Below, one piece after another: positions 1 to 64,000 of a stretch of DNA of 64,000 bases. The DNA comes from Ruditapes philippinarum (lineage: Eukaryota): assembly GCF_026571515.1 (NCBI RefSeq), contig NW_026854188.1, positions 372,001 through 436,000 on the forward strand, written 5' to 3'. The number at the start of each line of letters is the position of its first letter. The stretch's first letter is position 1. The translations under genes and the position numbers were made by a program. The notes under the pieces are model-generated. The model made no database searches. It was given only the letters and a program-made list of their open reading frames with translations, and was not told the DNA's origin.

Positions 1-2085
1 AAACGTCAACAAATCAAGTACAGGTATTATATCAGGAAATTATCTTATCAATGGGTTTATTATAAATTGTGTTGTTGATACAAATGTTTATAAATTTGTG
101 CAGGTTTATTTAATTCAAATCTATTAGTCAATAAAGTCCAAGAGATAAACACACACAAACAACTTTAGGATGAACAGTTAATACATTCATCAATTTTCTT
201 ATTTAAGTAATTTAAGTAAAAGTGTTTTTAAACCGTAAAACTGTATATATTCATCAATTCTGACATATATTCGACCTGTAATATATTAAGTTTATATATT
301 TAATATAGCATATTAAAATGCATGACTGGTGGGCTATGCAGAACAAGGTTGTTGCAAGGGTCGCGAAATTATATGACATTCTTTCCAAAAATGTGATCTT
401 TTCTCCGGTGATCTCATAATTTTGTTATAGTTAATAACCTTTACTCATAATTGTACATTTGTTCTCCGCCGGAGTATTTAGTTATAAATCATGTTTTTTT
501 TCTCTCGTGATATTTGTTTTCGCGGGTATTATTACATTGCTATATAAATCAGAATTTTGTGACACGAGACAGAGCCCCTCAGGATCTCGAGTTCTTATGG
601 ATAATATTTAGTTTAAAAAGTCATATTTTATTCTGTAGGTTTCAAATTTATAAAGTGTTACAAAAATAAACATTTGGAAACTATACGTCAATGTTTGTGC
701 TCTCTATTCAAATACTGTCATGTGACTGGAGTAATGCAAAGCGTTATTAATGTATACTCCACCACAAAGATCAACCTTCATATTCTTTTAGTTTTATCTC
801 AGTCTGCACGGTTCCCTAGTCAACAATAATATTTTTATGTATCCATTTATTGATGATAAATGGTTCTATTATTCAAAATCGAAGTGCAAAGCCCTAGTCA
901 GTTACAGCCAACTGTATTAGGTAAAATTTGATTGTGTTGTTTATTCCGTTCAAGATGAAGTGAACACTGACACTAATTAGTGTACGATAGATAAAACTTT
1001 TCATCTAGAATTATAATTTGCCGTTGCATCAATGCTTTTCTTGTTATTTGTAAAAAAACATACTAGATTAAGAAAAGCATTAAGTCATTCACTGTTGTTT
1101 TATATGATTAAGGTTTGGACTAGATATGAGTATTGGAATAGACTCAAGGCAATTTGTTAGGATGAAGAACGTAAATATATCTTTCGGGATTTTTTAAATA
1201 ATCTGCTTTAAAGCCGAACATTGCGGCTAAACTGAACGTCAAATATTACACAAAATTTACAATTTTCTTTCCATTTTTCAAACATTTTTCGGCGTAAAAC
1301 AATTAATTTTATATCAGATTAAAGGAAAAAATAATTTCCGTCGAATGCTGTTGAATTTAAGACATTTTGTCCACCAATGGCGTTGAAATACCCGTAAAAG
1401 TTGCCAAGGATACACAACGACGTCATGTTCAAAAACGGGCTTTGATGGTCAATTTTGACGCCGTGTGTACAAAAATTTGCTGAAACTATTGAAATAAAAT
1501 CAACGGAACCTTATCAGAAATATAGTCAACTGTTTGCTTGCCAATTTTCAAGACGCTACTCGAAAGTTTGCAAAGTGTCGCGTTCTACCTTAAACTACAA
1601 GTCTCACGTGATAAACATAAATTACATCTAACATCTTTCTGTTATTGACTGAATTACATTTTAAAAGTGTTGTTTAATCCAAGAAACGATAAAATGATAC
1701 AATTTTTCTGTGCAATGCTAAAAGGTAAAAGGTTAATGTAAATATATATATAAATATTTTAAGTATATTTATTAAGATTTCATTTATATTATCGAAAGCT
1801 AGACGTTGCTCCGCTTTTCTTAATCTTCACAAACTTTTGACATATTGCTAATGGTTTATACCAGAAGTAAAACAAAAACATAATTAAAGGAAAAAATACA
1901 ACAAAGAAACAACAAAATAGACAAAACACACACACACACAAAGTGACGAAGACAACACATGCATTAAAACTCCCACTCATACAAATTACTGTGTTAAAAA
2001 TGCCCAGTATCAAAAGCATCAACATTATATGATTTCTAATACATGCAATTTGGTTTGAATTATTTCTGAATATATAAAGTAAAAA

Positions 2086-2272
2086 CCTCACCTCTGTGGG
2101 TTCGAATCCCGACAGGGACTTTGGATTATTTCATGTGAGGAAGCTATCCAGCTAGCTTACGGAACGTCGGTGGTTCTACTCAGGTACCCGTTCGTGCCTG
2201 AAATAATGCACGGAAGGGCACCTGAGGTCTTCCTCCACCAGTAAAGCTGGAACGTCGCGATATGACATATAC
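2086..2272 (+). mobile_element. tRNA-head SINE (5'-truncated)
   Basis: B box GGTTCGAATCC followed by the body CATGTGAGGAAGCTATCCAGCT...GTCGGTGGTTCTAC.CAGGT.CCCG...GGGCACCTG.GGTCTTCCTCCACCA, shared with 3 other copies in the window. Confidence 0.8.
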
Positions 2273-3126
2273 TATAAAACATTTCTTTAGTGTAGCAATA
2301 GGATTTTCGCAGCTTTAGAAAAGGTTACTGACATTTTTTTTTAAAACAAGGACATATTCTTTTAAAGGACTCCAAACTTTATTAAACTTACTGTCATGCG
2401 TTATATATAATTTCTTTCTGTTAGTCTCGAACATTTCACATTTTATCAAGAGATGGACATCTGTCTCAGTAATAAGTTTGGTTTGATTCATTTTCCGCGA
2501 TAGTAAAACTTTATAGAGGCGTGATGGATTCCTCTGGAAATCGTTTCAAATTTCACGATTAAGATGGATACCCCATTTATATTTAATGTTCAAAGTTTTT
2601 TTTATTGACAAGGACGAATCGACCCGAGGCACCCAAGGCTAGTGTCTGTGTTAAAAACTGTATATCTATATGTAATTAAGTACCTCGCTTGAACTGTGTA
2701 AAGTTGTCTGTCAACCACGAGTTTGTAAGGCACGTTCAGCTGTGGTGAATGTTACGTAACCAACTTCTTGATTGGTTTTTAAAAGTAGACATTCTCGACA
2801 CACCATGACAGAAACAACGGGGAATCGCTATTATTTATTTCCCGATTGCATTCTTCATTTCTACCGCTTTCACCTTTGTCCGCTACTCAAATATTGGCTA
2901 AGTTTAAGACAATAGCATAGTGGCTTGAATATGATCGTGTCGTCGCTGCTGACTTGTCAGAACATTGTAATATACAGTTACTAGTACTAACTTACGATAA
3001 ACTGTTTCGAATTGCAATTTCGGTTTCGTAATTTTTGTGTTAATATAATAAAACTTGAAAATAGATATCAAAGAAAATGTTTGTGAACAATTTCACCAAA
3101 ACAGGTCTCATTCGTTCAACGTTCTA

Positions 3127-6100
3127 TTAAGATTTGATAAAAATTGCCATGTAGTCGGCTCTTCCAAACATTCGTCTGCTCCAATAGTCGATTGTGTTAA
3201 TCTTCGAGTAAAGGAATTGTGGATATTTTGGATGGTTATCCCAGTTGCATAAGTTATTTGGACGTTCTTCTTCAGATATTACCATGTGACCTTGGTCTAC
3301 AGCACAACCACCATAGTGTGAGTTGATTATAAAGCGACGTTCACCTGATCTGGGTCTGTAATCTCCAGCAATCGAGAAGAGGTTGAAACTTCTGGTTGCA
3401 GTTAGATCTGTATAGCTTGATGAGATAACACGTCGTTTATCAAACCAAGAGTTGATATTACTTCCGGCCCCATTGAATATGACGTAAGCAACTTCTTGAT
3501 TGTTTTCATAGTAGGCATACTTGACATACTTTACCCCAATATTGGCCCAGTTTGAGACAATTCTGTTTCTGTAGTGATCCGAGTACGATCTTGCCATAGA
3601 TTTGGGTTTGTATGAGGAAACACCAACCCCTGAATTAAAGATTTATAATAGAACTATACTAATACAATAAATACAATATTAGCAGCATGCATATCATATG
3701 GGAACATTTTATTCAAATATTCTTTTCGCTAAACATGTGAAAATGTGAAATTTTACTTACTGTGAAATTATCAGCTTTAATATAGTTTTCATAGATAAAT
3801 CAGTATATCTCTTAAAAGCATGGATAAAATATAGGTCATCTTACGAAAGCCGTAAATGTAAAAAGCCACCTGTATGCTATTAACCAATACTGAGCCTTTT
3901 TGATAACTTCCTGATTTATGATAATTAAGCAGTATGAAGAAACCAAAGACAAATATATTTTCATTTTATATCAGATAAATGTGTTCACAATTGATCTTTT
4001 GCAGAGCATACCAGTTTGCATACTTTATCGTCAACTGTAATAATATTACTGTAGCTAGCTATAGGGTAGATGTTTTGTTCAAGCACAGAACGATTATGAT
4101 TTTTATACTACACTAAAGTTCCTCTGAAAGATTATTATTATAGTCATAGATTGTTTAGAAAATATCAATGTAGACGTATAAAAGTTCTAATTACATAAAA
4201 GAATATTTAAAAATTACAGCAATTGTTTGAATGTTGTTGTGTGTTTTTTTTGTTCTTGTTGTTTGATTTGTTATTTTGCTGTTTTTTGTTTTTGTTTTGT
4301 TTTTGTTATTGTTGTTTTCTTTGTTGCTGTTACTTTTCACTGTAAGCTTGCTCGCATTTTAAGGTTTAAAAAAATAATTCTTGCACACCTTTGGTCCACG
4401 CATTATATACATTTTGCCCATTACTTGATGAGGCCCGAAATACCATCTTCCATCCGTCCTGCTCAAGCTCCGAGACAAGCAGCACCCGTTGTCCAGGAGT
4501 ATTCAATCTGTAATAAAGTTAATAGTTTGATCAATGGCTCGCTCGTTTGGTCTCGGTCCTGCTGAATTGTCTGAATAATTATAAATTTCAGGCATTAAAT
4601 TGCTGCTTCAAAATTAAATGGAAATTGCGTCAATGCTCAAGAATATTAAAAATTCACAAAGGGCTATAATTCATTTAAGTTCTATACCAGAGTTAGCCTT
4701 TGATAGTGACCTCCAAATATGATCTCAAGACATTTATTACGTTTTATGTGAATATTTTCAGTTTTCTTTCGAAAACTGATGTTAAAGTTTCAAATGAATA
4801 CCTACCACTACATACATGTCGTTTCAAAACTTTAACCAAGACTTTTCTAACTTCACATTGTGACAATTATTCAGTCTAAATCTAAATTAGGTTCACGGGG
4901 TTTAGAGTGTGATCTCCAATTATGATCACGAAAACATAAATTCATATAAACATTTGTATTTGGTTTCAATTGTTCTTAAAAAATGATGTTACAGTGCCAA
5001 GCAATAACCAAGAATTTTCCGAGTTCACAAAGAGTCTATTAATCAATCAAAATCTATGTCAGAGTAATGGTCCTTGGAAAGTGACCTCTATTCATGGCCA
5101 CGAAGACATGCATTAAGATTAAAGTAAATTCAGAAGGTTCGCAAAGGGTCATAATGCAGTAAAATCCAAGATAAGGTACTGATTTTGGATAATTTTTGTC
5201 TTGGATATTGACATCTACTTCTCATGCCAAAGACATGATGCCAAAGACATAAATTAAATTTCAATTGAACACTTCATTACATAATTATGATCGTCACTTT
5301 TCAATGATATTACATGGAAAACTTTAAGCAGGACTTATTTAACATGCGCATGGAGACATCAATTGCATTACACATATGCCAAAACATCAAAGACCGGATA
5401 TGGTGACCACGATAGTATCCTATTTCAATAAGTTGTAATGTGATTGTTTTCCGACTGGTTTGCATTTATTATAAAAAAAATATTAAAAACGTGACTGTCC
5501 AGAAAACTAAATGATAAATTTCCAACATTGGCAGTAATACAACAATGCGATAAAGCGAAAACACAACAATGCGAAAAAGTCAAAATATAACAATGCGAAA
5601 AATCGGAAAAAAACAACAAAAAAAACAACAGATGAAATGCAAATAGACGCCAGATTTTGCGTGTCGTATTGCCGCCCTTCTTCTCACGTAATTTCGACTT
5701 TTCGCCTCGAAAATCCGAAAAAGCGAATACACGAAGAGATGACAAAAAACAACAACATTAAAACGTGCAACCACAGCGCGTCGTCACGAGAATCTATCCG
5801 TTACTGCATGTTTGTCCTCCTTTAATGTAAACCTGCATGCACGCTCACATGCAAGACATATAAAAAAAATAGCTACAACAGTTAACGTATCTTGTATGGC
5901 ATAAAATTGTAAATATTATAAGGTTATTCAACATAGTTGAATCGATACTGAATTCTATTAAACGAGTAAGCAGCTGTCAAACCTATATTCAACGAGAAGC
6001 GTGCCGTGTCTGATATAAGTCTTTCAACCTTCTTTGAGTTAAATATAATCAGTATTCAACTAAACAAAGATAAATTACTTCATGATTGCACGCTACAATT

Positions 6101-8239
6101 TTTACATTTAAACTTAACTTTGTCATTCGCGTACAGTAAGGATTGATTTTTATGGGGGTTTTAACGAGGCTAGACGGATGTCATTCAGCCGATCCAAAAT
6201 TCTATATCAAATCATTATTTTAGTCCATTTAGGCTCCTTTCAATTTTGCAACTCCAGATATTCCGTATCAAACCACTGTTGTACTCCATCTAGCCTGCTC
6301 TATTGCGAAACAAGTTCTTGCACCTTATATTATTAACTTTCGAGTCCGCTTCCTGTAACCAACCAGTACTTGTGTCATATGAAGAAACATGGTCGTGACT
6401 CGATAAGAGCGCGGACCAATAATCCCTGGGTTGAGAGACAGACACCTTATCACTATTCCACCGCTCCACCTTTCGGATCGGTTAAATGAAAATGAGGCAA
6501 AATTGAGATTGGATCCAATAAAAATTTATATGGGGAGATCACAAGGTGCAAACGTTCATTTTTTACATTCTACAAGTTGTGAAATAAATATTCGTGTCCA
6601 AAAACTCCATATCAAATCCATATTGTACTCCATCAAACATTGTTTTCTTTTTCTGAGTCAAAAAACAAAGTTTATCTCTCTGTTTAATAAATCCATATTT
6701 TACTCAAAGTATAGATCTAGCATATTATTGCTCAGAAAACGAATATTTGTTATTTCAGGTTATTTCAATGGTAGACAGCTTAACCGTAAGCCTTGACAAA
6801 CGGTATTTAGAATATAATTTCTAATTATTTCCTATTTAGTTATCTCCTTATTTCCTAGTCTTTGAAAATATGTCATTTTTGAAGAAACTTAGTTTAGATA
6901 ATAGGAAATAAGCAAACAACTCATTACCAATTCTTGAAATTTTGTACAATCATTCGAAAGTAATTAAGTTTTTATATATAGATTTTAAACAAAGGAAAAA
7001 AAAAGTAATTTCTAACCTTGACTGTGAATTATCTACCCTTGCAATAAATAAACACTAACTTTATGTTTAAAGCAGCGTGTCAATGTCTCCAGATTCTTAC
7101 TTATTTTCATGAAAATTTTAGAAATGTATTTTTAAGTAAAGTTTTGTGAAGTGAAGCACATTGCAATCGACACTTACAATCCACGTAAACCAAATAGAGA
7201 ATAAAATCTGCAAAAACAGCCCAGTCACGCAGAAGAAAAATTATGATAAATATTGCAAAAAATGTCATTAATCGTGCATAACATGTAAAGTTTTACTTGA
7301 ATCTTGAAACTTTTCACATTTCATAAAATCTTCTTACGTTTTTTCAAGGTTGAATTTCATGAAATATTTCGGCTCATATGGAGGCATGCAGCTTTAAAAG
7401 TACACTTTCAAATGAACAATACTGAATTTTACAAAAGTACACAGCTGTAAAATATATCATGGACGAAGCGCTAGTTGTGTACGAGTCCAATATAATCGGT
7501 ATGGTACTCAACAATAGGCCCTATACGAGTATACGAAGGTCTTCATTTCATTAAAACAATTTTCTTTTTGAAAAGAAAATAATTACTGACACTATATTTC
7601 TTTCGAAATAAAGGACTGGTTATCAGTTTCTCTACGTGTTATAGGGTTTGTAAGCGAACAGCATGGATCCTGATCAGACTGCGCGGATGCGCAGGCTGGT
7701 CTGGATCCATGCTGGTCGCAAACCCATTATGTTGGTTTTGTCATGACGCGGCTCATATAACTTTGATTTCGCTTTGTGTTATTTCATTGTGATAATTTAC
7801 ATAAATATTCAACATATTTCACCCGTGAAACAATAATCTGAGCTATGAGCTCTTATCGACTGAGTACAATATTTGCCACAAACAAATATAATATCATCTC
7901 TATACTTTCCTGTTAAAGTAACAACCCGGTAAAAAAATTCAGTTTAAGTGGTAAAAAAATTGAAAATTGATATTCCAGATAGAAAAACTATAATAAGATT
8001 TTAAAAGTGATCGAAGGAGAAAAAACATGCCTTGAATTATCACTTTTTTGTTGTTCTTTTTCACTTTCAAGCTTATCCAATCTTTCCAATACTTTCTTCA
8101 TGTTCATATTAATTTCCATCATTTTGTCAAACAAAAAGTTTTCAACGGACCGTGTTGACAAAGGCTCACCCGACAAGACAATTCTAACGTCTGCTACAAG
8201 CAGACAAAATAAACTGGCAAATAACAGAGACCTACTCAT
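3127..8239 (-). CDS. Uncharacterised secreted protein, paralog A (signal peptide + coiled coil + ~200-aa globular domain), 3 exons, 276 aa
   Basis: Exons 8239-8031 (MSRSLLFASLFCLLVADVRIVLSG...SDNS, phase 2, GC donor AG|gcatgt), 4507-4389 (tacag|A TTG...LNTPGQRVLLVSELEQDGWKMVFRASSSNGQNVYNAWTK G|gtgtg) and 3629-3127 (ttcag|GG...VGVSSYKPKSMARSYSDHYRN...FGRADYMAIFIKS*). Total 831 nt, in frame. Exon phases and the 119-nt exon 2 match the other two paralogs. Confidence 0.88.
4530..5425. repeat. Degenerate ~170-200-bp repeats, probably an old Helentron-like element, in intron 1 of paralog A
   Basis: Recurring TTCACAAAGGG..ATAAT..., GTGACCTC(C)AA.TATGATC.C(A/G)AAGACAT and AAAGTTTCAA.TGAA motifs. Confidence 0.45.
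6270..6467 (-). mobile_element. Degenerate SINE of a second family
   Basis: On the - strand it has a tRNA-like head (GGAGCGGTGGAATAGTGATAAGGTGTCTGTCTCTCAACCCAGGGA) and a body containing GTACTGGTTGGTTACAGGAAGCGGACTCGA. Confidence 0.55.
7071..7393. mobile_element. Diverged TTAA-flanked MITE related to 63395-63732
   Basis: TTAA|AGCAGC...CTCCAGAT at the left end and ATATGGAGGCATGCAGCT|TTAA at the right end. Similar length to the 63.4-kb copy. Confidence 0.65.
7620..7754. mobile_element. Half copy of the same MITE (intron 1 of paralog A)
   Basis: Spacer in reverse orientation plus one arm AGCGAACAGCATGGATCC...TCATGACGCGGCTC. A further short fragment lies at about 57658-57712. Confidence 0.85.
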
Positions 8240-8295
8240 ATTTTCCTAACACGAAACAGGATAAATGCTATACTGGCCGGATCACGAGGATGAAT

Positions 8296-8352
8296 GCACT
8301 TATAAAACATCCTGAACAAAGAGAATGTCATTACATAATCGTCAACAAATCA
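8296..8352 (-). promoter_or_regulatory. Putative core promoter of paralog A
   Basis: On the - strand: TGATTTGTTGAC 102 bp before the ATG, then ATGTAATGACAT, then TTTTATAAGTG at about -62. Confidence 0.5.
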
Positions 8353-8581
8353 TTGCATTCTTATTTTTAAGTTAGATTGTACGATTTCTTCATTTTTTAC
8401 ATAGCCAAATAAGGAAAAATTGAAAAAGTAAACAGATTTTTTTCTTAAACTTTGCATGATTTAGGAATATCATTAAGTAAACAAATTAAAAAAAAACCCA
8501 TCGTGGTCACGGTCCTTCTTTTTTAGTTATCTGCCGTTCAAATCAGCTCAAATTATCATTAATATTGAGTATGTGTACTTG

Positions 8582-8617
<36 letters not shown>
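8582..8617. repeat. (AAT)n microsatellite upstream of paralog A
   Basis: About 12 ATA units. Confidence 0.9.
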
Positions 8618-9754
8618 GTTCGTTTAATTGCATTATGGGACATGTAAATAGTACTTTTTGACGAGATGTTTATTAAGCACAGTCAAACGGAATAAGTGTT
8701 TCATTATAGAAGAAATTTAAACATTATTACGTACTTTGTATTCACATATAACTAACTGAAGAAATTTACGGTGCTAAATTTTTAGTCAGAGTATGAAAAA
8801 AACGTGAGTTTGAATTGGAAATTGGGTAAAAATTAATAAAAGTGTTTATGATATTCTGCAAATAAATTCCAGGTGATTCTTATAAAATCTAATACCTTTT
8901 TTCCGAGTCCCTTACAGATGGTATCGTTATTATCTTTTTAATTTATTTATTATTATTATTTTCATTATAATTACAATTATTATTTATTTTTATAGACCGT
9001 TTTACACTGTAATATTTCCATAGAAACGAAAGTAGCATTTCGCGCATGTGCATTCTCCGTAGGGCAAAAACGAAAGAATAAATTTTATCAGTTTTATAAT
9101 TTAATACAATATAAATGATTAAATTGCAGTTCTGAATAGTTTACTAGAATAGTTTACTTGATTAATAACCGAGGCAATAGTGAATCTAAGTAATCAACTT
9201 GAACATTTCTGCATTTACTCGTTCATTATATTTGAAAGACACTTTATGATGCTTTCGATTCTGACAAGAGAACCTTTTCATACAAGCATAAGAATTAAGT
9301 ATCTTTTGCATTTTAAAAGTGTGCTGAAATGCGTCACGTGGATATATCATCCTTTAATTTATATACTCGTTATTTGAAGGTGTCATTATTGTGAGTTTCA
9401 TCATTGAAAGATATACTATGTTCAAATTTGAAGTTAGAAAATATTGATTATTGCGACACAGTTTCTTTGAAAATATAAAATAAACATGTTTTTACTTCAC
9501 ACAAAGTAGTTATGTTTAAAACTCTACACGTAAAAGATGGTCACAATATAAATATTAAGTGCCCTTTAAAGAACTTGCAGTTTTTTTAACTTGATCTGTA
9601 ATAGGGAAAACAGCTCCCCATAAATAGTTTTTTTTATTCAAATTAGGCATATTCAGTAAGAATTTCATAAATTTCAGTATAGGGTCTCGACAGCTTCCTT
9701 GGCATCTTTAAAAGAAATTGTTAAACTAATTGGATTGTTGAATTAAATTGAAAT

Positions 9755-9989
9755 GAGCCGTGTCATGACAAAACCAACATAATGGGTTTGCAACCAGCAT
9801 GGATCCAGACCAGCCTGCGCATCCGTGCAGTCTGATCAGGATCCATGCTGTTCGCTTACAAACCCTATTACAAGTAGAGAAACTGATAGCGAACAGCATG
9901 GATCCTGATCAGACTGCGTGGATGCGCAGGCTGGTCTGGATCCATGCTGGTCGCAAACCCATTATGTTGGTTTTGTCATGACATGGCTC
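9755..9989. mobile_element. Palindromic MITE (GAG...CTC termini, AAAT target duplication; Sola-like)
   Basis: About 100-bp inverted arms GAGCCGTGTCATGACAAAACCAACATAATGGGTTTGC...GGATCCATGCTGTTCGCT. AAAT flanks both sides (9751-54 and 9990-93). Confidence 0.88.
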
Positions 9990-10711
9990 AAATATATTTA
10001 ACATTTTAATCTTTTAGGTACTGACGTAGCACTTTATTTGCATTAACAAAATTTAACATGTATTTTACTTTTCTGTGACCTTAACAAGAGCTTGGGTTTA
10101 CTTTAATTTTTACAAGCTAAATATGACACAAAAGTGATAAAAAGATACACGCGAGCGTAAAATGGTAATTGTAAAGCAATGACAAATAAACAAAGTTGGG
10201 TTTGGCTGGTTTATCTCTACATAAGAATGAGTTATGGTTTAAAACAGGCAACATATCGTGCTAAACAAATGAAAAAAAATGTTTTATCTATTTATGAACA
10301 ACCACAATGCTTTGTTTAAACATTTTTGAAACATTTCTCTTTGTAGACTATCTAAAAGATACCGATACTTGTCTACCTAAACAAACAATGCGCGTATTGA
10401 AAAATATAATTTCCTTAAGATGTTTACTTACACACCTTTACCCTTTCGCAGTTGTTTCTTTACGTGTTTGACAAATGATAATTACTCTTTGGTGTAGGAA
10501 CTTCCTGATTTAACAATTGATGATATACGAAGTAAACAAGTAGTGTACATGATAAAATGTACTCTGCCTATTATTGACAATTTTCAATGTTGTAAGTATC
10601 CTATATTTCTCTATAAATCAAATTTGCATGCATGATGTTTTTTTTTCTATAATGAAACGGTTATTCTTATTCCGTCAAATAAAGATCTCGTCTTTTTGCA
10701 TCTCCCATGAT

Positions 10712-10857
10712 NNNNNNNNNNNNNNNNNNNNNNNNNNNNNNNNNNNNNNNNNNNNNNNNNNNNNNNNNNNNNNNNNNNNNNNNNNNNNNNNNNNNNNNNN
10801 NNNNNNNNNNNNNNNNNNNNNNNNNNNNNNNNNNNNNNNNNNNNNNNNNNNNNNNNN
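10712..10857. other. Assembly gap (146 N)
   Basis: Run of n characters. Confidence 1.
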
Positions 10858-12665
10858 ATAAGTATTATTATTATTAGTAGTAGTATTATTATTGGCGTTA
10901 TTTAAGTACACAATTCAGTTATATTCTGAGCCCAACTGTTCAACTTTTTAATGTTTTTTATACCAAATCAACATAAATTTTTGTTTTCTTCTCAATGGAT
11001 ATCGTCCTAGTTCTCCACACAAACCGGTGATATTAGATTATTTTTAACTATAAGCGTCATATGCAAAATTAAAGTGAAACGTCCAAAATATCTATATACG
11101 TACATGTATCTATTCATGCAATCGAAATTGTCATTTCGGCGATATATTTAACGAAAATTCAAACATATTGTAACAAATTAGCCGTTTCTTTTTGCATATG
11201 GAGAACAACATTATCCACATGTGTAACAAAATAGTTTTAAATTACTAATATTAACATAGCAATAGATAACATTGCTATGAGAAGCTTAAAAATGTCACGT
11301 AGGATTCAAAATTAGTGTCAATATAATTCATATAAAATTATTATAACAAATCTAAACTCTTTGTTTAACTAAAATACTAAAAGAGAAGTATTATTAGATT
11401 TGTTTACTGATATCTGTCGATTTCAGTAAGAGTTTACCGTTTATAAAATATGGATAAAAGTACTCTTTTCTATCTTTTTAATACATGTATATACTTTTTA
11501 TACGTATGGACAATAATTATACTCAACATCCCTAATTCCGCGCCATCACTTATTTCACTGTAATAGCATATTTTCATGTGACAAGTGTTAAAATTGGTTA
11601 GAATTGACATATTTTAATCACTTAGCTATACAACAAAGTTTTTGTGCAAAATATTTTAAATCTCTAGATTTTTACGTAAAACAGAACAACATTTTACAAA
11701 TATCTGCAAAAAGCAACAATAGTCCATTAAATATGTGCATATGTCTGAAACAATAATCAGTTTCTAAGTGTTCTTGTTTGTTGAACAAAAAAAGTTTGAG
11801 TTAACGATAATTTTAATATTTAAAATCAAGCAAAACAACATGTAGAAATGTTAACTGAAACATGAAAAAAACTGAAATGTAACACCATTACGGCGATTTA
11901 AATGATGACATAAGTTTTCAGAATGGCCGACATATGGTTTACGTTTGGCCCTTTAAAATTGACTTTGACTGAATTTATTGTTGTTTCCTTGTGCTATACA
12001 GCAGAAAATTCCTACATGTTTTAGCTTATGACAATTTTTGTACCATAAGTTTCATTTGTTGTTTTTTTTTCTGGTTTCAAAGCGTTAAGTATCGTGAACT
12101 AAGAGGAGCACAGTATAAATGACATACATCCTCAATTATATTTTTTGTTGCTTGATTCTAATTGTGAATTATAAATAAATGATTTACCGCTAACTATCTA
12201 AAACGTCAAATGATCCGCAATAACGATTCCCTCGCATCACAGTTTGTTTGGGTTCTTTTCTGTTGAAAATGTGTCAGAGTGCGTAAATTGGCCAGAGTGT
12301 AGGTAGGTATTAGGGATTAAAAAGGACATGCTTGTTGAATGACGCCTTTTTTCCGGGGTATACTTATTTTTACGACAGGGAAAGAGATACAATAGAAAAC
12401 GGGGAACGTGTTTTATTTTTTATTTTTGTCAATGATACAAAAGAGAAAGAACATCAAAACAGTTGGCAATTAGATTTATACTCGGGGCCTATGCCCTCTT
12501 TGTACAAATCAGTTAGTCTCGCGTTCCGTTGCTCTTTCTATAACCTGAATACAATTTTATAATAGTAGTGCATAACTTGTATTTTGTTTGGTATGACATA
12601 TAATTATTTGCGACATAATGGTACTTGACATTGCAGTGAATAAAATGCTAAAACGTCTTGCACAC

Positions 12666-12735
12666 TGATTGGTTGACAAATCTTTCAATGGCTTTGGGTT
12701 ACCTGGTCTATACAGAATAAAAAAGAGGGCATGCT
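12666..12735 (+). promoter_or_regulatory. Putative core promoter of paralog B (inverted CCAAT box + AT-rich TATA-like site)
   Basis: TGATTGGTTGAC lies 97 bp before the ATG. Equivalent motifs sit at the same distance in paralogs A and C. Confidence 0.5.
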
Positions 12736-12773
12736 TCCTATTAAACTAATAGTGACTATAGCACAACGCAAAC

Positions 12774-13076
12774 ATGCATAATTATAAGTTTTTAGACTGT
12801 CTACTTGTGCTGCTTATTGTAGATATAAAATATGTGCACTTAGAGGAAATTTCGGAGTCAAAGGGTTTGGGAGACAAGTTTTTAGAAAAAATGATTGAAA
12901 TTAATTTGAATGTACAAAAAACACTTGAAAGACTGGATAAGAAGATTGATAGTGGGAAAGAACGAAATAGGAGCGTACTCTCAAGGTAAGAACAGTTATT
13001 ATCTCTCCTAACATTCTGAGATCATATGATAAATCTAAATAAATCTGAATGTATCTATATAGATTTCTATCTCTTC

Positions 13077-13109
<33 letters not shown>

Positions 13110-15164
13110 GTGTTGTGTTGTGTTGTGTTGTGTTGTGGTGTGTGTGCGTGCGTGTGTAATTAAAAAGTTAGCTTGTTTTTTATGAAATCTTTTAACAATT
13201 ACACATTTCAGATTGTTGACCTCGGAACGACGGGAGTTGCTTGTTGAAGATCTCGAAACAGATGGTTGGGAGATGATTTTCCGAGCTACATCATGTAATG
13301 GGCAAAACGTGTATAAAGCCTGGACAACAGGTGGGTAGTTTAAAAGCACATTAATCCTAAGAATTGAATATCTTATATCAAACATATGTTTGATACTTGA
13401 TAAATGATGGATTTATACTTCATAAATGATGGGTTTCAGGCATCTTATATGTTTTTGATTTTAAGAAACTGTGTCGCCTATTCAGAAAATTACACAAAAC
13501 GGACTAAAAACAGAAAGTTTTTTTAGGTCAGACCGCTGATGTTCGTCTGTAAAAAAAATTTTGAGTCCGTTATATACAACGCAGACACTCTAAGAAACTT
13601 CACGCAATTACAATCCACATGCATTACATTTACAGATGTTTCATTGGGGGGTTTGTTTAAATGTCTAGCATCGTTTAGCGATTCAATTTCATGAACACTT
13701 TTTGTTAAGATTCTATCTCGTTTTTTCATGTATTGATATCAGTCAGTTTGCATAAAATATTTTACAAATACAAGAACAAAAAACATTATAAAAATAAAAC
13801 ATACAAAATCACAATGATGAACGGCATGCAATATCTCAGACGACAACTTAAATGATGAAATTACATATGGCGAACATAATAAAATATATTTAGCTATCTA
13901 CAACAAATAAATGCGTTAATTAACAAGGTGAATTAACAGTACAGAAAATGAAATATAATAAATATATGAAAATCAGTGTCAGAGGTAGTGGGTCCATTTT
14001 GCGACATTTTCTTCGTAAGCATTGCAGCTTGTGAACACACCAGAGCAATATATTTTGTCGACGACTGCATGAAAATGCAATAGAACTACAAATATTAATA
14101 AATTTAGAGGAAAGTCAGGAGGGTAGAATTGCATTTCGGTTTATTTATCTATTTTATGTTTTTTTGTCTTCTAAAAAAGAATTTGTATCTTATAAAAAAA
14201 TAAAAATGTTGACAACTAAAACTGTGATCAACCTTTTTTTCGCTTTCACATACGGGGGTTAAAGTGCATTCTGGATAAGCGGATATTCACATATATTTTA
14301 CCGATGCTCAATTTTGAGATCCATATGAGATTTATATACCCCGAGTAGCATTACATTAACAAACAAAAGCTGCTGATTCAAAACGTTATAAGTTTACATA
14401 GTATCATAGACTGTAACAGGCTCATCCATTGTTAAAGTTGACTGTAATCACATAATTTCGAATACATAATGTTATATATTATACAAGTTATACTCAGTTT
14501 ATATATTTATCCTTTTCTCACTCCAGTACTTCCTCATTTAATACACTGTCATTTAAATGTTAACAGATATAGCCTTCTAATTTGAGAATAACAACAAAAC
14601 AATTAGCCCTGATTATTAACGACGAATGGTATTTTTATCTTAATTCTTTTCTTATCGGCAGGGGCTAGTACATGTTCCGACAAGCCAGCTTCAATGGAGC
14701 GATCATATTCGAGTCACTTCAGAAACAATATTGTCTCAAACTGGGTCAATATTGGAGTAAAGTATGTCAAATATGCATTCTACAAAAACAACAAAGAGGT
14801 CGCTTATGTCAAATTCAATGCAACCGGAAGTAACATCAACTCCTGGTTCGACAAAAGTCGAGTTCTAGCCTCCAGTTACACGGATTTAACATCAACAAGT
14901 GTTTATAATATATTCTCGATTGCTGGATATCACATTCCAGGAAGTTTCGAGCGTCGCTTTCATATCAACAAAGCTTATGGCGGATGTGACGTAGATATTG
15001 GTCATATGGTTGTTTCAGAAGAAATCCCTCCCAAAAAAGGATGTTTCTGGGATATTCATCCAACATATCCACAATTCCTGTATTCAAAAATAAATTCTGT
15101 GGACGTCTGGAACAGGAGAATGTTCGGACGAGCCGATTACATGGCAATATTTATAAACATCTAG
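12774..15164 (+). CDS. Uncharacterised secreted protein, paralog B, 3 exons, 277 aa
   Basis: Exons 12774-12985 (TCAAG|gtaag), 13212-13330 (ttcag|A...LLTSERRELLVEDLETDGWEMIFRATSCNGQNVYKAWTT G|gtggg) and 14662-15164 (ggcag|GG ASTCSDKPASMERSYSSHFRN...FGRADYMAIFINI*). Total 834 nt, in frame. AATAAA follows the stop at about 15186. Confidence 0.9.
13077..13157. repeat. (TG)n + (TTGTG)n microsatellite in intron 1 of paralog B
   Basis: Seen directly in the sequence. Confidence 0.92.
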
Positions 15165-15919
15165 ATACAAATATGAGCTTTGAAAAATAAAACTTTTTTC
15201 TCTTCTTTTATGACATTGTTAATGGCGTAAACAATTTATCTTTGGTTTATAAACTATGTCAATAAGTAAGGTTTTTCAGTCATTATTTTTTTTTAAATAC
15301 ATATAAGTTACTCTGGCATGATTGTTTTCAGTATTATTGTATAAAAAAAAGCTCCTTAATAATATTACAGTTGAGGGATATGAAACAGTTTGTTGCATAC
15401 GCTAAAATCAACGGAAATAAAACATTATCTAACACAAAAAGTGTTCTTCTTTTCTAGTGTTCCATCTAGCTCTTGATGAAATATCCTACCTGACCAATAA
15501 TATATAGGAAATACACATGTATAGTTCATATTGAAGTGACCTTATAAATAATTGTACTTGCAATTCTTTAAGTTGACTTTTAAATCAAAATGTCATTTTA
15601 AGATTTTAAAATTATAACATAACTATGATAAAATTTAGTGTGTATGGACAATATGTCACTAAGAAGTAAGAAATTTAAAATACAAAAAAATATTAGATTT
15701 AACTTAATCATGCAGTATGTGAAAAGAAATTGACGTTTCTTTCAAAATTTAAAATAGAATACTATACAACGCGGTGATAAAATATAATGCAACACATAAT
15801 TCAACAGAAAACAGTACAATAAAACACATTACAATAAAATGAAATATATGCATTGTACAATAAATACAATACGATACGATAAAAGTCAATTAAAATGAAG
15901 TGCAATGTAAATACACACC

Positions 15920-16195
15920 GATACAGCACAGCACAGTACAGTACATTTCAGTTCAGCTCAGCTCAGCTCAGTTCAGTTCAGTTCAGTTCAGTCCAGTCCA
16001 GTCCAGTCCAGTTCAGTTCAGTTCAGTCCAGTCCAGTCCAATCCAGTTCAGTTCATTCAGTTCAGTTTAGTAGAGCACAGTTCAGTACAGTGCAGTGTTC
16101 AAAGTGCAGCGCAGTCCAGTCCAGTACAATACAGAGCAGACTAGCGCAGTACAATACAGTACAACTCAATTAAATACAATACAATACAAAACAAT
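15920..16195. repeat. Compound pentanucleotide microsatellite (CAGTT/CAGTC/CAATA)n
   Basis: Seen directly in the sequence. Confidence 0.9.
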
Positions 16196-16659
16196 ACGAT
16201 GTCCTTCAACAGATCAATCAATTTCATCCTGCAAAACTATGCTGGCGATAATGAAGAGGTGTCATCTCTGTTATCTAACATCATTCCATATCCTTATCTC
16301 CTGTAGCTTTAAAGTATACTTGCTTTATCCTTGCAGTAATAAACATATGATAAATGTTCCGTAAACTTTTTAAGTGCTTGCAGTCTATACATTATGACCG
16401 TTAACAATGGTATTATCTTTAGATTCGACATTCCTTAGTTTGCACCTATCCTTTTTGACAGGGTGCTTAATTGACTGAAATACTTATTCAAGAAACAAAA
16501 ATACAAAAATATATATGTTTTATTGAAATAAACTATGATGTTATGTATACGAAGTCGAACGGCTTGAAAGGAGGCAACTTTGGAGCGAGAGTTTTAATAA
16601 CCCCGCCAAACCGGCAGCATTCTTTAGTATTCGGATTCATAACATGTGACCTTTAAATA

Positions 16660-16972
16660 GAGGATATTGAATGAGTGTTGGTTTAATACTGAATTTATTG
16701 AACTAGTTAAATAAATTATATCATGCGTGCCTCTGGTGAGCATAATACAATTTTATTCAACGAGTTTAAAAAATTCAGTAATGCACTTACACGAATTTAA
16801 TATTCTATTTATCACATACATAAAATAAAGACCTTTTGAAGCGGACAAGATACATTTTCCATTGACGCGCCCATAGTATAAGGCTTACATTTAGCGCGTT
16901 TTCAAGTATATATGCTCGGCCTTGCAATATCATTTTTACGGAGTCGCAAAAGCGGCACGGGTATGTGATAAA
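16660..16972 (+). mobile_element. Unclassified interspersed element with internal inverted repeats (second copy, reversed and interrupted, at 35183-35388 + 38147-38293)
   Basis: GGAGTCGCAAAAGCGGCACGGGTATGTGATAAA is matched in reverse at 35183-35215. The left part is matched in reverse at 38150-38290. Confidence 0.7.
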
Positions 16973-18783
16973 ACAGAGAACTGGCCGCTTTTAAAATAGT
17001 TACTTTCATTGAGTTATTTGAATAGGTCTAATTCTAATATCAAACATAGGTATGGGCGGTCCGGTCCTGTATGTAATAGAAAGAGCACCGAAACACGAGG
17101 CTATCTGATTTGTACGAGGGGGCGTAGCCCCCGAGTATAAATCAGATTGCCGAGTGTTTTGGTGTTCTTTCTCTTTTGTATCATAGTCAAACATGACAGC
17201 ACGTTCCCTGTTGTCATAATATGAAACCCCAGAAAAAATTAACCAATGAACGAGCATTTGAATATGATAGTTCTGCCCCTTTCCCTGTCTCTGCCGTCAC
17301 AATATGTAAACCCCGGCAAAAATGAACCAATCCACGGGCATTATCTGGAGTGCGGGTAACTGATACCCGCACTCCAGTTACCGCACTGTGCATGTATATG
17401 TATACGATTTAACTCTGACACTTTTTCAACAGAAAGGTACCCAACCTATGATACAATAAATTATTGTCAATTAGAATTTCCGCTTTTCCAATCAAAATTA
17501 CCAACATACCCAGTTTCGGTTTACATTTTAAAGAGAGCCCCGGTATCAAGCAGTTATATAAATATGCTAGAAATACATGTGTTTATTGTAACGATGGGGT
17601 AGTTGTGTCGGACCCGGGTCTTTCAAATTCTATTTGAAAGACCCTGGTCGAGTGTTGTTATAATAATAACATTTAAGTGGTTTTTTTCCCCATCCTTAAG
17701 CAATCAAAAATGACGATTTTTTGAGAGTGCATTTTTGCCGACACAAATAGTATATACAGTCATGTACATTCAAAATGAATTTTTACTTTTTATGCCTTTA
17801 CATATTTTTTTTTGAAATTACATAGATTTATATTGTTGTTTTTTTTTTGTCTTATATATCCCTTTAGTATTGTACTTAATCGTATCGGCATTGTCCATCG
17901 TATCCCCCAATGACGTCATCCAAGGGCGACAACTTGAATACGGTCTTAAATGAAAGGGTCTATTACTTTACTTCCTTTTTTAATTCGATTTAAATACTAA
18001 TATCTTCTGCTGATGTCACTGAATTAAGCTTGCACGGTTTGTCGTCTGCTAGACTCAATATTCTCTTGGCCATGTCGTTTCCGTCATCGTACCACCAACA
18101 GAAACTAATAAAATATGTGTCATGTTTAAATTATGGTAGATCTAATTGTTATATGATCAACCGCTTTAGCTTGATAATAAATACATTGGAACGTCATACC
18201 TACGTCAGTACCCTTTTTCTTTGCGAAACGTCAAATTTGCTTTGCATCGACACGCAAGACCGCTTATGAACATTAAAAAACAATAACGAAAAATGTAATA
18301 AGACTCGAACGTTTTGCCTGTCATAAATTTTGTGATAAACTTACTAAGAGTTATGCTTTAATTAATTTATTTATTTATAGATCTACTGTAACTTTTTGTG
18401 AACCGCTGGAGGTTATTCGCGCTCTACTGACTGATACTAAAATCGCTAAGACTGTAGTTACTTCCCTTAGATTAGTTTTCGCCATTTACCCGCATGCAAT
18501 TATTAAAAACGTACGGGAAGTTTTATAGTGCTTTTTATCAAAACTTGACACGGACATGTTATATATCTGATTGGTACAGAGTGGTTTAATATTTAACAAG
18601 TAATAAGAAATGATAAGTACCGTAAAATGCTACGAAACAAGTGAAAATACGAATTATCAAAGTGCATATATAACCGGATAGCAAATTGCCCGTACATGTA
18701 TATTTTCAAACAATAAATGCTGCTATACTGTGAAAATAATCTGTTTTAATTGACAACCATCTGTTCAACATAAGAGTCTCATC

Positions 18784-19239
18784 ATGACTGAATTTTCCAG
18801 CAAGGTCTTTGAATATGAGAAATTTGTGAATGAAAAACTTAAAGAAGATTTGAGGTTGATACTTGAACAAAGAGATAAAACTTATCAGCAAATTGCTGAA
18901 TACTTACAACTTAAAACTTCCATCGAAAAGATACAAGAAGTCAAGCTTACAGAAGGTCTAAAGACTAAAGTGGATCTTGGTTGTAACTTTTATGTCCAGG
19001 CAAATGTGCCAGACTCCTCGAGAATCTTTGTATTTATAGGATTTGGTTTCTTTTTAGAAATGACCCATGATGAAGCCCTTAAATTTATAGGCAAAAGAAC
19101 AAAGTTACTAAACGTGCATGTAGAAAAATTGACAGACGATGCAGCTAAGGTTAAAGCAAATATTAGGTTAGTCCTCGAAGGTTTAAGAGAGTTGCAACAT
19201 ATCAGCAATGAACAAGAAACACCAAAAAGGGAAATGTAA
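18784..19239 (+). CDS. UXT: Protein UXT homolog (alpha-prefoldin-like subunit), single coding exon, 151 aa
   Basis: Recognisable UXT motifs: KVFEYEKFVNEKLKEDL, YLQLK, KTKVDLGCNFYVQANVPDSSRIFVFIGFGFFLEMTHDEAL, VKANIRLVLEGLRELQ. Helix - beta hairpins - helix prefoldin-alpha layout. Uninterrupted ORF. Confidence 0.93.
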   Translation: MTEFSSKVFEYEKFVNEKLKEDLRLILEQRDKTYQQIAEYLQLKTSIEKIQEVKLTEGLKTKVDLGCNFYVQANVPDSSRIFVFIGFGFFLEMTHDEALKFIGKRTKLLNVHVEKLTDDAAKVKANIRLVLEGLRELQHISNEQETPKREM

Positions 19240-19272
19240 GTATAATTACATGTATATGTATCAGTTGACCTT

Positions 19273-19772
19273 TTCGAAAACCTAGCTTAACACCATTTTC
19301 CGGTACGTTACGGATTTAGCTGTGGGGAATTACACCAAATGATGTGCATAACACAGTTACATGATATTTCTATTTTTCTATTATTATTTTACGGTTTAAG
19401 GTGAAAAAAATTGACGTATTTGAAAATTATCAATATTCCTTTAATATCTATTTCAATTTTTTCAAAAAATAAATTGTTTATAATGAAAATCAATAAAATT
19501 AAAACAGACGTAGTAACATCTTCCATAATAAATTAGGTTATTTTCTGCGTAAAAGTGTGTATATACTTTATTTTTTGTATGGAATTACTTATACATGTAT
19601 GTTCATATAATGATATTTAATTATTTTCTTATAAAGAAATAACTGTTTTATTTCAATTTAATTTAAAAAAGGCCGAAAACATTGAGTTCGCTATTACACT
19701 CCATTAGGTGAATTCCTCAGAGCTATGTAAAGAAAGTACCGGAAAATGGCATTTAATAGCTAGGTTTTTGAA
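19273..19772. mobile_element. ~500-bp MITE-like element directly downstream of the UXT stop codon
   Basis: About 70-bp imperfect inverted repeats: TTCGAAAACCTAGC..CCATTTTCCGGTAC..TAGCT..GGAATT..ACC versus GGTGAATTCC..AGCTA..GTACCGGAAAATGG..GCTAGGTTTTTGAA. Confidence 0.75.
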
Positions 19773-19896
19773 TTTGTGAATACTCCATTAGTCAAAAGTC
19801 AATGATTTTTTAGAAGCAATACAAGAACTGCTAATCATTGGTGGTAGAATGGACATGTCAGATTGTTTAAAGGGGGACTCTAGATCAAGACAGGGG

Positions 19897-20115
19897 GGGC
19901 CTCCGTGGTTAAGGTCGGTGACTTGAGATCACAGGTCCCTCACTGCTGTAGGTTCGATCCTCACTCAGGTCGAAATCTTTCATGTGAGGAAGCCATCGGG
20001 GCATCCAGCTGGCTTACAGAAGGTCGGTGGTTCTACCTAGGTGCCCGCTTGTGCCTGAAATAATGCCCGGAGGGGCACCTAGGGACTTCATGATCATCCA
20101 TCAATGAAGCTCGAA
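19897..20115 (+). mobile_element. tRNA-head SINE, same family as 2086-2272
   Basis: GTGGTTAAGG A-box remnant, GGTTCGATCC B box, same body sequence. Confidence 0.8.
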
Positions 20116-21216
20116 AAAATCTCGGCGGGACGCTCTAGGATGGCCTGACTTGAGTGTACGGTCGCCCATATGGGCTTTCTGGCGGCGACCTTAAATAAAC
20201 GCATTAAAAAAAAGACAGGGAGATGGATCTTTTAAGGTCAATATCACTATGTTAAAAGTCTTATTATTGAACAAAATTAATTGATTTTGTGTTGAACATA
20301 TGTAAAATGTGTACATGGCACAAGGTGGACTGTTTTGATTCATTTATGTTTTTTTATATTTCTTATTTTAAAACATTGTTCACACAATTAAAAGTAGACT
20401 AAATTAAAATATAGTAACTGAGTAACTTTATTTTACATAACAGCATTATACAGGTTGTTTCCCCCAACCAACAGGCTGTTTCCCTGTATTTTCTTCTAAC
20501 ATGGAGTTATGTTTCCAATTTAGCAGAAAAAAAGTTCTGTAACTGCAGTAAAAAGAGAGTAAAATTACCAATTAAACAGCATGGTCATTTAAGATGCTTT
20601 AGATCCTTATTGTTACAAAGTCTATGTTCATTGTGTTAGCTGGTCATAATCAAGCTTTTGTTATGTTATGTTTATTTAGTTATATGTTATGTTTAGTAAG
20701 TTAATTTAGTTATGGAAATCTTGTAAAATGTTATTTATATGATTAAACGCCTGAAAAGGCCCATGATTGAAAATAAAATTTCATAAATTTTATTTGGTGT
20801 ATGATAATATCAAAATAAAAGTATGATAATTGGTTAATGTATGGACCGTGGTGAATGTTAATATCAAAATAAATTATGTTAATTAGATAATGTACATGTA
20901 TGGTCAGTCATTTCCCAATATATGTCCGTCCTTTGCTGATCTATGTTCTGCCCTGTGCTGATCTGTGTTACGCCTTGAAATGGCCTGCCCTGTTGCACAG
21001 TCTGCTCTGTTCCTTAATATTGTATAAGTTATGTTTGTTAAGTCATTTTCAGAAAAAAGTGACGAATGAACATGTTATCTATTAATAGTTATATGACATT
21101 TACATTTGTAATACATTATTTAACAGCAGGGCACTCATGATGGTATGAAATAAAATTGTTAAAGCTATGATAAACAGTGTGAAGTGTACGCACTGCATTG
21201 TAATATGTGTAATGAA

Positions 21217-22972
21217 ATGATTCCCCACAATCAGTCATTATCAAAACACCACATATTATCACAATCAGTCAACATCAAATCCCCACATACAATGATTTAC
21301 CACAATCAGTCAATATCAAATCACCACATTCAATGATTTACCACAATCAGTCAATATCAAATCACCACATTCAATGATTTACCACAATCAGTCAATATCA
21401 AATCACCACATACAATGATTCACCACAATCAGTCAATATCAAATCCCCACATACAATGATTTACCACAATCAGTCAATATCAAATCACCACATTCAATGA
21501 TTTACCACAATCAGTCAATATCAAATCACCACATACAATGATTTACCGCAATCAGTCAATATCAAATCACCACATACAATGATTCACCACAATCAGTCAA
21601 CATCAAATCACCACATTCAATGATTTACCACAATCAGTCAACATCAAATCCCCACATTCAATGATTCGCCACAATCAGTCAATATCAAATCACCACATTC
21701 AATGATTTACCACAATCAGTCAATATCAAATCACCACATACAATGATTCACCACAATCAGTCAATATCAAATCACCAAATACAATGATTCACCACAATCA
21801 GTCAACATCAAATCAACCATACAATGATTCACCACAATCAGTCAATATCAAATCAACACATACAATGATTCACCGCAATCAGTCAATATCAAATCACCAC
21901 ATACAATGATTCACCGCAATCAGTCAATATCAAATCAACCATACAATGATTCACCACAATCAGTCAATATCAAATCAACCATACAATGATTCACCACAAT
22001 CAGTCAATATCAAATCACCACATACAATGATTCACCACAATCAGTCAATATCAAATCAACACATACAATGATTCACCACAATCAGTCAATATCAAATCTC
22101 CACATTCAATGATTCACCATAATCAGTCAATATCAAATCCCCACATACAATGATTTACCACAATCAGTCAATATCAAATCACCACATTCAATGATTCACC
22201 ATAATCAGTCAATATCAAAGTCCCACATACAATGATTCACCACAATCAGTCAATATCAAAGTCCCACATACAATGATTCACCGCAATCAGTCAATATCAA
22301 ATCACCACATACAATGATTCACCATAATCAGTCAATATCAAAGCACCACATACAATGATTCACCACAATCAGTCAATATCAAATCACCACATACAATGAT
22401 TCACCACAATCAGTCAATATCAAATCACCACATACAATGATTCACCACAATCAGTCAATATCAAATCACCACATACAATGATTCACCACAATCAGTCAAT
22501 ATCAAATCACCACATTCAATGATTTACCACAATCAGTCAATATCAAATCACCACATTCAATGATTTACCATAATCAGTCAATATCAAATCACCACATTCA
22601 ATGATTTACCACAATCAGTCAATATCAAATCACCACATACAATGATTCACCACAATCAGTCAATATCAAAATATCAAATCACCACATTCAATGATTCACC
22701 ACAATCAGTCAATATCAAATCACCACATTCAATGATTTACCACAATCAGTCAATATCAAATCACCACATTAAATGATTTACCACAATCAGTCAATATCAA
22801 ATCACCACATACAATGATTCACCACAATCAGTCAATATCAAATCACCACATTCAATGATTTACCACAATCAGTCAATATCAAATCACCACATTCAATGAT
22901 TCGCCACAATCAGTCAATATCAAATCACCACATACAATGATTTACCGCAATCAGTCAATATCAAATCATCAC
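21217..22972. repeat. 41-bp tandem satellite, ~43 copies
   Basis: Unit ACAATGATTCACCACAATCAGTCAATATCAAATCACCACAT repeated head-to-tail. Period of 41 checked at 21301 and 21342. No unique spacers. Confidence 0.95.
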
Positions 22973-23095
22973 ACTATTTAGGGGATAAGATGTGTAAGCA
23001 GTGGGATAGCTCAGTTGGTAGAGCCTCGGTACGGTATTCTGAGGGTCCTGGGTTCGAGTCTCGGTCAGGCTGCACATTTTTCTCACCCTGTGACA
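22969..23095 (+). mobile_element. tRNA-derived Pol III element (pseudo-tRNA, nominal anticodon GGT) ending in an LTR-like TGTGACA terminus
   Basis: A box TAGCTCAGTTGG 23007-23018, B box GGTTCGAGTC 23051-23060, D and T arms pair, T5 terminator at 23077-23081, then CCCTGTGACA. The acceptor stem has 2 mismatches and position 33 is C, so it is not a canonical tRNA. Confidence 0.6.
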
Positions 23096-23369
23096 TAAAT
23101 ATTTGTTATCCTAATCTTTTACTATTACTTTTATTATTCATGTTCACCCTTGGGTAGCGCCTCAGTTCATATTTGTGTCAGAAAGCTTGTATTCTTCAGT
23201 ATATCCTGTCAGCAACTTGTATATCACAATTTTAAATTTACCTATTTATAAGGGTTCATTATCCCTAAAATAAAATTTTATGGATTTTTAGGGTTAATTA
23301 TTTTAATGCATTCCAAAAAGGGAGCATATACATTTGTAATTGCTGTCTTGGCTGTGTTTCCAATTGTCC

Positions 23370-23760
23370 TTCTGTCCATGCATCCCTCACACTCACTGTG
23401 TCCATCTGTCCTTGTGTCCATGCATCCCTCACACTCACTGTGTGTCCTTGTGTCCATGCATCCCTCACACTCACTGTGTGTCCTTGTGTCCATGCATCCC
23501 TCACACTCACTGTGTGTCCTTCTGTCCATGCATCCCTCACACTTACTGTGTGTCCATCTGTTCTTCTGTCCATCCATCCCTCACACTCACTGTATGTCCA
23601 TCTGTCCGTCTGTCCATCCATCCCTCACATTCACTGTGGGTCCATCTGTCTTTGTGTCCATCCATCCCTCACACTGACTGTGTGTCCATCTGTAATGCTG
23701 TCCATCCATCCCTCACACTCACTGTGTGTCCATCTATCAATCTGTCCATCCCTCACACTC
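23370..23760. repeat. 36/48-bp minisatellite (TGTCCATGCATCCCTCACACTCACTGTGTGTCCTTG)
   Basis: About 9 head-to-tail units. This repeat produces the spurious HSECEGCMDTRT and SMHPSHSLC ORFs. Confidence 0.9.
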
Positions 23761-24400
23761 AAGTCTGAAGAAAACTATTACAAGTATTGAATGAATTGAA
23801 TCAAACTTCACACAGTGATAGAAAACAATTGACGGGAAGTGCAGAGTTCAAGAATCATTACTTTATCTTCCTTTGATTTTTTACTTAACTCCCTGAAGCT
23901 AATGCTCTCGGGGTGTTTAAATTTAAAATTATCAATGATATTTCATTGGAACTTTACACTGTTACATAGACAAGTAAGAGAAAGTTAACCCTTAAAGATC
24001 TTCAACTGTACAGTGTTTAGTTTTTTTAAATTTGTGAAATAAAAAAATTCTTTTTACTTTCAGATTTTGAAAAGGCAACAATGAAATAGCAGACAAGAGG
24101 TTTATGGACAATGATTAATGATGTGTACACAAGGATTTGATAAAAGACTTGACAGTTTAAAATTTTATTGCTATTCATTAGTTTTAATCCTTAACACTCA
24201 ATTTTAAATGGACTTGTACATGCTTCAATCTGGACATAACACTTCATCATTTAAAGTTTTAGGGAAAATTACAAAATATGTACTGACCTAATAGTGAAGT
24301 TTAGACAGTGCAAACCATGATAAACCAAACTATATTAAGAGATAATCCTGTGGCAAAATACTTCATGTCTTTGTTAAAGTTGTTCAAGTAAGAATTGTAC

Positions 24401-27263
24401 TTTTTAGCTCACCTGTACCTGTCACATAGTGACAAGGTGAGATTTTGTGATTGCAATTGGTCCGGAATCTGGCCGGCCAGTGTCTGTCCATTTATAAACT
24501 TATACTTTTAACGACATCTCCTCACAATCTGCCTAATTCAGGTGATCGCCTTCTTGTGATCTTTCAAAAAAGAAAAATTATTGGTGAGCTTTCATTATTT
24601 TGAAAGCAATGCTGTTTTTAATTTTAACTCTTTGATAACCAATACTGGGTTGGTCATTTTCATGATTTCGAGAACAAACATAGAGTTGTCCATATAGGCG
24701 ACAGGTAAATTGTCAAAATAATCTTGTGCTTTAAAAACTGACTATTTTTTCAAGTTAATTTGTTAAAAATTACTTCAAACATATTATATATATAATTTTT
24801 TTTTTAACAAAATCAACCATTTGTTTAACTTTCACGTACATGTATAACGGTATTTTGATATTTTTCTTATGCCTATCTGTAAAATCCGGTTTGATTGCAT
24901 GGCTAAAAAGAGCTTTCTCTGGAAATCAGAAATAAACAGAAGGCAAAACAAATACAGGGGTCATCAGATCTACATGGAAAAAATAAGTAGATTCAAACTT
25001 AAGTCAGATTGCATCACCTCATAAACCGCTAAGTCAATTTCATCAAGGAATGTTTCAAAGAATTGAATTCCATGCAGAACTCTTCTTTCAAAAAACCCAA
25101 AGAGCTAGACCTTAGATATTTGGCATGAAACATCTGGGTGTCTACCACGTTTGTTCAAATAAAAGCCCTGGGGTCAAAAATGGCTTGGCCCAAGGGGGTA
25201 ATTGATTTTCCTTATCTATATAATTAAAAACAAAAAATGTTTATTCTATTACACTAAAGAGGTTTTAGTTTAGATATTTGTTGTGAAACATTGTCTGGTG
25301 AACCTCTACAAAAATAGTTCAACAAAAGCCCTCCTGGGTCAAAATTGGTCCTTTCAGGGGAACATAGATTTTCCTTATATGTATATAGAAAAACAATTTC
25401 TTCTCTCAAACAACAAGAGCTAAAGCTTAGTTTTTGTACATGAAACATTATCTAGAAGACCTCTACTAAGTTTGTTCAAAATTAAGTATTTGGGTGAATA
25501 ATGTTCCCCCTAAGGGGGTCATGTCTTTTCCTGTTATAGTAAATACTTCAAAAATCTCCTTAAATACTGCAAGGGCTACATCTTACGAAATTCAACATGA
25601 AACATAGTCAGGTGAACCACTTTCCATAACAATCACTGTCTTTTCATAGCAACCATTAACTTCCCATAGCAACAAGTGACTTCCATCTGTAGGAATATTT
25701 GACTTTCCATGTCAACCATACGCCTCTTTAGCAACCAGTGGCTTTCCATAGCAACCAGTGCCTTTTCATGGCAACCATTAACTTTTCTATGAACACCAAT
25801 GACTTCCTAAGCAACCATTGGTTTCCATAGCTGCCATAAAGCAACCAGTGATTCCAATATCAACCAGTGACTCACATAGTAACCATTGAGTTTTCATAGA
25901 TTACCTTACCTCTCAATGACTTGCCATAGCAACCAGTGACTTCCATAGCAACCATTTACTTTCCATGGCAACCAGTGCCTTTCCATGGCAACCATTTAAT
26001 TCCCACAGCAACAAGTAAACAATATTGCAACCATTGATTTTCCATAACATCTATGACTTTCATAGCAGACACTTTTAATAGCAACCAGGGATATTCTTTA
26101 GCAATCATTGATTCTAAAAGCACAGCAACCTTAGACTTTCATGGCAACAAGTGATTTCCTTTTGCAATCACTGACTTCCATAGCAACCATTGACTTTCCA
26201 TAGCAACCATGTAATTCCATAGCAACTAGTGAATTCCCATAGCAACCATGTACTTCCATAGCAACCAGTGACTTCCCATAACAATCATTGACTCCCATAG
26301 CAACCACTGACATTCAATTGCAACCAGAGACTTTATTAGCACCCAGTTACTTTCCATACCATCTAGTGACTTGCCATAGCAACCATTGATTTCCATAGCA
26401 ACCAGTGACTACTATTGCCACCATTGACTCTCCATAGCAACCATTGCAACATAGCAACCACTGAATTTCCATAGCAACCATATACTTCTATAGCAAACAG
26501 TGACTTTCTACTGAAACCATTGACTTTCATAGCAAGCAGTGACTTCAAATAGCAATTAGTGACTCTCATATCAACCATTGACTTTACAAAGCAACCATTG
26601 ATTTTCCATAAGGTCATTGACTTACCATAAAAACCATTGACCTTTCATAGCAACTGCCTGCTTCCATAACAACCATTGACTTCTATTGCAATCAGTAACT
26701 TCATAGCAGCCATTGACTTTTCATAGAAAACTGTAAATTCCCATAGCAACCAGGACTTACATAGCAACCAATGACTTACATAGCAAACATTGACTTTTTA
26801 CATATCAACCAGTGACTTCCCTAGCAAACATTTAATTTTCTTAGAAACAAGTGAATCTACCTTGAATTTCATAGCATTCAGTGACTTCCAAAGAAACCAC
26901 TGATTTTGTATAGCAACCAGTGACATCTTTAGTAACTATTGTTTTCCTTTAGCAAAAGCAACCAGTAATGTTTTTACAGGAGTAGGCAGTAGACATTTTA
27001 TTTTATTTAAAGCCTATGAGGACTAGAAACATGCATACTAACGAACAGTGTAATACATCACCATATATACATAATATCCACACTGAATCATCAAATGTTT
27101 GCACTTGCAACATTTCAGATTCAAATATGAACTTTATGATTTCATTTTAAGATTCATGTTTTTATTTCTGCTTTTGCTTATGAATATAGATATACAGTTT
27201 TACTTTTTAGAGTATAGATATTCAGGTGAGCATTAGTATTAGGGCCATCACAGTCGTCTTGTT
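24401..27263 (+). mobile_element. Non-autonomous Helentron-like (HINE / pearl-type) element with internal tandem repeats
   Basis: 5' TTTTTAGCTCACCTG followed by the palindrome GTCACATAGTGAC and AAGGTGAG. 3' TTCAGGTGAGC followed by a degenerate hairpin GGGCCATCA...TCTTGTTT. Internally there are ~158-bp degenerate repeats (25100-25620) and a ~20-bp array. Family assignment rests on recalled structure. Confidence 0.65.
25620..26967. repeat. Degenerate ~20-21-bp tandem array (TTCCATAGCAACCAGTGAC / TTCCATAGCAACCATTGAC)
   Basis: Dozens of CATAGCAACCA and CATGGCAACCA cores at roughly 20-bp spacing. Confidence 0.88.
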
Positions 27264-27629
27264 TAGATCAAGGGAGCTAATCGTCTTTCAAAAATTTAAA
27301 GCATCATGCCTCCAGATTCATTCAAATTTTCATAAAAACTTCCTCTTTTAAGTAAAGTATTGTGAAGTGAACAAAGAAAGTAATTTACACATTGCCAAAG
27401 GCAATTACAGTACATGTAAATTACCAAAAAGGGGTCAAAATATACAAAAATGTCCCTTACAATACGTTACTGGATTAGTAACACAATGGAAATATCCCAT
27501 AATGGTGTATTGACTTTTATTGTAATTACTTTTTACATGGTTTATATATTCACACCTGTTTTGTATATATCTATTAATGAAAGGAATGTGTCAAAAGATT
27601 TGATATTAATACATGTAATAAAATTTATT

Positions 27630-28208
27630 ATCAAAGTTGGTATTGTTCTATCAATAATTCTAGTCGTCTAGATACATACAGTTCTATAAAATATAAATTT
27701 GAATTTGAAAGTTATCTTGATTATTATTAAGGACAAAATATTTCGAGTTGCGAATTACAAAATTTCGCACATCATCTCACGACTTGTTTATTGAAAAGGG
27801 AAGATATACAAACGTACCTAGACTGGAAAGAATATGCAATAATTGTTCTTCGAGACAAATTGAAAACGAATTTCACTTTTTGTTTACATGCTCACAATAT
27901 GCTGACCTTCGCAAAATATATCTCAGACGCTACTATTATACATGGCCTACATTGCAGAAATTGACTAATCTATTATTGTCTGAATCTAAAATAATGGTAA
28001 GAGATCTTTCTAAATATTTATATTATGCAAATTTGATAAGAAAATAGTTTTACAGAACCTAAAACACGTCACAATTATGAATTCATATGTTTTACACTGT
28101 ATTTTTATGCTCCTTGAAAAATCCATGTCTTCTGCCTATTATTATGTTGTATGTGCTATAAACATATATTGTATGTTTAACGCAATAAAATTATTTGAGT
28201 TGAGTTGA
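27630..28208 (+). mobile_element. 5'-truncated LINE (CR1/L2-clade-like) ORF2 3' end
   Basis: Translates to QSWYCSINNSSRLDTY...ITKFRTSSHDLFIEKGRYTNVPRLERICNNCSSRQIENEFHFLFTCSQYADLRKIYL, the C-terminal CCHC-like region of non-LTR RT proteins. It has a stop/frameshift and is followed by AATAAA and a short (TTGAG)n tail. Confidence 0.8.
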
Positions 28209-28960
28209 ATAAATTGTCTTGCATTTTATTGTGTATTTGTTTCTATTCAGTTGAATAGTTTTCAGATTATAGTATCATACATGTGGTATTTTTGTCGCAC
28301 AAAAATGCTTAGAAATTGACCATTGTAATCTCATGATACCTGTAATGCTGATAAGTATTCACAATATCTTTAAACAACAGCTTTGTCTGAACCAATTAGC
28401 AGATTTTGACCAAAATTCATGGGAATTATATTGAGATGCCCCTGCATAACTAGTTAAGTCTGATGGGTTAGTAGGTTACATGGGTCAAGAGTTTACTAGT
28501 ATATTTAATATGGATGTGCCCTGCCTAGTGGTACTCTACAAGAGTTATAATATTTAAATGTTGCCCATGGGATCAAAATTGGCCCTACTATAGGGGTGAC
28601 TTAGCTTGCTTGGACTTATATTGTTCCATCTTGTCTGTTCAAAACGTTATGGCTTAAATTAGTGTCTTATGAATCTATACAAAAGTCACAAAATTAAATG
28701 TACTATACATGTACCAGTCATGCCTCTGAGGCAAAACGATGGTATGAAGTATCTCTATGTGGGTCAAAATTAGCCTTGTTACTTGATGACACAAAGGCAT
28801 ACAGAGGAAAGCACATTTGAACCCTGATGTCACTTCTTATTGCATACTAATATATCTTTGCATTTTCGACCTCAGCAAAACCTTTACATGTTTATACCAC
28901 GCTCTTAAGTGCAAACATCGTCCTGCCTGAGACTCGCTTATGTTTCTTTGACTTGTCTAT

Positions 28961-31342
28961 GAAACTTACTGTAAAAATACCTCCTCAGAAACTTGAGGAA
29001 ACACTGTAAAAATACCTCCTCAGAAACTTTAGGAAACTTACTGTAAAAATACCTCCTCAGAAACTTAAGGAAACTTACTGTAAAAATACCTCCTCAGAAA
29101 CTTTAGGAAACTTACTGTAAAAATACCTGCTCAGAAACTTTAGGAAACTTACTGTTAAAATACCTCCTCAGAAACTTTAGGAAACTTACTGTTAAAATAC
29201 CTCCTCAGAAACTTTAGGAAACACTGTAAAAATACCTCCTCAGAAACTTTAGGAAACTTACTGTAAAAATACCTCCTCAGAAACTTGAGGAAACTTACTG
29301 TAAAAATACCTCCTCAGAAACTTTAGGAAACTTACTGTTAAAATACCTCCTCAGAAACTTTAGGAAACTTACTGTAAAAATACCTTATCAGAAACTTTAG
29401 GAAACTTACTGTTAAAATACCTCCTCAGACACTTAAGGAAACTTACTGTTAAAATACCTCCTCAGAAACTTTAGGAAACTTACTGTAAAAATACCTTCTC
29501 AGAAACTTAAGGAAACTTACTGTTAAAATACCTCCTCAGAAACTTTAGGAAACTTACTGTAAAAATACCTCCTCAGAAACTTTAGGAAACTTACTGTAAA
29601 AATACCTCCTTAGAAACTTAAGGACACATACTGTAAAAATACCTCCTCAGAAACTTTAGGAAACTTACTGTAAATATACCTGCTCAGAAACTTTAGGAAA
29701 CTTACTGTTAAAATACCTCCTCAGAAACTTTAAGAAAACTTACTGTTAAAATAACTTATCAGAAACTTTAGGTTACTTACTGTAAAATACCTCCTCAGAA
29801 ACATTAGGAAACTTACTGTAAAAATACCTCCTCAGAAACTTTAGGAAACTTACTGTTAAAATACCTCCTCAGAAACTTTAGGAAACTTACTGTTAAAATA
29901 CCTCCTCAGAAACTTTAGGAAACTTACTGTAAAAATACCTGCTCAGAAACTTTAGGAAACTTACTGTAAAAATACCTCCTCAGAAACTTTAGGAAACTTA
30001 CTGTAAAAATACCTCCTCAGAAACTTTAGGAAACTTACTGTAAAAATACCTCCTTAGAAACTTAAGGACACATACTGTAAAAATACCTCCTCAGAAACTT
30101 TAGGAAACTTACTGTAAATATACCTGCTCAGAAACTTTAGGAAACTTACTGTTAAAATACCTCCTCAGAAACTTTAAGAAAACTTACTGTTAAAATACCT
30201 TATCAGAAACTTTAGGTTACTTACTGTAAAATACCTCCTCAGAAACATTAGGAAACTTACTGTAAAAATACCTGCTCAGAAACTTTAGGAAACTTACTGT
30301 TAAAATACCTCCTCAGAAACTTTAGGAAACTTACTGTTAAAATACCTCCTCAGAAACTTTAGGAAACTTACTGTAAAAATACCTCCTCAGAAACTTTAGG
30401 AAACTTACTGTTAAAAATACCTCCTCAGAAACTTTAGGAAACTTACTGTTAAAATACCTTCTCAGAAACTTTAGGAAACTTACTGTTAAAATACCTCCTC
30501 AGAAACTTTAGGAAACTTACTGTTAAAATACCTCCTCAGACACTTAAGGAAACTTACTGTTAAAATACCTCCTCAGACACTTTAGGAAACTTACTGTAAA
30601 AATACCTCCTTAGAAACTTAAGAAAACTTACTGTTAAAATACCTCCTCAGACACTTTAGGAAACTTACTGTAAAAATACCTCCTTAGAAACTTAAGGAAA
30701 CTTACTGTAAAAATACCTTCTTCAGAAACTTTAGGAAACTTACTGTAAAATACCTTCTCAGAAACTTAAGGAACTTACTGTTAAAATACCTCCTCAGAAA
30801 CTTTAGGAAACTTACTGTAAAAAACCTTCCTTAGAAACTTAGGAAACTTTACTGTAAAAATACCTTCTCAGAAACTTTAGGAAACTTACTGTTAAAATAC
30901 CTTCTCAGAAACTTTAGGAAACTTACTGTTAAAATACCTCCTCAGAAACTTTTAGGAAACTTACTGTTAAAATACCTCCTCAGACACTTAAGGAAACTTA
31001 CTGTTAAAATACCTCCTCAGACACTTTAGGAAACTTACTGTAAAAATACCTCCTTAGAAACTTAAGAAAACTTACTGTTAAAATACCTCCTCAGACACTT
31101 TAGGAAACTTACTGTAAAAATACCTCCTTAGAAACTTAAGGAAACTTACTGTAAAAATACCTTCTCAGAAACTTTAGGAAACTTACTGTAAAAATACCTT
31201 CTCAGAAACTTAAGGAAACTTACTGTTAAAATACCTCCTCAGAAACTTTAGGAAACTTACTGTAAAAATACCTCCTTAGAAACTTAAGGAAACTTACTGT
31301 AAAAATACCTTCTCAGAAACTTTAGGAAACTTACTGTTAAAA
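28961..31342. repeat. 37-bp tandem satellite, ~64 copies, with 444-bp higher-order duplications
   Basis: Unit GAAACTTACTGTAAAAATACCTCCTCAGAAACTTTAG. Period checked at 29041 and 29078. Diagnostic variants recur exactly 444 bp apart. Confidence 0.96.
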
Positions 31343-31988
31343 AGGAATTGACCGGTAGAGGAGCAAGGTATGGTATTATCGACAGTATACATCAAAATTC
31401 AACCTAAAATCTTATTGGTTAACTAAAGTGTTCGAGAATATTGCAAATACGATTAACGAGTGTTGGTAGCTGAATGCTTTTATGTTTAAAAGGTGATTAT
31501 ATTATTTTTAATTTATGAGAACCACTCAGGTTTGAAGACACTAAATGGCTGGTGTTACCGACAGTTGTACGGTATTATCGACACAATAAAAAAATGATAA
31601 AATATTGTATGTTAAACTTTAGTTTTTAGATTTTTCAGGTAAAATAATATACAAAACGATGTATTACATACCTTTTATACCTGTGCAAGATATTAACCAC
31701 GCAGTCAGATATAGTGAAGAAGCTTGTAGAAGGCGTCATTGCACGGCTTACCAAGACGAAGTGTGAAAATTGTATACTTTTGTGGATATAAGAATAAAAA
31801 GACAAACGGAATATTTTATTATTTTATTTCTTTTCCTTTAAATCATGATTTTACTATGTATTCTCTTAGTTATTTATTTATTATTACTAACAATCATAAA
31901 TAACTTCAATAAACATTTTATTACAAATACTGTGGCAGGTTTTAACTTTGCTTTCTGCTGGAGGTTTGACATAGGAAGAGGTAAACAA

Positions 31989-34481
31989 CTAGCAGAACTC
32001 ACAAGTAAAATTGTAACCTGAGATTTCGCTAGCTGTTTTACCAACAAATTCTTCAATATCAGTACACTCGATATGCCACCATCTAGAGCAGCTATCACAT
32101 CCTATCCATTCCTCTGGCAAACCTTCAGCAGAATGGCAACCAGGACACACTTCTGCCTCATCGTAATCGCTGTCATCCATGTACGAGATTTCCATCTCTT
32201 CATTTTCATTCTCACTATCACTACATTTATCAGATTTTTTGCATTTCATTTTTTTCTTAAAAGCTTTCTTAAGTTCTCTCTCCCTTTTCTTTTTCTCTTT
32301 CTCCTGCTCTCGCTCAAGTTTTTTTCTCTCTCTCTCTATCTTTCTTGCTTGTTTTTCTTCTTCTTCTTTTTTTTTCTTTTCATCCCTTTCTTTCATCATT
32401 TTCAATGCAACTGATCCGGACAGAGCTTTTGGCAGCTTACCCCGCAAAGTATTATTTGTTTTTTTAGCTTTAATTTCTGGTACTCTAAGTTTAAAGAATG
32501 CTGGGGAAACATAATCTGGAGAACGGACATTTTGTGAAAGGATTTTAAGTGGCTGTTGAAGTAACGGAGTGGATTGCTGTACAGATATATCGGTTGACGG
32601 GTTCGAACTCGGCACAGTAGCTTGGACTGAACCAGAAGATGTACAAGGATCAGAGCTAGAATCAGAAGAAGGGATTTGTAATGTACATGCCATGCTAACC
32701 TGGTCTACATTCACACTTTTTGTTAGTTCTGCCTGGTTCGAACTCGGCACAGTAGCTTGGACTGAACCAGAAGATGTACAAGGATCAGAGCTAGAATCAG
32801 AAGAAGGGATTTTAAATGTACATGCCATGCTAACATGGTCTACATTCACACTTTTTGTTAGTTCTGGCTGGATGAGTGGGGCAGACAACTTTGAAGGGCC
32901 TAACTTTGAAAGATCAATCCCTTTAATAGACAGTGGGTATAAACCTGACCTCTTAAATGCACTTATACTATTGGCTAATGTTGTTACCTTGTCCCAGGCT
33001 GTTTTGAAAACGCTTGGGAAATGGTATTTGGTAAATGGTTGCCCAAGATTTTCCATTTGCCAAGCTTTAACAGCCACAGACCATTTCATTTTCATTGGAC
33101 TAAAAAGTCCAATGTCACAAGCCTGCAACACATGCGTTGCATTAGCGAGTAGACAGTAGAGTATTATGCTGTTATCAGCACAATACTCTGCTGCTACTCG
33201 ACTGATATGCGTACTATGGCCATCTACAAATAAAATCACTGGTTTATGAATGGATTTATCATCAACAAAAGCATTGAATTCTCTAAGAAAGGATAGGAAC
33301 AAATCTGAATCCATCCATCCGTTAGCAGAATGACCATAAATGGCCTCAGGAAACCCAGATAAAGCATCATCACGAAACCGCTGCCCAGGATACACTATTA
33401 AAGGTGGCATATAATCCCCACTGGCATTCAAGCATGCCATCACAGTTATCTGAGTTTTGTCACTAGACAAAACCTGATATACATGCCTGCTCCCTTGTGG
33501 AGCAAGAACCTTTTTTGATGTCACGCTTATTGGAAAGCCCGACTCATCGGCATTGAAGATTCGTTTTGGATCTCCTATCAGCTTCTGAAAGTCGGGTACC
33601 TCCTTTTCAAGGTACTCAAATAGACCCTTGTACCAACCTGCAAATAAAGACAAAGGGCTATATGCAAGTATGTATGCGATTAAAAAGATAAGGAATCATC
33701 TTTGCAGTTCAGAATAAGAAATAATTATGAACTTGAGGCACTTACCATCGACCATCTCGTAAGAGATTGAAGCTCTCTGGTGCCCTAACCTTGTTGAAAT
33801 TTCCGGGTTCCTGGTCGTAAAGGCTTTATACCATGCCTTACCAGGTAAATTGTCAGTGAACTTTGTTTTCCTTCCATCAGTATCCAGCACTCGCTTCACT
33901 TCGTACAGAAGCTCTTTCCTAGTAAGTGGGTACCCTTAAATAATATATATATATGAAGGCATCTTGAAAAGAAAAAGAACACCTCAATTTTGATTGTTTA
34001 TTGATCTATGTTAATAAATAAAATCAAAGCGTGGCTTCATTTATAGATAAATTATTTTTATATTTTTTTTTTGACAAGTTACATGGCCTTATATGAACAG
34101 TTATTTGTAGTATATTGCAAATAACCGTTTATATATATGTATGTCACATAACATGTTAATAATCTTTATTACAAATTAATAATTGTACAGAAATATCATT
34201 TATGTTTTGAAATCTGTATTCATACCTATTTCTGCCATCAATGTAATGTAGTTAACTAGTGTCTTCTCTTCTGCCTGTGTTAACTCGGGTTTGCTGCCAG
34301 GCGGGGTGGGGTCCATAGGCACCCTGCCATATAATTTATCCAATAGGGTGGTTCTTGGGACCCCAAATACCTTCGAGGCTTTGGACTTAGACATTAAGCC
34401 CTCCTGGATCGCACTGATAGCACTGGACATTTTGCTTGGGCTATATGTAACCCTCTTTTTAACCTTTAGCTGATTTGACAT
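31989..34481 (-). CDS. pogo-type transposase: HTH_psq + CENP-B-type HTH + DDE_1 (DD35D) + charged coiled coil + PHD finger, ~697 aa, 3 coding exons
   Basis: Exons 34481-34226 (MSNQ...ASKVFGVPRTTLLDKLYGR...LTQAEEKTLVNYITLMAEI G|gtatg), 33934-33746 (GYPLTRKEL...NLPGKAWYKAFTTRNPEIS...G|gtaag) and 33637-31989. Catalytic motifs IFNADESG, LFVDGHSTH and LQACDIG, with 35 residues between the 2nd and 3rd Asp. C-terminal CPGC...WIGCDSCSRWWHIEC...CEFC (C4HC3). Probable non-coding 5' exon ends at 34804 (CAG|gtaag). Confidence 0.88.
32600..32868. repeat. In-frame 135-bp (45-aa) tandem duplication in the transposase linker
   Basis: GTTCGAACTCGGCACAGTAGC starts at 32601 and again at 32736. The peptide ELTKSVNVD.VSMACT..IPSSDSSSDPCTSSGSVQATVPSSN occurs twice. 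Confidence 0.9.
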
Positions 34482-35388
34482 TCTATAAATAGGAAAATGG
34501 ATATAGTTCACTTTAAATTGATCAAAACATTTCTTTTACATATAATTAAGTATTTTTTAGTAAGTGAAAGACTATAAAAATATTTATTGGTGCAAGTCAT
34601 AAGTATGTCGATAACACAGACCCTTGCTTATTTTAGGATTGTGTTATCGACACCCACGCATATTATGACTATTCGAGTTTTACAACATTTAGTGGTTTGA
34701 AACCATTTCAACATCTACAGATAACACCGTCATTTCAAAAATAATAAGGCGCGCTCGCGTGTTTATCACAGTAATACGAATATAACATAACACCGTCTCT
34801 TACCTGATGACGTAAGCGGCTTGGTCGTCTCACTCTTCTCAAAAATTTTGACGATAAATGTTGACAGAAAAATGTCCTGATGTTCAAAACTTCGCGGGTT
34901 TGGACTTTTACGTAATATGTGACGTAATTTGATACAATATGACGTAATACATGATTACAATAAATATATGTCGATAATTACAACCTGTCGATAATACCAT
35001 ACCTTGCTCATGTATGTATGGTTATTTAAACCGTATTACAAAGATTTTCTAGACATTGTTTACGTTTTAAAATCATCCGTGAGAATGACGATCTGCCTAC
35101 CGTTATGAAGGCGACTTGTGTTTCGTTGATATCAATGAATACAAAACAACATTTAAAATTGTATTGTCCTGATATTAGGTATTTATCACATACCCGTGCC
35201 GCTTTTGCGACTCCTTAAAAAAACGGTATTGCATGACGTACCGTGCATACATTTTGACATGGCGTCATTTACGTTATACAAACATAGCGTAAAGACGCGC
35301 TAAATGTTAACGTTACACTCATAATGAAAATGTTATTCTTTTTCACTGTAAACAATTTTTATTTTGGTATGTGATAAGTAAGATATTA

Positions 35389-38146
35389 CTATAGTCTGTC
35401 CCATTAAAAATGGAAATGAACTTTTGCCTGGTGTGAATTAACAAAACGAGGTTGAATGAAAATTTAACTATTTTTGTAAACTAAAAAAAAGTCACCCTCG
35501 AGATTTTTCAGGATTTTACTCTAAAATGTCTACTTTTCTTGTGAAAGCAAATTTTGATTTCTCTATGGAAAATCTCTGTTGTTTATTTTCCGTAGCCATT
35601 GCCGAAGTACTCCTCATTTGAAGATGAACGGGAGAAAACACGTGTTATGTTTCTAAAATATACATGAGGTTCAGTTCTCGGGGTCGTTTCATGATTATTT
35701 TACAAAGCTGGATCTACAAGATGTAACAGTTTAGTTGCAATGCATGATGAAAAACTTTAAAAAAAATGAAAAATAAGCAACAAGAACACCGAGTCAAATG
35801 GATAAAATATCTCGAAATTACACTTACTTTTAAGCTGAATAGAATTCCTATGAATTTCGGAATAGATATTTATAAACGTCCCATCTGAAGATTCCTTCAT
35901 TGCCAGTATCTATCCAGTTCCGTAGATCCGATTTTTTCTACTTCGAAACTCCTAAATGACTAGTTCTGGCTTCCAAAACTTTATAAGCCGCTTTTTAACA
36001 TTTTTGTTTTTCATCTGATGCGGCATTAAACGTCATGTCATAGTATATAAACGGGTACGCTGAAGACCTTAAGCTACTAAATGACATGACTCCTACACTT
36101 GTCACTTATGATGATCCAGATTTTTTAAACTGTTAATCCGTCTCATTATTAAAACATTGTTCAATTTGTGGAGTTATCTGGGTTAGCAAATGAAATATGT
36201 AAATGAAACACATCATAATTCATTATGTTCCAAATCCATAATTCAAGAACGGACCATCAATTTTAGTTGTCAACATCACGATGCTTATTTACTCTTGAAA
36301 ATGGATTCCAGACGAAACTTTATTACGTCAACAACAATTTACGAAATATATGACGTAACAAAAATGCCTCGCGATTCCAGTTGCGGCATTGACAGAGAGC
36401 GGCTAGGCATTATGTAACCTCAAACAGATAATTTTAAGCGTTGAGATGAATTTGTCTTGATGGAATTTAAAATAATTTTTGTATACCCAGATTTTGCAAC
36501 TTAACTGTAAAAATACACCTTCAATTCATATATGAATAATAAAACTTTTGATAACATTTAGATCATCTAGATAATTTTAAACACACTTAATGACATGAAT
36601 CTACAACAGTACAATACTTCTTCCATTAATTACATATTACATTCGTTTTGATTTTATGTTTTAAACTATTTTACATATTTCTCAGAAATAATTTCCCTAC
36701 ATATAATCTCGTTTTTCATGACTTCTGTAAATCCTACTATTTTAGCTACAAAATATACAATATGCCGTATTTTTCTCCCGCGAAAAATATGCTAGATCTA
36801 TTGTATTTTCACTGAATATTTTTAAATTTTAGGAAGGCTAAAATTATTGAGAAAGTCACTCGGTGTTTCTCTTTGACTCGATCTCCCCTTCATATTAACA
36901 TAATAATTATATGTAACACTTTGAGTCTAAAAAAAACACACTTATTGTCGCTTATTGAACACTCCAATTCAATTTATTCAAACTTATTCTTAATAATATC
37001 AAATCAGTGAAATCACTGACATTTTGTTGAATTGTGAGACGGGAAGTTAAATTTGTATTTACAAACTTAAAGTGTATAGGCCTACGTTTGATTGCTAAAA
37101 CTAGAAAGCATGATATTATATTCTTATAATTTAACATTTTCCTCGAACGCAAGTCTGTGTTCTCTCATTAGCCAGGGAGTTAGTTAAAGTAGACACTGTG
37201 GTAACAAGCAAAGCAATACTGAACATATAGTGAATCAGTTTTCCTTTCTATATATTTTTTGTCAGATTTACATGATAATGTAGTATTTGTTGGCGATTTT
37301 TTGTGAAAGTTGAAACCTACGGAAAGTTTTAGCGCACTCACATCGCACCCGAAATAAGAAGGGCTACTTATTTTTGTATCCCATCGAACCTGGTCAATTT
37401 AATTATTTTTGAATAGAAGTGATACATACTAATGACAAGAAATGTGTAAATGAAACATTAATTAGCGAAGAACAATTTTTTATAGTCTTCTAGCTGGGTC
37501 ATGTGGGGGTTACGTTCATTGAACGCCGCCTTTCCTTGTTGATATTGTTTATCATATTCTAGCTAGTGTTCCCGCTCCCTACGACATGCTGCGGTAAGAT
37601 ACGCACTTTATTGGAAAGCTATCTAATCAAATCACTTCATTGTTCGTTTTTATCTTAAAAAATACGACAGTTTATCATGGTTATTAATTGATGTGTGTAA
37701 GAATTTATAAAGCGGTTAGCGATATTTTAGCTTTAAATGATTTTGATTATTTTAATAATAGTTTGCTAGTAAAATTGCCTTTTTGACACCAACTTTGTTC
37801 TCATTTTTCATTTTAATGATAACATTTAGCTATTGATCAGTAAGTAAATAAATATAATCAAATTTTTATAATTAACGAGTACATTTCACCGTAATTGTGA
37901 GACGAACCCTAAATGACGTCTATATGGGCGCCGCCATTTTGAAATGGACGTCACGTCAGGTTACAACGTAAGTCAACGGGGAAAAATATAATTTTAACAT
38001 TTTGACCATATTACTGACTTTATGGAAAAAATGAAAAACATGCCTAGAGATATTGACGTCAGGGTTAGGATGACATTAATTTAAATGATTTTACTATTAT
38101 ATTAAATAAAAAATGGAATGTTCAAATTTGATGGGACAGACTATAG
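35389..38146. mobile_element. ~2.76-kb non-autonomous TIR element nested in an older repeat
   Basis: TIR CTATAGTCTGTCCCAT(T/C)AAA.. at 35389 and ..TTTGATGGGACAGACTATAG ending at 38146. No transposase ORF inside. The flanks join to rebuild a reverse copy of the 16660-16972 repeat. Confidence 0.8.
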
Positions 38147-39003
38147 CATATTCGTGTAGCTTCATTACTAAATTTATTGGACTTGTTGAATAGTATAATA
38201 TAATTAACAATCGGAGGGCTGCACAATATAATTTCATTGAACTATTTCAATAAATTTTGTATTGAGCCTACACACATTCAATATCATCTATATCTTAGAC
38301 ATTTGTGAAACTACTATGGGCTGCTAAATACTTTAACACAAAGTAGATTTTCATGATAATCAAAAGGAGTAATGTAATGTTTTTGTGTTTCTTAAAAATG
38401 ATCCAAGTTTACTGAACAAGATGAAAAGTAGAAAATTATACCGAAATTCGGCCTTTCCGCTGCTTTGAAAGTATATATTTTCTCAATATTTCTGAAAAAA
38501 TAACTCCAAACAATATTTGTAGGTCCATTTTATCACAATAGTGAGACACAGTAGTACATGAAATAATTGTATTATTTCACAATATGACAAAAATTAACTG
38601 TTTTATCAGCTTCTAACTTTCCCCATTTTTCTCCTCCGCGACACAATTTTCCCCTCTCCATGCCACCATTCAACTTAAACTGAAAAAAGAAGAAGAAAAA
38701 AATACATGTAGCATGTTATAAAGTGTACTTATTAATCTTTACTTGACTGCCTGTATAATCGGTAGAATAGTTTATGCCAAAGGAATGACGGTAGCGTTAG
38801 AGCAGCGAAATCAACACCAAACTTTAAAATTAAAAAAGAATCTGATGGTATCTTTGTTGGGACACGTTATTTTCAGTTTAACATTATAAATAAAACTTAC
38901 GCCAAAAATAGTTCACCCATATTGTTGGATGATATACCGTGGGTGATGTGGATTTTTTTTATCTCACAGGCATATTTTTTGTTGGGATTTACTTCGCACC
39001 AAC

Positions 39004-39145
39004 ACAGTATAATTATGTCATATGGCGACTTTCTAGCTTTACTGGTGGAGGAAGACCTGTTTATATTCTTTGAGGCGTAAATGGGCACCTCGGTAGATTC
39101 GCCGACGTCCCGTAAGCTAGCTAGATAGCTTTCTCACTTGAAAGA
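39004..39145 (-). mobile_element. SINE fragment (same family, reverse)
   Basis: GTCATATGGCGACTTTCTAGCTTTACTGGTGGAGGAAGACC...CCGTAAGCTAGCT..ATAGCTT is the reverse complement of the SINE body. Confidence 0.75.
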
Positions 39146-40239
39146 TGTAAAATACATTTAGAATCTCACTGTTAAGCATAAAGAAAAATATCACAATTGA
39201 TCACGCAGTTTTTATATATAGTATATTAAAGTACAGGGAAAAATCGGAAAATATCAGTTACGTTACTTAACACTACGAGCAATTATGGTTCATTCCGTAT
39301 TTATCCTTTGAACTGTAGAAATCAATTATTGTTTTCTGAAAAGCGTTTTACTAATTCATGTTCCGAAAAAATAGTAACAGTAAACATTATAGCTACAATA
39401 TCACGATGCAGTAATATATGACCGAATGAACCGTGTACCGAATTTTTTGCTGCTCTGAATCGGTATCACCAAATTACGCAACTGAGGTCTTTTTTGGCTC
39501 AAATGGCACACAGTTTTCTCAAGTTTGAATTTCTTGAAATTTTGTGGTTGGAGCCATAAGCTTTATATACTGTTTATTCCAATCATTGAAATGATATGAA
39601 CAATTTTATGTATATCTTGGACTTAAAATGTTTGTTTAACTTACTTTCTGCCCGTACAGGAAAATCTTTGTTGCAGAGGAAATGTTTTCATATACTTACC
39701 AAAACATTAATCGAAAATTGATTATTGAATTTTACAAGAAATTTTTATTTTGATACGACTGTTAATATATATCATTTATTTCAAATTTAGTTTGATAAAA
39801 TAACATAAATTGTTCCCTTTGTAGAAAAATATCCCTTATGCGCCAGAAAAATGTCCATTTCTTCGGCATATGATCTTTCAAAACATTAATAAATAAGTGT
39901 AATACAACTTTAATTATAATACTATATACGATATATATAATAAATTCTATTTTGTAAACTAAATGTAATTTATAAACATTCATTGTGCCTTTTATGCAAA
40001 AATATCTCGAATATTTTCGAATTAAACAAATCTTCAACAGCTGTAAAGGACCTCTCGCATGCTTCTTTTTAAAAAAGCAAACTTGCATACATTGTAGTGT
40101 CGGTGCGCTTAAACACAACCTCCTACGCAATGAAAAAGACGTTTAGGCGTTTTATTGCGATGTAATTGTTTTAGAGGGTATTATTACGGATATTTTTATT
40201 TATATCAGCAATATCTATTCAAACAACGTATAAGTGTTA

Positions 40240-40305
40240 TGATTGGCTGCCAATGATGTAGTGACATGTTCCGCATATAAGAGTATGTATTTAAGAGGCG
40301 CGCAT
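40240..40305 (+). promoter_or_regulatory. Putative core promoter of paralog C
   Basis: TGATTGGCTGCC 100 bp before the ATG, then ATGTAGTGACAT, then TATTTAAGAG at about -63. Confidence 0.5.
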
Positions 40306-40350
40306 CCGGGTTGCATCGTATTTTAACAATATCGTTTCACATTGTAAAAT

Positions 40351-43300
40351 ATGTTGAAAGCCTGGCTGTTAATTCTCTTTTTGGGAGATATTAAATTTGT
40401 GCTTTCGGATGAGCCTTTGTCGCCAAGTTATTTTCAAGAGCTATTGTTGGAGAAAATGACCAAGATAGATTTGAATGTTCAGAAAGTAATGGAAAGATAT
40501 GATAAGATTGATAAAGAAAAGGAACAAGAAAATAACGACATTTCTAGGTAAGAACGGTTTCTCTCCCTTGTTGCAATCAATATCGCGTCAAACTTGTTTA
40601 AGTAATTAGTGTGCAGCGCTCGATATCGTGTCTAAGTTGCTGAAACATTTTTGTAGTACTCAGTGACGTGTCAAATGCTCAGAAAGATTTTTTTATAAAG
40701 CTCAAGTTTCTACTAAGGGGCATTTCAAGCTTTCAGTAAGTACGGCATGCAAAAAAACTCCTTGAATGGCTTTTCGGTACAGAACTTTTCAGGTAGACAT
40801 GTTTGCTACATTATGTTCGGTGGTATTTTGGATAGCGCGTGTGAAAATGTGTTTGTTTTCACTTCGGTGTCTGATTTAAACCATATTCACGAAAATCAAG
40901 GACATTTTCTTTTAATTTATGACTACTAACATAATGACATCAATTTTTGCCTGTCTTTATTGAAGGAGATGACGTCAGACGTTCAACAAATACGCGAACG
41001 CTGCGCAAGCAACAGTAAAAGTATTTAAGTGAAGAAGTGTATTTAAATTGATAATCATGATATTTGGAACAAAACGCAACAAATAACTTTAATGTTAAGC
41101 TACAAATTTACGATATCATTAAAAACATACGCCAAAAATAGTTCGGTAGAGCTTTATCACACGCACTTTGGATGATATGGACTTTATTATACAATATAAT
41201 ATGAGGTTAGTATACATTGTTAAGAACAATACTTAAATCTTTTAGTTTACAAAACAATATTGAATGTGGCAATACCCGAGTCTAATAAAGTTTTCTAGCT
41301 GTGTACTAGTCCAACAGAATCAAGTGTTTAATGAAATCTTTAGTTTATTCCACCATTTGTTTGACATTGTGACAGAACTTTGTTGATTCAAGTACAACAA
41401 GGATTTGATACCTGATTTTTTATTGCTTTTACTTTCAAAAAGGAAAACGAAGCTAGATTGAATATAATATGCATTTCATTTACATAATGTAGATATTTTA
41501 AACTCTGACAATGAAATCGAGGTTATATTGAGATGATATGCACTTAAACTGAACGGTTTGGACTTACAAAATAAAAACAAGCCTATATTGGATACGACAT
41601 GCACTTGGTATGCACTCTTGCGACTCTGGAAATGAAAACGAGACTGAATTGATAATATTTGATCCGATAATGATTTCACCTGGAACGTCACCTGATACTT
41701 AATTTAAATCATTAATTCTTTTTAATACCCTTACATGATATAATTCGTATTTCAGGTTTTCGACCACTGGACAAAAGGTTCTGCTAGTGAAAGATCTTGA
41801 AAAAGATGGATGGAACATGGTATTTCGTGCAACATCAAGTAATGGGCAAAACGTTTTTGACGCATGGACAAAAGGTGCTTATTATACTAAAATAATCGAA
41901 TTTATATTATATTAATATAGATTTTAATGTAATTGTATTACAACATTATGGACAGAAAATAAATGCGACATAATGTTGCATCTAAAGATATACACTGTAT
42001 CGACGAAGGGAGTCACGTGATCTGTAGTAGGTAAACATACCCACGGCCCAGCGTTTATGTATTTTTAATACATTTAATTTTGCTACAATTTCTTAGCAGT
42101 CAACAAATTTAAGTTTTTTTACTGACAAATAATAGAACAGACACTAAAAACTCACACATCATCTGAAGGAGGAGATGGGGTGCATGCCAGGACTTAAGTG
42201 GACTGCAGGAGCTCTCATTCTGTTTAACAGAAACATTTCTTTAACCCAAGACTTATGCTAAAATAGTTTTACATTCGGTTTTCAAATAATTTTTGTTTTT
42301 TTTCTTTTCATCAGTTTTTGAACTACTTGTAAATATCAATTTCTTTCTTTTTTCTTTTTTATTGGAGAAAAAAATACACTTATGAAATTTAAACTTGAAT
42401 TAAGTATTCAATAAATATTTGCTCTTTATCTGTAAAAGTCCTCTGTGAACCCCTACCTACAAAAATGTTTAAATATGGACCAAAATCATTTTTCTCAAAC
42501 TTATGAGAAAATTTCCTCACAAGATGTTTTCTTCAAAAATATGACTAATGAATTTAAAAAGCAATATTTGGAAGGTATGTTGATAATTAAAATGTTCATA
42601 TACCCTGTCAGAAAGTTTCAGACTAATTTGTTATATACCATCAGATACAACATCTAATTATGGTGGCTGATTTGGTACACTTTTGTGCGTCGTGTTTTCG
42701 CTAGCGACAGCACGATAAAGTGCCAAACGGAGCTAGTGGCGACGACAAGTCGACAGTGCGACAACGCGCAAAATATATATAAAAAAAATGACAACCCTTT
42801 ACCTTTGATGACACCTGATTTTAGCGACAAGCACTAGCTCGGAAGTAGCGATAGAGTAATTTTTCGTATACCTCCGAAAGAGGTAGCTTTATCAATGCGC
42901 ATTTACCAGGCGTGTAATAAATACCACAGAAAGGCTTTATCATTAAAGCTGTTTTGTACATACTACTATATGTCTTGCCTATCTTGTCATATTTTTATGT
43001 AATATACAAGATCTACCATGTCAATGTGATATTACATTGAAATTCAATGATGACAGATCTTTTGTGTGCGTGTGCTGTTGTTGGTGTTGTTGTTTTCCTT
43101 TGGCTACGAACACAACAGTAGTTTAAAATGCATTTACAATATTCATTAACGCAATGGAAATTATTAATGGATACATACAACATGGAAATAGCCTTGTAAG
43201 TTTATCATCAGTTATTTTTTGTGGTCAAGATGTGTGTTTTCTTTCATTTTCTATTGTAAATTGTAATATTTACAACTTGTTTACTAACTTAAGTTACATG

Positions 43301-43961
43301 ACTGGCGGGTCGATCGTAGGAAGAATATAAGATTATAACTTTCTAAGTCACCATGCACATACTGACGTTATTGCGATTGTAGTTTATTAATAGTTTATTA
43401 ATAGTGTTTTTAATAATTTAGTAATTTATATAACTAATTATATCTCGTTATTCAGGGATTGGCATTTGCTCTGACAAACCAAAATCTATGGTACGATCGT
43501 ATTCAAGTCACTACAGAAACAATGTTGTCTCAAACTGGGCCAATATTGGAGTAAAGTATGTCAAATATGCGTACTACGAAAACAACCAGGAAGTAGCCTA
43601 CGTCATATTCAACGGATCCGGAAGTGATATCAACTCTTGGTTTGACAAACACCGTATTATTGCATCAAGCTACACAGACCTTACAACAACCCAGAAGTAC
43701 AACTTTTTCTCGGTCGTTGGAAATTACGTTCCAAAAAGCCGGGAACGTCGCTTTTTCATCAATACATTATATAACACATGTGCCGGAGACTCTGGTTATC
43801 TGGTCGTTTCGGAAGATGAACCTCCCAATAATCTTTGCAGTTGGGATAAACATGCGAGTTATCCACAATTTTTATACTCGAAGATTAACTCCGTCGACCT
43901 CTGGGGCAGTCAATTGTTTGGAAGAGCCGACTATATGGCGATTTTCGTCAAAACTGAATAG
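40351..43961 (+). CDS. Uncharacterised secreted protein, paralog C, 3 exons, 273 aa
   Basis: Exons 40351-40547 (MLKAWLLILFLGDIKFVLSDEP...TCTAG|gtaag), 41756-41874 (ttcag|G FSTTGQKVLLVKDLEKDGWNMVFRATSSNGQNVFDAWTK G|gtgct) and 43456-43961 (ttcag|GG IGICSDKPKSMVRSYSSHYRN...FGRADYMAIFVKTE*). Total 822 nt, in frame. Confidence 0.9.
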
Positions 43962-44695
43962 ACAGAAACTGAGTATTCAGTATTTTAATGCGGTGTTTGA
44001 ATCAAGCGAGTTTTAATTTATACGTAAGCTTAACTTAGCCCATTGAATTAAGACTAAAATTTCGTTCTTACGAAAATTGATCGTCAGATTCACTGCATCA
44101 TAATAATTTAAAGATATATTAGTTAAATTAAAACAAATGATTATATACATGTATAGTTACGTGTACTACAAACTAGAAATACTTGTATTTACTTTCTTGA
44201 TGAAAATTATGTTAAAATAACAATTAAGCGTAGCAAATACTTTTCAAAGATTCTCAATATTTATTGTTAGACATTTTAAACAGTTATTTATTTATGTACT
44301 GAATATTTGTTTATCATATTCTAGTATTTGATAAAGTTCTTATCAGAATTAGTGAGGTTCCGGTAAGTTTTAAGTGGCTAATTACTTCCTTCCTTACCTA
44401 CGATACTGTTCAGTTTCCAATAATTGTTCCCCTTTACATTGTACCTACATGCGATAAACTCAAAACACGTTGTTTAAGAATCGTACTAATATTTTTCTTT
44501 CCATGAAAAAAGATACGAAAACAACTCATTAATGAATAAATTGTTAAATAAAATGACATTTTTGATAATGACATAATATTTTCAATTATCCTTTAATCTT
44601 AAGCATCTCCCCACCAAATGCATGTGCATTTTTCTGAAATCTGTAAAATTGTTTGCATGACTGAACATTTTTTACAAATTATATCATTTACCCTT

Positions 44696-44815
44696 TCATG
44701 TGAGGGAGCGTCAGTGGTTCTACCCAGGTGCCAGTTCGTGCCTGAAATAATTCCAAGTAAAGTTGGAAAGTCTCCATATGATTTTTGTAGTGTCGGTGCG
44801 CAGCAAAAATAACAC
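44696..44815 (+). mobile_element. SINE fragment (same family, internally deleted)
   Basis: TCATGTGAGG...GTGGTTCTACCCAGGTGCC.GTTCGTGCCTGAAATAAT...GGAAAGTC.CCATATGA. Confidence 0.7.
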
Positions 44816-45786
44816 ATGTTAGTTAGTTAGTTTTGTAATGTTGACTAAAATATTTATACAAAGGTAACATTTCTTTGTTACAGTATAAAACCTGGTCACG
44901 TGACCTTATTTATTTTCTCGATTCAGCCCCTTATTTTTTGAAGTTCATCAGGAAGGGGCATCACCAGGATGACTATGGCACCGAAAAATGTAGTTCTTTC
45001 CTCTTTTCGCGTCTTAAAAGTCTTTTGGTTGAAAGATCAAAAACTGAACATTTGTTTTCATCGGAATTTATTTCATCGGAATAATTATGTGCAAAATGAA
45101 ACAAGCAGACAATTAAAGCTTTAACAAAGGATTATTTAAGAAAATTAATGAGTGAAACATGACAGGTGTGGTAGACGGATGTAGGATATTATTGTAGATG
45201 AACTTTGTCAAAAAACCATGTGAATAATACTCTGGATAGGACCAGGTTTCACAGATCATAACCGTATAAATGTATTTGTGTTTTTATTGAGGTTTTGTTT
45301 CTAAATTAACCACAGCTTATTGTATTTTTTTGACTGATTTATATCATCCTTTGCTTAAAGAATAAAATAATAACTTTTCAAATCTACTTACAACTTGCAA
45401 GGTAAGTGAATTATTGCTACTTTTGGTATGATTTTGATCATTACAGTCAGTATTTGTTCGGGGCAATAAATTAAATTATTGTTGTTTTTAGTTTTCGGAA
45501 AACATAAATTTACACTAAATGATGTGTTTTTGTTGTGGTTGAAAATCGACTAGTTTGCAATTAAAATTTCCATTATCTCAATTTTATGAATGCTATTTTA
45601 GGACTTTTACAATGAACTATATGTTTTGTTAATGATGTTTATTAAAATCGGTTGACAATGGCATTATATATATGACTATAAGATATTTCCCATTTCGACC
45701 GGTAAGTCAGTACTGGCATAATTTTTGCTCAGTCTTAACATAATATCATGATAGTTCTACATGTTCGTAATGTTTTAAATGGCGTA

Positions 45787-48700
45787 TTATTGTAATGTGT
45801 TGTGTGTACGGCATTGGTCACTTGAATTGTTTGGATCAGATGGCTGTGACCTGCTCGGTACTGTCATGTTTTCATCGACTTTAGTCCGGATAGCATGAAT
45901 CTGAAATAAAACATATTAATTAATACTAGTTCTTGATTTAAATATGAAGAAAGTCCCGACTAATTGGATTGAACCCTGATCAAGAGAAGATTTTAAAGGG
46001 TGTAAATCTATACATTATGAAATATTTAAATAGAATTTATCAACAGTAAAATCATATTATGTTCCATTATTATATAGGTGATTCCCGAAAAGTAAACATG
46101 GAATGTGTCTCTTATTTAATAAACAAGACTAATTTACGTAAACAGAATAGATGTTTCGAAACAAAATATCATTTTGCCATTTTATGTAGGGTTTTTATCC
46201 GTGTGCATGCACCATTCGCTCTTAAGGCAATTAATAACCATATTTATTTCATACAAGCATTTTGGAAGTATACTTTTTTTAAATTTCAACCAATAACTTT
46301 TGCATCAGATATTTAGCTTTATACACTTTAATAAATATATTCTCTCATTTGTTTGTAAAGAAAATAAAAGCAAAACGTAAAGAATATTAATTTCTTAAAT
46401 GTGAAGCTTACATTGAAGATTCAGAAAATACAGAAACACAGCAAAATAGCATTTCTTAATTACAGTTCTTTTTAAATGATGATTCATCCAAATTCTGAGA
46501 AGTATGGTTTTTACCTTTGGTAAAAAAATGACAATTTCAATGAGAGTCGTTCCAATTAATAGACAAGCTGTCGTCACCCCGTATACCAGATCTTCATTGC
46601 CCTCCAGTAGAAGTGAAATAGTTAAACCAACCGCACTGAGAATTACAACGTTATAAATACACAAACCAATCTCATGCGAATCATTCAATGCTTCGATTTT
46701 AACCTGTGTAATGTAAGATGAAATATACAATTTAAAAAGAATGATGATAAAAAATTATTTTCATTTCAAACTATTTATATTATACCGTACATATATAGAG
46801 TGTTTAAGCCAAATAGAATACAATTGCAAAACGTCTAGGAGTTAAATAATTATAAAAGGCTACAGATGTTTTTTTTATATTCTATTGGCAAAGTATATTT
46901 AAAATTTTGATCTCAAAATAATTTAAAATACATTCTTTCTGTATCATTTAAATAAATTATGAAATTCTCTATGAAATTTGTTTTTTACTTTTCTTGTTTC
47001 CCATGCTAGGAACGATCCAAAGGTTAGCAATATACCATGGGTGATGTACAAAGCCCATTCAAAATATTTGGAATATTTCGACTCGCACATCCTGACATAT
47101 GGTCTTACTTCAACGCCATTATTAAGGGTGTATACCTTCAACGAAAACGATAGGAAATATTTATTGCAGAAGCTTCTCCAGCATATTTCTTTCGATTCGA
47201 TTCATCATTTAACAAAGTGTACGAAATATCAAGTATATGTAATTCTACCTTGGCTTATTCTGAATTTAAATTTGTTTTCACTTTTCTATCAATTAATATA
47301 GTATCAATATGTTTCAAATTGTGAATTGTGATTGCTAATTTAGAATCATTCGCAGACAATAGAAATATAAGATCGTTGGTAATGCTTTTGTAAAGTATCT
47401 GCTTCTCGTAGTATCCTTTCGATGCGAATTTTATAAAGTAACAATGACACATTAACTAGCATATTGATAAACAATATAAATATAGGTTGGGCCCCGAAAT
47501 TGTTGTTTATAAATTTTGGCCAAACCCTTTTCAGTTACATTAATGTATTTATGTATAATATGTAAATATATATAATAAAATATGTTAAAACTTAACTATT
47601 TAACACAATTCAAAATCAATAAAAAGCGTTCATACCTCATTCGGTAGGAACATTTTGGTAGTTTTGTGAGGGCTTAATGTTTCCCATAGTATCAGAACGA
47701 CAAGTTGCACCGCCACCAAACCCACTAAAACAATCAGCAGCTGGTAGTCCTTGATTGCCTGTCATACAATAATGTTTCAATGAATAATGATAAACACGGT
47801 TTATATCGGAGGCCTATGATCGCTTGTCGGAAACGTGCGAGGTATGTGGTAGTTTTAATTATTGTCAAGATGATAATTGAGGCTAACTTTATTTTATAAT
47901 ATGTAAAGTATGTTTAAATATATGTATACAATATATAAAAACTATAACTGGCATAAAAAAATAATAAAAAAATACATTGTATCTGTAGTACTAGAAAGAA
48001 AGAAAACAGATAAAATTCAAATGTTGGATTGAAAATGGTATAGGCTCCGTTGTAATGTATGCAAATAATCACACACGCTCAACTTCCTACATACGCCGAC
48101 TTACGAGGGGAAAAATATTCATAAAACAAACAAACAAAAAACATGTTTTATATACCAAGAACAATGGACAAATAAGTATATCTCATGAACCTCTGATAAA
48201 ACAAAGTATTTTGATCATGATACATGATGTATAGTAAAACAGTAACATTTTACCCGTTTAAGAAGTCTCTTATTGGTAAATATCCTATAAACTCTCCAAG
48301 TTTTTGAGAACAAGGCGCCAAATGTAATCGTGAATCCAAGACTAAAACTAAAAATTCGGGCCTGAAAATTAATAGAAAAATTTTGAGTTAGACGCAGTAG
48401 TTCAAAGGAACGTATTATCATATTTGGAAAAGTCTATGTTGAAATATCGTTCATTTTTCATTTTATATTTTCGGTTTGAAGGTTTCATTTGTTATTTCTT
48501 GTACCGCTTCCGTTTTCATTTGGAACATCTTAATCCGAAAAGTTTCGACTATTATCATATAGTTGCTTCTATCTCTGGTTACATTGAAAATGGCACTGTA
48601 CAGCTAGATATAACACTGAACAGGTCAGTGATGGGAACAGAAATCTATATATATTTAATTGTTTTTATTTGATTTCCTTTTAGATATACACCTGTAGTCT

Positions 48701-51700
48701 ATAGCCGGGCGAGCAAAAGCAAAAAAATTTTCCTCGTGTAATTTGTTTGCTTAAATGCTTTGATAAATTGATTAAATACTTATAGAACAATTTTCATTTT
48801 GGTATACTTATAAAACACTTCTCCAGCAATAAATGTAAAAAGGATTTCCAAAGGTTTCATTTGTAGATATCGCTCTTTCTTTACCTATATTTTTCTTGCT
48901 GAGCGGTTGCTTGCCTTCGTATAAGCGTGTACAATTGTAGTATACACTTAGTAACAATATGGCGAATATATGTCTTTTAAATCTTATATCTTCTTTCAAA
49001 GTAATATCTATCACGCATTTACATTTTGCATTTTCTCTTCCTCTCGTATCAGTCCTTTTGTGATAGGTACTGTTCGAAAAATTATTGTTTACATATCATC
49101 ATTGTTTCTAATTTTGGTTTTGTTATGAATAGGATATATTTATTTCCAAAGGATATTACTTTTGTAAACGGATTCCATTCTCGTTGAAAGAAATGTGTAT
49201 TCAGCATGCAATAATTTCATGATTTTCCCTGTATTTATGACGCAAATAAACCCAGCATCATTTACTTAATCGCTAATTAGAATATGAAAAAAAGGTTTTT
49301 TCGGTAATTTATGACATAATCTGCAGAATATTGGCTTATAATTCCAACATAACCTAAAACGTTATATGTTATCATTCTAGCTATATTATTCTGCATATCC
49401 AATCAGCAACCTATAAAATATATATGTGATGTGTGGAGAGAAAACACTGATGAAACAACTCACAATTATTATAAATGAGCATTGTTATGACAAACCAACA
49501 TAATGGGTTTGCGACCAGCATGGATCCAGACCAGCCTGCGTATCCGCATAGTCTGATCAGGATCCATGCAGTTCGCTTACAAACCCTATTACAAGTAGAG
49601 AAACTGACAGCGAAGAGCATGGATCCTGATCAGACTGCGCGGATGCGCAGGCTGGTCTGGATCCATGCTGGTCGCAAACACATTATGTTGGTTTTGTTAT
49701 GGCACGACCCAAATTAAATTTCATACATACCTTACAGACTGCGGCTTGGTAAGCTTCTTTGGTTTTAAAGAAGACTGTGCAGTAGCACAAGATACATCCG
49801 AACAATAAAATATTGTTGATGTTTGGAGATGACATCTTTATGAACCTGTGGTATAAATTAATTAATTCTAACATCAGTGGTTTCCATACAACTTTCAAAT
49901 ACAAAATGAACATATTTGTATCAACATATTATTACGACTAAACAAATTATATACAATCTTCAACTCATTTATCTGAAAATATTATTAATAAATGAAATTT
50001 ATTTAATTTGAAACTAAATCAATGATAAAAATAAACATATTGTTTTGAGATAGAAAATGGTAATTTGGTTAAGAAGACTGCAAGCCAATAATTCTAAACA
50101 GGGACAAAATTTATTATATTTTACCTATCGAAACAATTAAATTTTATAAAGAACGTTTTATGAAATGTATTGTTTTTATCAAGTTTTAACATTGATTTTC
50201 TGCCAAAGTGTAAAGCTTGCAAAGAAAAATATTGCCATAATCGTATCACTGTTGATGCCCCTAGGGATAAGACTATATTTTAAAAAGCTTTATGTTACTC
50301 AAAAGTTGATTAACATTGCGGCAATTTACCTTTATGAAATAACGAATTCAACATAGTTTCGTTTCCAAATGCTATCATAGGAATTATAATGGGTTTCTGA
50401 CCGAACCCACAAATTCATTATTGCTCTTATACTTAAGGGAAACAACACCATGTTGTAACTATACTGAAAGAGTGAGATTTTACAAAGGCCATCGATAGAG
50501 AACACGAATGACATTACATTAAGCTTTCACGATTTTAATGATAAAAATCTTGCTTACTTGTTGTTTCTGTAAAATACGTTGAAACTAAAGAATACGAGAG
50601 TAAGACAGACGCCGAATCCTGCCAGTGACGTCATCACTACCACAATGTATATTGGTATATATTGTTCTTCTTCTATAACGAGCGTCGAGTCTCTAGGTAC
50701 GATTCCATCTTAAATATATAAAGTTTTAATTTAAAATGTTTGCACATTGACTTCAACTATCAACTCTAAAAGTGCAAACATTGGGGTGACTGAAAACATT
50801 TCTGAAGAAACTGGTCGTGTCAATGGTGTGTTAACAGCAATTCAGCTCACGCAATTTTGTTTGGATATACTCGAGCAACAAGGGTCAATGTATTGGACAG
50901 TAATGGTTGTCTAAGCACCCAACAGTTAGTTTAAACAATTTTATTTCACTTTGTACATTATTAATATATACAGTAAGCATATACAATCACACTGATAGAT
51001 TTCGTGGATTGGAAAACAAGTCAAATGTGACTTATGAAAATTCCTTTCCACAAAATGGAGATTAGCGACCTAGTTATGAAAACCAAATCCGTCAAGGCCT
51101 TGCAGCATGTACTAACATTTAATTCAAAATGTTTTAGAGCTGGCTGATATTTAATTATACCTAGGTGAAATATTGCAAGTGATAATTTTCATTGAATGCG
51201 GAAATTCTTGCAAAAAGGGCCAGAACACCGCTAGAAATAATCATTCCAAAGACTGGAGACCCAAAAGATTTTGGAATAAGTAAATTTGAAAAATCTTCAT
51301 ATACATGTGTTGTTGCAATTATGAACTCCTGTTAGGGAGTTCGGTGACATAGAAAATACAAACAATAGACAATGACCCTAAGAGCTGGATACTTGAAACG
51401 TAGCAAATATAAAGCTTTTGCAATATTTTAAATTTCCTACTTTACACGGCAAGTTGTCTTAAATGATACTCAAGTATTTACTATGTAGAACGAATGTTTG
51501 ATGTATACGTGAATCGATGCAATTTTATAGTAGATTATTACAATTTACTATAACTTGACGATTATGAGCAGTGAATCGCGTACTGTTTTCATTTGAATTT
51601 TTGTTAAGTATTATGTGATTTATATGTTCGTTGACCAGGCTAATTTCTTTATATTTAGTTATATATTGTCATTATTGCATATATTGGGCACATGTCAGGT

Positions 51701-54700
51701 TAATAAAATATAACTTACTTACTTGACTGGTAGTTTACATCATTGAGCATAACTTTGAAGCAGATGAAAAACAGTAATACATATATCCAAAGATTACTAT
51801 CTTTTTGTAGCGAGGAAAATTGTATAGATTTGTATAGATAGTGTTACCGTTATTGTTAAGAAAGCTTACCAGAAATCCTTTCGAGCATGTTAAAAGAATA
51901 TTGTTCTTTTTAAGGACATTTGATAAAACTTTGCCTTGTCTTGAATAAACTTTTCGATAAGGTGCAAAAAAAGTGCATTGAAAGGCTGGCGTTAAAACTG
52001 CGCTCAAGTTTGGACTAATAGAATTGGACAAACGTAACAATAATTAAGTTTAGTCTTGTACAGATAGGTCGTTAAAACGTCTTAAAGCAGACGAATATAT
52101 CCAATAAGAGTAAGTAAAAAGACCCCTGATCAGAATCAGGAAAATCTCTTGTCTAGATTGAGATAAGTCACGCTTAAAATGTTAACACATTTCTGAACTA
52201 ATCGTTCGTTTATGTTATATAAATGCATCTTGAAACTACTTCTATTGCCTACATAATTAAACAATTTCAAATTAATGTATCGAAAAACATTTAAAGATAT
52301 AAGGTAGCAGTTTTAAAATGTCTATTTGAATATTGAACAATTATTTATATTTTACTGTATAGTTTTAAAACACGTATGTTTTGTGGTACTTTCATTATAA
52401 TTTACCTTTCCATACAAGCGCTCCATCAAACCAGTCAAAATAAGGTGGATTCCTATCTTGTCTGTACATAGCTACTACCTTCCGCTCTCCACCTTCAAAA
52501 TTTACATTAGCAGATATCACACCACTTAGATCAAAAAAGTAACAGACCATACCCTGTATTGAATTTGTATTTGTCACATTTTCTGGTTTTGAAATAGAGA
52601 TAACAACTACACAAATAAATGTTTTTTTTCTGTTGATACAAACACAGGAGTTATTTCATTCTATTTATATCCTTAATCTATTGTTGCATATGAAGATCTA
52701 GCATATTGCTCAAGATTTTGCATTGAAAAATCCAGATACGTACCTCAATCTTCTGAAATTGCACAATTTTGTGAAACTTCCCCTAAGTGTGGGACGTTTG
52801 TAACTCTATTACAAATTACTGTTTTAAATAATTTTGATATGGGAAATAAGAATGAAAACGCCAAAAATATTTCAACGTAGATAAATGAAGGATCTCATTA
52901 CCTTGAATTCGTTCAAGTTTGATAACTCTGTCAGGATCAACATCAGACGAAAGAACTATCCTTCCCGATAGGCCTGTCATGTTAGTTTTTGACATACAGT
53001 CTTTGATAAAGGCATTGATATCAGAATCATTGTATGTGAACATATCTAGAGATTTAGGATGTTCTGAAAACCAAATGGTTAAATATTGGATACACAAAAC
53101 ACACAAAAAATGTAAAAGACAAATAATGTTTTGTCATATCTGAAATGTATATATTTTTATAGACTGGTATAATATAAAAAGAATAACTTCTTTATTTTAT
53201 TTGAAAACGATAGCGTTAAAGATTGTTAGGTTTAACTGTATTTCGATAAAAAATAATGGAAAAAAAAAAGAATCGGATTGTTGATTTTTTTTATCTAGGA
53301 TTAGTTTAAATTAAAGGATTCAGTCCATATTTTCACTTACGAGCAAGAGAAATCACTTTGCATTAAAACATTTGAACTTCCCACATAGTTTGTTTGAGTA
53401 AAATTTGCTATTTTCATGTTTTGTTTTGTATAAAGTCGAATGAATGTTTGAATGTTGAATTGGGTATCTGTAATGAAATGAATATAAAGAGTTTTTACAG
53501 ATCGCTTCGTTAAAAGAAAACAACATCATATGGTATTGAGATGACGTAATTCTTTAACAAAATAAGAATTGTGAGCGTACTTTGTTTCGCTAAAGCAAAG
53601 CAGTAGATTTTTTCATAAGAAGAAATAGTTGTTAATAATATTATGCAAATAAACATTTAAGAGTGTACCTATGTTTGTCAAGATGGTATCTGTACAGTTT
53701 AACGCCAAGGCGGCAATCCAAACATGGTCATAGCATTGTGGTGCAGCAAAGTCCGTGCCTTTGTACTTTTTGTTGTAGCTTCGGTGATTATAGAAACGTG
53801 TTTCGAATTCACTGACTGAGATGCAAATGTATAGCATAGTATTATTACAAAATTTTAAGTAAATCGCCATATTTCAAAAAGAATAATATAAAATAACTAG
53901 GACTTGTTGCATTTTTTGATCAGTAGTCTTTATAATTCAGTATTTTTCATATTACGTGCAAGAAAAGTTTTCATTAAAATTTTAATTGCAATTTGCCGTT
54001 CTAATAGTCATTTCTTGAAAAAATTCTAACTAATTTACAGTGTTTTGTTTTGTATTTAAATCGAAGGCATTTGAATTATGAACTTGGTTTATAATGAAAT
54101 AACAAAAGAGTTGTTCAAAAATCACTTTTAAAAAAAATACATATTATGAGATGAGCTAAATAAACAAAATAAGAATGGAATATTATGCTTTCCTAAAGAT
54201 ACTGATTTTTCAAAAAAAATGTATTTTAATAATTGTAACAAATAAACATGTAAGATTGTTATCTAAATTTTTAAATAATGTTTTTTTTACAAAATAAAGA
54301 TTAATTCTAGTAGAATCTTTTTATCACAACTATTCATTAATATGTCAAGTTTAAAAATATTGGGATGAATGTTAAACCTGGGAAGAAGAGATTTACGTCT
54401 TATGTCATTAAAGTACGAACATTCAAATAAGTAGTGAAATTCATCATCAATAGCTTGATACGGACAAAAGGAACAGACCCTATTATTATGATCAATTGCC
54501 AAATGTCTGCATTTTTTCAATTGGTAATAGGTGATTCATTGTTCTGAATTTAAATAAATGTTTGCCTATGTCAAAAGGAAGTACATCAAGATATTTTTCA
54601 AAACAATGAGTATTTTTATATGTACGATACACTAAACACTTAGAGGATGTATCAATAGCACTATGTCAATTTTGCAAAAATTGATCTTGTAGTCTTAGCT

Positions 54701-57700
54701 TCACAATATTTTTAAAATGATTAATATTATCTAACTTCTGTAAAGGAAAATATTCTGACATGCCAAGATAACTAAGTGTTTCTTTCACAAAATTTATCCA
54801 TTTAGAATTACAGCAAAAAATGAGAATAATGTCATGAAAGCAGGTGATAGAAAGAAGCTTGCAGGCTCAATCAAACATAGTCTGTAATATGTTTTTATCC
54901 ATTTTGTGCTTTTTTGTGCGACCGGTTTTTTGTTTTAAATACTTTTATCCCATCTTTGTAACAATCATTTACTAATTAAGATATAGTGTATCGGTTTTGA
55001 AAACATTCAGGAAAACGTAATTTATATTACCATACACAATAAGTATAATTACAGTTAGCGCAACTTTAGCACAAATACCTGTCAAGTCAGCTACACCTCT
55101 CTCTTCAAATGGATTTTTAAATATAGGCCCAGTCAGAAACGCGCCTTCTGCTGCCTCCTCCATTTCTTCTACTGTACATTCTACGTCATCAAGTTTCACT
55201 CTCCAGAAAGTGGTGGAAAACCAGCCAGCAAACACCCAAACAATTTTGGGACCGTAAAGACCAATTCTATAGGCCTAACCACATAATCTTTTTACTTTTT
55301 AACATATCATTTGGAAGCACAGCGCATTACTTTCAAATCATAATCGGATATTTATAATCTTAAGAAAAAATCAATTGGTGTTTCTGGGGATAGAAATGAA
55401 CGTTTACTGAGCAACAAACATTTACAGATCCTGTAACTCAATCTTTTTTATGGTTTTATATCATAAATATGATGCTCAAATGAAGATTTATCAATATTAC
55501 CGAATTTACATTTCATGCTTATAAAGGGGCCCCTTTATAATAAATAAATTGGAAATTTATTTTCTGTAAAGTCTGAGTAAAATTTTCCAATAAGAAATGT
55601 ATATATATATTTTAATAATTACATAATGTGGAGAAATATTTGCAGTACATATTTTACATATTCTTCGATGTTTGAAAATTATTTTAGAAGCATAATTATA
55701 GACATACATGTATATAAAATTTCACTTAACTGTGGTTACAACCAGAATTACAACATACAGGATCTTTAAACTTATTGTATGAAGTACAATTTTAGTCCGA
55801 CAATTTTGTACAACAAAATAATTTATTGCGTAAAACTAAAACTTTTAAAAAATGTAACCGTGATAAAATGCGTTACTTGACTCAGCTAATAAAATGTTCT
55901 AATTATTCTATTAAGCTTAATGGTTTGTTTCGTATTTAAGCGGAGAAAATCAAATTTGACATTCTCTTTTGTCAAATTTGCTCTGAGCAATCAAAATATC
56001 ATTTATTGTTCACAAGAAATAACTTTTATGTCAAGGATTATGTGTCAGCAGTATAATTCATCATCATAAATACATGTTACAGTAAAATTGTGTTACAGTA
56101 AAATTGTGTTACAGTAAAATTGTATTTGTTAAAAGATAATATATTAATATGACTCACTGCACACAGAATCGCCCTTGCTTCGTCTTCATGCAGACTGGTC
56201 ATTATTACTCTGGCGTCATGCATCTTGTTGAATCATAAAAAATAAAATATTTGCAGTATCATTTAACATTGTTCAGAAGATAAGGTAAAGATTATATATA
56301 TGAAAAAGAACTGATAAACATTTATGAATATATCAAATTTAAATATTTTATTTTAAATTTGTCATCTTAAATAATTGTCATCTTAAATAACCAAGGCATT
56401 CCGTATGATTATTTAGTCAATATATTTAAGTCTTTTAAGTATTTAAATGGGCTCTGTTCCACTATTTCTATCTTGATCAAGTAAAAAAAAAATATGAACT
56501 TCGGTGATCCAATCGATTTAGTCGCTGCATAGATAATTATATTGCGATCTTGAAATTTCTGATAACATAAGTTTTAAATAACCGGGTTTTTGTAATTAAA
56601 TTATGATCTCTGAATTCTTATTTAAGTAACATAAAATACTCATAGAATCAGTAAAACTCAGTATAAGAATCAAAATAAAATTGGAAATACTTAACCTTCA
56701 GGTTGTTAATACGGTTAAGAGGATCGTTAACAAATATTTCCTGTGACAATATTGAGATGTCTGTCTCTTGTATTCGTTGCACAAAATCGTCTATAACCTG
56801 AACGATAATAATTATATTCCACAAAATAAAACAAATGTTTAACAAACAATAAAACCCTAGAACTAAAACGTAACATGTATTAAGACTATGGTTGAATATT
56901 TCTGCCACCAGATAACCATTTAACTAACTAGTTAATTAAGAGGTTAACTAGTTACGTAACTAGTTAACCTCTTCATTAACTAGTTAGTTATCAGGTTATC
57001 TTGTGGCAGAAATATGCCACCATATAAGACAACATATTTTTTTTGTAATTTTATGTTAAAATTTCTTTATAATTTGTAGGATCATTTCTTTATAAAATTA
57101 CCAAATGTGAAAAAAACGAAAGCTTATTGTAAATGCTTAAATCTCATACCGTTTTCAATATTTTTTCATACAAAAATTCGAACTTTTACCTGATAAAGGA
57201 AAAATTAAAACTTTTTAAAATAAAATTAATTCGTGTTTTAAGGTAATATTTAAGACCCTTAACTCTACTTTCTTATTTACCACAGAGAAGAACTCTAATG
57301 CTTGATGTATAGTTGCCACTTTTTTCCACTTGAATTCGTTCAGGAGGGCAATTCTGGCCTGATTCATCTTCTGATCAGGTTCGACAATCCGGTAAAAATT
57401 GGGAAATCGTTTTCTGTCCGAAAGGATTGGGGAGGAAGAGCCATAAGAAAACTGAAATATAGAATATTTTATCTTTTTAGTAACTTCCTTTCAAGCGTCA
57501 AAATTAAACATGACACTGAGGAAACTTATCAAATTTGACTGTTAAGTAACTTCCCTTTCAGTACAACATTACCATTGTTCTCTTTCCGCGTCAAAATTAC
57601 GCACAAGACGACTTTGAGAACCTCAAACTATCTTGTCGAACAGTGTCTAAATTGACTGTGTCTGGATCCATGCTTGTCGCAAACGCACTATGTTGTTTTT

Positions 57701-58537
57701 GTCGTGCTGCTCAAATGAGAAGAGACTTTTTTGACAACACAGATTGTTTGTTATATACCTGGGTAAGGTTCCAAAGATGAGAAACTTGGGCTGTTGCTTC
57801 AGATCCCACTGAGCAACCGTCTCCCAACAGCATTACATAAGGTGGGTCTTTATAGAAGGCTTCAAACATCCGGAACACCGGTATTCCAAATGTGCACTAG
57901 AAAAAAAATAATGTAATCAATAAAAAATAATATCTTTGTCCAAAAGATGTGTGTGTGTGTGTGAAATTTTATGCAAAAGGTAAGTTTGTTACTCAATTTG
58001 TTCAGATATGTCATGAGATTTACGATAACAAATTGTTTGTCTTGAGTATTGAGTTAATGATATTTATGATAAGATGAAGTTTCAAGTACATGTATTTTTA
58101 AACGTTTTAAAATATGTAAAATCAATAAAATTTCAAAAGTGATTTTTTTTTCTTTTCTTTTTTTTCTTTGGTTACAGTAAAAGATTCAAATGTTATTTTC
58201 CCCAAATTCACCATTTTTGAAAGTGTCATATGTATAGATTTGAAAGAATAGTGAAAAGGTGTCACTGTTGAAGAAAGCAAAGCTTCTAGTAAATCTAAAA
58301 ACCACATACCTGACTGTCAATCCACTTGTAAGTTAGATTGTACTCTGTTAGTATGTCCATTCTGGAGTTGATATCCTCAAGTGCCATCTGTATTGCTGGC
58401 AAACACGATCCTCCGCCTGCCCAACCATTGCCAGTCATAGGTAACATACCTAGCAGACGCAGATCCCGTAATTCTTTCGAAACAGAATATGAAAACGTTG
58501 TAGTCATAAATAATAAAACATTCAGTTTCTGTGCCAT
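45787..58537 (-). CDS. GABA-B receptor-like class C GPCR (Venus flytrap + 7TM), 16 coding exons, ~747 aa
   Basis: Exons (-): 58537-58310 (alternative ATG at 58573), 57896-57759, 57451-57281, 56797-56696, 56223-56158, 55274-55079, 53815-53669, 53063-52902, 52492-52406, 50708-50558, 49845-49731, 48361-48254, 47758-47636, 47135-46989, 46703-46515, 45900-45787. All introns are GT-AG and phase-compatible (2244 nt). Motifs: GWAGGGSCLPAIQMALEDIN, LLGDGCS, SYGSSSPILSDRKRFPNFYR, FIKMSSPNINN, FGALFSKTWRVYRIF, FLAWETRKVKIEALNDS, IFLPK. There is no cysteine-rich domain between VFT and TM1, as expected for the GABA-B type. Confidence 0.92.
49477..49710. mobile_element. Same palindromic MITE family, in a receptor-gene intron
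   Basis: Near-identical to 9755-9989. AAAT flanks at 49473-76 and 49711-14. Confidence 0.88.
54287..54810 (-). mobile_element. Degenerate LINE ORF2 C-terminal fragment in a receptor-gene intron
   Basis: KWINFVKETLSYLGMS...KLRLQDQFLQN*...SSKCLVYRTYK...FEKYLDVL...FRTMNHLLPIE...RVCSFCPYQAIDDEFHYLFECSYFNDIR, with a stop and a frameshift. Confidence 0.78.
56887..57024. repeat. 138-bp near-perfect palindrome (fold-back element) in a receptor-gene intron
   Basis: Centre AACTAGTTAC|GTAACTAGTT at 56955/56956. Arms are TATGG..ATATTTCTGCCAC.AGATAACC..TAACTAACTAGTTAAT.AAGAGGTT and its reverse complement. Confidence 0.9.
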
Positions 58538-61500
58538 TCTAAACGTGTAACGGTTGCAAGAAGACGTATTCATCCGTATTTAGTAAACCTCTAAGCTATA
58601 ATTTGCTTTTTTAAGACTCTGGGCCTTTCGTTCGTAACAAGACGTAAATTTTACATCGAAATATCTTCCGGTTTGTTCCAGAATTTAGATACAAGTATCT
58701 CTTCCCTAGTTGGAAACAAAACCCAATTAACAACTTATAACGCAGCAATTTCATTATAAATATATGTCTATATAAGTGGTATCAAGAAAAGATCAAACGT
58801 TTCCTAAACTAGGTAATTAGCCAGGTTAGATATGTACCCTTTCATTTTGTCATCAGTCATCCTCGTGATATTTGCAATCAGTCATCATTTGTCACCATCA
58901 TGTCAACTATTTTACATACAACAAATTAGATTTAATAGGATTGGAACCAGATAAACTACCAACAAGTATATGAAATGAATGTCTTAAAGTGGTTTCAAAG
59001 CTTATGGAATATTTTACATTAAATTGGAATCAGATTTACACTGAATTGTTTCTATTTTTATTTAATTATTGATATAGTTCGTGGTTTGAATTAACGTTAC
59101 TTGTGTAACAAATTCATAAAAAAAAGCTGAACAAGCGTTTTCGAAATACAAACAATTTATCAATTCACTGTCTTATTGATGGTTTATTTACTTATTAATG
59201 TAAAGTATTAAATTTTCTAGTTTCTGCGATTTTGCGTATCACATTAGTGCCGGTGCTTTGTTGTTTATGTGAGGTCAATACGTTTGTCTATGCTTCAGGT
59301 AACAAAAGCTTTTGAAACGCAGACATCTAGTTACAAAAATGTATCATATTCTTTCTCTATCGAAGTTAGCGTTATATACCCCAGGTAAACTAGTATATTC
59401 CCACTCTAAAAATTTAGTGAACTATAACATTAACAATGAACGCACTTGAACAGCAAGATATTTTGGGGTCACAATATTTTTGTTATATTAAATATGTAAT
59501 GCTACAGTATAGAGATATTTTTTGAGTCACTAGATTATAAATCATCTAAAATGAAACTTTGAAATCAATACAGGGTCAGAACTTTGGAATTTGCAGGAAG
59601 TTACTTATGACTTTAAATGATATAATATTTTTTTCTACTCTACGTCATCAAATTATGTAACACTTTACATAAAAGATTTCGAACCTGACAATAACCAACA
59701 GATCAATATTAATATAATAGAAGGATTGCAGATCTATATCAACCTACACTTTTTAAATTTATAACTTTATTTCAAAAGATAATTTAGTTTACTGCTTTTT
59801 AAGAAAGAAAATGAGTTTTTCAACTTCATCGACTATTAGCTTAGGTAATGTCAATCAATGAACACGTCACACGTGTTATTGTGCAATTATTCTGCTGACG
59901 GTGTTGATCAGATTAATTGCAATACTGTACCAAAATAACACAGTTTTCATTTTTTTGAAGTGATGTACAAATGAGTACAAATGAGTAAAAACAAATGTTG
60001 CCATGGTAACTTACAAATGTAATAACTAACTTATCAATGCGCATGATCTGAAAGTTGAAAGGTCCTCAACGTAAATGGGCAATCTATCGGCTTTATTTTA
60101 ATGAGGTTAGTTTTTTAGTAGTGTAACTTAGTTTATGGATAGCTTTTGTAAAATACGCCAATAATTAGACTTATTTAGTATCATCAGATCCTATAGTAAT
60201 AGACAATGACAAATGAAAAATACCATATCGACAAATTTTCCAACATAAAGACAGTTACATTGGTATCTTTCTTAATTAGTCTTTGACTGATAACTTTGGA
60301 GTAAAACACAATGATAAGTGTGATTTGATCCTAATTAAATATAATTAATTTTGCCAACATCTATGTTAGGAAACTTGAACAAAATACAGAGCAAAATTAT
60401 TTTTACACTTATTTTTATTTCTAGACGGGAGCTGACATTTTACTAAAGATAGAAAAATGTAAGGCAAGAAAGCCATCCTTAGAAATAAATATATCTACTT
60501 TATATTTCTGAAGAGTCAGTGTAATAATACAGTTGTCCATATATACAACACAGTGACCTTGCAAAGCCTTTGAATGTAAACTTTTAGAATAAAAGTTGTG
60601 ACATGATAAACCATTAAAACATATAGATTGGAGGATTCCTTTAGACCAAAGAAAACAGACCATATATATTATATCATAATCACTTTGACCTGAGTATTTT
60701 AGCTGTAAATATTTGTAGGTCTTACAAAAGGAGTCAATTACACCATGTGACCTTTAAGTTAACACCCCCCCCCCCCCCCAAAAAAAAAAAATAAAGGAGA
60801 AAAAAAATTTATAACAATGTATATTGATCTAATATATTCATCTACCTTGTCTAAGGCCCGTAGTCAGAAACAATACTTAAACTTAATCTCGACTAAAACT
60901 CACGAAAAGTCACCTCAAGTAACGCTGGAGTAGACTTACAGTAACTCACCATGCGCAATGGAAAAAGTTGTTAAAAGAATTAATTATTACAAATCTTGAT
61001 GTAAAAGAAAACAAAACGAAAATAATTTTAATCTATGTTCTATAAGTAAAAATAAAAGCGTGATGGAAAATCTAAAAATAATTAAATAGTTTGCAAGTAG
61101 TAAATGCCAGGATAGCAAAATTATGTTGGAAAACCTCAAAGACAGGACGAAAAAAGGAAGGTAAAGAAGGTAATGGAAGGGTTTCCGACAGGAATTTAGA
61201 ACAAAAAAAAATTACAGTTCAATAGTGTAAACCTTATTTTGAAATTAGCACCCAATTTTTATGTCAATGAAAAAATTTCAATACACAATAATGTTTTCTT
61301 TTCTTAATCATCTTATGAACATTTTAAAGGCCCAATATTCCTCAGAAATTCTAACATTTTTATTTCTTAATTTATTTCAATTCTTGGTATCTTGTAGCAT
61401 TTTTGAACTATCCTCTTTGCAAAGGGTCTAATCACAGATAAATGTTATAGAATCAAAAATCCAGGACATTGAAAATAGCCGAGCCTTTGACAGCAGTTTA

Positions 61501-61539
61501 ATGGACAGTATAAACAAAAGGCAGAATCAGCACGACAAG

Positions 61540-61830
61540 ATGATACAGTCTATGACAAGGAATGCACATATACAAAAGAGCTCAGAAGATGACATGAAGG
61601 CTGAAATTATAGACTATAATATAGAAGTACGAGGGATCATTTGATATTCTATAAAACATTGAGGACTTAGAAGATAAGCTGGAAATTGAGAACACAAAAT
61701 CAAACATTAAACTACATAGAGCTCATAGAATAGGATAATATATCCAACAGAGACTAAGACAAATAGTTGCAAAGTTTGCGCATTATCCAGATAGGCTGAG
61801 GATAAGAAAATCATTTAAAACAGTTAAACG
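61540..61830 (+). pseudogene. Degenerate LINE ORF1-like fragment
   Basis: Reads IKLHRAHRIG*...IVAKFAHYPDRLRIRKS, resembling the R.HR.G...RPI.AKF motif of non-LTR ORF1 RRM regions. Contains stops. Confidence 0.6.
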
Positions 61831-62104
61831 ACACACCGAAAAAAAATACCAATACACAATTATCATGTTTTCTCTTTTTAATCATCTTATGAGATTTTTA
61901 AAGCCCATTATGCCTCAGATATCATTTTCATTTCTCAGATTTTTCAATTCTTGGTGTCTTGTTACAGTTCTGAAGTTCTATACTATCTTTTTTTGCAATG
62001 TGTATAATCATAGTGCATTATCATTTTGTATGGAAGTCAAAATACTTAAGTGTTTACATTTTTCTACCTTCTTTTTTAAAAATTAAAAAAGAATGCGATT
62101 ATAC

Positions 62105-63100
62105 AAATCTTACACCGGCTTCCGGTACGACCGGAATATCTAGCTCGAGGGTAACTGTTTACAGCGGTAACGAAGCTCTGCCGAGTTTCCGCTAAACAGT
62201 TACCCGAGACAGCCGGTGTTTGATTATTTTTCTTGCATATTATATGTCAATTATTTTCGGAACAGAAATTATGAAAACTGATATTCCCATTACGCACTTT
62301 TTTCTTATAGTAGCGTATGAACATACAACTTCATTCATAACGGAAAAATGACGTCATCTTAAGAACGCGATTCATTCATAAAAGGCGCGCATCAATGACG
62401 TCATTTAAAGCACGCGACTTGTCTTACATGGGGGTGTAAGACAGAGTTTTCTAGCACCGGTAATCCTGTCTGAGGTGCAAGAATTAACGTGCCGTTACAA
62501 GAATGTTTTATCTATTTCTTTATCGTTGGTATTTGCAAATGTAAAATCTTAATCATTTTGATTTCTTAAAATAAAATTCAATGATTTTGTACATAACCCC
62601 CCATCCCGGAAAACCCTGCTTGACTGTGATGCTGAAATACCTGATAACTGAAGCGGTAAAACATTATAAGAATCTTACACCGACTGCCGGTACAGACCGG
62701 AATATCTCGCTCGAGGGTAACTGTTTACAGCGGTAACGAGGCTCTGCTGAGTTTCCGCTAAACAGTTATAAATCCGAGAGCTAGATATTCCCGTGTGTAC
62801 CAACAGCCGGTGTTTGATTATTTTTCTTGCATATTACATGTCAATTATTTTCGAAACAGAAATTATGAAAACTGATATTCTCATTGCGCACCTTTTTTCT
62901 TATAGTAGCGTATGGACATGCAATTTCATTCATAACGGGAAAATGACGTCATCCTAAGAACGCGATTCATTCATAAAAGGCGCGCGTCAATGACGTCATT
63001 TAAAGCACGCGACTTGTCTTACATGGGGGGGGGGGGGAGTAAGACAGAGTTTTCTAGCACCAGCGTAAATTGTAGATATTCCCGTCTGAGATGCAAGAAT
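62105..63100 (+). repeat. Two direct copies (62105-62484 and 62670-63100) of a ~400-bp element containing a hairpin
   Basis: Both begin AATCTTACACCG..CCGGTAC..ACCGGAATATCT.GCTCGAGGGTAACTGTTTACAGCGG and end GTCTGAG.TGCAAGAAT. Internal inverted repeat TAACTGTTT..GCGG / CCGC.AAACAGTTA. Confidence 0.85.
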
Positions 63101-63394
63101 ATACAGGTATTATTAAAGTTACAAATTGGATCTAAGAAAAGAAACATTGTACTCGTAAATCATGCTAAACAAATGTTAAATATGTTGTTTTGCTACATAG
63201 AATTTACCGTAGCTACACATGAGCATATATGTTAAAAAAAAAATTATGTTTAAAATTTTAGTTTATATTTAAACGATTTTGTTTTTATGTTTAAAATACA
63301 GAAAAATCGTGTCTAATTTCCTCAGTATCGACCCAGTTCCTGGGTTTTACATAACTTTGATGCGAAAATAGAACGCTGTTCAATTGGAAGTTAA

Positions 63395-63732
63395 AGCTGC
63401 ACGCCTCCAGATGAGCCAAAATATCTCAAGAAAATCAATATTGAGAAAAATGTACTTACATTTTAAGGAAAGATTCAAGTGAAATTTTACATGTTATGTG
63501 CGGTTTGTTTAAGACTGCTTTTGCAGTATTTTATTACCATATTTCTACTGCGTTACTAACGCAGTAAAGGCTAATTTTTGCATATGTTGACCACTTTTTG
63601 GTAATTTTCTTGAATTATATGTGCCGATTGCAATATTTAAATTGATTTATTTGTTCATCTTACAATATTTTACTTTAAAATACTTTTAAAAAAAAATCAT
63701 GAAAATTAACATGAATCTGGAGGCGTGCTGCT
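63395..63732. mobile_element. TTAA-flanked MITE (Kolobok-like)
   Basis: TIR AGCTGCACGCCTCCAGAT / ATCTGGAGGCGTGCTGCT (17/18 match). TTAA at 63391-94 and 63733-36. Confidence 0.8.
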
Positions 63733-64000
63733 TTAAGAAGCATGTTATATAGTTTAGTTTTCTTAGAGTCACGTTTGTTTTTTTTTTCTAAATATTGGTC
63801 AAGTTTCAATAGCTTTTTGTTTACTATAATAATTGCTTATGGAATCGTATATTTTTATGATATTGCACTTATTACAGTATCTTTTTATTTACATGTTCTT
63901 TGTTGAAACCCAAGCATAACTAAAACAAAATTTAAGAAAATACCTTAAAAGAATTGAACATATATAAGGTAACAAAACTAAAGGATCGAAAGAACAACAT

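Follow-up and report, generated by a model that had tools for sequence, protein, structure and literature searches.

Three clam genes for predicted secreted coiled-coil proteins whose head most likely derives from a fibrinogen-like domain by truncation and strong divergence

Mollusc proteins combining a signal peptide, a coiled coil and a fibrinogen-like domain (FReD) oligomerise and bind microbial patterns, according to the accessible parts of two reports (PMC8878817, PMC11741071). The bivalve coiled-coil FReDs among them (e.g. CfFREP, AiFREP-2 and oyster ficolin-like proteins) carry a signal peptide, a short coiled coil and a C-terminal fibrinogen-like head and, in the same parts of these reports, show local expansion of paralogues; Asp252 and Asp254 are given as calcium-site residues (PMC11741071, accessible part). 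Intelectins are trimeric Ca2+-dependent lectins with 8–10 conserved cysteines (accessible part of PMC11084424), and snail FREPs follow an IgSF-interceding region-lectin layout (accessible part of PMC7588048). The three clam genes described here share the layout and the local paralogue expansion of the bivalve coiled-coil FReDs. Unlike these, their heads have no PF00147 match and lack subdomain A with its disulfide as well as the D-x-D calcium motif.

The genes lie in a window of 64,000 nucleotides from Ruditapes philippinarum (contig NW_026854188.1), in which a six-frame search with the motifs of the original prediction led to three loci, designated A, B and C. Their exons and a decayed relic are located as follows:

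2746..2965, minus strand: decayed relic derived from the 5' portion of exon 3, two pieces with indels, about 80 bp apart
3127..3629, minus strand: gene A exon 3, remaining head with the conserved Cys pair, up to the stop
4389..4507, minus strand: gene A exon 2, 119 nt, possible remnant of the end of fibrinogen subdomain A, then the first strand of the head (GW.M.FR)
8031..8239, minus strand: gene A exon 1, signal-peptide-like start and heptad helix; GC donor, phase 2
12774..12985, plus strand: gene B exon 1, signal-peptide-like start and heptad helix
13212..13330, plus strand: gene B exon 2, 119 nt
14662..15164, plus strand: gene B exon 3, head up to the stop
40351..40547, plus strand: gene C (LOC132739358) exon 1, signal-peptide-like start and heptad helix
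41756..41874, plus strand: gene C exon 2, 119 nt
43456..43961, plus strand: gene C exon 3, head up to the stop

Splicing the models by coordinates gave open frames of 276 (A), 277 (B) and 273 (C) amino acids, each with a single terminal stop. Every gene has intron phases 2 and 1 and an exon 2 of 119 nt, pairwise identity is 59–64%, and exon 3 matches between the copies at tblastn E-values of 1e-73 to 1e-83, far beyond chance. The prediction of three intact paralogues with common exon phases and a modular layout is thereby borne out. Among the motifs listed as invariant, HYRN is not, since gene B reads HFRN. Five of the six donors are GT; intron 1 of gene A (donor 8030-8029, minus strand) requires a non-canonical GC at the position homologous to the GT of B and C. 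It is thus a GC-AG intron, and unspliced read-through would reach a stop after 14 codons.

The loci had been described as a cluster. Three paralogues are indeed present; they do not form a simple tandem array, however, as A and B stand head-to-head and C follows 25 kb further on, past a prefoldin gene that we take to be UXT-like, satellites and a transposon. That A and B are neighbours rests on scaffolding, a 146-N assembly gap (10712-10857) separating them. About 160 bp beyond the stop of gene A, outside the interval originally delimited, sits the relic at 2746-2965, which in blastn matches B with 71.6% over 88 nt (E 1e-7) and A with 81% over 58 nt (E 2e-9); judged by these alignments it is a putative remnant of a fourth copy or of a partial duplication. 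Nei-Gojobori dN/dS values were 0.11–0.21 for the head and 0.31–0.61 for exon 1, rough figures as dS is 0.8–1.9, and we therefore regard A, B and C as being under purifying selection. A scan for kappaB-like promoter sites found none upstream of the three genes and one in the whole window.

The model of gene C is the same protein as record P0001, annotated in RefSeq as [quoted passage not shown]. P0001 was also the top match when exon 3 of C was used as query, which yielded 27 proteins out of 44 candidates, the named relatives being from Mercenaria mercenaria and Dreissena polymorpha. Neither of two homologue searches (27 matches each, longer fused models being left out) brought up A or B at full length, so only C has outside annotation support. 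A full-length relative of 274 amino acids with the same layout (P0013) is located on a contig of 1,019 nt, pointing to spliced transcription in a related clam. An IQ-TREE phylogeny of 26 heads places A and C together with the Mercenaria records P0004 and P0005 and two further records (support 97/93), and B outside this group (90/81); the duplication leading to B therefore probably predates the Ruditapes-Mercenaria split.

For the N-terminal half a signal peptide followed by a heptad-like segment had been proposed, and a hydrophobic start and a heptad helix can both be recognised. The best 8-residue Kyte-Doolittle mean within the first 35 residues is 2.7 in A, 3.8 in B and 2.9 in C, and among homologues the same hydrophobicity test is passed by 56 of 92, against 8 of 368 control windows. 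By this heuristic the three proteins are candidates for secretion through a signal peptide; the likely cleavage site of the gene B protein is atypical. Hydrophobic residues occupy 7/8 (A), 6/9 (B) and 7/8 (C) of the a/d positions vs 20–29% of the other positions (best of 7 registers), amounting to a heptad coiled coil of about four heptads in all three. In the AlphaFold2 model of gene C this segment is part of one continuous helix (residues 25–67) with pLDDT values of 93–96 over residues 31–60.

The head itself comprises about 195 amino acids in each gene. Pfam Fibrinogen_C (PF00147) matched neither the exon-3 peptides at E<=10 nor full-length gene C at E<=1; Pfam as a whole gave no real match for the exon-3 peptides and none above cut-off for any of the 20 members of alignment A1. 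Models for C1q and Lectin_C did not match the exon-3 peptides or the A1 members, nor did Pfam TLD match these or 110 homologues; an NCBIfam scan of gene C was likewise negative. Sequence searches of the PDB with exon 3 and the alignments A1 and A2 returned matches only at E>0.2. The statement that the head cannot be assigned to a named family thus agrees with the sequence searches. C1q, C-type lectin and apextrin were considered as identities and provisionally set aside: they had no Pfam match and were absent from the top fold rows.

A 20-sequence profile retrieved 1,429 representatives from a 50%-identity library at E<=1e-3 and 847 at 1e-10; named members include Saccostrea and Aplysia. Most likely the head family is large, old and widespread and not specific to bivalves. 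Partner domains were assigned with Pfam for 110 of the best 150 of the 1,429 matches (proteins of 230–700 amino acids and 8 of 21 longer ones). PAN was found in 17, F5/8C and TSP1 in 3 each, C-type lectin and EGF in 2 each, and SRCR, SUEL, Sushi and adhesion GPCR in one each, besides generic coiled-coil matches; the head itself had no family match in these 110 proteins. Many of the best 150 of the 1,429 matches carry 2–4 tandem heads per protein. Only two cysteines, 15–20 residues apart (C214 and C233 in gene C), are conserved family-wide in the head; the mature proteins contain 2 (A), 4 (B) and 3 (C). Conservation is further pronounced at R203 (93/94), D217 (90/94), D264 (as D/E, 90/94) and H124 (70/94; gene C numbering throughout). 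On this pattern R203, D217, D225, D236 and D264 may have a structural role or bind metal, and the least conserved segments (107-123, 195-202 and 251-262, mean conservation 0.24–0.34) are candidate specificity loops.

The head is modelled with a confident fold, and searches by structure did connect it to other folds. With both models fibrinogen-like folds came first, with TLDc regularly in second place; the start of the head had been loosely likened to the N-termini of precisely these two families. Intelectin, a lectin, is the closest structural neighbour, and among the named clusters in the Atlas only fibrinogen occurs for this fold. Identity in the structural alignments is low, 4–11% to solved FReDs and 7–12% to intelectins. 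No enzyme fold was found among the top structural matches, and a viral structure library had no match at E<=1e-3; the best value there was 0.01, and weak cyanophage rows labelled fibrinogen/collagen-NC1 followed lower down.

The connection to fibrinogen became more tangible through homologues that retain the region preceding the head. Pfam Fibrinogen_C matched 3 of the 110 homologues over model positions 2-56 only, ending at the first strand of the head. Above its cut-off, the NCBIfam model NF040941 ("fibrinogen-like YCDxxxxGGGW domain") was found in P0140, P0056, P0070 and P0108 (4 of 10 scanned) and not in gene C. It covers a module of 46 residues just ahead of the head in coral-clade and Myxococcota homologues; the following body of about 190 residues, which is all that the clam proteins keep, has no model. 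P0140 as query yielded 17 proteins; those that are named belong to Oculina, Stylophora, Pocillopora and Montipora. In 16 of the 17 the YCD motif directly precedes the head, the exception being an Oculina isoform that skips it. A YCD-like match in P0061 was spurious and was dropped.

A scan of GTDB with a single 8-residue pattern, which can give only a lower bound, found the pattern in at least 4 loci from 5 stretches. Three are from Myxococcota (Nannocystaceae) and encode the full head (E 1e-27 to 1e-32); the fourth, from a bin with 65% GC and the label Enterobacteriaceae, matches only weakly (6e-6). The Myxococcota loci (L001:841-3642, L002:2065-3687, L003:2170-3693) encode surface-type proteins in which Cys-rich repeat stalks precede a C-terminal head with intact subdomain A, and the tree groups them with the coral members. 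In Oculina patagonica the isoforms X1 (P0182) and X3 (P0186) of LOC144664478 differ exactly by fibrinogen subdomain A, which shows a simple exon-skipping route to a truncated head.

In the coral and myxobacterial homologues subdomain A with YCD...GGW is present in the canonical position, and its GGW coincides with the GW that opens the head. The structural alignment of a homologue with subdomain A is in register over residues 35-266, as expected of a fibrinogen C-terminal-like fold. A coral profile matched PDB FReDs in sequence over subdomain A only. Clam and coral profiles align at 100% (E 4.8e-42, 193 columns), and the clam "DLE.DGW" is opposite "DM..GGW". That "DLE.DGW" is a vestige of subdomain A is only suggestive, the vestige score being reached by 12 of 234 other GW sites as well; the clam proteins have no Cys at the position of subdomain A and thus retain at most this possible vestige of it.

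In canonical FReDs a D-x-D calcium loop precedes the disulfide of subdomain P. If Cys214 is taken as equivalent to the FReD Cys, D-x-D/N is found within the 12 preceding residues in only 2 of 94 sequences. The Cys spacing differs too (15–20 in the clam head family vs about 13 in ficolins). Intelectins and X-type lectins (hITLN1, XEEL, lamprey LSVL) have 8–10 cysteines (PMC11084424, accessible part) vs 2–4 in the mature clam proteins, and besides the low identity the clam members lack subdomain A and, unlike intelectins, would oligomerise through an N-terminal coiled coil. As the features tested for canonical FReDs and for intelectins were both lacking, we do not file the clam proteins under either. 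The most fitting description for them is a shortened and divergent offshoot of the fibrinogen C-terminal-like superfamily; most likely the head is a truncated and highly divergent FReD relative in which a B/P-like core is kept and subdomain A is missing. We regard a remote FReD ancestry of the head as highly probable.

An independent fold family or a TLDc relative sharing only a common core, with the YCD...GGW module fused secondarily in the coral/myxobacterial clade, is an alternative that we consider improbable. Even without subdomain A intelectins align over 152-157 residues vs 123-127 for TLDc, with subdomain A the alignment stays in register, its GGW is the very GW at which the head starts, and fibrinogen is the only cluster name in the Atlas, while Pfam TLD does not match. 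Moreover TLDc proteins (OXR1/NCOA7, TBC1D24, MEAK7) are cytosolic, by their entry titles V-ATPase-binding proteins, whereas the clam-type proteins look secreted, and none of the typical TLDc partner domains occurs among the 110 head homologues. We found no literature linking the TLDc and fibrinogen folds, only irrelevant papers.

As to function, we put the chances at about even that A, B and C are secreted, coiled-coil-oligomerised, lectin-like recognition proteins, by analogy to the mollusc proteins introduced above. The signal peptide would yield a secreted chain made up of a short coiled coil (about four heptads) and a FReD-like globular head; the coiled coil may bundle 2–4 chains, probably as a trimer as in ficolins and intelectins. 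The clustered heads could then, through avidity, attach to repetitive glycans or comparable patterns on the surfaces of microbes or particles, and binding in haemolymph or mucus might lead to agglutination or tagging of the targets. The action would be like that of bivalve coiled-coil FReDs, through a remodelled binding site, and the paralogues may differ in specificity via variable loops. Remodelling would be required because D-x-D is absent (2/94) and only one disulfide (C214-C233) is conserved.

The same head could instead bind proteins or matrix, as a secreted structural, adhesive or signalling part of shell, periostracum, mucus or gamete coats, like the heads of angiopoietin, tenascin and the procollagen C-propeptide. 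ANGPTL3, fibrinogen, FGL1 and COLFI are also among the structural neighbours, the canonical calcium motif is absent, the genes are under purifying selection, and homologues occur in adhesion-GPCR, TSP1, EGF and PAN proteins. Against this stand the lectin as best structural neighbour, the joining of the head to four kinds of lectin or scavenger module, the 15 of 199 proteins with a Cys-looped N-terminal domain resembling the snail VIgL immune proteins, and the local duplication and decay that are typical of bivalve immune families. On this evidence we consider a matrix or protein binder rather unlikely. That H124, R126, D180, R203, D217 and D264 form the active site of a secreted enzyme or small-molecule binder could account for the near-invariance of R203, D217 and D264 and the frequent H124; conserved polar residues can, however, also be structural, the top structural matches are free of enzyme folds, and the tandem heads (2–4 copies in many of the matches listed) suit multivalent binding, making an enzyme very improbable.

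We also compared the family with the gastropod VIgL proteins (FREP/CREP/GREP). In the 15 of 199 proteins mentioned (9 of which seeded the profile) the head is located behind a shared N-terminal domain whose Cys loop spans some 75 residues, and in many of them this domain is succeeded by a long coiled coil; P0088, P0099, P0129, P0132 and P0066 are examples. Homologues with signal, Cys-looped domain, long coiled coil and head resemble the VIgL layout (PMC7588048, accessible part); the clam genes differ in having no such N-terminal domain. The best 60 of 361 PDB rows for this domain contain no Ig match, only coiled-coil matches. The Cys-looped homologues may represent a VIgL class that has escaped recognition. 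HREP, a name in use for snail VIgL proteins, was considered and set aside, since it refers to Helix pomatia agglutinin heads and not to the clam head domain (PMC13619432, accessible part).

A description of the head family was not found in the literature searched, nor was any literature on six LOC ids. Subscription papers and supplements could bear on it, e.g. Gorbushin 2019 (Dev Comp Immunol 94:35), which is said to be a catalogue of VIgL-like architectures and may cover some members. The accessible parts of PMC10875847, PMC13619432, PMC5433772, PMC7588048 and PMC9334734 name no such head. Invertebrate lectin surveys count FReDs by PF00147 (e.g. PMC8878817, accessible part), so the head family is left out of them.

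In a wider reading, which we offer tentatively and hold to be doubtful, the clam genes would be one branch of a large "cryptic FReD" lectin-domain family of more than 1,000 50%-identity clusters, extending from Myxococcota and corals to molluscs, that has lost subdomain A and is invisible to PF00147-based surveys. Its head would serve as an interchangeable recognition module, also on snail VIgL-type Ig and coiled-coil scaffolds, with a ligand site unlike those of ficolins and intelectins, and would provide a structural link between the FReD and TLDc folds. If the heads bind microbial glycans, a sizeable class with new binding chemistry is missing from the bivalve and gastropod immune repertoires, and the fibrinogen fold would be seen to work without subdomain A. 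The three clam genes themselves are ordinary family members, and what is gained here is better annotation rather than a new mechanism.

Several other features were noticed in the window. The prefoldin-alpha gene between B and C (18787-19239, plus strand; 150 amino acids, Pfam Prefoldin E 5.7e-18) consists of a single ORF and, being intronless over this ORF, is possibly a retrocopy. Between B and C there are also minisatellites at 21260-22973 (period 41, 41.7 copies), 23352-23749 (periods 36/44), 25919-26831 (periods 39/78) and 28961-31343 (period 37, 64.5 copies), and these arrays account for a strong GC skew at 20-32 kb. A Pogo-like DNA transposon (31989-34535, minus strand) comprises an HTH_psq exon (34200-34535) followed by an ORF with DDE_1 endonuclease and PHD finger, and contains an internal tandem duplication of 135 bp (32600-32871). 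On the minus strand at about 46395-58579, exon matches to ANF_receptor and 7tm_3 mark a multi-exon class C GPCR, presumably GABA-B-receptor-like. Finally, a palindromic MITE-like repeat of about 260 bp is present in full at 9743-10001 and 49470-49727 and in part at 7621-7768, so that the stretch separating A from B contains one copy and the first intron of A another.

Follow-up and report, generated by a model that had tools for sequence, protein, structure and literature searches.

What does a GABA-B-like receptor bind when its pocket keeps the residues that hold the carboxylate of GABA and lacks those that hold the amine? The question is raised by a gene in a 64,000-nucleotide stretch of the Ruditapes philippinarum genome (the window), which an initial annotation took for a divergent paralog tuned to another small carboxylate, possibly chemosensory. 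We find that the gene is a non-canonical paralog, real and intact, and that its pocket state is common to a large, partly described set of invertebrate orphan receptors. On the sequence comparisons below, we hold with slightly better than even confidence that it is an intact member of a clam-expanded orphan GABA-B-like clade, apart from GB1, GB2 and GB3, whose ligand is probably amino-acid-like and not GABA and which probably signals by itself through Gi/o.

The gene encodes a GABA-B-like class C GPCR of 747 amino acids in 16 coding exons on the minus strand (Table 1). All introns are GT-AG and the only stop codon is terminal. The extent first assigned to the receptor, 53669..58537, is a real part of this larger intact gene, corresponding to exons 1–7, but the gene continues to 45787. 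The deduced protein comprises a Venus flytrap domain, a seven-transmembrane (7TM) domain and a short tail, and has no cysteine-rich domain. Hydrophobicity of the exon 1 N-terminus is weak, and a signal peptide is uncertain. Three Mercenaria gene models of the closest relatives do not include exon 5, which would suit skipping of that exon.

Table 1. Features of the receptor gene, in window coordinates.
Feature	Position	Strand	Basis
Whole gene	45787..58537	-	16-exon gene model, GT-AG introns; 60% identity to P0009
Exon 1: N-terminus; W39 = W65 at 58423-58421	58310..58537	-	Gene model, PDB alignment
Exon 2: C104-S105 = C129-S130; S105 at 57812-57810	57759..57896	-	Gene model, PDB and clade alignments
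Exon 3: G126, S128 = G151, S153; V145 = H170 position, 57385-57383	57281..57451	-	PDB alignment
Exon 3: D148 (57376-57374), F176 (57292-57290) = mGlu1 D208, Y236 positions	57281..57451	-	Alignment
Exon 4	56696..56797	-	Gene model
Exon 5: His225 = Y250 position, 56190-56188	56158..56223	-	Gene model, clade alignment
Exon 6: W253 = W278 at 55223-55221; A251 = mGlu1 D318 position	55079..55274	-	Alignment
Exon 7: A324 = E349 position, 53747-53745	53669..53815	-	PDB alignments
Exons 8 (53063-52902) and 9 (52492-52406): flytrap domain end	52406..53063	-	Gene model
Exons 10-15: stalk and 7TM domain	46515..50708	-	Gene model, alignments
Exons 10-15: GB2-type ICL1 KMSSPN; ICL3 LND in exon 15	46515..50708	-	Alignment
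Exon 12: TM3/ICL2, F535, KTWRV..IF.N	48361-48254	-	Alignment; GB2-type
Exon 16: 37-residue C-terminal tail and stop	45787..45900	-	Gene model

The window protein belongs to the broad GABA-B-like class C GPCR family. Membership was tested by aligning the window exons to PDB sequences and by applying Pfam and fold prediction to P0009, a named R. philippinarum 'GABA-B subunit 1-like' protein that is 60% identical to the window protein and stood in for it. P0009 contains ANF_receptor and 7tm_3 domains, and its predicted model (pLDDT 90.1, from a 64-row alignment) finds its best structural matches among GABA-B chains, with a flytrap rmsd of 2.0–3.0 Å against human GB1 crystal structures. P0009 matches exons on another contig of the same genome, mostly at 88–96%; because it has exons of its own there, it is a paralog of the window gene. 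Homolog searches returned no identical protein of the window gene among the matches. Identity to Mercenaria proteins is 57–66%, and reaches 71% for the sister protein in that genus.

The reported GABA contacts of human GB1 are W65, S130, S153, H170, E349, Y250 and W278 (PMC12499500). All seven pocket motifs lie in the window where the initial annotation had placed them, and alignments to PDB sequences agree with it that W65, S130, G151, S153 and W278 are kept (as W39, S105, G126, S128 and W253). They likewise bear out the replacement of H170 by Val and of E349 by Ala, restoring neither His nor Glu: V145 occupies the H170 position in an ungapped exon-3 alignment to human GB1 (E 5e-11), and A324 the E349 position. 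Taken by itself, exon 7 gives a weak alignment there (E 1.0), but its register agrees with that of the alignment made with the full-length paralog (E 4.5e-136). The seventh contact, Y250, is aligned with H225 in both the full-length paralog and the clade alignments.

This last substitution is present in the assembly but is not fixed in the species. The codon in this assembly is CAT, and two sequencing runs from two other studies under the same species label (X2 and X4) carry A in place of G at 56190, so that the codon reads TAT (Tyr). The contigs from these runs have a word depth of about 70 and show 2 and 4 other differences over about 730 bases, intron included; because the differences are few and the flanking intron matches, we assign them to the same locus. 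Y250H therefore reflects either an allele of low frequency or an error of the assembly; contigs drop rare variants, so these data fit both. The lesson is that even a conspicuous pocket change, when read from a single assembly, may not be fixed in the species.

To place these residues in context, we tabulated the pocket columns in a clade alignment of 35 rows (the window sequence plus 34 proteins, fragments and isoforms included; P0204 was omitted as misaligned). With gaps excluded, C129 and S130 are each kept in 34/34 rows and W278 in 32/34, Y250 is kept in 25/26, the sole His being that of the window sequence, and H170 and E349 are found in 0/34 and 0/31, respectively. Acidic residues recur around the pocket: the column of D148 is Asp or Glu in 34/34 rows, that of E175 in 32/34, and E226 is present in 23/26; the column of F176 is Phe or Tyr in 32/34. 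Beyond the clade, among the best 150 of 525 representatives, His occupies the H170 column in 12 of the 143 with that column filled, 11 of these being GB1, so that all 11 GB1-clade representatives have it; outside GB1 and GB2 it occurs in 1/114, alongside S130 in 101/114 and Asp or Glu at the 148 column in 89/114. The E349 column aligns poorly over the 150 representatives, and its tally is that of the clade rows only. GB2 representatives lack W65 and Y250 and also have Asp or Glu at the 148 column, whereas GB1 has Ala and Val at the 148 and 176 columns. The pocket is thus not distinctive of this gene, as had been supposed: loss of H170 and E349 is clade-wide, and is the norm and not a peculiarity of invertebrate GABA-B-like orphans. 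Published accounts point the same way, with Nematostella GABA-B homologs reported to lack both residues (10.1101/621060) and many GABA contacts described as not conserved in sponge GABA-B-like expansions (10.1101/120998).

Phylogenetic analysis sets the gene apart from the canonical subunits. With P0009 as query, 525 of the 50%-identity representatives match at E below 1e-30; of the best 150, the 146 that are at least 480 amino acids long were aligned. Three clades separate in a FastTree tree: GB1, with 11 rows that bear the FRTHP motif and named members that come from Xenopus and abalone; GB2, with 19 rows; and that of the window sequence. In IQ-TREE analyses of 42 chosen rows under two models, the window sequence groups with Mercenaria P0008 (100/100) within a 12-row bivalve clade (100/95–99), itself nested in a 22-row invertebrate orphan group (100/99) whose named members are abalone, Gigantopelta, Capitella, Lineus, Priapulus and Glandiceps proteins. 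The GB1, GB2 and GB3 clades are each separate from this group at 100/100, the GB3 label resting on one named insect protein. Single coral and placozoan rows fall outside the orphan group; Nematostella, Clytia and sponge sequences are not knowingly in the tree. AU tests reject grouping of the window sequence with GB1 (p 5.6e-7) and with GB2 (p 4.4e-38), and its separation from GB3 is given by the trees alone. A placement of the whole orphan group as sister to GB1 is not rejected by the AU test (p 0.47), nor is it established. In the same genome, a canonical GB1 on contig C3747 carries the H170, Y250 and E349 motifs (FRTHPSA, VFYEDMA and YPEAPLAYD), and, by similarity, a GB2 lies on contig C11143 and, by similarity only, a GB3-like gene on contig C13963. 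The trees, the AU tests and these other loci support the earlier suggestion that the gene is not the GABBR1 or GABBR2 ortholog, and specifically not a single-copy GABBR1.

The two halves of the protein resemble different canonical subunits. The flytrap domain scores 185–271 bits against 11 GB1 sequences and 54–182 against 19 GB2 sequences, whereas the 7TM domain scores 45–135 against GB1 and 166–210 against GB2. Exon 12 carries the same residues as human GB2 at F568, K574, R577, V578, I581, F582 and N584, and the S515, N520, L686 and D688 motifs match GB2 representatives; a role in Gi coupling is reported for these GB2 residues (PMC8222003). Outside GB1 and GB2, 101 of 105 representatives (from the best 150 of 525) share the GB2-type K..R motif, which is hence ancestral and no demonstration of partner-free function. 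A recombinant GB1/GB2 chimera was considered and rejected, as flytrap-only and 7TM-only trees both set the clade apart from GB1 and GB2. The combination of a GB1-like flytrap with a GB2-like 7TM domain is best read as retained ancestry. The RxRR motif is GB1's retention signal, and inspection of the 37-residue tail found none; judged by length alone, the tail is too short for a coiled coil of the GB1/GB2 type. The simplest reading of these features is that a single chain, paired with another of its kind, probably both binds ligand and couples.

The gene is one of a family. Five more multi-exon paralogs were found in the genome: contig C2846 carries three, and C7030 and C13514 one each. The family therefore has at least six members, the window gene included. 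Their exon boundaries are the same as those of the window gene where exons were detected, and all five lack H170 and E349 and have Asp at the 148 column and Y250. Several members each are present in Mercenaria, Mya, Dreissena, Mactra and Solemya. Ligand preference likely differs among the paralogs, because pocket-lining positions vary. Between the window gene and two paralogs, pN is 0.23 and pS 0.71–0.75 (355 and 624 codons), and differences concentrate at third codon positions; because pN is far below pS and the third-position bias is present, this indicates long purifying selection. The branch length of the window gene is 0.24, against a median of 0.68. Four RNA runs, of which 4–19% each was read, give a depth of about 0–5 in repeat-free exon bins, and intronic repeats dominate; none of the 15 joints listed (of 15 + 461) is a splice junction of the window gene, and exon coverage is near zero. 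Run X7 has no reads on exon 5 and its exon-4 reads extend into introns, and run X1 yields one contig, which is intronic; neither run speaks for or against expression. The runs carry no tissue labels.

The amine side of the pocket is, judged from the alignments, not simply empty, D148 and F176 being conserved across the clade. The reported alpha-amino-acid contacts of mGlu1 are S165, T188, D208, Y236 and D318 (PMC2680970), and in an alignment with an mGlu-like gene from this genome, ungapped across the first four positions, they correspond to S105, S128, D148, F176 and A251. Four of the five retain their chemical character (S, S for T, D and F for Y); an acid equivalent to D318 is absent, the position being A251 here and Asp or Glu in 0/34 clade rows. 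Because D148 and F176 may leave an amine anchor nearer the acid site, an amino-acid-like ligand appears likelier than an amine-free carboxylate. D148 may be structural, since GB2, which is reported not to be the ligand-binding subunit (PMC9138782), has Asp or Glu at the same column. In the mechanism that we propose, S105 and S128 would hold the acid group of the ligand and, with H170 and E349 gone, D148 and F176 would bind an amine at a shorter distance from that acid, the arrangement found in an alpha-amino acid or a short analogue; closure of the flytrap in a dimer of like chains would then activate the 7TM domain of the same chain, which keeps the residues that GB2 uses for Gi coupling.

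Several other readings bear on the same observations. It is unlikely, in our assessment, that the protein is a non-canonical, lower-affinity receptor for GABA (or for GABA, beta-alanine or taurine) in which Y250, W278 and other residues compensate for H170 and E349. The retention of W65, S130, G151, S153 and W278, with Y250 in other individuals, leaves 5/7 of the listed GABA contacts (PMC12499500), and the Nematostella homologs without H170 and E349 are proposed to bind GABA and baclofen, with H170 described as dispensable, Tyr as able to replace E349 and baclofen as active on larvae (10.1101/621060). However, that claim draws on models and whole-animal pharmacology as described in the preprint, H170 is universal among the GB1-clade representatives, and a canonical GB1 is present in the clam itself. 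For Clytia, taurine has been proposed as ligand of a GABABR-like receptor, whereas GABA and baclofen are reported to have no effect on settlement (PMC12225738). The plain small carboxylate put forward initially, an amine-free organic acid perhaps sensed in chemoreception, fits the retained S130 and S153 and the absence of H170, E349 and a D318 equivalent, yet it is quite improbable: by inference from the alignment, the acidic pocket columns (D148, E175 and E226) suit a cationic group better, D148 and F176 point to an amine-bearing ligand, and Y250 is not truly lost.

A partner subunit without a ligand, comparable to GB2 or the orphan GPR156 and acting as a heterodimer with GB1 or a paralog or through constitutive activity, would account for the GB2-type 7TM domain and the GB2-like Val and Asp at H170 and A173. 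We regard it as decidedly improbable, given that, against the flytrap, every GB1 outscores all GB2 tested, that the clade conserves W65, C129-S130, Y250 and W278, of which GB2 representatives lack W65 and Y250, and that the long coiled-coil tail is absent. Decay or silencing of the window copy could be read from the weak N-terminal hydrophobicity, the His that this assembly has where Tyr is otherwise invariant and the missing exon 5 in the nearest Mercenaria models; it is highly improbable for a gene with sixteen intact exons, canonical splice sites, Tyr in two other runs, a 71%-identical sister, a branch that is not long and pN far below pS. The reading that we favour thus remains an amino-acid-like ligand acting on a self-coupling receptor.

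A wider proposal, doubtful for now, is that the orphan group (bivalves, gastropods, an annelid, a nemertean, a priapulid and a hemichordate; 100/99) is a fourth bilaterian-wide GABA-B-like subfamily in which binding and coupling were never split, and that burrowing clams expanded it into a set of homomeric taste receptors that detect free amino acids or osmolytes, a GABA-B-derived counterpart of vertebrate T1R and OlfC receptors. Bivalves hold much taurine and betaine. If the proposal is true, the group would be a living model of the receptor as it was before binding and coupling were divided between GB1 and GB2. This one gene is unremarkable within its clade, and it is the clade that is of use: deorphanization as a self-coupling amino-acid or taurine receptor would show class C GABA-B-type function before heterodimer specialization and offer a way into the study of feeding, settlement or osmolyte sensing in clams. 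Among the invertebrate 'GABA-B subunit 1/2-like' annotations encountered here, most are orphans without H170, and because of this, reading them as evidence of GABA signalling is unsafe. We found no paper on this clam clade in open-access literature listings; subscription papers and preprint supplements (such as the pocket alignment in Supplemental Figure 11 of 10.1101/120998) may already include it.

Comparison with known systems places the receptor between several of them. With GABA-B1 (human 4MS3/4MQE, Drosophila 9JR0) it shares the fold, the domain plan, W65, C129-S130, G151, S153 and W278, Y250 in other clam individuals, and exon 2–6 boundaries that match the clam's own GB1; it differs in lacking H170 and E349, in its separate clade and in its GB2-type loops and 37-residue tail without RxRR. 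With GABA-B2 it shares the ICL1, TM3/ICL2 and ICL3 Gi-coupling residues and Val and Asp at the H170 and A173 positions, but it has a GB1-like pocket frame, a short tail and a separate clade, grouping with GB2 being rejected by the AU test. The expansions reported in Tethya, Nematostella (GABAB1a-d) and Clytia (GABABR-like) resemble it in their multiple paralogs, unconserved H170 and E349 and often missing coiled coil, and a change of ligand has already been suggested in print for the cnidarian ones (PMC12225738); in contrast to these, the window gene lies in a distinct bilaterian clade that underwent an expansion of its own in bivalves. Venus kinase receptors, whose GABA-B-related flytrap is reported to respond to L-Arg and to carry a partial mGlu amino-acid motif (PMC2680970), set a precedent for such a flytrap sensing an alpha-amino acid, although they are single-pass tyrosine kinases and the window protein is a 7TM receptor. 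With mGlu, T1R and OlfC receptors it shares the four chemically kept positions of the alpha-amino-acid motif, and it differs from them in having no cysteine-rich domain and no D318 equivalent, at about 17% identity and with a much poorer structural match of the P0009 model.

The introns of the window's orphan GABA-B-like receptor gene carry short repeats, some with inverted ends, and RNA reads originating elsewhere in the genome pile up on them in great number. The window also holds other open frames, among them three alike that encode a repeated domain, for which comparison with Pfam returned no matches, and an intronless prefoldin-subunit frame that we take to be UXT-like.

Exons of the C7030 paralog, a multi-exon relative of the window gene, recur elsewhere as near-identical partial copies, one of them ~27 kb past the window's end; these are either haplotype duplicates or gene fragments. 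Intron 4 of this paralog contains a tandem repeat (6.7 copies in L018, ~18 in L016) whose 56-bp unit is a copy of the final 15 codons of exon 4, and the exon 4 splice donor is apparently carried within the unit.

Features in the window and in the clam genome searched (G000; C, contigs; L, loci or stretches on contigs)
Feature	Location	Strand
Short intronic repeats	window ~49490-49710; 55420-55750; 57640-57720; 56860-57030	
Repeated-domain frames, 170-180 aa	window 3127-3642; 14613-15164; 43434-43961	-; +; +
Prefoldin-subunit frame	window 18754-19239	+
DDE_1 transposase, C-terminal PHD finger	window 31989-34535	-
Partial copies, C7030 paralog exons	G000:C2675:462923-463189 (L014); C5016; C15599; C7030:1-10330	
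56-bp tandem repeat	L018:6089-6460 (G000:C7030); L016:1-1020	
GABA-B-like 7TM exons of five further genes	G000:C14653; C2296; C3794; C10542; C6521	
GB2-type gene	G000:C11143:261003-289262 (L021-L024)	

The five further genes, whose 7TM exons match GB2-type (GABA-B2) queries at 42-50%, are a group other than the window gene's clade, known from those exons. By similarity, the clam also has a GB2-type gene on C11143, in contrast to a preprint (10.64898/2026.09.08.749565) that reports GABBR2 as undetected in its spiralian proteomes.
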